DNA of 64,000 nt, taken from contig JAWMAR010000081.1 in NCBI GenBank assembly GCA_036785375.1, forward strand, positions 7,564,001 through 7,628,000, read 5' to 3'. Within the stretch, counting starts at the first letter, position 1. Each line of letters begins with the position of its first letter. This document shows, in pieces, positions 1 through 64,000 of the stretch. The notes under the pieces are model-generated. The model did not search any database and was not told where the DNA came from. It saw only the letters and a list, made by a program, of their open reading frames with translations. The position numbers and the translations under genes were made by a program. Source of the stretch: Leucoraja ocellata (Eukaryota).

Positions 1-189
1 ACACAAGCTATGTATCAATCGGGCTTGATCACTAAGCATAATCTGCTGATCTTAGTTACTGTCTCTTGCTGAAGATAGACACAAAATATCGTCTCTTACC
101 ACTTTTTTTCCCTGAATGTAGAAGAGCAGAATTAACTATTCTTGACTTGGACCCAATAGTTTGATTTGAAGTGTGCTATGTACTATTTA

Positions 190-950
190 ATGGCAGATGG
201 ACTTCAATTTGGATTGCATTTTGGTAAGGCAAACCACGACAGGACAAAGTAAATGGTAGGGACCTGGGGATTATTGTAAGACAGAGATACCTATGGATAC
301 AAGTACATAATTCCTTGAAAGTTGGGTTGCAGGTAGACAGAGTGGTGAAGAAGGTACTTGGAATGCTTGCCTTCATTGGTCAGGGTATTGAATAGAGCAG
401 TGGGGACATCATGCTACAGCTATACAAGATGTTAGTAAGGCCACATTTAGTGTACAGTTCTGATCAGCCAGGAATAGGATAATGTCACTAAGCTGGACGT
501 TGTGCAAAATAAATAAGGATGTTACCGGGACTGGAAAATTTCAGTTATAAGAGGAGACTGCATAGGCTAGGTCTTTTTTCATTTGAATGTAAGGGGTTAA
601 GGGATAATTTTTATACATGTATAGAAAATCACAAGGGGTATAGATAAGGTGAATAACCACAGTCTTGCCCCAGGGTAGGGGGGTCCAAAACTAGTAGGCA
701 TAGGTTTGTGAGAGGGGAAAGGTTAAAAGGGACCTGAGGGGCAACTGTTTCATCTGGAGGGTGGTGTGTATATTGGACGAGAGGCGAGTACTATTTAAAA
801 TATACGTGGACACTTACATGGACAGGGAAGGTCTGGATGGATATTGACCAGGCGCGGGCAAATGGGACTGACTTGGTTGGATAACTTGGTTGGCATGGAT
901 AAGTTGGGCGGGAGGTACTGTTTCCACGCTTTGTAACTCTACGACACTAA
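190..950 (+). mobile_element. Degraded CR1-type LINE 3' fragment
   Basis: Decayed CR1 ORF2 C-terminal text (gtacataattccttgaaagt...gacagagtggtgaagaagg; gtaaggccacatttag) followed by a CR1-like tail; no intact frame; boundaries approximate. Confidence 0.7.
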
Positions 951-1144
951 GTGGAAGGAAGATTAAAAATAATATTTGCAAGATGGGAAAGGCAAGACTG
1001 ATGGAAGGGAGAAGTTTAGTTTCCTAGAGAAGGAGGAGTCTTGGGCTTGGCACAAGGGGAATACGAAGAGAGTGCCACATATATAGTTTGTGCCAATGAA
1101 CAGCAAGTTCTACTTTGACCTAAGACTATTTATTTATTTTTAAG

Positions 1145-1376
1145 GTTTATCACTTGCAAAGGATCTGGGCCTGCAAGTGTTCCATGCAGGTACAGCACAA
1201 AAGGATGGGAAAGTTGTCACCAGTGGTGGTCGAGTTCTTGCTGTAACTGCGATCAATAAGGACCTGATCAGGGCAGTAGAAGAAGCCAATAAAGGGGTAG
1301 AAATTATTCAGTTCCAGGATGCTGTTTACAGAAAGGATATTGCACATCGAGCGATTGCCTTCATAAAACAATCCAG
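1145..1376 (+). CDS. GART: GART exon (human exon 11 equivalent), C-terminus of GARS domain
   Basis: tttttaag|GT acceptor and AG|gtttgt donor; encodes LSLAKDLGLQVFHAGTAQKDGKVVTSGGRVLAVTA...YRKDIAHRA, the GARS/PurD C-terminal motifs; 232 bp. Confidence 0.96.
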
Positions 1377-1393
1377 GTTTGTGACTAAATGTA

Positions 1394-1399
1394 AATAAA
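1394..1399 (+). terminator. Candidate intronic poly(A) signal AATAAA overlapping in-frame TAA (1396-1398)
   Basis: Read-through of the donor gives ...QSRFVTKCK*; AATAAA overlaps the stop; further AATAAA at 2601-2606 and 2727-2732. Confidence 0.45.
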
Positions 1400-1418
1400 T
1401 ACTTTCTCAGTAGACATA

Positions 1419-2093
1419 GTCAATCAATAGTCAATAGTCAATTTAATTGTCATTTGGACCCCTTGAGGTCCAAACGAAATGCCGTTTCTGCAGCCATACA
1501 TTACAAACAAATAGACCCCAGACACAACATAATTTACATTTTACATAAACATCCATCACATTGCTGTGATGGAAGGCCAAAAAAAACTTATCTCTCCACT
1601 GCACTCTCCCCCCCCCCCCCCCCCCCCCCCGATGTCAAAGTCAAAGCCCCCGGCTGGCGATGGTGATTGTCCCGCGGCCATTAAAGCCACGCCGGGTGGT
1701 GCAAGATCGCACACCGGGTCTTGGTGTTTGAGCCCCCGGCGTGCGCTCGCAGAGTCCCGCGGCCATTCCAAGCCGCGCGGGGCGGTGATGTTAGGCCCCG
1801 CTCCAGGAGCTCTTCGACCCCGCAACTCGGGCGGGAGAAGTCTCCAGGGATCTGCCATCCGCAGACCCGCAGTAGCAGCATCCTAATCTCCGGAGGTCGG
1901 GCCGCAGCCGCAGCAGCAGCACTCCACCACCGCTCCACCCGCTCCGGACTCGGCCAGCTCCACGACGATGACAGTGAGTCATCGGCACCAGAGTCCCCGG
2001 TCTTCTTCTGTTGGAGGCCGCACCTCATTGCAGCCCCAACGACAACGGAGACCCGACAAGAAAAGGTCGGGTCTCCCGTGCAGGGAGAGATTT
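1419..2093 (-). mobile_element. GC-rich non-autonomous retroelement with Rex1/Babar-like tail
   Basis: Minus strand ends gcatttcgtt...atgacaattaaa plus (ttgacta)n; CpG-rich body and poly-C tract; no coding signal. Confidence 0.55.
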
Positions 2094-2219
2094 CTGCAGA
2101 TATAACTTCATCTGCTTCATGTTGTATTAAAGAGAAGTTTGCTCTGTAAATTACACAAACATTCTTTCCAATTCAACACAACTCGCTATGGTGCTTAGAT
2201 GTGTACATCAATGCAAGGT

Positions 2220-2382
2220 TAGAGGGTTAGATTTAGCTCTTGGGGCTAAAGGAATCAAGTGATTGGGGGAAAAAAGTAGGAACGGGGTACCGATTTTAGA
2301 TGATCAGCCACGATCATATTGAATGACAGTGCTGGCTCGAAGGGCCAAATAGCCTACTCCTGCACCTATGTTTCTATGTTTC
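2220..2382 (+). mobile_element. CR1 3' tail fragment
   Basis: gatcagccacgatcatattgaatg...ctcgaagggcc...cctactcctgcacc followed by (tttctatg) tail. Confidence 0.8.
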
Positions 2383-2812
2383 CAAGGTTTTTTGGAAATG
2401 CAAGGAATGCAAAATTGTAGACTATTTAATGCAAAAGATGGTTTAACAGTAGGTATTTTATAAATTATATAATGTGGGCATGTTATGTGCTTTTGAGCTC
2501 TGCTGACTAAACTAACCTGAGAATTTCTCCAACCTTGTTGAGTTAGCTGAATCTGGTCAGACCAGTTGTGAAGCTGCTGCATTTGGCTGCAGAACTCCTG
2601 AATAAACAGGAGAAAATTGCTGTTTCTTGCCTATAATCTCTTGTGGTGGATGGGATACGTGACGTGGCAGGGTAGAGCTTTATGGATTAAACGCTGCAGA
2701 TATCTCTGCAGATATAACTTCATGTCAATAAAGGATGAATTTTGAAATGGTTTATACTTCTCTGTATAACCTGCTGAACTTGCCCTTTAAATGTACCAAC
2801 TTCTCTCTACAG

Positions 2813-2907
2813 AGGATTGACATACAAAGACAGTGGAGTTGATATTGTGGCTGGAAATGCATTAGTCCATTCAATTAAACCACTTGCAGCAGCGACATCC
2901 CGACCAG
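2813..2907 (+). CDS. GART: GART exon (12), start of AIRS domain
   Basis: ctacag|A...G|gtaag; [31 protein letters not shown] is the PurM N-terminal motif; 95 bp, phases match neighbours. Confidence 0.96.
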
Positions 2908-2951
2908 GTAAGCTTGTGTCTCGACATGAATCGAACATCACCATCAACTTC

Positions 2952-3163
2952 AGAGATCGACTCAAAGCTGGAGTAACTCAGCGGGACAGGCAGCCTCTCT
3001 GGAGAGAAGGGATGGGTGACGTTTTGTGTCGAGACTGAAGAAGGGTCTCGTCCAGAAACGTCACCACTTCCTTCTCTCCAGAGATGCTGCCTGTCCCACT
3101 GAGTTACTCCAGCTTTTTGTGTCTATCTTCTATTTAAACCAACATCTGCAGTTCCTTCTTACA
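2952..3163 (+). mobile_element. Penelope pLTR-derived hairpin micro-element
   Basis: About 60-bp inverted arms (gctggagtaactcagcgggacaggcagc... / ...gctgcctgtcccactgagttactccagc); hammerhead-like core at 3035-3062; near-TSD caccat(c/a)aacttc at 2939-2951 and 3164-3176. Confidence 0.8.
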
Positions 3164-3196
3164 CACCATAAACTTCTGTGTGAGTGGCAAATGTAT

Positions 3197-3514
3197 TTTG
3201 TTTAGCTTAGAGATACTGCGTGGAAGCAGGCCCTTCGGCCCACCAGATCCACGCCGACCAGCGATCCCCGCACGTTAACACTATCCTACACATATTAGGG
3301 GCAATTTCTACATTTACAGAGCTAATTTACCTATATACCTGTACGTCTTTGGAGTGTGGGAGGAAACCGAAGATCTCGGAGAAAACCCACACAGGTCACA
3401 GGGAGAATGTACAAACTCCATACAAACAGCACCCGTAGTCAAGATCGAACCCGGGTCTCCGTTGCTGCAAGCGCTTAAGGCAACAACTCTACCTGTGCGC
3501 CACCGTGCTGCCCC
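3197..3514 (-). mobile_element. HE1-like tRNA-derived V-SINE
   Basis: Minus strand: tRNA head (ggttcgatc B box), V-domain (ggagtttgtacattctccc...ggtttcctcccacactccaaagacg), CR1-type tail and (taaac)n. Confidence 0.85.
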
Positions 3515-3725
3515 AGTATTTGAATAATATATTAGATTTAAACCATTAAATGGAACAATATCAAGATTGCATTATAGCCATCTCAAGTACAAATGCTGAG
3601 AAAAGGATGACATCAATGGGGAAATCAGTATGTTTATATGATTTGATCGCTTTTTTTGAAAAATGAAATAAAGTTATTTTCTGAGGATCGGCAAATGAAT
3701 ATATACAAAGCTCTGAAAATGGCAG

Positions 3726-3978
3726 TTTAGTTTAGAGATGCAGTGTGCAAACAGGTTCTTTGGCTCACCAAGTCCATGCTGACCATCAACCACCCATTCA
3801 TACTAGTTCTATGTTATCCTACTTTTGCATCCAATCCCTCCAGACTAGGAGCCAATCTTTGGGATGTGGGAGGAAACCGGAGCACGCAGAAGAAATCCAC
3901 GCAGTTACAGAGAGAACATGCAAACTCCACACAGACAGCACCTGGGGTCAGGATTGAACCCGGGTCTCTGCCGCTGTA
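3726..3978 (-). mobile_element. HE1-like V-SINE
   Basis: Same V-domain and tail as 3197-3514. Confidence 0.8.
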
Positions 3979-4211
3979 ATGCTGTGATACTGCAGGCCTG
4001 GAGTGGAAAACAGTATTTTTTGACTATATATTGTTGAGGAGAGATTGGAGGAAATTATGATAATTTATATTGATGAGGAATAAAAGTCACTTTGCTATTT
4101 GAGTAAACATGTGCCCGCGTTTCGTAGGGGAGATCTAATGAGTTCCAAGGTGTTGAATATGGGGGCAGATTTCATGTGACCCCTCGGTGACAAATCTTCT
4201 CCCGAAAGGTA

Positions 4212-4560
4212 ATAGAAAATAGGTGCAGGAGTAGGCCATTTGGCCCTTCGAGCCAGCACTGCCAATCAATGTGACCATGGCTGATCATCCAAATTCAGAA
4301 CCCCGTTCCTGTTTTTTCCCTCATATCCCTTGATTCCGTTAGCCCTAAGAGCTAAATCTATCTCTCTTGAAAACATCCAGTGAATTGGCCTCCACTGCCT
4401 TCTGTGGCAGAGAATTCCACAGATTCACAATTCTCTGGGTGAAAACATTTTTCCCCATCCCTGGTTCTGGATTCTCCCAACATGGGGAACATTTTTCCTG
4501 TCCAATCCCTTAAGAATATTACATGTTTCTATAAGATATCCTCTCATCCTTCTATATTCC
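4212..4560 (-). mobile_element. CR1 3' fragment
   Basis: tagaaaataggtgcaggagtaggcc...gctgatcatcc...ctccactgccttctgtggcagagaattccac. Confidence 0.85.
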
Positions 4561-4566
4561 TTCAGA

Positions 4567-4594
4567 CTGAAGAAGGGTCTCGACCTGAAACGTC
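4567..4594 (+). ncRNA. Minimal type-I hammerhead ribozyme core in Penelope pLTR fragment (element about 4561-4690)
   Basis: CUGAAGA-A-GGGU(CUCG)ACCU-GAAAC-GUC; palindromic ACGU helix III. Confidence 0.6.
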
Positions 4595-4834
4595 ACCTAT
4601 TTCCTTCACTCCATAGATGCTGCCTCACCCGCTGAGTTTCTCCAGCATTTTTGTCTACCTTCGATTTTCCAGCATCTACAGTTCCTTCTCAAGCTTTTGT
4701 AACTAAGTTACTTATGAAAAGGCAAAGTAATGAAGACACATTTTAATGCTCTGTTTAGGCATTGATGTGAAGTGGGCCAAAGTGGAAATTGAAATTTCCA
4801 ATAATGAGAAGTTTTTTTCTTTCTTTCTTCCTAG

Positions 4835-4944
4835 GCTGTAACGCTGAGCTTGGAGGATTTGCTGGCAGCTTTGACTTAAAGGCAGCTGGATACTCTGATC
4901 CAATCCTAGTCTCTGGAACTGATGGAGTTGGAACCAAACTTAAG
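4835..4944 (+). CDS. GART: GART exon (13), AIRS
   Basis: cctag|GC...AAG|gt; [36 protein letters not shown] contains the Pur[10 protein letters not shown] motif; 110 bp. Confidence 0.97.
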
Positions 4945-5016
4945 GTGTCAGTTGCACTATAACTGAAATAGAATTCTATTTTGCCCCAGTCACAGTGTTG
5001 TTCATGTTTATATTTA

Positions 5017-5978
5017 GGCTGTGGGCCGAGGAGCTTTATTCTGCAGTTTCGTGACCCAAGTCACCAAACTACATGAAATTTTCACATATTGTGTAAAATA
5101 ATTTATATAAATCACCCCTGAAACTCGATATGAAGAAGACTTGCACATTTTTTTATTAAATTAGAGAAAAAACGGAAAAAGTTCGGGATTTTTTTTAGTC
5201 CAATCAAAGCACATTTAACATTGAGTTGTCTGCCAGTTGGCCAATCACGCGCTTTGTTTCAGGCTAGCACACAACATGGCTGAGGGGGCTTCACAGATGC
5301 CTGTTTTACTGGAGATTCCGATGTGTTGTTCTGTGGAATAAATGTCGTGGAAACTTGCAGCAGGTAATTGTATTTAGTGGGAAAAGCATTAAAAAGGCTG
5401 AAGAAAGTGCTGCAAAGTGGATTAAAGTGCAAGAAAGTCTTCTTTGAAAGGTAAGACTATAGATAGATTTTCATAAATTCAGACTTTAGTCCTACCTTTC
5501 AGTTAGAGTTGATTCATGTGGGCCTTCTTTGTGTTCCAGCACATCAGCAGGGACTTTGAAGGCTTTCTTGCACTTTAATCCACTTCGCAGCACTTTCTTC
5601 GGCCTTTTTAATGCTTTTCCCACGAAATACAATTACCTGCTGCAAGTTTCCACGACATTTATTCCACAGAACAACACATCGGAATCTCCAGTAAAACAGG
5701 CATCTGTGAAGCACCATGTTGTGTGCTAGCCTGATACAAAGCGCGTGATTGGCCAATGGCAGACAACTCAATGTTAAATGTGCTTTGATTGGACTAAAAA
5801 ATTCCCGAAATATTTCCGGTTTTTCTCTAATTTAATAAGAATGTGCAAGTCTTCTTCATATCGAGTTTCAGGGGTGATTTATATAATTTTTTTTACGCAA
5901 TACACGATTCATGTAGTTTGGTGACTTGGGTCATGAAATCCTATTTCTAGACACATTTTTGATGCTCGGCCCACAGCC
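5017..5978. mobile_element. Fold-back non-autonomous DNA transposon (MITE-like)
   Basis: Termini TA|ggctgtgggccgag ... ctcggcccacagcc|TA; long inverted arms about 5047-5440 and 5561-5938 around a spacer of about 120 bp. Confidence 0.9.
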
Positions 5979-6019
5979 TAATTCTCATTCTATTCTTACT
6001 CCACGTTTTCTATGAGCAG

Positions 6020-6218
6020 ATTGCGCAGATGTGCAACAGACACGACACGTTGGGCCAGGACTTGGTGGCGATGTGCGTGAACGATATCCTTGCACAAGGA
6101 GCGGAGCCACTTTTCTTCCTCGATTACTTCTCCTGTGGTAAACTGGATGTAAGCGTGGCACAGACTGTGATTGCTGGCATTGCAGAGGCCTGTAAAATGG
6201 CAGGATGTGCACTAGTAG
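6020..6218 (+). CDS. GART: GART exon (14), AIRS
   Basis: gcag|ATT...G|gtaag; [42 protein letters not shown]; 199 bp. Confidence 0.97.
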
Positions 6219-7026
6219 GTAAGACTATCGTCAGTCCCTGAACCCTTGCATGTCAGATTTTATGTTATTCGGAAACGCCATCTCCTTCTTGAAATAACTC
6301 GCTGAGCGTGTTAACTATCTAGGTGGCATCCGGCTGTGTCCCGGGCCCTTTCTGTGGTGCGTCCCCTTTGAGTAAGCATTGCCGGCTTGAGTTCCATCTA
6401 GCCATTGGGGCACTTTCTGCAGCACACAGCCTTCTCCGTAAGCAGCGTTGCCAGCTTGTTTCCAATGTAAACTTGAGTGATCGTAGTTGTAGAAATTGCA
6501 AACTTCCTTGACTGCACTAGGGACAGAACTGTTTACGTAAGTGCGAGTTTACATAATTGCTTAAGTCATGGTGGCTGTACTGTCAAATGAATACAGGTCA
6601 AGACAGCCATAATTCTGGGACTTTGGTCTATGTCGGCACAATACAAGCCCAGTGAATGAAGCTTGTATTGGATCTGCTTTGCGTCAGTGAACTTGCGAGT
6701 GAGTGCATAACCTAATGGCGGGAGAGTTAGACACCAGTAAATATACTGGTAATTATGAACTGAATAATTTGAATGCCAAGTGAGATAATTATAGTTTTAC
6801 AAACCATTCAAAATTTGGGAATGTAATCTTGACTGGTGCTCCGGAATAGTACTAAGGGAGATTATTTATTAATGCCACGTGTACAGAGATACAATGAAAA
6901 ACTTTTGCTTTTAATGAAAAATGTCTTTGACAGGTTTTTTTTTCTCTCTCCCCTGTGTGTTGCTACCAGTTCTGTTTGCATTGTTAGCAGCAGGATTTTA
7001 TTCTCACATATCTGCCTGTTCTATAG

Positions 7027-7278
7027 GGGGAGAAACCGCAGAGATGCCGGGAATGTATTCCTCGGGGCAGTACGATCTGGCAGGCTTTGCGGTGGGAGCA
7101 GTAGAACGTGGACAGATGCTTCCAAAGCTGGAGCGTATCTGTGCTGGTGACGTTGTCATTGGCGTTGCTTCATCTGGTCTCCACAGTAACGGGTTTAGTC
7201 TTGTTCGAGCAATCCTGGAGAAGTCGTCTTCACATTGTTCCTCCCCAGCACCACCCAGCTATGGTTCTCAGACACTAG
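7027..7278 (+). CDS. GART: GART exon (15), AIRS
   Basis: tatag|GG...G|gtaag; [11 protein letters not shown]...[12 protein letters not shown]...[14 protein letters not shown]; 252 bp. Confidence 0.97.
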
Positions 7279-7329
7279 GTAAGAATTGATGTGAAAATAT
7301 AGTGGTGTGAAGACTTTCTGGGGGGGTTT

Positions 7330-7632
7330 GATTTGGTTTAGTTTAAAAATACAGCACAGAAACGGGCCCTTCGGCCCATCGAGTCAGCGCTGACCTGACC
7401 AGCGATCCCCGTACACTTGCATTATCCTACACACTAGGGACAATTTACAATCTTTACCAAAGCTAATTAACCTACAAACCTGTATGTCTTTGGAGTGTGG
7501 GAGGAACCCGGAGCACCCGGGGAAAACCCACGGAGAGAATGTACAAACTCCATACAGACGGTAGTCAGGATCGAACCCTGGTCTCTGGTGCTGTGAGGCA
7601 GCAACTGTACCGCTGCGTTACCATGTCACCCT
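7330..7632 (-). mobile_element. HE1-like V-SINE
   Basis: V-domain, B box (caggatcgaacc on +) and (gttta)n tail. Confidence 0.85.
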
Positions 7633-7709
7633 GTGTCAGTGTCTTCATTTTTTATGAATCCGTTTACATCGGGGAAACTAATTGAGACAGCAGATCAGAG
7701 TTGGTTCTT

Positions 7710-8142
7710 GGGATACTCGGTTTGTACTCGCTAGAATTTAGAAGATTGAGGGGGGATCTTATAGAAACTTACAAAATTCGTAAGGGGTTGGACAGGCTAG
7801 ATGCAGGAAGATTGTTCCCGATGTTGGGGAAGTCCAGAACAAGGGGTCACAGTTTAAGGATAAGGGGGAAATCTTTTAGGACCGAGATGAGGAAAACATT
7901 TTTCACACCGAGAGTGGTGAATCTCTGGAATTCTCTGCCACAGAAGGTAGTTGAGACCAGTTCATTGGCTGTATTTAAGAGGGAGTTGGATGTGGCCCTT
8001 GTGGCTAAAGGGATCAGGGGGTATGGAGAGAAGGCAGGTACAGGATACCGAATTGGATGATCAGCCATGATCATATTGAATGGTGGCGCAGGCTCGAAGG
8101 GCCGAATGGCCTACTCCTGCACCTATTTTCTATGTTTCTATG
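7710..8142 (+). mobile_element. Young CR1 LINE 3' end
   Basis: Open frame LGLYSLEFRRLRGDLIETYK...RTRGHSLRI...RVVNLWNSLP followed by (tttctatg)n tail. Confidence 0.93.
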
Positions 8143-9079
8143 ATACAACTTCATCTAAGCCCCTTGCCCTGTTAGATGCAGTGGTGTACTAATATTGCTG
8201 TTCTGATTTAAATACATTCATGGCGGCGCCTTAGACTGGTTTATCAAGGCAGCCTGCAAGCAACACACCACTAGATGCAACCTTCATCCAAAAGGTTGTC
8301 ATTACATCAGAATGGTTGGAGTGGTCTAAGACTGGCACAGACTTGCTGGGCCAAATGGCCTCTTTCTGTGTTGTAAGAAAATATGGGAAATATTCTGAGA
8401 AGCACTCTAGGGATCGTATGCCAGAATATTAAACAATTTTTGCTCTGACTTCCAGTTGAACAACAGAAACATTAATTTGTACATCTGTTGAACAAGGCAT
8501 GTTGGTGTTTTTAAATTTAAAATACTTTTGAATTCTTTGACTTCAAATTTGGTGATTTCACGTGAAATATTGCTTATTCTCTCTTTGGTTTCTGATATGT
8601 CTAATTACATTGAAAAACTATGCCTTTTTCTAATTTCCTGAGCTTTTCGAAGTCAATTAGAAATTGATATTTACTGGAATTCAACTCTCAAACTGAAGCT
8701 ACAAGTGATGGAAATATCAGGAGGGGTAGCATCTATGCAGAGTGTAGATTTGGTTAGTGACCTTTGGAACTAAGATGAAGTATTTCCAACTTTCCTGGTT
8801 TATTTCAGATTTATAACATCATCTGTACACGGATAGGAAAGATTTAGTGGGATATGGGTTTAACTTGGGGGTGTGGAGGGAGGGACTAGCCTAGATGGGG
8901 CATCTTGGTTGACATGCATGAGTTGGGCTGAAGGGCTTGTTTCCATACTGTTATGAGTATGCAGCATTTTTTTCCTGTGAATTATTGGTCAACAGTTTTA
9001 AAGTTGGTATTAAGTCATTTATAGCACTTGACAATAGAATATCTATTTGTCATTTTTTTCCCGTTAACCTTGTTTGTAG

Positions 9080-9232
9080 GAGAAGTGCTGCTCACACCAA
9101 CTCGAATTTATTCCAAGACCTTGCTGCCTATTCTGCGTCAGGGGCATGTGAAAGCCTACGCTCATATTACTGGAGGTGGACTGCTGGAAAATATTCCCAG
9201 AGTCCTTCCTGAAAAACTTGGTGTTGCATTAG
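9080..9232 (+). CDS. GART: GART exon (16), AIRS
   Basis: tgtag|GA...G|gtaag; [16 protein letters not shown]...[17 protein letters not shown]; 153 bp. Confidence 0.97.
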
Positions 9233-9869
9233 GTAAGATATACTACAGTGTGGTGTGTAATAGAAGCAGTCCATTCCTCCCATCATTTTCTGTATCTTGT
9301 TCAATGTCATTTCCATGGCAAGAGAAATTACTAAGCTTAATGTAAAGCTAATTTTGTAGAAAAGGAGATAAGGCACTTACATTATGTATGTTAGTAATAA
9401 CCGCTCTAGGAGAATGTGGAACTTTGGGATTGTGATTTAAATACCAATCTTACTGGATTTATTAAATTGTCCATCACTTTGGGTATCTAACAAGTTTGAT
9501 GATAAAATTCCCATTGGATGGTGCTAATCATGGCTTAAGACCAGAAGGTTGAAAGGCTTGTTAAATCACATGAAACTTGACTTGATTCACTGGACCAACT
9601 TCAAGAACTCTACTATAGGCATGGATTCTAATTCTGGGGATGAATTTGTGTTGCAATACAGTCAGTGTTGGAGATTAACTTCTGACACAGTTAATCCCTG
9701 ATATTATACAACCTAAGCTCTTAAATATTGTATCATCTTTTACAGTGAAATGACATACATTCCTCGCCTAAATATTCAGGGAAGGTCATATAAGCAAAGT
9801 GAAACACTGTGCTAAAGATTTATATTTTAAAAAAAAACTTACTTTGTTACTTCTGTTGATATTTAAAAG

Positions 9870-10073
9870 ATGCATCGCTTTGGAAGATTCCTGAAATATT
9901 TTCGTGGCTGCAAAGAACTGGTGCCCTTTCAGATGAGGAAATGGCTCGCACCTTTAATTGTGGAGTTGGAGCTGTGCTGATAGTGGACAAGGAGAATGCT
10001 GCAGACGTCCTGGGAAATGTACAAAGCCGCTGTGAGGCGTGGATCATTGGAACTGTTGTGCCGCACAAGACAG
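9870..10073 (+). CDS. GART: GART exon (17), AIRS C-terminus
   Basis: aaag|AT...G|gtttct; DASLWKIPEIFSWLQRTG...EEMARTFNCGVGAVLIV...AWIIGTV; 204 bp. Confidence 0.95.
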
Positions 10074-10228
10074 GTTTCTTACTATCTGTTAAATTTGTGG
10101 ACACCAGGGGGAGGTGCAGACAATGTCGGTTATTGGAATTCCTGTCTATTTTCAATTACTGAGTAGGATTAATGAAAAAACTCAGTGCTAATCTAAACTA
10201 GTTATTTGCTACTTTTTATGTTGGAAAT

Positions 10229-10864
10229 TTTTAGACTTTCGAGATACAGAGTAGAAACATAGGTGCAGGAGTAGGTCATTCGGCCCTTCGAGCCGAATAT
10301 GATCATGGCTGATTCATCCAACTCGGTATCCTGTATCCAACTCGGTATCATTCAATATGATCATGGCTGATCATCCAACTCGGTACCCTGTACCTGCCTT
10401 CTCTCCATACCCCCTGATCCCTTTAGCAACAAGGGCCACATCTAACTCCCTCTTAAATATAGCCAATGACCTGGCCTCAACTACCTTCTGTGGCAGAGAA
10501 TTCCAGAGATTCGCCATTGTGTGAAAAATGTTTTTCTCATCTCGGTCCTAAAAGATTTCCCCCTTATCCTTAAACTGTGACGCCTTGTTCTGGAGTAGAA
10601 ACGAGTCCTTCGGCCCACTGAGTCCGAGCTGACCTATGATCACGCGGACACCAATGCTATCCTTCCTGTACGCTGGGGTCAATTTACAGAAGTAAGTTAA
10701 CCTACAAATCCATACGTCTTTGGAGTGTGGGAGGAAACCGGAATACCTGGAGAAAACCCATACGAACGTACAAACTCCATACAGACAGCAGTCGTAGTCA
10801 GGATCGAACCCAGGTCTCTAGTGCTGTAAGGCAGCAACTCTACAGCTGCACCACCAAGCCACCC
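10229..10864 (-). mobile_element. V-SINE interrupted by a CR1 3' fragment (10259-10592)
   Basis: SINE halves on either side; CR1 flanked by 10-bp TSD gagtagaaac (10249-10258 and 10593-10602). Confidence 0.85.
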
Positions 10865-11132
10865 TAAATCATTAATGTGGTGTTGAAAGTGACCAGGAAT
10901 CTTTTTTTTTTCTTCTTTTCTTTGCCTGTTTAAATGTACCCATTCTCATGAGGAAATGTGTAAGAAGGCTGCTAGTGTTTATTTCAAGGGCTGGATTACT
11001 GTACTCCTGCTACTACTATGTTCTTAACCAATGTTTGGGGTTAAGGAGACCAACAAAGGTTTTGAAGGTTACACAGAAAAGCTGGAGAAACTCAGCGGGT
11101 GCAGCAGCATCTATGGAGCGAAGGAAATAGGC

Positions 11133-11160
11133 AACGTTTCGGGCCGAAACCCTTCTTCAG
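11133..11160 (-). ncRNA. Minimal hammerhead ribozyme core in Penelope 3' pLTR
   Basis: Minus strand CUGAAGA-A-GGGU(UUCG)GCCC-GAAAC-GUU. Confidence 0.6.
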
Positions 11161-11276
11161 ACTGATCGGGGATGGGGGTGGGTGGGGACAAGAAAGGGAA
11201 AAGGAGGAGTAGCCAGAAGGCTGGAGGGTGGGAGGAGACAGCAGGGGAGCTGAGGAAGGGGAGGAGACAGCAAGGA

Positions 11277-12635
11277 CTAACAGAATTGGGAGAATTCGAT
11301 GTTCATGCCCCGGGGGTGTAGAGTCCCCAAACGGAATATGAGGTGCTGTTCCTCCAGTTTCCGGTGCTGCTTGCTGTGGCCATGGAGGAGACCCAGGACA
11401 GAGAGGTCGGAGGCGGAGTGGGAGGGGGAGTTGAAGTGCTGAGCCACCGGGAGGTCAGCTTGGTTATTGCGGACCGAGCGGAGGTGTTCGGCGAAACGAT
11501 CGCCCAACCTCCGCTTGGTCTCACCGATATAGATCTGCTGGCATCTAGAGCAGCGGACGCAATAGATGAGGTTGGAAGAGATGCAGGTAAACCTCTGTCG
11601 CACCTGGAACGACTGCTTGGGTCCTTGAACGGAGTCGAGGGGGGAGGCAAAGGGACAAGTGTTGCATCTCCTGCGGCCGCAAGGGAAAGTGCCCGGGGAG
11701 GGGGTGGACCGAGAGGGAAGGGAAGAATTGACAAGGGAGTTATGGAGGGAGCGGTCTTTGCGGAAGGCAGATATGGGGGGAGATGGGAAGATGTGGCGAG
11801 TAGTGGGGTCACGTTGGAGGTGGCGAAACTGACGGAGGATTATTTTTTGTATGTGACGGCTGGTGGGGTGAAAGGTGAGGACTAGGGGGACTCGGCCCTT
11901 GTTGCGAGTGCGGGGATGGGGAGAGAGAGCAGTGTTGCGGGGTATGGAAGAGACCCTGGTGCGAGCCTCATTTATGGTGGAGGAGGGGAACCCCCGTTCC
12001 CTGAATAGTGAGGACATTTCAGATGTCCTGGTGTGGAACGCCTCATCCGTGGAGCAGATGCGGCGTAGACGGAGGAATTGGGAGTAGGGGATGGAGTCCT
12101 TACAGGAAGCAGGGTGGGAAGAAGTGTAGTCCAGATAGCCATGGGAGTCAGTGGGTTTATAGTGTATGTCGGTTAGAAGTCTATCACCTGCAATGGAGAT
12201 AGTGAGGTCAAGGAATGGTAGGGAAGTGTCGGAAATGGTCCAGGTGTATTTCAGTGCCGGATGGAAATTAGTGGTGAAGTGGATGAAGTCAGTCAGTTGT
12301 GTGCGGGTGCAGGAGGTGGCACCAAAGCAGTCGTCGATGTAGCGGAGGTAGAGGTTGGGGATGGGGCCCTGGTATGTATTGAACAAGGATTGCTCGACGT
12401 AACCTACAAATAGGCAGGCATAGCTGGGGCCCATGCGTGTGCCCATAGCTACGCCTTGTATTTGAAGGAAGTGGGAGGAGTCGAACGCGAAGTTATTGAG
12501 GGTAAGGACCAGCTCCGCTAGGCGGAGGAGAGTGTCAGTGGCTGGGTATGGGTTGCTTCTCTGGTCGAGGAAGAACCGGAGGGCTGTGAGACCATTGTGG
12601 TGGGGGATGGAGGTGTATAGTGATTGGACGTCCAT
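11277..12635 (-). CDS. Penelope-like reverse transcriptase + GIY-YIG endonuclease (N-terminally truncated, 452 aa open)
   Basis: RT motifs MDVQSLYTSIPH, QIQGVAMGTRMGPSYA and YLRYIDDCF; Cys linker CGRRRCNTC; NLIYCVRCSRC...YIGETKRRL...H...H...EEQHLIFRLGTLHPRGMN. Confidence 0.95.
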   Translation of the reverse strand: MDVQSLYTSIPHHNGLTALRFFLDQRSNPYPATDTLLRLAELVLTLNNFAFDSSHFLQIQGVAMGTRMGPSYACLFVGYVEQSLFNTYQGPIPNLYLRYIDDCFGATSCTRTQLTDFIHFTTNFHPALKYTWTISDTSLPFLDLTISIAGDRLLTDIHYKPTDSHGYLDYTSSHPASCKDSIPYSQFLRLRRICSTDEAFHTRTSEMSSLFRERGFPSSTINEARTRVSSIPRNTALSPHPRTRNKGRVPLVLTFHPTSRHIQKIILRQFRHLQRDPTTRHIFPSPPISAFRKDRSLHNSLVNSSLPSRSTPSPGTFPCGRRRCNTCPFASPLDSVQGPKQSFQVRQRFTCISSNLIYCVRCSRCQQIYIGETKRRLGDRFAEHLRSVRNNQADLPVAQHFNSPSHSASDLSVLGLLHGHSKQHRKLEEQHLIFRLGTLHPRGMNIEFSQFC

Positions 12636-12640
12636 GGTGA

Positions 12641-12839
12641 TTTTAAGCGGTGGATCTTCCGGCGGATAAAATATAATTGGGGTCCGTTGCAGGTCTGGGT
12701 AAGTGAGGCCTGAAGTTCAGGGATTTTAAGCAGTGGATCTTCCGGTGGATAATTTTAAGCGGTGGATCTTCCGGTGGATAATTTTAAGCGGTGGATCTTC
12801 CGGCGGATAATTTTAAGCGGTGGATCTTCCGGCGGATAA
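12641..12839. repeat. 29-bp repeat: one solo copy (12641-12669) plus four tandem copies (12724-12839)
   Basis: Unit ttttaagcggtggatcttccggcggataa with 0-2 substitutions. Confidence 0.95.
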
Positions 12840-13370
12840 TTTTTTTTCGGCGGATAAAGGTTTTGATTCCTTCTTGTAACTGCTGTTAGAAGATATCTAG
12901 TTGTGACATTGGGATATTGGAAGTTAAACAACCCTGTGTTGGTTAAGAACATAGTAGTAGCAGGAGTACAGTAATCCAGCCCTTGAAGCATCCTGTACCA
13001 ATAATCAAGATGCTGAACTTTTACCTCCAGTGCCTTTTTCCAGCACTCTTTCCATATTCCTCTATTCTCTGTAAAGCCCGGAAATTAAGTTCAGTGCTAC
13101 TTACCAGCACTCCCCTCCATACCCCCGTATCTCCTCACTACCCCCCCCCCCCCCCCCCCCCCTCCCCCTCCTCCGCCGATGCCCTGCAGCTGTCACAGGC
13201 CTCAAGCATCAGATTGCAGCAACCAGTGCACAGATCGGTGTTGGTGGACAGTGCTGCAGCACAAGCGAATCAGTGAGGAAATAGTAAAGATAAAACGTTG
13301 CCTTGGTTGAGATTCTTTAATTCGAGTATGATTCCTGAACTTTCAGCATGATGTACTTGTTTTGCATCAG

Positions 13371-13653
13371 GTCAGGCCGGGGGGAGGTCCCACCGCCACG
13401 GGTACCATGTAATCCCGGGCTACCTGCTCCATGGTTGGATGGTCGGCGACTAAACCATCTCCCCCACCTGGTTTGCCAGGTGAGGAAGGAACTGTGGACC
13501 CCCAGCAGGACCAAAAACAAAACCTGTCAAAGGGCGGATGATCTCCTAGCGAGCCAATGGCCATCCACACTTCAGTAGAAGTTGCGATCACTGTTGTACA
13601 TGGCATTGGAAGTCACGGTGCCCGTTGATGTTGTCAACAATGACGATGATGAT
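13371..13653 (+). mobile_element. Unclassified SINE-like element with (GAT)n tail, possibly RTE-associated
   Basis: GC-rich island ending tgacgatgatgat; tttgca lies near both flanks. Confidence 0.4.
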
Positions 13654-13704
13654 TTGCAGGAGAGATGACAAACGGTTAATGTAAAGGACAACCTATATTT
13701 ACTT

Positions 13705-13840
13705 TGAGACACGAAGCTGGAGTAACTGAGCGAGACAGGTAGCATCTCTGGAGATGGAATGGGTGACGTTTTGGGTCGAGATCCTTCTCTTTTTGTGTAT
13801 ATCTTTGGTTTAAACCAGCATCTGCAGTTCCTTCCTACTA
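13705..13840. mobile_element. Internally deleted Penelope pLTR micro-element
   Basis: Left arm gctggagtaactgagcgagacagg...gacgttttgggtcgag fused to the ...aaaccagcatctgcagttcc tail. Confidence 0.75.
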
Positions 13841-14129
13841 CATTCACTTTATTTGTAGTGTTTTGCCCTTTTCACTATGGAGTTTGCTGTTTAAAATCTG
13901 TTGAGGAAGAGAATATTGAGGCAGTGCTCCCTGTACCTGTGCCATTCTTATGGAAATGTTCAAATTATTTTTCCCTTTTGTATGAAAAGCAGCCAATTGT
14001 AACCTTTCATTAAAATGTGAAGTGTAGTGGAAAATATTATCAGTCGATGCCTGTTTGTTTAATATCCAATTTTTTGGGAACATTTTCTTAAAGAGGTTTT
14101 TAAAAATTACTTCATTCTCCTTTCAATAG

Positions 14130-14273
14130 GCTGTGAAAGGGTAGCTATTAAAAATCTCATGAAGACACTTCATCTAAGCCAACCGGTGGATGAAAGTACT
14201 GGAGGTGGTGACGTATCACAATGTCAAGGGCAGACTCGGAAAATGAGATTGGGTGTTCTTATCTCTGGAACAG
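14130..14273 (+). CDS. GART: GART exon (18), AIRS-GART linker and start of transformylase domain
   Basis: aatag|GC...G|gtgag; ends KMRLGVLISGT (PurN VLISG motif); 144 bp. Confidence 0.93.
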
Positions 14274-14419
14274 GTGAGTTGTTCCAATGTCAAATAAAAA
14301 TACATACAGAAAAGAGAACACACTATTCACTTACACCCTGAATAAAATTAAAGTGATTGTTTGACACTTTCTTCATTCCTGAACCTTGCTCAGGTTGATG
14401 TACACCATGGCTGCTTGTT

Positions 14420-15100
14420 GAGTCATAGAGTGATGTAGTGTGGAAATCGGCCCTTCGGCCCAACCCAAATCTTGCTGTACCAATTGGTACAGTGGCAATA
14501 AATGCAAACTTGAACTTGTGCCCACTGGTCAACATGTCCCAGCTACATTAGTCCCATCTGCCTGCATTTAATCTATTACCTCCAAACCTGTCCTATCCAT
14601 GTACCTGTCTGTTTCTTAAATGTTGGGATAGTCCCTGCCTCAACTACCTCCTCTGACAGCTTGTTGCATACGTCCACCATTCTTTATGTGAAAAAGTTAC
14701 CCCTCAGATTCCTGTTAAATCGTTTCCCCTTCAACCTAAACCTATGTCCTCTGGTCCTCGATTCACCTACTCTGGGCAAGAGACTGTGTACCTATCCCTC
14801 TTGTGATCTTATACATCTCACGGGAGGTGGGATGAAATAGTTGTTCTATAACAGATGACTAAAAAAGTTAGTTCTGTGGAGTTTGGAAGAATGAGGGGTA
14901 TTGTTGAATAGTTGAAAGATAAGAGTTGTTATTTGAAATAAGAGGTGCATAGAATATTTAATGATTGAGTAGATACATTTTTGAAGGACTTGGGAATAGA
15001 GAGCTCTGTGGAACTGGCATAGAAAAGTTGAGACCTGGGGCAGAGCAGCGATGATCGTATTGAATGGTGAGCCAGGTGGTCTACTCCTGCACTTTTCATG
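14420..15100. mobile_element. Two CR1 3' fragments (minus 14420-14820, plus 14870-15100)
   Basis: catagagtgat...cccttcggcc...aagttacccctcagattcct on minus; degraded plus copy ending ctactcctgcac. Confidence 0.7.
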
Positions 15101-15692
15101 ATTTCTTATATCCTGGCGAAAAGAAAAAAGGCAGTTGTCTTGATTTGCATATCAACAATATGAGTGAGTGGTGGACTCCAGAATAAAACCACGTAGGTCT
15201 TTGTGTGATCTTAAACCTGTTCATTATTTGCTGCCAGGTGATGGTCTTCAGCAAAAATTGCTGGAGTACAATCAGTAACTGACTGGTTCCACCAAGATGC
15301 GGGACAGAATGCCACAGATCCTTCTTCAAACTTTACAACTCCTCCCCCTTCTGTCATGGGGTAGACTGAGACTGAGACTGACTGCCTCCCCCCAATATTT
15401 GCACATCTCCCAAGCCTTTCCACTTGTCACTTTAATTTTGTGTTTCATGTATTTTGTTTTTTTATGACTGTTGGCAGATCAATTTCCCTCCGTGGATAAA
15501 TAAAGTTCTATCATATCGTATCGTCTTGCGTTTGAATATCCACTGTTCTGCCACATTTGCGACTCTTATTCCAGCATTAGGTGGGTGCTGTAGTGCTGGG
15601 AGTTGACAGCTATGTGTAACTGGGGAAAAGTACTGATTTCTTTTAATTTGGAATTGTGTAAGTTTTTTTTTTGACAGTCTTTGCCTTTTAAG

Positions 15693-15823
15693 GAACAAAC
15701 CTTCAGGCCATCATAGAACACACAAAGGATCCTGCCAGTCTTGCAGAAATAGTCATTGTTATTTCCAACAAAACTGGTGTAGAGGGACTGAAGAAATCAA
15801 CCCGAGCTGGCATTCCTACAAGG
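15693..15823 (+). CDS. GART: GART exon (19), GAR transformylase N-terminal part
   Basis: ttaag|GA...AGG|gtgag; GTNLQAIIEHTKDPASLAEIVIVISNKTGVEGLKKSTRAGIPTR; 131 bp. Confidence 0.96.
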
Positions 15824-15933
15824 GTGAGAACACTTCCGCATTTTGGTAGTATGGGCTTGTGCAATAGATGTAGTCAGTAGTTGTTGCATGTTAGGGCAAA
15901 AGTAAATGACCAGACTTGTAATGTTAAAATGGT

Positions 15934-16133
15934 NNNNNNNNNNNNNNNNNNNNNNNNNNNNNNNNNNNNNNNNNNNNNNNNNNNNNNNNNNNNNNNNNNN
16001 NNNNNNNNNNNNNNNNNNNNNNNNNNNNNNNNNNNNNNNNNNNNNNNNNNNNNNNNNNNNNNNNNNNNNNNNNNNNNNNNNNNNNNNNNNNNNNNNNNNN
16101 NNNNNNNNNNNNNNNNNNNNNNNNNNNNNNNNN
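15934..16133. other. Assembly gap (200 N)
   Basis: Run of N of round length, typical of a scaffold join. Confidence 0.99.
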
Positions 16134-16360
16134 GGAGAGGAGTAGGGGGGAGGGGAGAGGAGGAGGGGGGGGAGAGGGGGGAGGGGAGAGGAGGAGGGGG
16201 GGAGGGAGAGGAGGAGGGGGAGTGGAGGAGGGGGGAGAGGAGGAGGGGGGAGTGGAGGAGGGGGGGGAGAGGAGGAGGGGGGAGAGGAGGAGTGGGGGGG
16301 GGGAGGGGGGGGAGAGGAGGGGGGGGGGGGGGGAAAGAGGAGAGGATGGGGGGGGCGGGA
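16134..16360. repeat. G/A-rich low-complexity tract (G-quadruplex/triplex prone)
   Basis: (GGAGGAGGGGG)-type repeats abutting the gap. Confidence 0.9.
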
Positions 16361-16804
16361 TTAAAATGCCGTTTTCTCCTGCCTGTCCGAGATATATTTT
16401 CTCGGCCTGCCAGCTGATGCTGAAAAATCATTCCGACTTGCGTTCTCGGAAGTTTAAAAAAAAAATCGCGGGACAATTTAATTGCTGGAGTAAAATAAAA
16501 AAGCTACTTCTAATGCCGTCAACGGGACGGATCTCAAGTAGGGGACAAACATTTATTAATTAGGTAAAATCAGGTTATTTGGTGATTAACACATTTCTGT
16601 ATGTGGGAGCTGCAGTGTGCAAGCTGACTGTTTGAAAAAGTTTGTTGTCAATTGTGAAGCATTTCATAATTTCTTGAAAAACGCTTACTTACTACAAATC
16701 TTTTCCTCTTTACAATCAAGTAATTCTGCACATTAATGGTGCTTCCCTTACATGCTAAGATATTGACAAGTTCTCCCAATCCAGCCAGGAACTAGTCTAA
16801 GTTA

Positions 16805-17245
16805 TCCTTGTATAGGTTGATTTACAGGAGTTGCTGCTTCAAAAAGTCAGCCAGCATCATCAGAGACTCACACCATCCTGGCCACACTCTCATTTCACTC
16901 CTGCCATCGGAAAGAAGATACAGGAGCCTGAAAACTGTAAGGTGCATGTTCAGGGACAGCTTCTTCCCATCAGCCATCAGGCAATTAAACATTACAACAT
17001 CCAAATAAACTCAGAACTACATAGGCTTGGGGGCAATGATTTTGTCTTTTTGCACTATTATTGATTGTTTGTTGTATGTATGTGTGTATGTATGTAGGTA
17101 TGTATACATTCATATATACATACACACCTTTCATTCCCTATACAGTGTGCTATGCTTACATATTCTGTTGTGCGACTACAAGTAAGAATTTCATTGTACT
17201 TATTGGGACACATGACAATAAAATACTCTCGACTTGACTTGACTT
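16805..17245 (+). mobile_element. Rex1/Babar-type LINE 3' end
   Basis: IYRSCCFKKSASIIRDSHHPGHTLISLLPSERRYRSLKT...DSFFPSAIRQLN; tail gaatttcattgt...catgacaataaa plus (gactt)n. Confidence 0.8.
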
Positions 17246-18479
17246 TTGATTCAATTTTGGTCATAAACTGACACATTGGCATTGGAGCCATAAGCCACCT
17301 GCTGCACGCTTTTAAGTCTTCAAAAGCCGTGAATGGTTAACATTAAGCTATAAATATGTTCTTAAACTAGAAAGCAATAACCTTGTAATATTGTCACTCT
17401 CAGAAAATCCAACAAACGATGGCTGGCATTATTCTATGTTGGCAATTCCAAATTATAATTCAGACAATAGTAAACTGAACCACTCAATTGTCATTTCCCA
17501 TAAATAAGGAAACCACAATCCTTAATTCCTCAAAATGAGTATATTCAACTGCCTTTAAATACAGTATGCATTTCTCCTTGAGATGCAATTACAGTTTACC
17601 TAGACATATTAAAAAACTAGCTTCAGGTCCATTTCTTCCCATGAGTGTTGTGGTCTTCGTGGGTTATATAAATTCTTCCTGCAGCATTAAAATGATATTC
17701 AGACAAGCATCCGTTCCATCTTTTGCCAAAAAGGAAAGGAAAAGATCAAATATAATTATTTCATAGTGCAACAGCCTAGGCAACTGTCAAGAGATTTTTT
17801 CTTTCATTCTGTTGGCCTTGAATACTGCCTCCGGCATTAACTAGTTACAAATGACAACTACCATTTGGCTTTGAATGACATTCAGATTGAAACGAAACAG
17901 ACTTTAGAAAAGAGAGGGTGACAGAAGAAGTGCTTAGTCTGAAGGAAGCTGTCGTACACTCCGAGATGGCAAGGTTTTGTGATTTTTGTGAGTAACATAA
18001 AGCATACGAGATGTTAAATGCTAAGTTTCTGGAGTCAAAGACAATGGTGTTTCAAAATTGTTATGACTTTCTCCTTTGTGTTTTTGCCACGGCGGGGAAA
18101 TGTGAGCTGTATTTCATTACAGGGATAAGGCCTGGTCAGGGCAAAGCAAAGGAAAGTTCATAACTTAGTTCTTGTAACTTACAGATGGCAAGGATCTCCA
18201 GCACTCGCTTTTGACAATGAAGATAAAAATTGACAGATATCAGGAAACCACTTCATAAATGTATCCCACAGTACAGCAAATCCGAAGAGAATAAAATGTA
18301 ATAACAAAGCAATTTGGTACAATACATAAAATATTTATTTTTTACTTGTTTGTCTTCTTTATTTAGTTTAGAGGTACAGGATGGAAACAGGCCCTTTGGC
18401 CCACCGAGTCCACAACGACCATTGATTACACATTCATACACAGAAACCCGAAGTAATTCAGCGGACAGGCAGCATCTAT

Positions 18480-19185
18480 GGGTAGCAATGTTACAAAATT
18501 TTGAGATTTAAAAAATCGTTTGCAATTTATTCCATCAGATAAAGCATAAAAATAAGTTTAATTTGACACCTAATTCACTTTCATATCTTCAGTATTAAAA
18601 AGGTTATGGCCATTTTCATACTGAAATTAGCATCTTGTTCCCTATTGCTTTTCCATTGACTTAACACAAAAGCAGTGATCGAGGACAGTCAAAAGCCCAT
18701 AACTTTCTTAAAAATTAAGAGAACTGAAATAAATTTTCAATTATAGATTGAAGCATTCTGAAACAAATATGAAACAATCTTACTTGGATGACCTAAAATT
18801 AAAGCATATAATTAGTTAGTTACCTAATTGTAGCTAATTACAGAATTCAATTGCTAGATCTAAACATCTATCCATTTCTTAAGACAAGATTAACATTTTA
18901 AAATAGTCTAAGTGTCCAAATAACATTCACACAAGAATTCACAATATAACATGATTTTTAAAACTCATTATCATGAATTTATAGGCCAAGGAAGGAATTT
19001 AATGTTTAATTCCTGTAAAATAATGGCCATTTAAATCATCTTGCGATTGAGTTTTTGTGGAACGCGATCAATTGGAACCTTGCGGTTGCAGTGAATTTGA
19101 ACTCCATATCGGCAGGAAAAACACTGCTGGTTCGTATGGGGCCATAATCACATTTTCGCCAAGGAAATTTTGATTAAAGCCATCC
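18480..19185. mobile_element. AT-rich insertion with imperfect terminal inverted repeats (putative non-autonomous DNA transposon)
   Basis: Interrupts a pLTR arm (ggcagcatctatg|...|atgggag); ends gggtagc...caaaattt versus aaattttg...gccatcc. Confidence 0.4.
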
Positions 19186-19231
19186 ATGGGAGATCAGAGC
19201 CACTCTCTAGCTAGTGAAAGTACAGTTCAGT

Positions 19232-19978
19232 TGCCCGATAGGGCATTGAAGAATGCAGGTGAACAGAGGGATCTGGGAATAACTGTGCACAGTTCCCTGA
19301 AAGTGGAATCTCATGTAGATAGGGTGGTAAATAAAGCTTTTGGTGTGCTGGCCTTTATAAATCAGAGCATTGAGTATAGAAGTTGGGATGTAATGTTAAA
19401 ATTATACAAGGCATTGGTGAGGCCAATTTTGGAGTATGGTGTACAATTTTGGTCGCCTAATTATAGGAAGGATGTCAACAAAATAGAGAGAGTACAGAGG
19501 AGATTTACTAGAATGTTGCCTGGGTTTCAGCAACTAAGTTACAGAGAAAGATTGTGCAAGTTAGGGCTTTATTCTTTGGAGCGCAGAAGGTTAAGGGGGG
19601 ACTTGATAGAGGTCTTTAAAATGATGAGAGGGATAGACAGAGTTGACGTGGTTAAGCTTTTCCCACTGAGAGTAGGGAAGATTCAAACAAGGGGACATGA
19701 CTTGAGAATTAAGGGACAGAAGTTTAGGGGTAACATGAGGGGGAATTTCTTTACTCAGAGAGTGGTAGCGGTGTGGAATGAGCTTCCAGTGAAGGTGGTG
19801 GAGGCAGGTTTGTTTTTATCATTTAAAAATAAATTGGATACTTATATGGGCGGGAAAGGAATGGAGGGTTATGGTCTGAACGCAGGTGTATGGGACTAGG
19901 GGAGAATACGTGTTCGGCACGGACTAGAAGGGTCGAGATGGCCTGTTTCCGTGCTGTAATTGTTATATGGTTATATGA
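19232..19978 (+). mobile_element. CR1 LINE 3' portion (second subfamily)
   Basis: Open frame QRDLGITVHSSLK...LYKALVRPILEYGVQFWSP...RRRLRGDLIEVFK...WNELP; tail (gttatatg)n. Confidence 0.93.
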
Positions 19979-20539
19979 TAACAGCTGGGAAGACTTAACT
20001 CTCCCTGAATCTGGAGGTATTCTGTACTTCTTGCCTGTTGGAGCGGGGAAAAGTGGGAGTAACCAGGGTGAGACTGGTCCTTGATTATGCTGGTGGCTTA
20101 CCCTAATCTAAGGGAAGGACTGAAACTGGGTAATAGATAGTGACTAATGCTTTTCCATTGGATAAATCAGCCAATAACACATTTTACATATATATCACCT
20201 TGTATTCTAGCAATTGTTAACAAGGTGCTTCGGAGCAGGCCGTTTACCTGTTCATTTGACCAAGGTCTCCATATTATAATATGGTGACTACAACTGTATA
20301 CAATATTCCATATGTAGCCTAATTAAAGTTTTATACAGCTGCAACATGACTTGTCACCTTTTGCACTGAATGCTCCCAGAGATAAATACAGGTGTGCTCT
20401 ACGCCTTCTTCATCACCCTACACTCATGTTGCCAATTTCAGGGAGCTATGGCGTTGAACCTCAAATTTTGCCCTGCAGGGAATAGTTTTCTTTTACATTT
20501 AACCTCTGACACTTGTCTAGATTAAATGTTATCTGCCAA

Positions 20540-21910
20540 TTTGTTGCCCATATTTTCAACTGATCTCTATCCTGCTGTATCCTTGAATTTTGATCTATGC
20601 CCGTTACATCCAGGTGATACTGAAAGGTTCTGGGTAACTCAACGGGTCAGGCAGCATCTCTGGTGAAAAAGGATGGGTGATGTTTTGGGTCGGGACCATT
20701 CAGGTAAATCCCATACTCTGGGTAAGAGATTGTGCATTTACTCAATCTATGCTTCTCACGATTTTGTACACCTCTATAAGTTCATCCCTCATCTTCCTGC
20801 GCTCCAAGGGATAAAGTCATAGCCTGCTGAACCTCTCCCTACAGATCAGGCCCTTGAGTCCTGGTAACATCCTCATAAATCTTCTCCGCACCCTTTCCAG
20901 CGTTAACAGCATCTTTCCTATAACATGGTGAACAGAACTTAACACAATACTCTAAATGTGGCCTCACCAATGTCTTAAATAACTGTAACATGATCTCCCA
21001 ACTTCTATACGCAATACTCCGAGTTGGGTTCAGTTTATTGTCACGTGTACCGAGGTACATGGGCGTAAATCGTGGGGGGGATCCCGGCTCGCTTGCCCCA
21101 GGTCTGGTTGTAGGGCCCAGTTCGCCTGCGTGCCCCGGGACTGGCTGTAGCGCTGTAAGTCGGCTCGCAAGGCCCACACTCTAAAGACGTGTAGGTTTGT
21201 AGGTTAAGTGCTTCGGTAAATTGTAAATTGCCCCTAGTGTGTTGGATGGTGCTAGATTGTCGGTGAGCATGGACACGGTGGGCCAAAGGACTTGCAGTTC
21301 CCAGGTCGCCTGTATGCCCCGGGACTGGCTGCAGTTCCCAGTTCGCAAAAACTAATTGAAAACAAGTACGCCTGCTGGCCAGATGATTTTGGGTTACGGG
21401 CCGGGTTCGGCATGTGGGCCGTAGGTTGCCGACCCCTGTCCTAGATGTTAGGCCTCATTATATCCCCCTACGTTTTAAAAGCAATTTCTGCCCTTGGGAA
21501 AGGTTTTGTTGCATGCTAACCCGTCATGATTACAATCAAGCCATTTACAGTGTATAGACCCATGATAAGGGAATAACGTTTAGTGCAAGGTAATGCCAGG
21601 AAATTCTGATCAAAGATAGTCCGAGGGTCACCAGTGAGACAGATATGTAGTAGTTCAGGACTACTGATGAAGGTCAATGTGCCAAAAGCCTTTTTGACAA
21701 CCCAGTGACTCCACTTTCCAGGAACTATGTACTTGCACTCCCTTTGCCCTACAACACCCCCCATAGCCCCTCCATTCACTGTGTCATGTACATCCTGTCT
21801 ATGTTAGTCTCCCAAAACGCAATTCTCACAGTTCTCTGTATTTAATTCCATTAACCATTCCTCAGCCCACCTGCCCGAGAGATCAAGATCCTGCTGCATT
21901 TTATCTTTGC
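20540..21910 (-). mobile_element. Nested cluster: CR1 fragments with inserted pLTR arm, hAT-like MITE (about 21058-21438) and Rex1 tail
   Basis: LFKTLVRPHLEYCVKF frame; hAT-type end gggccgtaggttgccgacccctg; internal repeat cccag.tcgcctg..tgccccgggactggctg. Confidence 0.65.
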
Positions 21911-22596
21911 AAATGTCTTCTACAATAAACAGAAGAGATCCCAAAGAGAGCAGAGGCAAGTGAAGCTTAATTTTCATAAAATACATTAGGTTATTAGTTT
22001 CAAATCATCCATTGATGATCAGCACTAATTAGATTTTGTTCATGAAAAATAATTTTGTTCAGACTCATGAAAATTGACAGAGTCATCTTGCATTTTGTCA
22101 TATTATGTAAATAACATATTCAAAATGAATCCTCAGAAATCTTAACATCAGCTCTATAACACAGGCTTGCAAAAAAGACAGGTTCAACTAGTCCAGGAAT
22201 TGAGATGATATGCGTTATCAAGAGATGATGACAACTCCTCTTCTAAGATTAATTGACAAGGGTACAGGCCTTCCTGTGGCTTTGATTGATGAAACCTGGA
22301 TATAGGCTGTAAAGATCTTCCACTGCTGCCTCTCTTAGTAAAATGACTCTGGCCGCTATTCTAATGAATTAGCTAGTATGTTTGAATGAGGTTTTCTACT
22401 TTAATTACCGGTAAATAAATAACCTCGTTACAATAAATGGATACCCAGATTGTAATGGCATGAATTTCCATCAAACATATTAGCCCAATTCCTGGAAAAT
22501 AATACAACAATAATACTCCCAAAGCCTCAGTTAGCCAGCAAAACCCCGCTCCTACTTTTGGAAACTCTAAAAGACTTGAGGATATAGTTTCTAAAT

Positions 22597-22882
22597 TTAG
22601 TTTAGTTTAGTTTAGAGATACAGCATGGAAACAGGCCCTTCAGCCCATCAGGTACACGTCGACCCTTACACTAGTTACAACCTGCACACTAGGAACAATT
22701 TAGAGAAGACAATTAACCTACAGACCTGCACGTCTTTGGAACGTGGGAGGCAACCGGAGCACCCAGAGAAAACCCACGTGATCACAGGGAGAACGTACAA
22801 ATTCCATATGGACAGCACTCAATGTCAGGATCGTACTCAGGTCTCTGCAAGACAGCAATTCTATCGCAGTGCCACTGTGCCT
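22597..22882 (-). mobile_element. HE1-like V-SINE
   Basis: (gttta)n tail, V-domain and tRNA-like head. Confidence 0.85.
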
Positions 22883-24124
22883 GAACTTTAACATTTATCA
22901 ATATTAAAAAACATTAAAATAATGTTTTTTTTACCCACTCTGCCATCCAATATGAAGCCCTACAATCCCAACCAAAATCTCAATGGGTCATGGATCTTGC
23001 ACCAAGCTTATATTGACTGAAGATGTGGCAAATGGTGGGTGATAAAAGGCAGGTTGGAGGGCAGACCATAATGACAGATTAATTGAGGCTAATTTGGATA
23101 CTTGCTCACAGGTGGACTGAACTGAATTTTAACCTGCAGAGATGTGCAGATTCTGATGCCATTGGAGAGACTCAAATTGGTAACAGTGACACTGCATTGT
23201 GAAGCTGGTTCCAAACCACCAACTTCCACATCTCTGCTGGGCTGTGCATGTTCAAAGCCTACGGGATTAGTGGGTCAGTTAGTGCATATTTCCACATGTT
23301 TAATTCCAAATAAATGGGTTTCCAAGAAATGTGTTGACAAAAATAGGGAGAAAATACCTAGCAACTTAAACGGTTTCAAAAATACAGAGCTTTTTAAAAT
23401 AAATCTATTATTCTTTGGTTAGACCGCACTTGGAATAGTGTTTACAATTCTACATATTGTGTTATATTAAGAATATAAAGACAAAGTGGGAGGTGCTGTT
23501 CTGTTTACGTTTGCAGCTGTAACACCATCAGAATGTGGCTAATTATGCTGAGGGTGAACGTGAACATGTGAATTCAAGTTCTGATGGTTCTTGGTAGTCT
23601 ATACATGGATGAAGAACATAAAAATGCCATCTGCCTCTTGTTTGTCATGAACTACCCGGTATCTTCAATGTTTTGAAAGTTTAACAATACATTAACCATT
23701 TTCTAGTACTGGTGTGAAATCTGCACTTTATCAAAGGCCCGCAGATCTGGAGCCAATTGAGCAGATTTGGAGACGGCCCTGCTTTCCAATAAGGTTCTAG
23801 ACTGTGTCCCTTTCACTGCTGTCTACTCTTGTTCACTTATGAAATGTGAGGCATCAGGGGAGAACACAACTATCTCTCTAATTGGTCCCACCAAAGAATG
23901 GAACTGCAGGTATCATTTGATTTTTTTGATTAATACCACTCCTATGAGGACTCTTTACCTATACTATCAACAGTTGCTTGCATGATAAGAAAATGCACTA
24001 ATTAGTCTTGGTGATATAAAAATGTTGCAGATTAACAGTCATGGAGAGAGATATCATCATGGAGAGAGATATTTTCCAAACACTGTTGAATTCAAGTCAA
24101 GATGATCTTTGTTTAATTGACTTA

Positions 24125-24525
24125 TGGGGTGGCACCATCTCTGGCAGGCCAGCATTTATTACCCATCCCCAATTGCCAAGGTGCTAATGAGCTGTCCTTT
24201 TGAATCACTGCAGATAGAGTTGTTTGATATGGAGTCATTTTATACAAATGTAGTGCATTTTGAATCATTGGAATGGTTTGCTCAGCTGTTTCAGAGGGCA
24301 GTACAGAGTTAACCATAGTTCTGGTCAGATCAAGCAAGGATGCAGATTCATTTGATAGATAATGATTAGGGTGTATTTTTAATAACTATCCTGCAGTCTC
24401 ATGTTTGCCGTTACTAACATTATTTTTTGTTTCAACTTTAATATATTTAATTACCTACATTTAAATACCTCAGCTGCTGCGGTGGTATTTGAATTTGTAG
24501 CTCTGGATAGTTAGTCCAGTATGCA
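24125..24525 (-). mobile_element. Old tRNA-headed SINE with L2-type tail
   Basis: Minus: ctggactaactatccagag...ttcaaataccaccgcagcagctg head; tail ggcaattggggatgggtaataaatgctggcc. Confidence 0.55.
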
Positions 24526-24749
24526 TCTGTACATAGGACATGTGGGTGGCCATTATTTAATTTATCACTGGGTAAACGAGAGTTCCCCAACTTCCCATTT
24601 TCACCATTTTCTTCAGTACTCCCTTCTTCACAGCTGTGAGGTGCAGAGAGGCCATTCTGGTTTCCTAGCTCTTGGCATTGTGTGTTCTCGACTCGTGTAA
24701 TGATGAAAAGACAATAGACAATAGGTGCAGGAGTAGGCCATACGGCCCG

Positions 24750-25285
24750 CTTGGTAGGCCCAGTTCACCCACCGTGAATCGAGGATCCGCGCCGCGGACT
24801 AGGAACCAACCTGGAAAACCCGGCTTACCCGCCTAGAGTGGAAGGAGTTGGCAGAGGGCCGGTAAGCAGACCATCTGCAGGAGCCGGTGCACTTGTTCAA
24901 CGGTGGAGTGGGCCGCTGGAGGCCCTGCAACAGCCTGGGGCTCAGCTGGACCGGGCACCGGACTGCACGCGGCCTACAGCGGCGGAGCGGCAGCAGAGAA
25001 CACCACGGCTTGGCCAGGACGATCCTGCATCTTCGCCAGGACAATGGCCCTTCATAGTCAGGCCAAGAACTGAAAAAAAAAAAAAAATGAAAACTCTGCG
25101 CTTACAATAACTGGGCCTTGAAAATAGTGCCAAACTGGCGATTCTGTATACTGTGTACTACTATTATACACTTGTACTGGATCTTAGATGCATATCTAAG
25201 ATGTATCTAAGTGCTTATGTATAGAACTGAACTGTACCCAAAAATGAATTTCACTGTTCCTCAGTATCTGTGACAAATAAAGTAT
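24750..25285 (+). mobile_element. GC-rich non-autonomous element with Rex1-like tail
   Basis: CpG-rich body; ends gaatttcactgt...tgtgacaaataaagta. Confidence 0.55.
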
Positions 25286-27204
25286 GTCACATACCATAAG
25301 TGGTGACGAGGAAAGTTTAGAGGAAATTTATGAGGCAAATTTTTACCCAGAGAGTGGCAGGAGCCTGGAAAGTACTGTGAGGGGAGGTAGGGGAAACAGA
25401 TATGATAGCAATGTTCAAGAGGCATTTAAACAGACACATGAACCATCATGGAATAAAAGGACATAGACCATGTGCAGATAGACGCAATTGATTTATGTCA
25501 GCATCTTGTTTGGCCACAGACATTGTGGGCCAAATATCTTGTTCCTGTGCTGTTGTATTCCTTCCTTGTGGTCCTTCTCTATGTAGGACTTCCTTTTCTT
25601 CAGCTTAGTGTGGAGTTTTCACTGTTCCTTGTGGAGATCATGTGTAGATGCGGTGACTGGTTTGCTAAACATTTTGATTTGGCCTACAAGACTCAGTCAC
25701 CTGTCTCTCATTCTCCATCCCACTCCTACTTTGAACCTCTTTGGCCTCCTACATGATTGCAATTGAGCTTGTGCACCAACTCGGCGTATTCAGCTGGGTG
25801 CATTAAAACTTTGGTGTCCAACATTAAGTTCAGGAGTTACAGAAAATCTCCCTGCTATCTTCCTTTATGACCGTAGGCCAATCTTTGTTGTTTTAAATTC
25901 CATTATCCACTCTTTTAGTCTTGCATGATCATAATCTCCTTCTTTGTCATGCTTCTTCCATTATGATTTCTTCCCCTTTCCCTTTTCTCCACCTCTTAAA
26001 ACTTGAGACACTTTTTCAAAGATGTTGCGACATCATTGACATCTGCAATGCCACCTAACTTGCTGAATGTCTTCAGCCTTTTCAGATTTTATTCTGGTTT
26101 TTCACAGTTTGAAGTATTTTACTTTGTAAGCATTTCACAATTTGTGAAGCATTTCACATTGTGAAGCTTGTGAAGCATTTCACAATTTGTAGCCATTTTG
26201 AATTCACACAGTATTACTTCATAATAACATGCTGACTGCACAACCTTTGACATAATGTTATTCTTCTTATGTAAAATTAGATATCTAAAATTAAATGAGC
26301 AAAGTGAATGGCAAACATAGTATTGACTCTCAATTGATGATGCCCTACAGGGACACAGGATAATCTGACGCATATTTCTCATAATACTGAAACCTCTTGG
26401 GGGCGCCATTGTCACATATAAATCGCTCAGCAGTTGTTACACTGCTCCATGAGAATGTACATTCTTGGTTGTGTAATCTTGTCTTTATGAATCATTGCAT
26501 TCTGGATAGAGCCTTGGCATTTTATTGAGGAGCTTCACTGGTGCAGTTGGCTTCAATAGCACCAAAGACCAACCCAATTTGCGAATTGAGTGAAAACTTT
26601 AAACTCCTAGTACAAATGCATGTAGCTATTGTGGATGTGTTAAAAAAAATGTGATTTTAACATGCAGGCATTTAATAAGTATTTGGCCTAAGTCTCAATG
26701 CATTTCACAAACCCATGGGAGAGTACCTTGCAAATTAGACGTTATCATTAATTTTTGTCCCATTATGTGCTAAATGTCTGATCGAGTGATTAATGCATGA
26801 TGAATTCTACTTCTTTGATTTGTTCCCATTGACTTCAGAGGGGCCAAACTTTGTAACCGTAGTTCAATGTACACGTGTCACTACTTCACATGTCTACAAG
26901 ACATTCACTGAACCAATGTCAGATGCAACAGAGGGAAATTTCTATTCAATTTCTTTACAATACATGTTCACCACCAATTTCCCAGCAATTGGTGGTCCAG
27001 CACCTCCTTTAATCTGGACAAAATTATCCAAGCGCACTTGAAATCCCCCCCGGAAGTCCCCCAAAATACTTGCTTAAGAAGCCCCAAAAGGTTGGTATTG
27101 TTGTCCTTTTTAGAAGTGGGGAAAGAAGCACAGGTCATGACCATGATATTCTGAAAAACCAATGGATTATAATCCGCTGGTCATGTTCCATTTCCATTTC
27201 CTCC

Positions 27205-27440
27205 AATTGCTGCCTTACAGCGCCAGAGACCCGATTTTGATCCTGACCACATTTCCCTGTGACTATTTGGGTTTTCTCCAGGTGCTCCAGTTTCCTCCCC
27301 CATTCCAAAGACATAGGCTAATTGACTTTGGTAAGAATTGTAATTTGTCTTGAGTGTGAAGGATGGTGCAAGAGTATGGGGGCGATTGCTGGTTGGCACG
27401 AAATCTGCTCCACACAGTAACTCTAAACTCTAAAGTCTAA
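27205..27440 (+). mobile_element. Degraded V-SINE
   Basis: tgctgccttacagcgccagagacc...tccaggtgctccagtttcctccc...(ctctaaa) tail. Confidence 0.75.
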
Positions 27441-28011
27441 CACTGTGAATTCATAACCTCTCCATATTATATAACATTTTAAGGCAGATTATGAAAGTAG
27501 GGAGAGAGGAAGATGTGAGGTTTTAGAAGGAGCTCCAAGTACCATGGGTGGTGACAAAAGGATGTTTAGTGATAATGCTTTGGGAATGCCAGACAGATTT
27601 TGTCCTCTTTCTATGTTGTTGTCTTGAAGCTGTCTCAAGTGTTGGGGAAACAAAAGGCAGCAGATAGAACAAAAGAACACAATGCTGGAGAAACCCAGGC
27701 ATCATTTGTGGAGGGAAATGGACAAATGCCGTTTCAGGTTAGGACTGTTGTACCTCACAGTGTTAGGGGTTTGTTTTTGCTTGCAACTCGGATCTCAGCA
27801 TAACTTAAAGTAAATTATTTAACAAGACACTTATTTTTTCATGAGACGCTAGCACCCCTGTAAATAATTGGTATTATTATAAGGCATCCATTGTTTCAAA
27901 ATTCAGTGGCTTCAAGTTATCAACATTTGATGACTGAAAACAGACTAAGGACAGTTGTGCAAAAAACAGATTGCTGGAGGAACTCAGTCAGTCCGGCAGC
28001 ATCTGTGGAAT

Positions 28012-28281
28012 GAAAAAAAAAAAAATGAAATGATTCAATTTATTGTCATTGTCAGTGTACAGTACAGAGACAACGAAATGCATTTTTAGCATCTCCCTTG
28101 AAAGGGAGACACAGGGCGTCGCGGTGTGCCCGCGCCTGCCGCCGTACATTCCATTACAGGCAAAGGTGGGTGAAGTGTCTTGCCCAAGGACACAACGACA
28201 GTATGCACTCCAAGCGGGATTTGAACCGGCTACCTTCCGGTCACCAGCCGAACTCTTAGCCCATTGTGCTATCTGTCGCCC
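28012..28281 (-). mobile_element. tRNA-derived CORE-SINE with Rex1-like tail, nested in a pLTR arm
   Basis: Minus: A box tagcacaatgg, B box ggttcaaatcc, CORE gtgtccttgggcaagacacttcaccc, tail aatgacaataaa; CpGs retained. Confidence 0.8.
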
Positions 28282-29429
28282 TGAGAGAGAGATAATGTTT
28301 TGGTTGGGACCCTTCTTCATATTGGTGGGAAGAGAGAAGGCAGGTGGGAAAAAGAGGTGAGAGGAAGGGATACTATATTTATGTTGTGAAGGGTGTAGCT
28401 GGTGGCTGGGAGATCTTTAACTAGCTATTCTGCTCTGTTGAGGAAGAAAACATTATGATATGTATCCAAAAGACAGATACTAACCTTCAGTTTAAATAAA
28501 ACAAATAGAATTTCTGGACACCCACTGCACTCCAAGAAGTCAATGTATAAATTGCTTTGAGATGTAACATGCCCCTAGTGCGTAAGTAGTGGATGCGAAA
28601 GTGGGATAAGAGAACTGGTGTGATCGGTGTGGATTCCGTGGGCCGAAGGGCTTGTTTCAATGCTGCAGCTCTAAACTAAACTAAAGATCAAAGAACACTC
28701 AGATAAACACTTATCATTGCTGCATCTTTATTATTAGCTACTTAGCCACGAAGGTGATGTGCAGAATGTACAGTATGGGTGGCATGCCCATGGCTTTGCA
28801 AGATATCAAACAGAATGACACTGGGCAATAACAAATGGAGATAGATAGCAGCGAGGGAAGTAGCAGGACAGGGCTTGCAAAGGAGATTATGGCCATTGGA
28901 GTCTGAATAAGGGTCTCGACACGAATTGTTGCAGCATGTGGTGGCAGCTATCTTGGATAAATGCCTGTATTTATGTACTTGCCATTCTCGAAAACACTAC
29001 TGGAGCATCAACAACACCTTGCCCTTTGTGTCATCTCTTCACATCAAATCTAACTTTGGATCAATCTGATTCACTGGCTTGGCACCAGTCAGTGACACAG
29101 GGACATAGGCAGCAATGATAATGGTCACCCAGGCAAGTCGGGAAAAGTGAAAGAAAAGCAACAATTGCTTGAATGAACCCCAATGGTTTCACCGATATCT
29201 ATGATGAAAGCTCACTTAAAGTACCTTGTGTAATCAATTCTTTCATCCCAGCGTAATTACAATGACCTTACCATTCCCTTGGGAGCTGCACCCACATCAA
29301 CCTTACAAGCTCCAGTATTTGGGATGAAAGTAGTGAACGGCTTTTCACTGTTCATCGTGTCCTTTTCAAACCTGCCAAATATAAAATCATTGTTCTGTTA
29401 GTGTGCCTTGTGGCTAATTTTTCTTTGGG

Positions 29430-29721
29430 TTTAGTTTAGTTTACTAGTTTAGTTTAGAGATACAGCGCAGAAACAGGCCCTTCGGCCCACCGAGTCCTCA
29501 CCGAGCAGCGATCCCTCCACACACTAGGGACATTTTTTTAACATTATACAAGCCAATTAACTGACAAACCTGTATGTCTTTGGAAACCAAAGATCTCAGA
29601 GAATACCCACGCAGGTCACGGGGAGAACGTACAAACTCTGTACAACAAGCACCCATAGTCAGGATCAAACCCAGGTCTCTGGCGCTGTGAGGCGGTACTT
29701 CTGCCGCTACGCCACCGTGCC
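29430..29721 (-). mobile_element. HE1-like V-SINE
   Basis: (gttta)n tail, V-domain and head. Confidence 0.85.
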
Positions 29722-30119
29722 TCACTCCTTTTTTCCTTCTGTGTTTTTCCTCCTTTACCACATCTTTTTTAGAGATCATGAGTCAGGCTCCAATAACTGC
29801 ACGCCAACAACAATTTAAAAGCAAATTCAGAGTGCCTTGCGGATTTGAATCACAGTGGGGGGTTTAATCTGGTCGAACTTCAGTGTTATTGGTGTGTTGA
29901 AGTTGACAAAATTGCATCAGGTCAAGAAACAGGCTGTAACCTCCTGTTTTCCTTGGACTTAATAGACTTATTGGAGAGGCAGGTTGTCTATCAATGCCAA
30001 TACTTAAATTGCAACAACATTTTGCCAATTTTTTAAAATTAATTGTATATTATTTTAGTTTCCTGAATCTCACCCATTGAATCTGAAAACATCACAATGA
30101 CTGATGGGCTGGTTCAGTT

Positions 30120-30385
30120 GGACAGCATTGTGGTGCAGCTGGTAGAGTCGCTGCCTCACAGCGTCAGAGACCCTGGTTTGATCTTGACCTTGGGTGCTGT
30201 CTGTGTGGAATTTGCAAGTTGTCCCTGTGGTCAGGTGGGTTTCCTCTGGGTTCTCCAGTTTCCTCCCACATCCCAAAGACACGTGCATTTGCAGGTTAAT
30301 TGGCCTCTCTAAATTGCCCCCAGTGTGTAAGGAGTGGATGCGAAAATGGGATAACAGAAGCAGTGTGAATGGTCAATGGTTGGCC
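30120..30385 (+). mobile_element. HE1-like V-SINE
   Basis: gtggtgcagctggtagag...ggtttgatc...ccagtttcctcccacatcccaaagac. Confidence 0.85.
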
Positions 30386-30399
30386 TACACGCAAATATA

Positions 30400-30692
30400 T
30401 ACACATGAAAACAAACAAACATTCAAACAAACAATAATAGTGCAAAAGGGAAAACCAACGGTCACAAGTCTATGTAGTTCTGAGCTTATTTGGAGGTTGT
30501 AGTGTTTAATAGCCTGATGGCTGTAGGGAAGGAGCTATTCCAGAACTTGGACGTACAGATTTCCGGCTCATATATCTTCTTGGCGATGGCAGGAGTGAAA
30601 TGAGTGTGTGACCAGGGTGATGTGGGTCTGATGATATGGCTGCCTTTTTGAGGCAGCCACTCTTGTAAATCCCTTTGATGATGGGGATCAAT
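30400..30692 (-). mobile_element. Rex1/Babar LINE fragment
   Basis: IYKSGCLKKAAISSDPHHPGHTLISLLPS...SSFPTAIRLLN. Confidence 0.8.
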
Positions 30693-30734
30693 GACCAAGA
30701 TTGAGACTCATTTGATTGCCACAGTTCACAGGTT

Positions 30735-31205
30735 CAAAGAGTTCAAAGGGTATTTTATTGTCACGTGTACCAATTAATGTATAGTGAAACTCGATTTACA
30801 AGTCATACAAAAAAAATAACAAAACAAAAGTTAACCACAGCAGATTCCCCATGTTCCTCATTGTGAAGGAAAGCAATAAAGTCTAATCTACTTCACTCTT
30901 TATTCTACCGCAGACGGGGCGTCGAACCATCCGCAGTCGGGGCGATCGAAGCTCCCACAGCTGGCGATCAAAGCCCCACGTCGGGGCGGTCGAAGCTCCC
31001 GCGATCGGGGCTGTCGAAGCTCCTGCGGTCTGGAGCTCCCGAAGTCGGACGGAGATATGATACGGAAAAAAAATCACATCTCTGTTGAGGTAAGAGATTT
31101 AAAAAAGTTTCCCCCAAGCCCCCCCCCCACATAAAACAAAGCTAAAGAACGTTAAAATATACATTTCACACTTGCTAATAACAACAAAGAAGAAAAGGAC
31201 GGGTC
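30735..31205 (-). mobile_element. Non-autonomous element with internal ~20-bp repeats and Rex1-like tail
   Basis: Repeats of cggggcgatcgaagctccc (30935-31040); tttattgtcacgtgtac tail on +. Confidence 0.6.
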
Positions 31206-33054
31206 AGACTGTCTCAAACCTGAATATCAGGGTTTATGGGGGAGATGGAAGGAGAATGGGGTTATGGGGGAGAGATAGATCAGCCATGATTGAATGGCAG
31301 TGTAGACTTGATGGGCCGAATGGCCTAATTCCGTTCCAGCACGTATAGACCTTATGTCACCTATTCCTTTTCTCCAATGCTATCTGTCCCGTTGAGTTAC
31401 TCCAGCTTTTTGTGTCTATGATGTTCTGCTACATTGGCCACTAATCCATGCATGAAGACGTGATTGTGATATTGTATTTATTTATACCTCAACCCAAGCC
31501 TGAGGCAGGCTCCTCTGTTCTCTCTGTAGTTGGGAACCCAGTGCATGGTAACATATTTACTGCTCGTCAATTATCCTATTTTGTTGACTGCACCAAGAAT
31601 TCACCCCTTATACCCAGTTTCAGTGTCCAACTGAGGAGAGCTAAGAGAGGGCTCTATCTTCAATATAAACACTTGCTCATTTTAATGCCAGGTGAATATC
31701 CAACTGATATTCTCAGCTGGCCCGGCCAAAGTCTAAGGGGACACTTTTTACACAAGCTCGATTATAATTTCCATTGATCAATGAAATTAATACCAGGCTG
31801 CTGATATGATCGTATCATTTTATTGCCAGATGGATTAGGAATTACTGTGGGTGCAATTGGTTCACATGATGACATAACTGGAAATCTATGAGAATGAAGC
31901 CTACTGATTCTTCTGACTGCAGCAGTTCAATGTAAAAAGAATCTGGTCAGTGTTCAGTCATGGAATAACATTTTATGAATGCTGTTTCGACTCAAAGTTG
32001 TTGACCAACTAACACGAATCTAGTTCAGACCATTCTGCGCACAGTTTTGATGAATAACTTCTGTAGATGTAACATCTTAGTGTGAGTTGAATCATTTGGT
32101 TATAAGAGGTTATCATGGAATGTTCAGCAGGGAAAGATAACCTGACGTTCTTTCCCCTCCTTGACCTCTCAAACATTACATTTAATAATCTGTGACTGAA
32201 TGAAAAGAATTCTAAAAATCTCGCTTGGGATAAGAAGTTAGTCAAAACAAGCTCTGATATTATGATGTTTGGCAATTTTTTGACAGCTTCGTCAGTGGTG
32301 GGCTTAATCTGTCTTGAGCTGCATACTGTTACAGCCAGGTGGCCACTCTCTGGATACCTGACCTTCCTTCATCTATTCGACACTGCGTCTGGACTGTGTC
32401 TTCCTGAAAGCCTTTCTCGTGTTCAGGTAATGTACAATTACGGGAATTACTTTGTTCCTTTGCTTTCACAAACATCATTTTCAGATGGTGATTTTCACAT
32501 TTCCCTCTTCGTATGATTTTTCTCCCCCTGGGCGTTTTATTACTTGCAAATGAATGATATTGTGCGGTTTAACACTTCAAGCTGACTACTATGGGCCATC
32601 TGGGTAAATATTGATATACGAGGTGTTAATGATTTCATTGTGCAGAATAATTACCAGTGTTGTTTTTTGTAATGTGTTCATACTGCATGCCTCCCCTGAC
32701 TAACATAGCATTGGGGACTCATTCACCCTTCAACACTTTACCGAATGCATCTATATCGAATTAATAGAGGTTATTAATTGAATTAATATCACCATGAATT
32801 GAATTAATTGAATTAATATCACCATCCAAGAATGTTGTCATTGTGTAATCTAGAGTTGCAGAGAACTCCATCAATATAACAAAGCTTCATTAACTTTCCT
32901 TTCATTATTTACTCTTTAGCAGACGGGAATATAAACAATGAGTCACCCATTTTACATTCAACATTGGGCAAATGTACAATTAGCTTACAGCAAAGCATTA
33001 TATATTTTTTAAAAGCTTTAAAGCACATAAGATCTTGAGTTCTGATCCTTAGTA

Positions 33055-33335
33055 TTCATACCAGAGGACGCAGGGTTAAGGTGAATTGGGAAAACCTGAA
33101 TGGGAATCTGAGGGGTAACCTTTTCACACAAAAGGTGGTGGTTGTATGGAACAAGCTGCTAGATGAGGTAGTTGAGGCTTGGACTATTACAACATTTAAG
33201 AAACAGTTAGACAGATAAATGGATAGGACCTCCATGTTTGGAGGGACATGGGGGCAAATGCAGGCAGGTGGGACTAGTGTAGATGTGACATGTTGCAAGT
33301 TGGGCCAAAGGGTCTGTTTCAACGTGACTCTAGAC
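33055..33335 (+). mobile_element. CR1 3' fragment
   Basis: aatctgaggggtaaccttttcacacaaaaggtggtg...ggactagtgtag tail. Confidence 0.8.
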
Positions 33336-33954
33336 TGTTGGAAAAATAAGGTCTTCAGAACAATTACTACAATTTCTGCAGAAAGATTTGGATCTGAAAC
33401 ATTGCCTATCCATATTCTCTAGAGATTCTGCTTGACCTGCTTGAGTTACTCCAGCACTTTGTCGCATTTTTTGGTAAACCAGCATCTGTAGTTCGTTGTT
33501 ACTACACTTTTCTCAATTGTTACTCAGGTAGTAGTTCTGCTGCCATTTATATCACCAAAAGTTAGGCAAAGAACAGTTATCTCAAATAATCAGAAGAAAT
33601 GAAGCCAAACTATAGAAGGACAAACCATAGAAAAATACCAACCAAATACTTTTTTGGTGGTTAGTGTGAATCCCTTGTTTCTGTGCTGTATGTCTATATG
33701 AATTACACAGACCTGTATAGAAACTACATCTCAGAAATAGGCCATTCACCTCAACCAGTCCACATTACTTCCACGTAACAGCAGCATAAATCCCATGAGC
33801 CATTGATATTGACTGAATGTACATTACAGAAGGGGGAATATCTTTTATCCATGGGTGACAGTGTATCAGCTATCCAGTTTACACTTGGCTTCATCTCTGT
33901 TTTGAGCTCAGCAGGATGCATGGAATGGAATGGAATGCATCTAGTGAATATTGA

Positions 33955-34380
33955 TTTCAAGTTCAAGTGAGTTTATAGTCATGTGTCCCTGATAGGACAA
34001 TGAAATTCTTGCTTTGCTTCAGCACACAGAACATAGTAGGCATTTACTACAAAACAGATCAGTGTGTCCATATACCATAATATAAATATATACACACATG
34101 AATAAATAAACTGATTAAGTGCAAATAACAGATAATGGGTTATTAATAATCAGAGTTTTGTCCGAGCCAGGTTTAATAGCCTGATGGCTGTGGGGAAGTA
34201 GCTATTCCTGAACCTGGTTGTTGCAGTCTTCAGGCTCCTGTAACTTCTACCTGAAGGTAGCAGGGAGATGAGTGTGTGGCCAAGATGGTGTGGGTCTTTG
34301 ATGATACTGCCAGCCTTTTTGAGGCAGCGACTGCGATAAATCCCCTCGATGGAAGGAAGGTCAGAGCCGATGATGGGCAT
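33955..34380 (-). mobile_element. Rex1/Babar LINE 3' end
   Basis: LPSIEGIYRSRCLKKAGSIIKDPHHLGHTLISLLPSGRSYRSLKT...FRNSYFPTAIRLLN; tail with (ttgaac)n. Confidence 0.85.
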
Positions 34381-34407
34381 CTAACATCAAGTGACTTGCA
34401 GTCACTC

Positions 34408-35427
34408 AAAGATAGACACAAACTGCTGGAGTAACTCAGTGGGACAGGCTGAATCCCTGGAGAGAAGGAATGGGGGACATTTCAGGTTGAGACCCTTCTT
34501 CAGACTGAGTCAGGGGAGTGGGAGACAAGGTATGGAAGGGTAAGGTGTGAAAACGACAGATCAAAGCAGATATTAATCAAGGAAATGTAGAATGGTTCAT
34601 TGTTAACTGAGAGAAGGTGAAAATTAGGCATTTAATCAGTAAAATTATTTAGGAGAATGGTGAAACTAGTTGGAGAACTAGGGTGGGGGAAGGACGGAGA
34701 GAGAGGGAAAGTAAGGGTTACTTGAAGTTAGAGAATTCAACGTTCATACTGCTGGGTTGTAAGCTGCCCAAGCGAAATATGAGGTGCTGTACCTCCAATT
34801 TGTGTAGGGCCTCACTCTGCCAGTGGAGGAGGCCCAGGACAAAAAGGTCAGTAAGGTGAATGGTAGAGAGAGTTAAATTGTTTAGCAACTGGGAGATTGC
34901 CTAGGTTTGGCTTAGGCGGACTAAATGGAGATTTTTAGCTAAACGATCCTGCATTTGGTCTCGTCGATATATAGGGGTCCACACCTGGAACAGTGGATAC
35001 AGTAGATGCGGCACGAGGAGGTGCAAGTGAACCTCTGCCTCACCTGAAAGGACTGTCAGGGTCCGGGGATCGAGTCGAGGAAAGAGTTATCTCCCGGGGT
35101 TGCTCTCTCTCTCTGTCCCTCTCCCACTCTAGTCTTCTTGCTAATTTCACCATTTGTATTCCTTGGTTATCACCTCATCCCCAGCCACCAATGGGACATG
35201 GTGAGCTCCACCTTTTCTGAGTCATCGATGCAGGCTCTGCTTTGTTCTCTGCCTTCCCATACCACCAGTGCCCCCCCCCCCCTCCCTAACTCTTAGTCTG
35301 AAGAAGGGGCTCAAACCGAAACGTCACCCATTCCTTTTCTCCAGCGATGCTGCCTGACCTGCTGAGTTGCTCCAGCATTTTGTGTCTATATTCAGTGTAA
35401 ACCAACATTTGCAGTTCCTTCCTACAC
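34408..35427. mobile_element. Penelope remnant with inverted pLTRs
   Basis: Minus-strand GIY-YIG C-terminus (QHLIFRLGSLQPSSMNVEFSNF at about 34725-34800) with pLTR; second pLTR in opposite orientation; hammerhead-like cores at 34476-34503 (-) and 35298-35325 (+). Confidence 0.85.
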
Positions 35428-36359
35428 GAAGCATCTAGCTGCTGTTTCACCATCACCCATTCCAGGACACAGATGAAGACTAATTTCAGACATAAAGAGA
35501 ACGAAAGTTAACTAGGAGAACCCAATCTTAAGTTTGTAATATTCCTTGTCAAATAATATTTGTGCTTGTGTGAGATAATGTTTGTTCTGTCAGCCATATG
35601 CATATATGCGAGGTTGATAGGGCTATCAGAAGGTGGTGCAGCAGCCTATTTATCTGTTCTATGTTTGGAGATCAAACCACTGTTTGGCTAAGTTTACCCA
35701 CCTGAGGTCTGACTGTGTAAAAGGCCTTATCATGGCTGACCATGAAAACCTCACCTATTTGTTAAAGGCACAAAAGTTAAACAATTCTTTTCCTCTCAGG
35801 ATTAAATTCGGGAGCACCGATATTTCCCTGTGACATTTATAGAAGTATTCAAACAAACAATTCAGTTCCAAATAACCCCAAAGTTGGAATCAGTCATGCC
35901 TGACTCAAAGCACAATATTATCAACTAGCTGTATGATAACCAGGTATAATAATGGATGCAGGTGTGCACCAAACTAATAGGTTCAGTAACTGAAGGCAAG
36001 ATTGAAAGAGATTGCAATAGTATCTCAGGTTTGTGCTCCAGCTTCGCACACTAGCCACATGCATATTTCCACATTTTCACAGATTGTCTAATATTTGTTA
36101 AGACAATGCATCATAGAATCAGGAGTATTGGAAGTCAAATGCAAAGCCTTCCCTTTTGTTTATTGCAGCCAAGGATCCTTGACTTTATGCAGACGTGCAA
36201 AGTGAATTTCAGATGTGAAATTGAATGTCGCCTTCACTGAATCTGCAAATATGCATTCATTTGATGAAATCACATTTTTTTAAACAATAAGTAATATGGT
36301 GATCAACATTGAATTTAAAGGGACTTCCCTTCTCTGTGGTTCAAGGTGATATCTTATTG

Positions 36360-36458
36360 CAAAGATGGACACAAAATGCTGGAGTAACTCAGCGGGACGG
36401 GCAACATCTCTGGAGAGAAGGAAAGGGTGACGTTTTGGGTTGAGTCCCTTCTTCGGAC
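36360..36458 (-). mobile_element. Single-arm Penelope pLTR micro-element
   Basis: Exact 13-bp TSD tgatatcttattg at 36347-36359 and 36459-36471. Confidence 0.88.
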
Positions 36459-36771
36459 TGATATCTTATTGTGTCTGAAGTATATTGCCTTTCTTAACCT
36501 GTCTAACACAGTTCAAATGAATCAAACTTGAAACATTTTGTCTTTTGGACTAAGTGGTGCAGGAATGGTGGTGAAGGAACCTGCGTTTGTTTAATATCTG
36601 GGGTATGGGGTAGTTGCAAACAATAATGGCTGATGGCTTTAAGTTCAGTAAACAAGCAGTTGGATACTTCAGTCCACTTTCAGTGCAACAGTTGAACCCA
36701 AAGAGGCACATACTTAAATGTTAACTGGCACTGTGGCAGTATTAGTCCAAATGACATTTGTGTCTTCATTT

Positions 36772-37824
36772 GTCCAAATAATACTCTTCTGATGTCGGAA
36801 GAGGAAATAAAGTGGACCATTGGGGCAGGGTAGAGAGGGACATATACAGTAAAAGATTTTCTTAAACATTAAGTGTTTGTTTCCTCCTCTGAGAAGGTAA
36901 GTGGTGAGATCACCATGCTGATTGAAGAGTGGCACAGTGTGGGGTCATAGTGGTGTGGTGGTAGAGTTGCTGCCTCACAGCGCCAAAGACCTAGGTTCGA
37001 TCCTGACTATCGGTGCTGTCTGTATGGAGTTTGTACATTCTCCGCATGACCTACGTGGGTTTTCACCGGGTGCTCCAGTTTCCTCCCACTTACCGAAGAC
37101 GTACAGGTTTGTAGGTTAATTGGCTTCGGTAAAAATTGTCCCTACTGCGTAAGGTAGAGCAAGTGTACGGGGATCGCAGGGCGGCATAAACTAAACTAAA
37201 CTAAAGTAAAGTAAACTAAACAAAACTAAACATTGAAACAGACATGGAAACCTAGAAAATAAGTGTAGGAGTAGGCCATTTGGCCCTTCGCGCCAGCACC
37301 ACCATTCAATATGATCATGGCTGATCATCCAAAATCAGTACCCCATTCCTGCTTTTTCCCCATAACCATTGATTCCATTAGCCCTAAGAGCTAAATCTAA
37401 CTTTCTCTTGAAAACATCCAGTGAATTAGCCTCCACTACCTCTCTTTTTCCTAACCTGATATTAATCTGCCTTCTTGTTCTTGCCACCAAAGTGGATAAT
37501 CTCACATTTATCCATATTACACTGCATCTGCCATACATCTGCCCACTCACGCAACTTATCCCAGTCACCCTGTAGCCTCATAGCATCCTCCTGGCAGCTC
37601 ACACTGCCACCCAGCTTTGTGTCATCCGCAAATTAAACTAAACTAAACTAAACTAAACTAGTCCAAATAAAACTTTTCTGATGTAGGAGGTGGAAAAACA
37701 GTTGGACCATTGGGGCAGGGTAGAGAGAACCATATTCAGTAAAAGATGTTTCTTAAACTTTGAGCGTTTGTTTCCTCCTCTAAGGTAGTAAGTGGTGAGA
37801 TCACCATGCTGATTGATGAGTGGC
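36772..37824 (+). repeat. About 160-bp direct duplication (36772-36933 and 37661-37824) flanking a V-SINE plus CR1 insert
   Basis: Shared tggaccattggggcagggtagagag...gtttgtttcctcctct...gtaagtggtgagatcaccatgctgattga; V-SINE 36934-37230 (+); CR1 about 37245-37632 (-) within its (taaac)n tail. Confidence 0.85.
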
Positions 37825-39002
37825 TATGGGAAATCATAGGACATTGGACTGCATTCAGAGACGCAAAAGCAGAAGTAAAGCTTATAAGTCTGGGGCCTCA
37901 ATGCTGTCATCCAATAGCAGAAACTAGGACTAATGCGCCGTGATTCACCTTGATCCCTCAAAAAGGTACTTCTGGGATGGTAGCGCACTTTATTTGGCTT
38001 ATCAGGTCAGAGATCATGTTCAAATTGTAAAGCAGCCAGTAAGGATACCAAAATATAAGATGAGATGCAATTGGAAGAGACAACTGAAAAGCTACTAGGA
38101 CGTTTTGAACAAAACGGGACTCTCAACAGAATAACCATCGGTGATATTTAATGCAAACACGAACAAAATGTTAGAAATAGAAAGAAAAACTAATAATGTA
38201 CGTTGCTTTTTAATTATTAGGTGAAAACTCAGCAAATGACACCTCATCTTGGACGGGAGTTCACAGGCAAATTGGCTCAACCGTGAGTTCAACGTTTTTA
38301 GATTAAGATGGAACGTTGCCAGTGGAAGGGCTTTACATGACACAAGGGCTTTCCATGATGTGATGATGTTATGGGTGGTGGTGTAATACCTGTAGCCCAG
38401 AAATAGTGGAAGTAAACTTTGTATCTGGCTCTGCCCCATCCTAGACTTAGCCTGCTGTCAAATCCTTCAAAAGCATAAACGTTTATTTTGTTGTCCCATA
38501 GGCTATAAAAATCAATAAAAGTTATAAGATTTTTTAAAAATAGTAAATGGAATTTAAAGCACTTAAAACACTTAAATCATTTGAGACGATCAAAAATGTA
38601 TAAACTAATCTCAAATAATTTAAAAAAAATGTGAATTACCTAATACTTTTTATTCCTTGCAATAAGATCTTCTCCATTCCAATAACTGGATATACTTTGC
38701 CAGCATCTCTAATGTCACTAGTTGTATTGTCACCTCTCAGTTGTTTTCTCCATCCATACTTTAATTCTTGTCCAATTACTATTTTATTGTCATTTGCGGT
38801 TCCATCTCTTTATTCATCACATTTTCTGCAATTTATCATCCCACTGACTTTCTCTCTTTCTCCGACTTCATTTCCAATTCCTGGTTATTCCTTGTCCCTG
38901 CACTTGCTTAAAACCTTTACATGGCTGACTTTTTCCTTTGAACATAAACTTATAGAACACCACAGCACATGAGGAAGCCATTCCAACTCCGATGTCATAG
39001 CA

Positions 39003-39225
39003 AAAATAGACTCAAAGTGCTGGCGTAACTCAGCGGGTCAGGCAGCATCTCTGGAGAACATGGATAGGCTATGTTCCAGGTTCCAGACCTGGCCAGTCTG
39101 ATGAAAGATCACCACCCAAAACCTTGTCTTTCCATGTTCTCCAGAGATGCTGCCTGACCCATTGAGATACTCCAGCAGTTTGTGTCTATTTTGGTATCTG
39201 CAGTTCCATGTGGCTTTGTTGTAAC
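39003..39225 (+). mobile_element. Penelope pLTR-derived hairpin micro-element (older)
   Basis: Inverted arms gggtcaggcagcatctctggagaacatgga / tccatgttctccagagatgctgcctgaccc; CTGATGA at 39098-39104. Confidence 0.8.
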
Positions 39226-41240
39226 ATCTTTTTTGAAGAACAATCCAATTTTTTTAGTTATTTAGTTTTAGAGGTAAGGCACGGAAACAGGTCCTTCGGC
39301 CCTCCAAGTCCGCGCCGACCAATGATCCCCGCGCATTTACACTATCCTACATGGACTAGGGACAATTTACAATTATTCACAATCTTTCCCACTTGCCCAC
39401 AATGTTCTTCCTTTCTGTATCAAGCATGTCCTTTTTGAAGGCTAGACTGAATATATATTCCCAACATCATGAAAATAATGATTACCCTTGACAGTTGCTG
39501 CCTGATGTGCTGAGTATTTGCAGAATGTTTTGTTTTGTTCTAGGATGCTACATGTATATGCAGGCGTCAGCCATTTTTACACTTGCTATTTGCACAAGAG
39601 CTTACTGGTTTGGAGCGCCTAATGCACGTGAGATTAGTCAGACCTGCTAAAGCATTATCTCCTTTTCAAGATTTGAAGTGTTGTCCAAGTTCATGAGATG
39701 TAACTAAAACAAAACTAGCCGTAAAAACACAGTGTTTGAATATATTCAGCAGTATCTGAGCAACAGCAGTAATGAAAAGAAGAAACACTCCCTCTTGGTA
39801 AATTGTCTGCAGGTGAGATTGAGCAATGCAGGAGCAAATATTCCCACTAACATTGCAAAATACATTTTTTTCAAATGACACTCTAACTATGGACTGAACA
39901 GACTAGATTTTAATGAACAAACATTATTAAGGCACGGACACAATTCAAAAGCACACTGTCACTCACATATAAAAAATGTGTTTGTGAACTTCTACAAATT
40001 TGCTTTGCGTTAGCCACAATTGACAGAAGTCTTATCAGTGGTGGTATTTAACAGTTACTAAATTAAAAATTCATCATGCACGAAAACCCTCAGATTCAGA
40101 TCTTTTAATAATTAATAACATTTTTCTTTGTCTCAATGGTTCTGGTTTAAACATGATTTTACCACAACAATATAATCACTGCAGAATGCATTGAGGAGTA
40201 TAAATGTTTAATAATATTTCAGATTTCCATCATAAAGACCGTGGTATCTTTATACCCACTTCACATAAGCCTGTTGTATGACATTAATGCATGAAAGTTT
40301 AATGGCTCCGTATCAAATCTCACTATCCAGTATTTTAACAAAGGCGCCATGCTATTTATTTTAAGTGGTTTATTGCGTCTCCTAAAAGCAGAGGTGAAGG
40401 GATTTGATACAGATGCATTAAGAGTTTGCAGCAAAATATCATGATTGCTTTTTTCCCAATAGATATAGCACCTCCTCAAGGTATTCTCAAGAAGCATAAG
40501 CAAAGCACTAAAGATGCCTTACAAGGAAAATATTTCATATGTTGGAATCCATGGAAAATTAGTACCCTATTAGTCACGATTTATTGAATAAGTTTAGTAC
40601 AGAATGGATAAATGGACCCTTATCGGAAGGCATTTATATTTTGAGGACTTTAAGTTTATTGACCATGTTCTAATACAGGTATAAATAGCGATTAAGCTAA
40701 CAAAACATGACAAAGCGGAAGGAAAAAAAAGTGGTAAAAGAGTCTCGCAGTGCAAAAATATGGATTTGAACAGTAATGCTTTAAATTAGATGACCCACAG
40801 TCTTGGGGATGCTGAAATTAATTTATGTGACACAGAACAGATTGAGTTGCAGAGCAGTTATTTTCATTGGGACATTTTCTGATTGTTTTCTGTGCAAAAT
40901 GAACAAAATTCAACTGTATGGAGAAAAAGCGAGATGTTCTTTTGTTGCCTGTTTTTCATCTGAGATTTTAGAATTGATTTAAACTGAATATGGAAGTTTA
41001 CCAAGACAGCATGCTCATAGTACAAGAAATGGCAATACAAAGCATTTCACTGTACCTAGGTACACGTGGCAATAAAGTATCATGGAATGATTGAAAATAC
41101 GTGGGTACCACATTGACATGAGCAAATGTAAACCTTACATGTAGAGCTGGTAATATAATTTTGTTAATCACCAGAAGAATTGTAAAGGCTTTCCATAACC
41201 ACTGTGAGATTGTTCATAGATGCATTGAAGGTCACATGAC

Positions 41241-41462
41241 ATCTCTGGAATTCTCTGCCACAGAATGTAGTTGAGGCCAGTTAATTGGCTATATTTAAGA
41301 GGGTGTTAGATGTGGCCCTTGTGGCTAAAGGGATCAGGGGGTATGGAGAGAAGGCAGGTACAGGATACTGAGTTGGATGATCAGCCATGATCATATTGAA
41401 TGGCGGTGCAGGCTCGAAGGGCCGATTGGCCTACTCCTGTACCTATTTTCTATGTTTCTATG
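41241..41462 (+). mobile_element. Young CR1 3' end
   Basis: Near-identical to 7920-8142; (tttctatg)n tail. Confidence 0.9.
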
Positions 41463-41794
41463 ACAGAAAGAAGCCTTTCGGCATTTCTTAACTGTTTGAA
41501 TAAAAAATAAATAAATATTTTGAGGCAACTGCAGTTGTGGCTTTTTGCAGTTTTGCTGAGTTTCTGATAATTCCAGTTTTTAAATAGTAAGTAATGCATT
41601 TGAATTCACAGAGTAAAAAGCAGTGGAATATGCTACTTTATGCCAATGAAAAATAATTTACGGATTGGGTCTAATTTAAAGGTTTTGGCACATTATAATC
41701 AGAACAAAATTTATTAAGATTAGACAATCATCTGGGCCAGTTGTGGATTTGTGTCCCATTTTAAAAATGCAATTGTAATCTAATTCAGAACAAC

Positions 41795-41960
41795 AGTGTA
41801 GTGCTGTATTACTGGAGGTGATGTCCTTCAGATGAACCATCGGACAAGGTGTCCATCTCCCCTTTCTTGTGGAGATAGAGGATCTCTTGGCACAATCCAA
41901 AGAATAGCCAACAGATGATAACAATAAAATAATAATTTACCTCACTGTTGTTGCTGTATC
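41795..41960 (+). mobile_element. Ancient Deu-domain SINE relic (SacSINE1/AmnSINE-like)
   Basis: gtgctgtattactggaggtgatgtccttcagatga...gtggagatagaggatctcttggcac resembles the Deu core; a similar tail relic lies at about 16565-16690. Confidence 0.5.
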
Positions 41961-42214
41961 GCTGCCCATGCGACTGCAATGAACAGATTATAAAGGTATT
42001 TGAACTATGTGGCATTTTAATGTCACAGTGAGATGCAATGGAAATAGAACAGTGGGACATAGTTCAAGAAAACACAGGAATAGGACCTTTGGCCCACAAT
42101 ATCTGTGCCGAACATAAAGCCAAGTTGAACTAATCTCCTCAGTCAGCACGTGATCCATGTCCCTCCATTCCTTGCGTATCCATGTCCTGATCAAAAAGCC
42201 CTCTTAAACACCAC

Positions 42215-43295
42215 AAACTGGAGGCCTGTGACTGGTGTTGCGCCTCAGGGTTTGGTGCTAGTTACTGTTTGTCATCGCCGTCAATGATTTGGATGAGAAC
42301 ATACATGACAAAATTAGCAAGTTTGCTAATGAAACAAAAGTGGGTGGTTTTGCAGACAGCGAAGATGCTTTGTGAAAAATTGCAGCAGGATCTTGATCGA
42401 TTGGCCAGGTGGGCTGAGAAATGGTTGATGGAATTTCATACTGTGAAATGTGAGGTGTTGCATTTTGGAAAGTATAACATGGGCAGGACCTACACAGTGA
42501 ATGATAGGGCTCTAGCGAGTGTTGTAGGGCATCGGGATCTAGGAGTGCAGGTGCATGCTTGCTTGAAGTTGGAGTCCCAGGTAGTGGTCAGAAAGGCTTT
42601 TGGCACTTTGGCCTTCATCAATCAGAGTATAGAAATTGGGAGGTCATGTTGCAGTTGTATATGGTGTTGGTGAGGCCGCATTTAGATTATTGTGTTCAGT
42701 TCTGGGCACCATGTTATAGGAAATGCTATCAAGCTGGAAAGGGTACATAAAAGATTTACAAGGATGTTGCCAGGAGTAGAGGGTCTGAGTTATAGGGAGA
42801 GGTTGAGTAGACTGGGACGCCAGCCCTTGAGGATGAGTGATGATCTTATAGAAGTGCATGAAATCATGAGAGGAAGAGATTGGGTAGATCAACAGAGCCT
42901 TTTGCCTAGTGCAGGTGAATTGAGGACCAATTAACATAACTTGAAGGTGAAGGAGAAAAGATTTAATAGGAATCTGAGGGGTAACCTTTTCACACAAAAG
43001 GCGGTGGGTGTATGGAACAAGCTGCCAGAGAAGGTAGTTGAGGCTGAGACTATCCCCATTTTCAAGAATCAAGTGAGTTAAGAGTGTTTTATTGTCATAC
43101 AGTATGTCCCAGATAGAACAATGAAATTCTTACTTACAATGTTTAAGAAACAGTTAGGCAGGTACATGGATAGGACCGGTTTGGAGGGATATGGACCAAA
43201 CGAGGGCAGATGAGACTGGTGTAGCTGGGACATGTTGGCAGGTGTGGGCAAGTTGGGCTGAGGGACCTGTTTCCACGCTGTATCACTCTAACTCT
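42215..43295 (+). mobile_element. Degraded CR1 LINE (RT C-terminal half and tail)
   Basis: LQQDLDRLARWAEKWLMEF..KCEVLHFG; [13 protein letters not shown]; frameshifted. Confidence 0.88.
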
Positions 43296-44709
43296 AGGAC
43301 CACTATTACATCTGTTTCCACCACCATGCCTGGCAGCATGTTCCAGGCATGCATCATTTCTTGTGGTCACTATTACATCCCATTCTGCAGTGATTGTAGG
43401 AGCTTTTTTCAGCTTTTCTTTGTAAAGACAAGATAATAAAAATACAAGCAATCATTCTCAATTGCCCAAAGTACACGATTTGTGTTTCCTAAGATACCAT
43501 CAATCTTTAGCTGTATATATGTAGAATTCCAGCGACACGTGGCAGCTATTTAACATGGGTTTGTGGAGTTTACTGTGACTGATTGTCTTTTTGCTTTTGT
43601 GCTTCATTAGCAATGATTTTAGATAGTCTTCAGATCTTTTAAGTGTTGGCACGGGGTAATTCTCTATCCAAATAGACTTTTTGAAAATTGTACAGGCATG
43701 TGATTTACCTGGGGAACTGACACCTGAAAAAGCTTAGTACCAAGGCAGCCATTGTTGGCTGAAGAAGGTTGGATGTCACTAGCTGAGGGATACTTGGAGG
43801 GTAGTTCGAGGATTAACGAGTACTTGGAAGCAGGAAGTCCTTTCTTTTTATTATGCACTGAAGTTCAAACTGGCTTTGTAAACTCTTAATTCAACCGATA
43901 AATCATCTACACATGGGTAATTTGAATCTGATTAGTTATAAGACATTGTTGGAAAGTGGATAACTGGTTAAACAGTTGGAAATTAAGTAGCAGTAATTTT
44001 ATATCTGTATTAATAAATCTAAACAAAAAATTGCACCATATCGAATTACAAAATAGTCATTAGTTATTTGTTTCTTGTTCTGGATGGTTAATCTGTTGTG
44101 TCTGAAAAACTGACAGGAAGGAATATTACACAAATATGGAACAAAACGCTGACCACAGAAATCACTAATTTCCTGACACCTAAGGCAATGGGATTGACAC
44201 TTACCCGGAAGGAATATAGAACATAGATCAGCACAGCACAGGAATGGTCCCTTCGGCCCACAATGTTTGTGTTGAACATGTTGCCAAGTTAAACTGACCT
44301 CTTGTCTCCTGTAAGGCAGCAACTCTACCGCTGTGCTACCATGCCGCTCATGATGAGCACATGAGGTAGTGAGGGATTGAAGGTTATATTGCGGGGTGGG
44401 ATGAAAGTTGATGAAAGAATGTTTTTCTGCCATTATCTGCAGGCAGGAAGAGGTACTTTGTGTCTGCTGGCTGTGGAATATTGGGCCAGTATTGCCTTGC
44501 AGGTCTTTGGGTTACAGTAGGTATTTTGGTTGAGTGAAAAGAATCTTGCTCAGACTCCCTGTAAACCTCCACCCCTTACTTTAATCTCATAGTACCTGTA
44601 ATTTTTTTTTACCAGCTATTCTATTAACAATGTTGTACACCTAAGCCTCTTTTGCTCTCAGGAAACCTTACCCAGCCATTTACCAGAACGATGACTAGAT
44701 CAGAGAGTA

Positions 44710-45184
44710 ACATAGAAACATAGAAATTAGGTGCAGGAGTAGGCCATTCGACCCTTCGAGCCTGCACCGCCATTTAATATGATCATGGCTGATCATCCAA
44801 CTCAGTATCCCGTACCTGCCTTCTCTCCATACCCTCTGATCCCCTTGGCCACAAGGGCCACATCTAACTCCCTCTTAAATATAGCCAATGAACTGGCCTC
44901 AACTACCCTCTGTGGCAGAGAGTTCCAGAGATTCACCACTCTCTGTGTGAAAAAAGTTCTTCTCATCTCGGTTTTAAAGGATTTCTCCCTTATCCTTAAG
45001 CTGTGACCCCTTGTCCTGGACTTCCCCAACATCGGGAACAATCTTCCTGCATCTAGCCTGTCCAACCCCTTAAGAATTTTGTAAGTTTCTATAAGATCCC
45101 CTCTCAATCTCCTAAATTCTAGAGAGTATAAACCAAGTCTATCCAGTCTTTCTTCATAAGACAGTCCTGACATCCCAGGAATCA
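44710..45184 (-). mobile_element. Young CR1 3' end inserted in an older CR1 (45190-45625, +)
   Basis: 123-aa open frame SYEERLDRLGLYSLEFRRLRGDLIETYK...; (catagaaa)n tail on +. Confidence 0.93.
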
Positions 45185-46506
45185 GTCAGTAAGAGCTACA
45201 AGGAGAGGTTGGACAGACTTGGATTGTTTTCTCTGGAATGCCAGAGAATGAGACGAGACCTGATAGAAATAAATACAATTATGAGAGACATAGATAGGAT
45301 AGACAGTCAGAACCTTTTTATCAGGATGGAAATATGAAATATTGGAGGGCATAGTTTTAAGGTGAGAGGAGCAAAGTTTAAAGGAGATGAGCAGGGCACA
45401 TATTTTACACAGAGGGTGGTAAGTGCCTGGTATGCATTGGCAGGAGTGATGGTGGAAACAGATATGATGGTGGCATTTAAGAGACTGCCAGACAGGCAAG
45501 TGGATATGCAAGAAATTAGGGATATGGATTATGTGCAGGCATAGACCAGAAAAGAGTTGGTCTTTGCATCATGTTCGGCATAGACATTTTGGGCTAAAGG
45601 GCCTATTCCTATCCTGTACTGTTCCATTCCTTCTCTTCAGAGATGCTACCTGTCCCGCTGAGTTACTCCAACATTTTGTGTCTATCTGTACTGTTCTACA
45701 TTCTATATAGACTCCTTTCTATCACCTTCTCAATTCAAGTAGGCACACTCTTGGTTTAAGCCTCAGAACAATGGCATGAACATTTTTAACTTGTAGAACC
45801 GCTGAACCACACAGTGAAAATGACTTTGCTCAAGAAGCGCACGTGTGGTGATTTGTCATTTGCAGCAAATATTGGCAGTGCTTGCATAACCTTACAGTTA
45901 CCAGGGACGGCTTTCCTGTTGATGTGGGTGTGGGCGCTCAGTATTCCTTTGTTCACAGTTTACTCATAGCGTGTTTACTCAGCTGGGTTTTTGTGCCCTG
46001 AACTCACCACTTAAATAACTTCCAAGAATCAAGAGGCAAATACAGTTGAGCAGGTATAAAATAAAAGTAAATAACTTCGCAACCAGTGGGGATTGAAACA
46101 ATTAACACCTCTTTTATACATGGAATATCGCCACATCAAGTTTCTTCAACCCACCATTTAAAATGAACGTTATTTAAGTTGAGTCATACTAATATTGACA
46201 TTTATGAATGATGCAATAAATGATCTGTGTATTATTTAAAAGATAAACTCTAAGACCTGAATGCACTTTATTTGCACACTATTTGGGAAGGGCCATTGGT
46301 GCCTTTTCATACATTTTCTAAAGCATTTTCTTGATTGTTCATTGCAGGAGGGATTTTGTTTTGCCTCTTGAACTTTACACTGGTGTTGATCATACTATGC
46401 CAAATGGGCTGGAGTTACTCATTGTCCCTTTGCTTTCAGACTTAGCCTGGTGGTGGCTAAATAAAATTCATCTGCCTCATGCTGACTTTAATTGTTCTTC
46501 ATTGAA

Positions 46507-47473
46507 TTGGAATATATGCCAAATATCTCCAAGTTTGCGGATGACACTAAGCTGGGGGGCAGTGTTAGCTGTGAGGAGGATGCTAGGAGACTGCACGGTG
46601 ACTTGGATAGGCTGGGTGAGTGGGCAAATGTTTGGCAGATGCAGTATAATGTGGATAAATGTGAGGTTATCCATTTTGGTGGCAAAAACGGGAAAGCAGA
46701 CTATTATCTAAATGGTGGCCGATTGGGAAAGGGGGAGATGCAGCGAGACCTGGGTGTCATGGTACACCAGTCATTGAAGGTAGGCATGCAGGTGCAGCAG
46801 GCAGTAAAGAAAGCGAATGGTATGTTAGCTTTCATTGCAAAAGGATTTGAGTATAGGAGCAGGGAGGTTCTACTGCAGTTGTACAGGGTCTTGGTGAGAC
46901 CACACCTGGAGTATTGCGTACAGTTTTGGTCTCCAAATCTAAGGAAGGACATTATTGCCATAGAGGGAGTGCAGAGACGGTTCACCAGACTGATTCCTGG
47001 GATGTCAGGACTGTCTTATGAAGAAAGACTGGATAGACTTGGTTTATACTCTCTAGAATTTAGGAGATTGAGAGGGGATCTTATAGAAACTTACAAAATT
47101 CTTAAGGGGTTGGACAGGCTAGATGCAGGAAGATTGTTCCCGATGTTAGGGAAGTCCAGGACAAGGGGTCACAGCTTAAGGATAAGGGGGAAATCCTTTA
47201 AAACCGAGATGAGAAGAACTTTTTTCACACAGAGAGTGGTGAGTCTCTGGAACTCTCTGCCACAGAAGGTAGTTGAGGCCAGTTCATTGGCTATATTTAA
47301 GAGGGAGTTAGATGTGGCCCTTGTGGCTAAGGGGATCAGGGGGGTATGGAGAGAAGGCAGGTATGGGATACTGAGTTGGATGATCAGCCATGATCATATT
47401 GAATGGCGGTGCAGGCTCGAAGGGCCGAATGGCCTACTCCTGCACCTAATTTCTACGTTTCTATGTTTCTATG
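46507..47473 (+). mobile_element. Young CR1 LINE, 5'-truncated in RT
   Basis: ISKFADDTKLGG...KCEVIHFG...LVRPHLEYCVQFWSP...RGDLIETYK...WNSLP; (tttctatg) tail. Confidence 0.95.
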
Positions 47474-47954
47474 AGAAGGTGGGGTTATCTGGGAGATATC
47501 TGATGCCTGAGAACCTTAATTGAAGGGCTATGATCCACAGTGTGAAAAAACATCAAGGCCTGAGGTGCAGGAGTGATATAAGCGTGGCAAGGGTGATGTG
47601 GTCCTTGATGAAGCTGTCTCCTATAAATCTCCTATAAATCCCTTCAATGTTGGGAAGGTCAGCACTTGTGATGGACTGGAGAGTGTTCACCACTTTTTGT
47701 AATCTCCTTCATTCCTGCGCATTTGAGTGCTGAACCAGGCCATGTTACACCAGTGTCATGATGATAGAGGTGAATTTCCTTAGGAGATTGAAGGAACGAA
47801 CCCAAATTAAAACCATTACATGGATAGGCCAAGTTTGGAGGGATATGGACCAAGCGCAGGCGGGTGGGACTAGTGTAGCTAGGACATGCTAGCCGAAGTG
47901 GGAAAGTAGGGCCGAAGGGCCTGTTTCCACATTGTATCACTCTATGACTCTTTG

Positions 47955-48640
47955 ACGCATTTAACTATCATCAACAACTTCTCCTGGACCACCCATATTG
48001 AGGCAACTACCAAGAAAGCACACCAACGCCTCAACTTCCGCAGAAGGCTTATGAATTTCGGCATGTCCCCCACAACTTTCACCAACTTCTACAGGTGCAC
48101 CATTGAAAGCATTTTATTAGGATACACCACAGTTTGGTTTGGGATTAGGTCCATCCAAGACCAGAAGAAATTGCAGCGAATTGTGGATGCAGCCCAGGCC
48201 ATCACACAAACCTACCTCCCTTCCATTGACTTCATTTATATCTCACGCTGCCTCAGCAAGGCCAGCAGCAGAATCAAGGATGAGTCGCACCCTGGCCACT
48301 CCCTCTTCTCCCCTCTCCCATTAGGCAAAAGGTATAGAAGTGGGAAAATGCACACCTCCAGAGTCAGGGACAGGTTCTTCCCAGCTGTTATCAGGCAACT
48401 GAATCATCCTACCACAACAGTGAGCAGTCCTGAACTACTATCTACCTTGTTGCTGACCCTCGGACTTTCCTTGATCACATTTTGCTGGCTTTAATTTGCA
48501 CTAAAATTATTCCCTTATCATGTATCTGTATACTGTGAAAGGCTCGATTGAAATCATGTATTGTCTTTCTGCTGACTGGTTAGCACACAACAAAAGCTTT
48601 TCACTGTTTCTCGGTACATGTGACAATAAACTAAACTGTA
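47955..48640 (+). mobile_element. Rex1/Babar LINE 3' portion
   Basis: KKAHQRL...LMNFGMSP..NFYRCTIESIL...DESHPGHSLFSPLP.GKRYRS...FFPAVIRQLN; gtgacaataaa tail. Confidence 0.88.
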
Positions 48641-48789
48641 AACTGCTAGATGTTGCATGTTGAAGGAGGAGGGGTTGGACAAGACCGTCTTGTCTACACA
48701 GCGACATCCACAAAATACATACTCCATTTCCCTGCTGTAAATGTAAAACATGTTATAGAATGTTCAAAAGGCAATAAGCTTGTTTTGAA

Positions 48790-48905
48790 GAAGATGGGTC
48801 TCCACCCATTCCTTCTCTCCTGAGATGCTGCTTGTCCCACTGAGTTACTCCAGCATTTTGTGTCGATCTTCGATTTTTACCAGCTTTTGCAGTTCCTTCC
48901 TACAC
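48790..48905 (+). mobile_element. Penelope pLTR micro-element
   Basis: Exact 14-bp TSD aagcttgttttgaa at 48776-48789 and 48906-48919. Confidence 0.85.
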
Positions 48906-49223
48906 AAGCTTGTTTTGAAAGCTTGCGGTGAGGTTCAAAAATAAATTGCAACTCAATTACCTAGACTCTTCAACATATTATTCTTCCCTTTCCAACATCA
49001 TGTTTTCAATTGTGTCATGTACACCATCTAACTTTTAATGAGATAGCACACCAGGTTCCATCATTGTCTTCTCCTTGCTTAGAATTTAATGGGCTCTAAA
49101 GCATGAAAACAAGCAAATTGATGCGTATCAGTGTTTATGGTGCGCACAATCATCATGCCAGCCTTTCTCTTAAACACCAGCTCCTCATCCTTCAATTTAC
49201 TTCTCCCTCCCCTGATATCATAT

Positions 49224-49345
49224 TTGCAGATGCTGGAAAATCGTAGGTAGACAAAAATGCTGGAGAAACTCAGCAGGTGAGGTAGCATCTATGGAGTGAA
49301 GGAAATGGGCAACGTTTCGGGTCGAGACCCTTCGGTCAACACCCG
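49224..49345 (-). mobile_element. Penelope pLTR micro-element
   Basis: gcagatgctggaaaatcg.aggtagacaaaaatgctggagaaactcagc...aacgtttcgggtcgagacccttc. Confidence 0.8.
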
Positions 49346-50762
49346 AAGAAAGGTGTTAAATGCGTCATAGAGTCATAGAGTGATATAGTGTGGAAACAGG
49401 CCCTTCGGCCCAACTTGCCCACACCGGCTAACATGTCCTAGTTACACTAGTCCCACGTGCCTTGGATAGGTAGTAGGTAGTAGTACATTACATTACTTAG
49501 ATAGGTAGATAGGTAGTAGTACATTACAAGCAAAATAAGAGATAAAGGTTTAATTTGATATGTTGAAAAAATATGTGAATTAATTAACAAGAGAAGGAAT
49601 CTTGCCAAGAGAAGAAATCTTCCAACAATCTGATTTACATTGTGAAAGATTTATCCCCATAATTTTGTTGGGTTCTTGAAGGTGCTAATTCAGAGCTTTT
49701 GTATTTCTAATTGGTTTGTTACCATGTTATTAATGCTGAAACTCTGCCACTAACCTCATTTCCCTCCGGGGAGGAATAAAGTTCTATTGTATCGTATATT
49801 TATTTATGTTGAACAAATAGAGATCTCATGAGAAAAAGAGACTAATTAATCTACCTTGCATATCTCCATCTTAAACGAGCTCTTCCCAAACTGCTTTCGT
49901 GATTAATTCTGTTAGACAGGTTTAAGCAATTTTATTGCATTTAAAGACTGGATTATCTGAACAACATTAAAATTCCAGTGTTTGCTTCTCCATATCAATG
50001 TCAGAAATGTAGACATCTACTAGTGGAACAGCCCTGGAACAAGAAAATTGAATTATCTTGTGGATTCATAAGTCTTAATCATTGATTCATCTCTTCCCTA
50101 AACTGTAGCAATATTGCCAAGTGCTCAATGACGGAATGCAATGGAAATGATTCAAGGCTGTCTCACACTCAAGCTGGCTTCTTTTTTTAATGCAACCTCA
50201 TCCGTTCCATTGCCCATTGACTCCAGAGAGTGGTAGACACTGCCTGGTCTGTTTTTAAGTAAACTGATCTGTTTTGTAGTAAATGCCTACTATGTTCTGT
50301 GTGCTGAAGCAAAGCAAGAATTTCATTGTCCTATCAGGGACACATGACAATAAACTCACTTGAAGTTGAACTTGGTCCACCACAGGTACTAATCTCCCCA
50401 GCATCAAAAAGATCTAGAGGAGGCGTTGCCCCAAAAAACAGTTGGACAATACCCAAGGAAACATCCTTTCTTTATATTGTCATATCTTTTCAAATTATCG
50501 GAGGTCACTTTAAAACCAAATCTCTGACTAAATAATGCAATACATTAGTCGAAACAAAGAACTGCAGATGCTGGTTGCTGGATGCAATGCATTATCTTTT
50601 TTTCAATAAAGAAGAATGCAGGTTATTCATTTTTTGAGAACATAACTGACAGATCTTCTTCTGAAATGTCCACATTCATAAACAACAAAGGCAGGCTGAT
50701 TTCATTGCCTCGTCCAGGGAGGTTGAGAGATTTTTGTTTCAATCAATGGCAAAAAGAAAACT

Positions 50763-50792
50763 TTATTATTATTATTATTATTATTATTATTG
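50763..50792. repeat. (ATT)n microsatellite
   Basis: Direct reading. Confidence 0.9.
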
Positions 50793-51579
50793 TTATATGA
50801 TTATTATCACTTCTAGCTTTGCTGTGAAGCAAATGAAGTAAGGCTATTACAGTGACAATATATGGTTTGAATCTGGCCTAAAAGGTTGTCCAGAATTGCC
50901 CAGGAACCTGGACAGGAATAACCACAATGAACGATATTAAGTTCAAACAGAACAGATTCTTTATTTTGCTGTTCCTATCCTTCTAATAATTTGATAGCAG
51001 CTGTTAGATGAGAGAAAACCACTCCAACGTGTGGGTAGTGTGGTAAGAAAGGCACGGCTTCACAGATACACAACCTCGTCTTTTTAATTCAAATTGATTT
51101 TGGCAATTTGACAAAGTGAACATTACAAATATGTTTTCTCTGTGACCTGTGTCTAGGCATGTACTGTACAAAGGTCTGGGAGTAGGCACATTAAGGATTT
51201 TTTTATGGTGTGAACTACTGATTATGTAAAGATCCAAGTAGCTGCTTAATCTACCACATTCCAAATATTTAATTCAATTATTCAATTTAATTCACATTCA
51301 ATTATTTCTCCCTTTTTTTTGTTGTAAATTTCACTGTCTAGAACACGATTTAGAAATGATGGCGGTAATGAGAAAATGATTCAGAAATAAAGGAGCAGTG
51401 TGGTTACAGTGACTGGAAATATATGGACTCTTCTCGATGCTGTCAAAGTTTAAATCCAAACCTATATTGGTATCCAAGCTTGGCATAACCTGCAGCACAA
51501 ATTTGCCAATGTTAATGCAGTTCCTAAAGAAAGGAAGGCTGACTTTAAGAATGCTTGCAGCATGGATGGAGGTGATTTA

Positions 51580-51935
51580 GAATGGAATGGAATGGAATAC
51601 TTTATTGTCATATGTGACTAGGCACAGTTAAATAATTTGCTTGCATACCCAAGGTATGCAAATAGTCGCCACATATAGGGCGCTTACAAAGTTACAAAGT
51701 ACGCCAGCTCCCCCTTTGTTCTCCATCCCCCCCTCCTCCACAGCGGGCCCCCAGGCCGGGTCCCCATTGTCCATTGTTCTTCCCCCTCCCTCACTCCGGT
51801 CCCTCCACACGTTGGTTCCCCCATGCTCTCATTGACCACTGACCGCGGGTCGACCTGTGTGACTTCACCACCACCGCAGCCACTGTTTCACCACTGAGAC
51901 TTCACCGCTGACGAGCCCCCACCGCTGCCGAGACC
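51580..51935 (-). mobile_element. Non-autonomous element with Rex1-like tail
   Basis: (gaatg)n + tttattgtca on +; the same tail occurs on + at 56165-56280. Confidence 0.6.
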
Positions 51936-52374
51936 CTTTAAATCTATATTAGCTAATTCTAAGGGCAACCCAACTAGTTTTGCTCCCCATAGCCCACAAA
52001 TTATTTCATTTCATATATTTATCCAAGTCCCCGTTGAACATTGATGGGTCGAATGGTCTAATTCTGCTTCTGGAATTTATTATAATTGAATCTGCCTCCA
52101 CCACAGTTCTTGGCCCTGGATACCAGACCCTGACCACTTGCTGTGTTTCCTTGAAAGACCATCTTCCCTTTGTATTACTTTTGATTCGTTTTTTTTTTGC
52201 CAATCGCCCTCATCCTATGTTCTTTGGCCTTTGAACCTCTTGACAATGGGAACAGTTCATCTCTATCTAGTCCATCAGATCTTCTCCATCCATCATCCTT
52301 TCTACATCTGCTTGAAAGAAAAACACAAATTTGGAAACTTTCAGCAGATCAGACAACATCTGTGAAAAGAGAAA

Positions 52375-52920
52375 GTATTGTATTGTATTGTATTGTATTC
52401 AAATTTATTGTCATTGTCTCAATTTGAGACAACAAAATGAATTTCCCTTACAGGCAGTATCATAAAAAAATCACAAAAAAATAATAAAAATAAATAATAA
52501 ATAAATAATACAACATATTAAAAATAAAATTGAAATTGAATTAAAAATTTAAAAATTTAAAAAAAAAAGCACAAACACAGAAAGTCCACGACACAACATA
52601 ACATAAATGGCACCAAGGTGAGGATGGCACCATAGTCCAGCCAGCCTCCCCTCCATGTTCATCCGTGGTCGGGGCCTTCCGAGCACCCGCAGTCGCCGCC
52701 CCGGGTGGCCCGATGTTCAGGCCCTCACGCCGGGCTGGTGGAACGCCGACGCCGAACCCCGACGGTGAGCATCCTCCTCCTCAGCGGCCCAGACCTTCTG
52801 ATCAGCCGCCTCCCGCAGCCGGAGTCCGCAGCTCCCGAGTCCACAGGTCGAGCCGGGCAGTCACAGGACCCCGCGCTGTCCATCAGCGCCGCCCGCGTTG
52901 GGAACTCCGCAAACCGCAAA
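52375..52920 (-). mobile_element. GC-rich non-autonomous element with Rex1-like tail
   Basis: (gtatt)n + tttattgtcattgtc on +; CpG-rich body 52640-52920. Confidence 0.6.
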
Positions 52921-53109
52921 GAAAGTTAACCTTTCATGGTGAAGACTCTTCATCAGCACGGGGAAATATATCTTTGAAGGCTATTACTACCTGTCACTAT
53001 CATGCCACCTGCAAATGTGGAAACTATACCCTGTGACTCTCAAATCCAAGTAATTAGTGCATCTTATGAAACCATGAACCATCTTCAGGGACACTTTACT
53101 ATTTTACCA

Positions 53110-53457
53110 CTTTACAAATAGTGAAAGGCCTGGATAGAGTGGAAGTGAATAGGATGTTTCCACTAGTGGGAGAGTCTAGGACCAGAGGCCATATCCTCAG
53201 GATAAAAGGACGTACCTTTAGAAAGGCGATGAGGAGGAATTTATTTCATCAGAGGGTGGTGAATGTGGAATTCATTGTCAAATCAATGGATATTTTCAAG
53301 GTGTAGATTGATAGATTCTTGATTAGTAAGGGTGTCAGGGGTTATGGGGAAAAGGCAGGGGATTGAGGTTGAGAAGGAAAGATTGATCAGCCATGATTAA
53401 ACATTGGAGTAGACTTGATGAGCCGAATGGCCTAAATCTGCTCCTATAACTTATGAA
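53110..53457 (+). mobile_element. CR1 3' fragment
   Basis: KGLDRVEVNRMFPLVGESRTRGH...RVVN. Confidence 0.85.
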
Positions 53458-53499
53458 ATACATATTTCCAGTCTGAAAAACAACCTTTCTCTCCCCTTT

Positions 53500-55810
53500 T
53501 CTGCTGTTATTCAGCTGAGTTTCAATCCATGGTGCTACAGATTCCTTTATTCCACAGCCTTCAATCTTGATGACAAGGTTATTTTAGAGCACTTCATCAA
53601 ATGCCTTTTAGAAGACCATTTATACCACATCAACCACAGTTCCTTCATTGATCATTTTTGTTACTTCATCAAAAAACTCTTCCAACTCTTTCATGATTTA
53701 AAAAAAAAAAAATCGATGCTAACTTTCTTCATTGAAGTGACTATGAATTCTGTTCCTGGTTGGCGTTTCTAGAAATTGCAGGTTTTTTGGTTACTAGGTT
53801 TGCCTCTAACCCCTTTTTGAACAAGAGCATAACAGTCGTAATTTTTCCGTTCTTAAAAATCACCTCTGAGTCGATTGACGATTGGAAGATTATGGCCAAA
53901 GTATCTTTATCTTCCACCTTACTTCTCTCAGCAGCCTCATATGCATGTCACTTATCCACTTTAAATGCAGTTAACATTTCTATTACCTTTCCTTTATCAA
54001 TGTTTGGCTCGGAGAACCTCAACCGTATTTTGTTTGGTGAGACTCCAACAGTATTTTCTTCCTTGGTGAAGACTGATGCAAAATGCTCATTTACTGCCAC
54101 AGCCATGTTCTCTACCTTCATAAATAGGTTTTGCTTCAGGTGTTTGATCGACTAAAACTCTGCCCATACAATCCTTCATCTGTTTGGAAGCCTGAAGAAT
54201 ATTTTTCAATTCCCTTTTATGTTGCTGTCAGTCTTTCCTCAAGCTCTTTGTTTGCCTCTAATTTATTTTTATCTCTTCGTCCCTGAACATTCTGTACTCT
54301 GCCTGGTTCACAAGTACACCAGCATCTATCATGTTCCTTTTCTCCAGATTTATTATACTTTCTAGCATTTTGCTCACCTGGGAAGCTTTGGCTTTACTTC
54401 CCCAATCTTCCTCTTTCTAGAGACGAGTTAAGAGTGTTTTATTGTCATATGTCTCAGATAAAACAATGACATTCTTACTTGCAGCAGCACAACAGAATAT
54501 GTAAACATAGTACACTGTCAAAGATACAACTAACAAGAAAAAAAAGTTCAGTGTGTTTATATATACACACACTGACACACACACACGCACATGCACACAC
54601 ACACACACACACACACGTACATATAACCACACACACATACGGACACACATAAAATGCAAAAAATAATGGTAATAGTCTATGTAGTTCAGAGCTTTATGTA
54701 GGTTATAGTGTTTAATAGCCTAATGGCTGTATGGAAGAAGCTGTTCCTGAACCTGGACAATACAGTTTTCAGGCTCCTGTACCTTCTTCCCGATGGCAGG
54801 GGTGAAATCAGAATGTAAGACTGCAGCTGATACATTTCTACCTTAAGAGCCTCTCATTGTTTAGTTACAGTTTTGCCAACCAACATTGGTTCCAGTTTTC
54901 CTGGGACGGATCTATTCCCAGCTCTTTGATATTTGTGTTTCTCTGGTTGACTATTTTTATCCTGGCATGGTCCGTTTGTTCCCTCTTCTAACTTCATATC
55001 GCCACGAGCAATTCTTCACAGATGTTCTCCCATTGAATCTTGATCCCACCGTTCTGATTCACTTCCCAGAACCAATTCCTGCAATATCTTCCTCTGCATT
55101 GGGCCAGAAAGGTATTGATCAAAAATGTTCCCCTGGACACACTTGCTATCTGGTCTGTATTAAAATAGTTACTTTTATCTATAAATTTTCTATAAATTAT
55201 GTGTTCAATTTCTTTCCAATTAGCTGGTGGCCCGTGGCATAGTACCAGTAGTTTAGCTTAGTTTAGTTTAGAGATACTGCACGGAACAGGCCATTCTGCC
55301 CACTGAGTCTGCGCTGATTAGTGAGCACCCCGTACACTAGCACTATCACACACACTAGGGAAAATATACAATTTGCAGAAGCCAAATTAACCTACAAACG
55401 TGTACGTCTTTGGAGCGTGGGAGGAAACCGGGGCACTTGGAGAAAATCCACGCGGTCACAGGGGACATGAACAAACTCCGTACATAGAGCACTCGTGGTC
55501 AGGATCGAACCCGGGTCTCTGGCGCTGTTAGGCAGCAACTCTACCGCTGTGCCACCATGCCATTAAATTGTACCTCTATTGTTTCTTAACTTTAAACAGT
55601 TGGATTCTATCCAGAATGTCCTCTATTTCTCTCTCTCTCTCCAGCACAAAAATATATACCTTCACCAGTGTTGCCACATGCCTCTGTTGTTCCTGAACTG
55701 ATTGTATCGAGGAATGGTTAAAGCTTGTTCCGAACCTTTTCTAAGTCAGCTTCTCTCTTAGTGACACAACAGTGTAATTCCCTGGACTAATTATGCCTGC
55801 AACTCATGAG
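53500..55810 (-). mobile_element. Ancient CR1 ORF2 (APE endonuclease to RT), interrupted by Rex1 (54425-54810) and V-SINE (55250-55562)
   Basis: Minus-strand relics VDVV...KAFD (about 53595-53635) and DQY...P....LVLG.E (about 55060-55130); many stops. Confidence 0.55.
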
Positions 55811-55854
55811 CATTCTGAATAATAGACCCTGGAACCAGAACTACTAAGAGTTAA

Positions 55855-56160
55855 AGACCTGTCCCACTGTACGAGTTCATTTAAAAGCTCTCCCGAGTTT
55901 AAAAAAAAATCAAACTCGTGGAAGCACGCAGAATGTACGTAACGGGTACGTCGGAGCTCAGGGACGTCTCTTAGCGGCTCGTAAAGCTAACGGCAGGTAC
56001 TCGGGAAACGCGGTAAGCTCGGGACGACTCGTGAAGATTTTTCAACATGTTGAAAATGTCCTTGAGAGCCCCGTGTACCTACGAGCGGCCATTACCGTAA
56101 ATCTCCAAGTTTGAATCAGGGCAAACTCGGGAGAATGGACTTGTACAGTGGGACAGGGCT
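55855..56160. mobile_element. MITE (PIF/Harbinger-like)
   Basis: TIR agacctgtcccactgtacgag / cttgtacagtgggacagggct, with TTAA on both sides. Confidence 0.85.
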
Positions 56161-56889
56161 TTAACTTTGTAACTTTGTCAGCAACCTTTACGTGGTGACT
56201 ATTTGCATACCTTGGGTATGTAAGCAAAGAATTTTCACTGTGACTTGTCACATCAAACAATAAAGTATTAAATTAAATTTAATCAATCAATTCAATTTAC
56301 TCAAATTATTTTCCTCCATGACTTCAGAAAGGATAAAGGGAGTATTGAACATTAAAGTCTCTCACTTATGTAAAGTGGGCAATTTGGGTGGAGTGTTAAA
56401 ATCAGGACAAATCTTACCTCACCCCCTTTAATCCCCTTGGCTCCTGATATTAACCTATTCTTTGAGCAGTATCTGCAAGAAGGAAGGGGGAGACCCACTG
56501 TTAAGATAGTGATTCTAATCTACTGTAGTCTTGATAAAATATTTAGAAAATCTTTTATCTTCCTGTGAGAGAAAGGAGCTAGATGACTTTTTTGAAATTA
56601 CAACGCTAGCCATGAGTAACATCATGAATTATTTCAATACGATTTGCAAAATAGTGTTCAATGCTGCTAAACAAATTAGAGAAGTGAACTCACTGTAACG
56701 TTAAACAATGATGAAGGAATAACTATTGACTAATGGGAATCAGCCAATGTGCATTTGTGAAGCACTGTTGCAGATGACAAAAATCGAAGATTTATTTACA
56801 GTTGTGCTGATTTGAATGTAAATGTAAGCTGATTCATAAATTTCCAAGTGACATGGAAATTGGTAGAGTTCTGTACAGTAGGCAAAGTT

Positions 56890-57935
56890 GACAAAGTGTA
56901 CAGCAAGGTATAGATCAGTTGGAAATTTGGCCGGAGAAATGGTAGTTGGAGTTTAATCTGGATAAGTATGAGGTGATGCATTTTGCGAAGTCAAATACAA
57001 GAGGAAAGTATACAGTAAATGACAGGAACCCTAACAGTGTGGCTGTATAGAGGGATTTAGGGGTGCAAGTCCATAGCTCCCTGAAAGTGGGAACATAAGT
57101 GGATAGGATGATCAAGGTATGGGGCATGATTGCCTTCATTGGTTGGGACATCAGGTATAAAAGTAAGCAAGTTATATTACAGCTGTATAAAACTTTGATT
57201 GGGCCACATTTGGATATTTTGTGTGGTTCTGATCACAATTGCAAGGATGTGGAACAGGTTTACCAGGATATTACCTAGATTAGAATGTATTACCCATAAC
57301 GCTTACCACCAGATTCAGGTACAGTTTCTTCCCAGCTGTTATCAGGCAACTGAATCATCCTACCACAACCATTGTGCAGTGCTGAACTATCTACCTCTGA
57401 TGACCCACGGACTATCCTTGATCGGACTTTGCTGGCTTTACCTTGCACTAATCATGTTCCAGTATCATGTATTTATACATTGTAAATGGACCGATTGTAA
57501 TCATGTATTGTCTTTCTGTCGACTGGTTAGCATGCAACAAAAGCTTTTCACTGTACCTTGGTACACGTGACAATAAAGTAAACTATAAGGAGTGGTTGGA
57601 TAAACTTTTTCTCTGTATTCTTTGGAGTGTTAAAAGCTGAGGGAAAGTATATAAAATTGGAGAGATGTAGATTGTAGTATTTTTCCCCAGGGTGTAACCG
57701 TTAAATACAAAATGGCTTTAAGGTGAGAAGAGTACAGTTTAAATGAGATTTGTGAGGCTATATTTTTACACGGAGAAGTGAAGGTGGTTGCCAGGGGAGG
57801 TGATGCAAGCATATACGATAGCAACATTAAAGAGGCATTTAGGCAGATACATGAATAGGACAGAGTGGAGAGAAATGGATCATATGCAGCCAGTTGTAGT
57901 TAGTTAGATTGGCTCCATGGTGGCCTGAAGGGCAT
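56890..57935 (+). mobile_element. Degraded CR1 with nested Rex1 3' end (57300-57585)
   Basis: gagggatttaggggtgcaagtccatagctccctgaaagtgg; nested ttcttcccagctgttatcaggcaactgaatcatcc...gtgacaataaa. Confidence 0.75.
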
Positions 57936-59210
57936 GCTATGTGGTGTCCTATGTTATATCATTGTGTTTCTCTCTGGCTACAGTTATGGATGGAAACAGA
58001 GAAGTGCACCAATGGAAGAAAGGTTTACCCATTCTGTATCTCTCACAAGAGAAACCATTTTGAATACTAATGGCAGAATGGTTAGATGTTCTCCAGAGTG
58101 CATGAATAAACATTGTCTCCATTTGCATGAAATAAATAACCGAGCAATAAAATAATGTTTGGGGTCGAATGATTTTTAAACTAAATGTAGCATAATATTT
58201 GTTGTTGTTTCCACTCTGATCTCTGCTCTGACTGACATCAGATAAGAGGATGGTGGTTAAAAACAGAAATCTTTCAAAATAAATGTTTGATTAGATCATC
58301 AGCTTTGCTGCTTAGATATAGATAAGTATAGCTTATTTATCTTGGGACAGATGGTTGAGGCTTCCAGCATGTCCCAGCCTGTAGCATTGACAGTTTGTGT
58401 TCAGCTAAGAAACTTGCTTTGCTTTAGATGCATGTTGTTAAAGTAGCCTTCTGATGATGCCAATAGAGGAAAAATATTATAAATCTGAAGGAACTGAGTG
58501 AACCCTGCACCATTCCTAATGAGTTTACTGACATCCATTCAAACATTAACCAGACCTTCTGTGGTATTCATCAAAATAATATCAATCCTGACCAAATTGC
58601 ACGGAATATTCTTCCCTTATATAATCTGGAATGATCCTGACTATATCTGGTGCACTGCACCCACATTGCCAAGTTTCTTTAGGCACAGTAAGGTAGAATT
58701 CCCTTTGTATTGCTTAAGTAGAGAGATTATACTGAATTATATATTTTAAGGTAACAAGGAACAGAAACTTTCTGTAGCAACTTTAGCATGTTGAAATATC
58801 TCACGCGCCAAATACAAACTACTGGTCAGGCAGCATCTGTGGAGGGAAATGGACAGATGGTAGAAGGCCAGCAGAGTTTGTACAAGAGCCGGAGAGGTAT
58901 TAGAGATGGGAGAAAGGGAAAGAGTCAGGGAGGCGCGGACTCCTTGCCAAGGAAATAAGCATGAAGGTGGAGGCACTGGAAAAAGTGTTCAACATCATGA
59001 CGGGCTTGGCATTAATTGAGATGAGGTGCAGGGATACAGTGGTAATGTCTCTGCTGAGAATAGACTGCTCAACATCAGGAAGGAGTAGGTCATGGAGGAT
59101 GGTGAAGACTTGGCAGAGGTTGGGGTGGGGGCAGAAATGAGATTGGAGGAGGGAAGTAATGTGGGGGTGGGGGGGGGGGGGGGGGGCGTAGGGAGGACTT
59201 AGGAGAGGTA

Positions 59211-59732
59211 AGGGCCTGTCGCACTTTCACGACTTAATCCAAAACCTCTGCCGAGTTTAAAGGACCTTAAAAAAAAATCAAGATTTTGGTAATCTACGAA
59301 CTCCTACGACCTTCCACGAATATGCTCACGAACTGGAGTGACAGAGGTCACGAGCTGATGTTGACTTAAGCTTTTTTTTTCACTCACCTTTTTTTTCTGT
59401 CCAGCTGCCGAGCTACGAGTACCCACGAATATCTACGAGCACCCACGACTACCTACGACTACTCTTACCGCCTACTACGGTCTGCCCACGAACTAACTAC
59501 GAGTAAAAAGTCGCAATTTCTTTCATCCCGACAATTTTTTTACTCGTGGACATTTTACTCGTGAAAAAAAGTCCTGACTTGCCTGATGCCCCGAGTACCT
59601 ATGGCCAGCATAATGAGCCGCTACGATATATCTACGAACTGATACGGCCTTGTTACGAACATTCTGCGAGTTTGATCAGGGGAAAACGCGGGAGAATTCG
59701 TGAATTACCTCGTGAAAGTGGGACAGAGCCCT
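59211..59732. mobile_element. MITE (PIF/Harbinger-like), related to 55855-56160
   Basis: TIR gggcctgtcgcactttcacga / tcgtgaaagtgggacagagccc; shared subterminal blocks; internal ctacga repeats. Confidence 0.82.
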
Positions 59733-60475
59733 GTACTCTGCTGAGTGGAGGGGAGCTCAGAGGAGAGAGGAGAGCGAGGGCTGGTGCTATCTCAACAGGC
59801 TTCATGAGAACATCGCAAATCAAAATTTATCACGATCCTTTAAAAAATGCTTTAAGAAAGGGGTTTGGCAAAGATATATGTTTTCATAAATCTAAAAGGA
59901 AAAGGGAAAAACAGTGGAGAGGTTTATGGCGTTAAAGTTAAAGGCTGAGCCACATGAAGGCATGGCTGACAACTAGGTTTGAAAATTATGTTTTATCATT
60001 GTTTTTTTTAGCTCTGGCTTGTTCCTGATGCATTTCCTGTTTCTATCTGTTTCTTTATCAGCTCATGTTTCACTTATATTTCACTTCTGCGGCTCCACAC
60101 CAATCTGGAGACAGTTTCTTTTCCAAGGGGATTCTATGTAAACATTATTTACTAAAACAGGCTATCCACCAAAGATCTTGCCTGGAGACTACTCACAGGA
60201 GTAATTAAGTTTTTAGTTTCTTGACCGATTGCAATAAAATATTCAGCAGTAAAATACTTTAAAAAAGGGACATTGTTTAAATGGCTAATAAAGTATGATT
60301 ATGATTAAGATTATTAAACAAAATTTTAATATATGTTATACATAAAATGTTCGCCAGATTCTTGGTAATTTATGAAGTTCATCGGCCAAAATAAATGAGT
60401 AGCATTTTGTGTGGTGATGAATGAAGTGACTTCTGTTGGAGTTATTGCATTGTTTTTTAAATGAATCGGTGCTAA

Positions 60476-61665
60476 TGTAAATAGCTGGTTCGAAGCTTCC
60501 CCCAGTCTAGTTTCAGTCAATTAGATACTGAGTCAAGCACTTGCGCAACTAAACTTTATTTTGGAAAACACAAATAACAGTTCCCCACTACTATACGAAC
60601 CACCGCGGGTTCGATCCTTGTATCTGCTTGGCCAAAACCTTCTAGCCTCGTGCAAGCAGAGACACTCCAAAAGGTCACACAGTCCCAAGCGTTCTTCCAG
60701 AAGATCGACATCGGACCTCATGGGAGGTACCTTTTATAGGTCCCTGAACCTTGAGGGGCCGAACCATATGGGGGTGGTCTCTATACAGTACAATAACAGA
60801 TATCGATTAACACAGTACATGATAGACATTTCCCTAACCCAATAAAACAGTGACTAATACAATGTACCTGACAAAGTTTCTAGATGCAAGTTAACAAAGA
60901 TGAATTATGCAACATGTGCCTGGAAATTCAAGAAACCCAGACAAGGCTCAACACTTAACCCAATCAACATCTAGCAAAGTAAAGCTTTGCAGCATTATTT
61001 ACAATGTGTATATCTGGTTTGCATTCACCCAATCCATTTCATGCAATTTACACCTTAGGAATTGTAGGAATCTGCAGATGTCCCATTTTTCCCCCCAACT
61101 CTTATCTGGGCCACAGACAAACTGTACAATTCAGCAGCTTGTCCCAGTTCTGCAAAAGGCACATTAAATTGACCCAATGGCCTAGCAACACAAAAGCCTT
61201 TACTCAATTTTAGTGTCCTGGCAGCTCCAATTTGGCCAGAAGTAACATTCCTTCCTTTTATCATATATGATAAACCATCATTTATGATAACCAAATAATC
61301 AGATAATCAGATAACCAGATATACATATGTGTGACTATTACATTATCCATCTTTTAACAACAAGATGATGATATTTCCTCTCAGAATCTTATCAAGCTTC
61401 CCGAGTTTTCGTGGGCATAGCTTTGCAATTTCCGTCTGATGAGTCTTCATCTCCCGAGTTTTCGTGGGCGCAAATTCCCTCCATCTGTGTTGTTGCCCAT
61501 TCTTCCATCCCTTTCCATAGTCGAACCTATAACCTATAATTCCTGAAAATCTTGGGACAATTAAATTAAAAAAAGGCACATTTAAATTGACCCAATGGCC
61601 TAGAAGCACAGAAGCCTTTACTCAATATTAGTCTCCTGGCAGCTCCAATTTGGCCAGAATTAACA
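60476..61665 (-). mobile_element. Solo LTR (ERV1/Gypsy-type, 4-bp TSD)
   Basis: TG...CA termini; CTAA TSD at 60472-60475 and 61666-61669; minus-strand TATAAAA (60732-60738) then AATAAA (60555-60560) in U3-R-U5 order. Confidence 0.8.
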
Positions 61666-62774
61666 CTAATATGCACCTCCATTGCCACCCCTTCCTGTAT
61701 AAAGAAATATTTATTTACATTCCCCACGCATTACTCATGTTAACAATTAGCGCTCTAAAATGCATTTGTGTGTCCTCTCATACTGCAATGCTCAGCTGCA
61801 AAAAGTTTGAGTGTCAATGTCACTGTTGATTTAACTACAAGAGAGCAAAATGGAAGTGAGATGGATGTTTAGAGAGAGAATTAAATGAATCAGGGTGAGT
61901 ATTCAGTGAACATATTACAGCTGTCTTTCTTAATCAGTTTTGATATGTTGATTTAAATTCAAGGTTGCTCTAAGGTTTGTTTCCCTTGGTTGGGTGGTCA
62001 ATAATTAAAAGATGGTATAAGGGAATGGAAAGAAAGATTGGATGGGAATTGTGAAAAGCTTTGTTTAACCAAAGTGGTAAAGGTCTGCATTAACAGGGTC
62101 TCAGTACATTGAAAGAGTATCCAGATGAACCCATCATGGAATATACGTTACATGGTGTGTATGGTGATTCCGATTTAGGAAATGCCGAAATAATGCTTCT
62201 TTATCGGGTATGGATGTGATTGGCTTTGATAGCCCATTCAATCTGTAACTTCTTATGATTCTATGAATGTTTTGCTCTACAGGGGAATAGGATATGATTT
62301 TTATTCCAGTTATGAGATGGTAGATTCATTTTGATCGAGTTGGCATTGAGAGAGATGTTCCATTTGTGCTGCCAGGAATAGACAGCAACTGTTCAAGGTG
62401 TCATGACAACTGTCCAGTGGATGTTGGGTCCCTTCCCTCACTTTTACTGATAAAATACCTGCCATTCATCTTCTATCCATTCCACAGACTCAGACGACAC
62501 CTTTAGATGTAACTTTTATAGGCTGCATCAAGAGAGAAATGTATTCCAGTCAATGGGCACTCAGCGTTTGTGGGGCGGTATTCTTGCAAGTCCGCACTGT
62601 ACGTAATTGCTTCCTGAGAAATCTCTATTGGGCTGCCCATGGATTCATGTTGAGGGCATTTCCAGTTGACGGATAAATCTGGGGGTAGTGAGCAATGCAA
62701 TCTATACCGACATAATCCAATCACTTTATAACTGTAGCTGATTCACACTCTCTACCACTATAGAGCATTCATAG

Positions 62775-63035
62775 TTTAGTTTTGTTTGGATACAGCACGG
62801 AAACAGGCCACTCGGCCCAGCTTGTCCGCTCCAACCTGTGATCCCCACGCATTAACACTATCCTACACACACTAGGGATAATAGGAGACCAAAGATCTCA
62901 GAGAAAACCCACGCGGTCATGGGGAGAATGTACAAATTCCATACAGAGGGCACTCGTAGTCAGGATCAAACCAAGGTCTCTGCGGTGCAAGCTCTGTAAG
63001 GCAGCAACTCTACCGCTACGCCATCGTGCCGCCGC
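62775..63035 (-). mobile_element. HE1-like V-SINE
   Basis: Tail, partial V-domain and tRNA head. Confidence 0.82.
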
Positions 63036-64000
63036 CATAGGTTCATAGAACAAAACAGAAGGGGCTATTCAGCGCATTGTATCCAAGCCGGGAAGGGAAT
63101 AGTTATATCGGTGTTTCGCACAGTCCTGATCATAGTCCACGGCTTTTAGATTGCAGGGTGATTCATTCAGCTTTGGGGTCATTTTGAATTCACTGTACCT
63201 GTGCTACGAAACAAAAAAGATGGGAACGTTTTTAAGGTTGTATAAACATAATTTAATTTATTTGCCACCTGAATTCAAACATTGCTTTGAATACCTCATT
63301 CATTTACTTGATATTCACAGAGATGTCACCTTATCTTGCATGGGTGTGAAGGACCATCTGTCTTCTGTTTCCCAAATTTCTATCACTCTGGAACAATATT
63401 TTCTAAAAAAGATTAAGTAGATCAACTCAATTCCAAAGTGGCGCCTATCCATGTCCTCCAGAGATGCGGCTTGTCCTGTTGTGTTACTCCAGTACTTTGT
63501 GTTTTATTCAAGATTTCAGTGCCTGCATTTCCTTATGTGTCCTGATGTTCATAGTCTTGATAGTGACTTGTAAAATGAACATGCAGCTTAAACAAGGAAT
63601 AGCATGTCAGTCACTTCATGACCAAAGTACAGATTAAAAACTGACCCTGCAACTATATGAGATTACACCAGAGCAAAAATATCACTGCTAAACACATCAT
63701 CTGCTCGATGCACAACCGTTGAAGATAACTGATCCTGGTTTTGAGTGGTCTTCCAGTTATAGCGCAAGTAGTTTCCATTTTCCAAACAAACTGAAATCTT
63801 CCGCTATTATCATGTTTAGCCCACAGCTGTTATGTATCCAGGAGAAAGTTGCTTCACCACAATTTGCACATCTTTTGGGAATTTATTTTAATGTCACGAA
63901 AGAAGAAAAATGAAGCATTTGTAAAGGCCATGTCAAAATGGGAAATATCCAAGGCTTAATGTAATAAACAGACAATTACATAACTGAGCTCAGTAATTTC

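Follow-up and report, generated by a model that had tools for sequence, protein, structure and literature searches.

The short repeats scattered over the 64-kb stretch of Leucoraja ocellata DNA analysed here (the window) represent the pLTR, that is, the terminal repeat, of a Neptune-like Penelope element, and their hammerhead motif decays after insertion, like the rest of the pLTR. Because most of these stubs start where the motif starts and then decay, they look like copying by-products rather than a new ribozyme family. They are likely to be dead-on-arrival products of an autonomous Neptune-like Penelope, encoding a reverse transcriptase (RT) and a GIY-YIG domain, that would have been very prolific in this cartilaginous-fish genome.

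The repeats and their parent element

An nhmmer profile built from 11 arms of the window retrieved 20 loci comprising 24 arms, about one locus per 3.2 kb, one split copy being merged and two weak matches (26042, 52312) set aside; the best E value in the controls (five shuffled windows and one reversed window) was 0.097. All 14 repeat coordinates of an earlier note on this DNA were recovered. That note described about 20 pLTR-only inserts of 100-220 bp: the number holds, but the 18 short loci measure 34-215 bp, some well below 100 bp, and the other two contain coding sequence. The family is not ORF-free either, since the 1-kb copy at 34409-35428 combines the same inverted, tailed layout with GIY-YIG coding sequence (tblastn E 2e-26), thereby linking the stubs to the coding copies. 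In the tree of copies, stubs are intermingled with ORF-linked copies; two subfamilies include an ORF-linked copy, and none of the third or fourth subfamily was found in the window. Stubs and ORF-linked copies form one series, and the separate ribozyme-centred family that had been proposed is not supported. The stubs of the window have no foreign 5′ head, no shared head and no fixed length, and the unit does not appear as a tandem array in any of 27 Tandem Repeats Finder rows. The arms of fold-back copies are 77-86% alike, neither resembling its partner more than it resembles the family majority. No Rfam match reached the gathering score in the window; the best sub-threshold match over 11040-11300 (E<=10), HOTTIP_3 with 16.9 against 50 bits, was rejected as chance. 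A scan with the pLTR motif gave no locus in metagenome contigs and none in viral contigs.

The coding copy lacks its 5′ part. Its frame of 479 codons is stop-free, and its truncated RT domain matches RVT_1 under the cut-off (E 5e-4). It has 1123 protein homologues, the best named ones being from sharks and rays (59-71%); homologues spanning 94% of the ORF carry RVT_1 and GIY-YIG, and both were matched in 3/3 full-length relatives scanned. A Penelope-type RT followed by a C-terminal GIY-YIG in one ORF identifies an EN+ Penelope-like element (PLE). The translation, read by eye against the definition in PMC8557442, displays the CX2-5CxxC linker ahead of GIY-YIG and the CCHH motif. According to the same text, this linker is common to the Neptune and Nematis clades; taken with the clades on record for vertebrates, Neptune and Poseidon, it suggests a Neptune-like parent. 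No full-length or partial-tandem pLTR-ORF-pLTR unit occurs in the window. A 49-bp inverted repeat around the coding copy was considered as a MITE family and ruled out by its single-copy depth.

Target-site duplications (TSDs) were found at seven of the 23 entries tested. Four are exact, of 11-14 bp (36362, 45624, 48790 and, for the coding copy, 11064), and three, of 12-13 bp, have one mismatch (2952, 33375 and 50548). Random intervals gave exact duplications of at least 11 bp in 0/299 cases and one-mismatch duplications of at least 12 bp in 1/299, which bears out the earlier report of TSDs at some copies. Their length of 11-14 bp and AT content of 54-83% agree with the derivation of the inserts from a Penelope terminal repeat mobilised by the RT/GIY-YIG protein. 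Four loci (three short ones and 34409-35428) are head-to-head inversions, with a different junction at each. The further extension of sense arms, previously put at about 40 nt, is a real tail of about 35 nt, present on the sense arm only in 4/4 inverted loci. In hammerhead coordinates, numbered from core base C3, 3′ ends lie mostly near +92-95 (without tail) or +128-131 (with tail), and the tail is the main loose end at 11070 in RNA reads.

Table 1. Penelope-derived features of the window (strand:. for inverted copies)
Feature	Position	Strand	Remarks
Penelope-like ORF, 5′-truncated	11277..12716	-	RT from motif A, thumb, CxxxxCxxC linker, GIY-YIG; Penelope homology starts near 12641, depth falls past ~12640
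Pyrimidine-rich spacer	11161..11276	-	82% C/T, ends in TCAGT; between stop codon and hammerhead
pLTR of coding copy, without tail	11064..11165	-	C3 at 11160; predicted cut between 11133 and 11132
Whole coding insertion	11055..12866	-	11-bp TSDs 11055-11065 and 12856-12866
Fold-back stub in GART intron	2952..3165	.	Tailless antisense arm; sense arm bearing core plus tail; TSD of 13 bp, 1 mismatch
Solo stub with tail, coding copy's subfamily	4560..4692	+	Intact core and stem II; mispaired at 1.1-2.1; inside CR1-like fragment in GART intron
Inverted stub	13703..13840	.	Antisense +4..+89 joined to sense +78..+130 (tail); no intact core
Short internal pLTR fragment	18439..18482	-	E 5e-5
Stub from ~+4	20630..20702	-	nhmmer
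Diverged stub from ~+10	27676..27745	-	nhmmer
Probably single stub, start +1, split by later ~270-bp insertion	27966..28320	-	Pieces 28287-28320 and 27966-28012
Weak hammerhead-only remnant, broken core	28898..28932	+	blastn E 0.002; nhmmer E 0.096
Stub from ~+23	31354..31419	+	nhmmer
Solo stub with tail, third subfamily	33375..33506	+	Stem II AGAU/AUCU; core broken; 12-bp TSD, 1 mismatch
Long inverted copy	34409..35428	.	Antisense 34409-35080: GIY-YIG fragment, no tail; sense ~35090-35428: spacer, hammerhead, tail
Solo stub from ~-3, without tail	36362..36461	-	Core disrupted by U4>C and G12>A; exact 13-bp TSD
Fold-back stub, third subfamily (CUGAUGA)	38998..39213	.	G12>A; tail on sense arm
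Stub from +30, just beyond predicted cut	45624..45688	+	Exact 11-bp TSD
Stub with tail, 12-bp deletion in hammerhead	48790..48908	+	Exact 14-bp TSD
Stub with partial tail, coding copy's subfamily	49222..49337	-	nhmmer
Tail-only insertion, 34 bp	50548..50581	-	13-bp TSDs, 1 mismatch
Short stub from ~+27	58822..58862	-	nhmmer
Diverged stub with tail, third subfamily	63433..63536	+	nhmmer

State of the hammerhead motif

The inserts contain the minimal type-I hammerhead known from PLEs, as the earlier note recognized, and helix I is indeed short (2 bp). The core, CUGANGA plus GAAA..UH including the additional base ahead of stem II, is intact in 5/9 spanning arms and in 2/18 short loci. When the 4-bp stem II and the 2-bp helix I are considered as well, only one of the nine spanning arms, that of the coding copy, is intact, and none of the 18 short loci is. 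Several hairpins had been described with the core at their centre, but of the three short inverted loci only that at 2952 has an intact core; that at 39003 carries G12>A, and that at 13705 has no CUGA, its arms overlapping by just ~12 nt. Conserved pairing of stem II is not confirmed either: all four pairs are present in only 4/9 spanning arms, and the U-A to U-G change put forward is one-sided. Over stem II and helix I, 77.9% of cells are paired, against 14-46% when slid; the covariation score was reached by 75/500 shuffles. When the segment from -3 to +95 was folded, stem II had a predicted probability of <=0.02 in 8/8 copies.

With the weak or partial arms at 26042, 28320, 52312 and 50576 omitted from the tally, the core matches at 117/130 positions (90%) and the downstream pLTR at 958/1103 (87%; p=0.40). 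The core is thus largely no better conserved than the flanking pLTR, the outcome that the earlier note had set against its own reading, although with CpG sites excluded it is slightly better kept (108/115, 94%, against 930/1065, 87%; p=0.048). The essential G12, a CpG site, is retained in 9/15. Ribozyme function in the stubs is unsupported; the hammerhead would matter, if at all, in the source transcript, probably with protein help.

5′ ends and origin of the stubs

Fourteen of the 24 arms start within -7..+10 of the first core base, the starts being set by hand and the interval picked after inspection. This corresponds to 14 ends per 190 nt at risk, against 5 per 685 in +11..+45 (p=2e-6); for non-inverted copies only, the figures are 9/111 and 5/440 (p=4e-4). 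Upstream of -8, the rate is 3 per 2242 nt. The TSD-bounded 5′ ends at -3 and -1 fall on TCAGT, and the A of this motif at -3 fits the metazoan initiator consensus. Contig depth, which is not copy number, is 27-28 million in the pLTR bin in both contig sets, the median for spacer and ORF being 1.6 million, that is, 16-17 times the median and 6-8 times the highest bin. As pLTRs of other subfamilies still map, whereas the spacers and ORFs of those subfamilies are less than 80% identical, the ~17-fold drop at the hammerhead edge is an overestimate. The six loose ends listed for each contig set include those at 11162-11163 (-2/-3), with heterogeneous, AT-rich flanks (371 + 319 contigs in X2, 344 in X1, agreement 0.33).

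We tentatively propose that the 5′ hot spot marks the 5′ end of the transcript and that the stubs arise by run-off after reverse transcription has been primed internally. This mechanism is taken over from PAc, a Poseidon-clade element of Anolis. The PAc protein nicks AT-rich DNA on both strands and extends both; reverse transcription begins within the RNA, at two neighbouring sites, and the stretch that separates them is the tail; how long the product becomes depends on the 5′ end of the RNA, and insertion is independent of hammerhead cleavage (PMC11167929). The transcript of the present element could possibly start at the A of TCAGT (-3, window 11163). Priming at the pLTR at the 5′ end of such an RNA might then run off after 95-135 nt and leave a pLTR-only stub, and priming at the downstream pLTR might give the rarer ORF-bearing copies; both steps, taken jointly with this start, are conceivable but somewhat short of an even chance. 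For the inverted loci, chances seem balanced that both nicked strands would be extended, one per start site, the cDNAs joining head to head by microhomology (the TCAG-N-CTGA palindrome or GAAGG/CCTTC). It is rather unlikely that the stubs form a full fossil record, in which several hundred thousand insertions would map the transcript start by their 5′ ends, two priming sites by their two 3′ ends and both-strand extension by their head-to-head pairs; a transcript start at the edge of the hammerhead would then explain the 2-bp helix I.

RNA read starts show no pile near 11163 among those listed, from libraries poor for 5′ ends. The start site of Drosophila Penelope is located 46 nt ahead of a 75-nt intron ending at helix I (PMC2377424, PMC4209133), so that the AG preceding the core might, instead, serve as a splice acceptor. 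Such splicing is unsupported: no RNA-supported joint to 11161-11163 is found among the 15 of 479 joints listed, and the heterogeneous DNA flanks at 11161-11163 weigh against it.

Alternatively, the RT would start at the 3′ pLTR and usually abort at the pyrimidine/C-rich spacer or at a GAAGG/CCUUC hairpin, the stubs being ordinary 5′-truncated copies. In 3/3 long arms, the spacer has C runs and a pyrimidine content of 71-82%, several copies are predicted to fold into a hairpin over +5..+40, and 5′ truncation with solo motifs is the published reading (PMC4209133, PMC8557442). We nevertheless find this account somewhat doubtful: ends cluster at the edge of the spacer without spreading inward, spacer contig depth is no higher than that of the ORF, and TSD-bounded ends sit on TCAGT.

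The ~6-17-fold excess of pLTR over ORF sequence, the two subfamilies without an ORF-linked copy in the window and the recurrent joints near 11152/11120, of depth 290-1060, well over single copy (joint type not given), could also point to a self-propagating non-autonomous family, SINE- or retrozyme-like, with its own source copies mobilised in trans; non-autonomous PLE derivatives are known (PMC8557442; bioRxiv 2026.07.22.740005). This is improbable, however, given the lack of a shared head, fixed length or tandem array, the different junction at each inverted locus, the interleaving in the tree, and the requirement of PAc RNA for sequence 3′ of the priming sites (PMC11167929), which stubs lack.

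Hammerhead cleavage in vivo might supply some templates, a minor class of stubs beginning at the cut (+28): 45624 starts at +30 (TSD-fixed), 58848 (copy 58822-58862) at ~+27 and 63433 possibly at +28. We judge this quite improbable, as just 2-3 of 24 arms are concerned, and most arms start upstream of the core and retain the scissile site; the loose-end peaks listed include none at 11132, no RNA ends occur there, and PAc likewise has none at its cut (PMC11167929).

Finally, that stubs are working dimeric ribozymes in host RNA, for instance with 3035 and 4567 pairing to cut GART pre-mRNA, is scarcely credible: both do lie in sense in GART introns, as had been noted (GARS_C and AIRS exons on the + strand), with intact core letters and the self-complementary ACGU, and minimal hammerheads are weakly active as dimers in vitro (PMC4209133), but A faces A at pair 1.1-2.1, beside the cut, in both copies, which are 1.5 kb apart, their fragments co-fold without a hammerhead, 3035 has a broken stem II (2/4 pairs) and a predicted -134 kcal/mol hairpin (z -14) that buries its core, and no RNA ends pile at the predicted cut in 21,763 + 61,503 reads mapped to the coding copy. 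A motif scan for later GART exons, beyond 10.2 kb, was negative. Separately, single-cell run X22 showed a strand bias, to which no meaning is attached here.

Comparison with known elements

The motif resembles the minimal hammerheads of metazoan PLEs (Cervera and de la Pena 2014, PMC4209133) in its CUGANGA-H, G-C-closed stem II, GAAA-CG-UH and palindromic 15.2-16.2, in the pyrimidine-rich sequence upstream, and in its location in pLTRs that are mostly scattered singles, with some opposite-strand pairs 100-700 bp apart. It differs in that a 4-bp stem II and a 2-bp helix I are at the short end of the published table, though a 2-bp helix I is also found in D. virilis, Culex and Oikopleura (PMC4209133). 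Supplementary files of that paper other than file 1 contain no shark or skate names. As in canonical C-terminal EN+ PLEs of the Neptune clade (PMC3846280, PMC8557442), we observe RT, CX2-5CxxC linker and GIY-YIG, 5′ truncation, an inverted 5′ copy, a 30-40-bp tail at one end, TSDs of ~10 bp, palindromic inversion junctions and solo pLTRs. Unlike in those descriptions, pLTR-only products dominate, 5′ ends pile at the hammerhead edge, and copies that are full-length or partial-tandem are lacking from the window. PAc (Frangieh et al. 2024, PMC11167929) shares the two 3′ ends a tail apart, 85-125 nt downstream of stem II, the AT-rich targets and the absence of RNA-seq ends at the hammerhead cut; it belongs to another clade, and its ORF starts at stem II, whereas the ORF start of the present element is not contained in the window. 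Metazoan non-LTR retrozymes (PMC7229834; bioRxiv 2026.07.22.740005) are likewise short, non-coding and pLTR-related with a type-I hammerhead, but form head-to-tail tandems, typically with canonical active hammerheads and circular RNAs. Copies of the window lie dispersed, singly or head to head, their motifs being minimal and decayed, and the 27 tandem rows include no head-to-tail units with hammerheads; no RNA-supported back-joint is found among the 15 of 479 joints listed, the libraries all being of poly(A)/oligo-dT type.

Solo minimal hammerheads, inverted pLTRs and an optional 30-40-bp tail are already published traits of Penelope elements, and scattered minimal hammerheads of truncated copies were described in 2014; as a new ribozyme family, the repeats carry little weight. 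Their density (20 per 64 kb) and contig depth suggest some 10^5-10^6 pLTR copies, a rough figure from one window and from depth that does not equal copy number. The density appears far above the published 4,000-9,000 motifs per genome (PMC4209133), the measures being different. No description of so large a pLTR load in cartilaginous fish was found in the sources covered, which leave out most subscription papers and Repbase/Dfam. The sharp 5′ boundary of the stubs offers a cheap handle on priming by the Penelope RT and on hammerhead cutting in vivo, and the +28 class, should it prove genuine, would be the first sign that a minimal PLE hammerhead cleaves in vivo.

Terminal-repeat copies and their coding relatives

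Copies of the Penelope terminal repeat (pLTR) were searched for by blastn, with four window copies as queries, and with an nhmmer model built from 11 arms, an arm being one pLTR stretch and an inverted locus having two. These searches recovered all 14 insertion coordinates quoted in an earlier note. In total, 20 loci with 24 arms were found within the 64-kb window, counting as one a copy split by a later insertion and leaving out two weak matches; the best E value in nhmmer controls, for which the window was shuffled five times and reversed once, was 0.097. Eighteen of these loci are short (34-215 bp), and are called stubs here, while the other two contain coding sequence. Four loci are head-to-head inversions. 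Target site duplications (TSDs), already proposed for some stubs, are present at 7 of the 23 entries tested, four being exact (11-14 bp) and three having one mismatch (12-13 bp), versus 0/299 random intervals at the exact level and 1/299 at the one-mismatch level.

The coding copy is bounded by an 11-bp TSD. Its best named homologues are proteins of sharks and rays (59-71% identity), and full-length relatives possess both the RT and the GIY-YIG domains. A CxxxxCxxC linker precedes the nuclease, which points to a Neptune (or Nematis) type, as this linker is defined in the available text of PMC8557442. The second locus with coding sequence, an inverted locus of 1 kb, has the layout of the short hairpins, with a tail-less antisense arm and a sense arm carrying the tail, an extension of about 35 nt past the pLTR 3' end. 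Therefore, the stubs are the short end of one series rather than an architecture of their own; a separate family, as had been proposed, gains no support.

Between the truncation point of the coding copy and its 5' TSD, the repeats of the filler look like the trace of successive template jumps made as the copy was inserted; judging by contig depth, this filler seems to derive from another repeat. The inverted duplication flanking the insertion is single-copy, as judged from contig depth. Elsewhere in the window, CR1-like fragments were recognized by eye, and no Pfam match was obtained in the three that were scanned.

Features of the window, with positions in window coordinates
Feature	Position	Strand	Description
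GART	1-10 kb	plus	host gene
GC-rich segment	1500-2170		in GART intron; long overlapping frames on both strands
Fold-back in GART intron	2952-3165		80-bp double-stranded hairpin, ~45 nt downstream of exon donor site
CR1-like LINE 3' fragments	7686-8060; 19174-19899; 42191-42673; 46492-47523
Inverted duplication	10983-11031 and 12939-12987		perfect, 49 bp, flanks coding insertion
GAAGG and downstream CCUUC	11120-11156		GAAGG at core/stem II edge; hammerhead-excluding predicted fold
C3 of coding copy	11160	minus	first hammerhead core base
Frame of coding copy	11277-12716	minus	RT plus GIY-YIG protein, 5'-truncated
Filler	12640-12855		29-bp unit x4.2, plus one further copy at junction
Weak matches	26042; 52312		left out of locus count
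Split stub	27966-28012 and 28287-28320		merged as one copy
SINE-like insertion	28013-28286		~270 bp, A-rich end, splits the stub
1-kb inverted locus	34409-35428		coding remnant at 34724-35079
Tail-only Penelope insertion	50548-50581		34 bp, between 13-bp TSDs

The hammerhead motif and its decay

Positions are counted from C3. The motif fits the minimal hammerhead consensus (supplement alignment of PMC4209133), with a predicted cut between +27 and +28. Helix I is indeed short (2 bp) and stem II has 4 bp. Among the nine arms spanning the motif, five keep the core, three the core plus stem II, and only the coding copy keeps helix I as well; a complete hammerhead is absent from every short locus. 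G12 is kept in 9/15. Overall, the core is not significantly better conserved than the downstream sequence (90% vs 87% match to the family majority, p=0.40), but it is slightly better kept when CpG sites are excluded (94% vs 87%, p=0.048). As for the pairing of stem II, said to persist across variants, the covariation over 13 arms is no stronger than in shuffles (75 of 500 reached it), although two-sided changes do occur in one subfamily. Source elements have therefore probably kept the motif, which inserted copies lose.

In ViennaRNA folds from -3 to +95, a type of model that leaves out tertiary contacts and proteins, the probability of stem II is at most 0.02 in 8/8 copies, a frequent cause being the pairing of GAAGG with the downstream CCUUC. 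Recurrent contig joints fall at both of these sites. The fold-back at 2952 is a predicted hairpin of -134 kcal/mol in which the core is buried; the two arms share 86% identity, a level that independent decay would give. In both GART copies (3035, the sense arm of this fold-back, and 4567), A faces A beside the cut. The hairpin at 2952 is a candidate for ADAR editing or for an effect on splicing.

Read ends do not pile up at the cut in 21,763 bulk reads (~5% of those runs) or in 61,503 single-cell reads (~1%), from libraries poorly suited to detecting cleavage. Of the bulk reads, 87% pass on into unrelated sequence, a pattern that copies lying within host transcripts should produce. Two or three arms begin near the predicted cut, too few to claim cleavage.

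Ends of the copies and possible mechanisms

The 3' ends lie mostly near +92-95 or +128-131, and the extension is confined to the sense arm in 4/4 inverted loci, in agreement with the 30-40-bp tail of Penelope elements (PMC3846280 and PMC8557442, available text). The 5' ends are uneven: 14/24 fall within -7..+10, with a rate per base at risk of 7.4%, versus 0.7% in +11..+45 (p=2e-6) and 0.13% upstream, the starts having been placed by hand and the interval picked after inspection. This pile-up holds in non-inverted copies alone (p=4e-4). Public contig data agree, with a depth of 27-28 million over the pLTR versus a median of 1.6 million over the ORF and the pyrimidine-rich spacer preceding the hammerhead (two contig sets; partial counts, with other subfamilies mapping less well to the ORF than to the pLTR), and of 17-68 in the flank. 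Of the loose ends listed, those at -2/-3 are some of the commonest, and they lead into unrelated AT-rich flanks. Contig depth does not measure copy number; taken as a rough guide along with window density, it points to some 10^5-10^6 pLTR copies.

In the Anolis element PAc, according to the accessible part of PMC11167929, reverse transcription begins inside the RNA, at two sites with the tail between them. The target is nicked on both strands, each of which is extended, and the RNA 5' end sets product length; hammerhead cleavage requires protein and is not essential. For the window copies, transcription might start, as a tentative assignment, at the A of TCAGT (-3). This motif fits an initiator consensus. 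Priming at the 5' pLTR would then run off after 95-135 nt and leave a stub. ORF-bearing copies would arise from priming at the 3' pLTR, and inversions from extension of both strands followed by joining at microhomology. Competing with the start-site step, stalling at the pyrimidine-rich spacer could create the 5' hot spot, an alternative that is tentative as well. A splice acceptor before the core, as described for Drosophila Penelope in the available text of PMC2377424 and PMC4209133, is also possible.

Relation to known elements

In the parts of PMC4209133 available, Cervera and de la Pena report minimal hammerheads by the thousand, scattered as single motifs and 'probably related to truncated PLEs', as well as opposite-strand pairs. 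Inverted pLTRs, palindromic junctions, tails, 8-10-bp TSDs, and solo pLTRs of Penelope elements are described in accessible text (PMC3846280, PMC8557442). The window copies lack the tandem arrangement by which retrozymes are defined in the available parts of PMC7229834 and bioRxiv 2026.07.22.740005. In a literature search outside which Repbase, Dfam, and most subscription papers fell, no report was found of the motif in cartilaginous fish, nor of a link between solo-pLTR ends and the start site. The repeats of the window are real, abundant, and largely explained: the stubs are likely by-products of their parent Penelope element.

Follow-up and report, generated by a model that had tools for sequence, protein, structure and literature searches.

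A tandem array of element-derived 29-nt units at the 5' junction of a Penelope-like insertion in Leucoraja ocellata

The Penelope-like insertion within GART

The window analyzed is a stretch of 64,000 nucleotides of Leucoraja ocellata (assembly GCA_036785375.1, contig JAWMAR010000081.1, positions 7,564,001 to 7,628,000 of the forward strand). Flanking exons at window positions 9025-15830 match AIRS_C and GAR transformylase, identifying the host gene as GART, and a retroelement lies antisense within the intron that follows the AIRS C-terminal exon. The insert has a length of 1790 nt (11066-12855) and is situated between TSDs of 11 bp, at 11055-11065 beside the element 3' end and at 12856-12866 beside its 5' end, which are identical at 11/11 positions. 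On the minus strand it comprises a 5'-truncated Penelope ORF (11277-12639), with 453 open codons and a stop spanning RT motif A to GIY-YIG, followed by a 3' UTR/pLTR (11066-11276) that ends at a tail-less 3' site. The pLTR contains a candidate hammerhead-like minimal core at 11160-11136, which matches the pattern of such cores. An Rfam search of 10800-14000 returned no hammerhead match and only three weak matches, none of them meaningful, and the predicted fold of the pLTR region with this core was not significant.

A single open frame carries TMDVQSLY (RT motif A), YIDD and LIY...YIG. The sequence CGRRRCNTC at residue 320 of the remnant forms a CX4CxxC linker, and CSRC lies inside the GIY-YIG core. 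Pfam matches of the remnant ORF to RVT_1 and GIY-YIG were below their cut-offs; full-length relatives have both the RT and the GIY-YIG domain. The nearest named relatives of the element protein are from sharks and rays (64-71% identity), in line with a cartilaginous fish as host. Neptune and Nematis are defined by a CX2-5CxxC linker between RT and EN, and the EN+ Neptune-type definition includes two cysteines between GIY and YIG (PMC8557442). Judged by these motifs, the element is probably of the Neptune-type EN+ Penelope-like kind, the linker being found in Nematis as well. EN+ elements of the Neptune clade likewise combine RT, the CX2-5CxxC linker and GIY-YIG at the C-terminus with 5' truncation, a hammerhead-like core in the pLTR (a candidate core in the present copy) and a TSD (PMC8557442). 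That the insertion is young is suggested by its open frame, by its perfect TSD and by the CpG observed/expected ratio, which is 0.70 in the insert vs 0.41 in the window.

Outside the TSDs the insertion is bracketed by a perfect 49-bp inverted repeat (10983-11031 and 12939-12987), with arms 23 and 72 nt from the TSDs. Given this repeat, the empty site without the element would form a hairpin of ~200 bp. On its left side the repeat has a short patch between the copies of a 5-nt direct repeat, and no second copy of the inverted repeat was found in the window. It may represent a MITE-like element or an older scar of templated repair.

A BLAST search of the window detected 17 other hammerhead-type pLTR fragments between 2964 and 49333, with 3' ends of two classes, tail-less and tailed, and with several inverted pairs among them (e.g., 2964-3122 and 39019-39185). 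No TRF arrays were present within 100 nt of these 17 fragments, the true 5' ends of which may be farther out. Three further regions should be noted. An older Penelope copy at 34416-35400 consists of a pLTR end, an endonuclease fragment of 68% identity and an inverted pLTR with tail. A decayed fragment at 58850-59115 (minus strand) resembles the Penelope region upstream of RT and is without the peptide region described below. At 49461-49528, 128 nt past a pLTR fragment and after another repeat-like stretch, a 36-nt unit is present in 1.9 copies.

Layout and source of the 5' junction

At the 5' end, inside the TSDs, the RT frame is joined to an 83-nt piece (12640-12722, minus strand: PELQASLTQTCNGPQLYFIRRKIHRLK). 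Its frame is offset by 83 nt from that of RT and the piece is therefore out of frame. It is followed by four tandem copies of its 3'-most 29 nt, also on the minus strand (12723-12838), lying at 12723-12751, 12752-12780, 12781-12809 and 12810-12838 (the plus strand being the first-strand cDNA sense). TRF reported a period of 29, 4.2 copies, 97% matches and a score of 221. Both the out-of-frame joint and the four copies had been claimed in an earlier note on this DNA, and both were confirmed. Segment boundaries are ambiguous by 1 nt, the junction A being common to both sides. The array is real, far beyond chance and known from this single locus, and no 10-mer of the unit was found elsewhere in the window.

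The same note held that every segment restarts at one point and that the array closes with a partial copy. Five segments do restart at the full motif, while the sixth (12839-12858, minus strand) matches only the ATTTT of the unit start. Instead of being a simple partial copy, this irregular segment consists of an A, a T8 run and unit positions 21-31, its last three A's overlapping the TSD. An ATTTT direct repeat (5 nt) in the last unit and the sixth segment is spaced exactly 29 nt apart. Overlap amounts to 1 nt between units and 3 nt with the TSD. The five units differ at three places only, all of them CpG transitions. One of these is found both in copy 1 and in its neighbor, copy 2, for which independent decay gives P=0.12.

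To locate the source of the piece, 240 relatives of the element protein were gathered, 86 of which passed filters on length and identity and contributed their N-terminal parts to a profile. The piece encodes a peptide of 27 aa, which aligned to HMM positions 109-132 of 448, with 2/2000 shuffles scoring as high. An exhaustive search of 1.84 billion proteins gave 14 matches, of which the two with high identity were examined; the other 12, with 37-43% identity or no scored stretch and mostly long multi-stretch proteins, were left aside. The peptide matched residues 115-141 of P0254 (XP_059505880.1, Stegostoma tigrinum, zebra shark) once, at 67% identity. P0254 itself fits the N-terminal profile (E 2.5e-30) and aligns with the N-terminus of the full-length relative P0005 (E 1e-19). 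This bears out the suggestion of the earlier note that the piece comes from the element's own N-terminal ORF region, here placed at about codons 115-141. The single upstream occurrence expected in that note was also found at the protein level, with the peptide occurring once in each of 10 of the 12 close N-terminal relatives and repeated in 0/12. Between the piece and the RT junction lie 304-360 residues in the 85 full-length relatives and ~404-424 in the close relatives, so that ~1-1.3 kb was skipped.

Other searches with the piece were less informative. Pfam gave no match to the junction ORF, and when the peptide was compared by short BLAST with 120 distant full-length relatives, only weak matches resulted. 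MAFFT --addfragments aligned the peptide with the FYLLPKIHK motif, which lies ~60 residues ahead of the RT junction; this placement was rejected because P0250 and P0254 were also misplaced and the direct matches of 67-74% give the N-terminus. In a scan of bacterial and archaeal genomes, one Penelope RT/EN fragment of 50% identity was seen, truncated by a contig edge of an Endozoicomonas MAG (L001, 1-1111), which is likely eukaryotic DNA binned into a bacterial assembly; it gave no information on the codon at the restart.

On this protein-level evidence, the array is element-derived and not a host minisatellite. Nor does it correspond to the canonical Penelope tail, as discussed below. The unit corresponds to element coding sequence, and the relatives give no sign of a consensus that already holds the array. 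In sequence, the junction belongs to the type of the templated insertions and 5' extra nucleotides of retrotransposons, which is defined by added sequence that derives from the element or its flank with 0-2 nt of homology.

The point of restart carries a base that can be used as a tracer. The restart codon is Asn in 84/85 full-length relatives (one has Lys, and one further row is gapped) and in 11/11 close relatives that cover the site, and the window reads TTA AAA T at this point. Whichever Asn codon the source used, the cDNA has one T beyond the prediction, the latter being built on the proteins of relatives and not on family DNA. As all five full segments carry this same non-predicted base, they descend from one aberrant molecule. 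Candidates for that molecule are the first copy made as DNA, an RNA that had gained an A at its end and a mutated source, and repeated internal starts on an intact full-length RNA are unlikely.

A possible reason for the length of the unit was seen in the predicted structure of the cDNA. In the cDNA sense, a single-stranded DNA hairpin of 33 nt (12640-12672, plus strand) is predicted at -6.9 kcal/mol (z -3.17), which was equaled by 0/200 shuffles. The hairpin takes in the unit and four more bases; the base of its stem lies at the point of restart, and the 3' arm extends across the end of the unit. Neither the opposite DNA strand (z -0.89) nor the RNA sense (z -0.97) stands out, and the 83-nt RNA folds no better than its shuffles (z 0.02). 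A 6-bp closing stem of this kind is present at 152/63,760 window positions and at 20/2898 AT-only starts. It should be noted that the hairpin was spotted after the fact. The folding points to the cDNA strand as the structured species, and whichever model applies, the hairpin would offer a reason why the length is fixed at 29 nt.

Possible origins of the array

The best explanation, to which we give about an even chance, is that a single RT jump was followed by DNA-level stuttering during 5' joining and by later slippage. The element inserted with an 11-bp TSD, its ORF is cut at RT motif A and the next 83 nt are from about codons 115-141. One jump or skip of ~1-1.3 kb would have brought RT to this donor, with one extra base left where it landed. 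As a single strand, the cDNA of the piece would then fold into the 33-nt hairpin and the 3' overhang of the target would anneal by three A:T pairs at the A-run of the hairpin. This overhang would be extended, released and re-primed at least twice, producing first the irregular segment and after it one or more full units. Either the element RT acting on DNA or a host end-joining polymerase could have carried out this synthesis. Final joining to the cDNA end would take place by one base pair, and some of the four units may have been added afterward by slippage over the ATTTT direct repeat.

The number of events can accordingly be small. The earlier note proposed that RT had jumped five or more times onto a single RNA end, whereas the structure requires no more than one long jump and two rounds of re-copying. 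At insertion, only that jump, a single unit and the irregular segment need have arisen, and the ATTTT repeat would allow slippage to make the other three units. The CpG change shared by copies 1 and 2 lends weak support to a later duplication. Slippage cannot have done all of the work. From the repeat spacings it could not make the first 29-nt unit, and pure post-insertion slippage from the piece and the sixth segment was rejected, since the repeats would give units of 83 or 72 nt.

The four units have identical ends and the TSD microhomology falls at the same end. DNA-level re-copying would explain the shared base, the identical junctions and this coincidence together, the non-predicted base following without further assumptions as it would be copied from the first DNA copy. 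The shared base and a hairpin that is predicted for the cDNA only thus fit DNA re-copying at least as well as RT jumps. Against this, re-priming would depend on pairing of 1 nt only, inside a predicted stem, and copying would have to stop repeatedly at exactly the junction of RT and piece, for which a barrier such as a remaining RNA:DNA hybrid must be assumed. In addition, the shared CpG change is not significant alone (P=0.12), the cDNA hairpin could equally help RT to release RNA, and the argument from the extra base is protein-based, with 1/85 relatives having Lys at the site. The T8 run fits an oligo(A)-tailed RNA end and untemplated addition of A equally.

Precedents are available for the separate parts of this scheme. 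Extra nucleotides at the 5' ends of zebrafish LINEs are templated by annealing from flanking genomic or LINE DNA (PMC4760211), and further LINE 5' extra nucleotides have been described (PMC4245944). The ZfL2-1 and ZfL2-2 junctions resemble the present one in having sequence templated by element DNA with microhomology of 1-2 nt (PMC4760211, PMC4245944). They belong to another retroelement class, and the available text of these reports describes neither a regular array of 4-5 copies of 29 nt nor a donor 1 kb upstream. In the model for Pol theta, iterative cycles of priming, extension and dissociation proceed with 1-nt homology (PMC4032859). Single-nucleotide homology and iterative cycles beside a break are thus common to both cases; the Pol theta inserts lie at deletion junctions, whereas a clean TSD and fixed unit ends are found here (PMC4032859).

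The alternative closest to the earlier note is that the Penelope RT made two to five restarts on one RNA 3' end, that of a broken, oligo-A-tailed transcript fragment, with a hairpin of the nascent cDNA stripping the product off the template after 29-30 nt in a telomerase-like manner. We regard this as a serious rival, though a less likely one than the DNA-level reading, and that all five restarts were RNA-templated is doubtful. All segments start at one point and one A:U pair is possible at each junction, where the A fits Phe TTC on the RT side (Phe in 152/189 relatives) and Leu CTC on the piece side. R2 RT jumps via one such pair (PMC8857657) and makes head-to-tail tandem copies (PMC11371274), and the Penelope RT of Anolis starts at fixed internal RNA sites without homology (PMC11167929). 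The T8 start of the sixth segment resembles a copied A tail, and the cDNA hairpin closes right at the stop point. On the other hand, five independent jumps would have to leave identical junctions and one and the same non-consensus base, copying in the first pass went on for 54 nt beyond the supposed stop, and neither an alignment repeat longer than 1 nt nor an RNA boundary structure is visible. The mutation common to adjacent copies also points to some later duplication. The likeness to R2/BoMoC lies in the jump onto an RNA 3' end, the +1 pairing and the head-to-tail products (PMC8857657, PMC11371274). It does not extend to the stop, as R2 copies whole added templates to the 5' end in these reports, whereas the copying proposed here would halt within a template already read through once.

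It is improbable that the deletion and array are older, having been acquired in an internally deleted source subfamily and retrotransposed ready-made. Such an origin would explain the non-consensus base and the identical junctions together, and internally deleted, complex Penelope copies have been described (PMC3846280). However, the insertion ends exactly in the array, with the irregular segment lying over the TSD as if born at the junction. An active ORF could not hold the array either, as a unit of 29 nt is no whole number of codons and stops occur in the repeat, and 0/12 close N-terminal relatives repeat the peptide.

The possibility that the 29-mer is the canonical Penelope tail of 30-40 nt, and the block a tiny ordinary partial tandem (pLTR), is remote. 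The length is near 29 nt, and tails inside the 5' ORF have been reported. In Anolis Poseidon, two fixed points within the 5' ORF serve as start sites of reverse transcription and are separated by 30-40 nt, which make up the optional tail (PMC11167929), and the tail of rotifer Pen2a also lies inside the 5' ORF (PMC3846280). Poseidon and the present array thus have in common a fixed start within the 5' ORF and a ~30-nt unit, but the fixed sites of Poseidon define the 3' end of insertions, whereas the fixed site here is at the 5' junction and the tail of this family is found at the pLTR end (PMC11167929). This reading is largely refuted by the copies in the window, in which 7/17 pLTR fragments continue, by eye, into a common extension directly past the pLTR end that is unrelated to the 29-mer; the studied copy stops at the tail-less site. 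Moreover, the 29-mer sits ~400 nt into the ORF and the block is without pLTR.

An assembly artefact or an unrelated host minisatellite is hardly credible: the copy number does rest on the assembly, with a gap 3 kb away, but the unit is element coding sequence and CpG transitions are the sole differences among the copies (for two independent events, the chance of this is 0.005), from which at least three unit types are likely real. The gap, of 200 N at 15934-16133, is next to a low-complexity tract rich in GA. An origin by rolling-circle copying, from an RNA circle of 29 nt, was rejected, there being no match to a ribozyme core near the unit and the first pass being linear and longer.

Comparison with telomerase and significance

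The comparison with telomerase drawn in the earlier note has a sound basis, as Penelope RTs are the closest eukaryotic relatives of TERT (PMC8557442, PMC12632851). The hallmarks of telomerase RNA are an alignment segment and a template boundary element (PMC12632851). In the visible sequence, the contiguous match at the 29-nt offset is 1 nt at most, with the native RNA 3' of the restart lying outside the window. No template boundary element was found, the 83-nt RNA being no more structured than its shuffles and the first pass having continued 54 nt past the boundary. Nor is there a dedicated template RNA at a chromosome end: the template derives from the ORF, and the insertion lies within an intron and has a TSD. 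The array therefore shares with telomerase and with DRT10 a tandem product from a short template and a related RT, and differs from what is described for them in having no dedicated RNA, no visible alignment segment or boundary element, an interstitial position and a single event (PMC12632851). The product resembles repeat addition and should not be filed as telomerase-type activity. It is unlikely, in our estimate, that a Penelope RT performed true repeat addition in vivo by re-engaging one oligo-A-tailed RNA end several times; were this so, the cDNA hairpin would set the 29-nt cycle and a minisatellite would have been written without a dedicated template RNA.

The usual 5' additions of Penelope elements are partial tandems, inverted pLTRs or a tail of 30-40 nt (PMC8557442). 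Here, the addition is a piece of internal ORF with a short array in the same orientation. In the literature searched, which was mostly without subscription papers, we found no description of short tandem arrays at the 5' junctions of Penelope elements. The junction is regarded as a well-defined scar, known in its general kind but unusual in its regularity, with its origin from the element shown and with a single locus known.

The completion of a Penelope insertion, namely second-strand synthesis and 5' joining, is described as still without experimental validation (PMC11167929), and the junction records this step in unusual detail. It also provides a natural test substrate, as the tracer base and the defined hairpin can separate re-copying of RNA from that of DNA. 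Were the copying to have taken place on DNA, templated junction scars of the LINE type would extend to Penelope elements, which is of modest interest. If it took place on RNA, the array would be a sign of repeat-addition behavior in a Penelope RT and would bear on the origin of telomerase processivity and on the birth of minisatellites.
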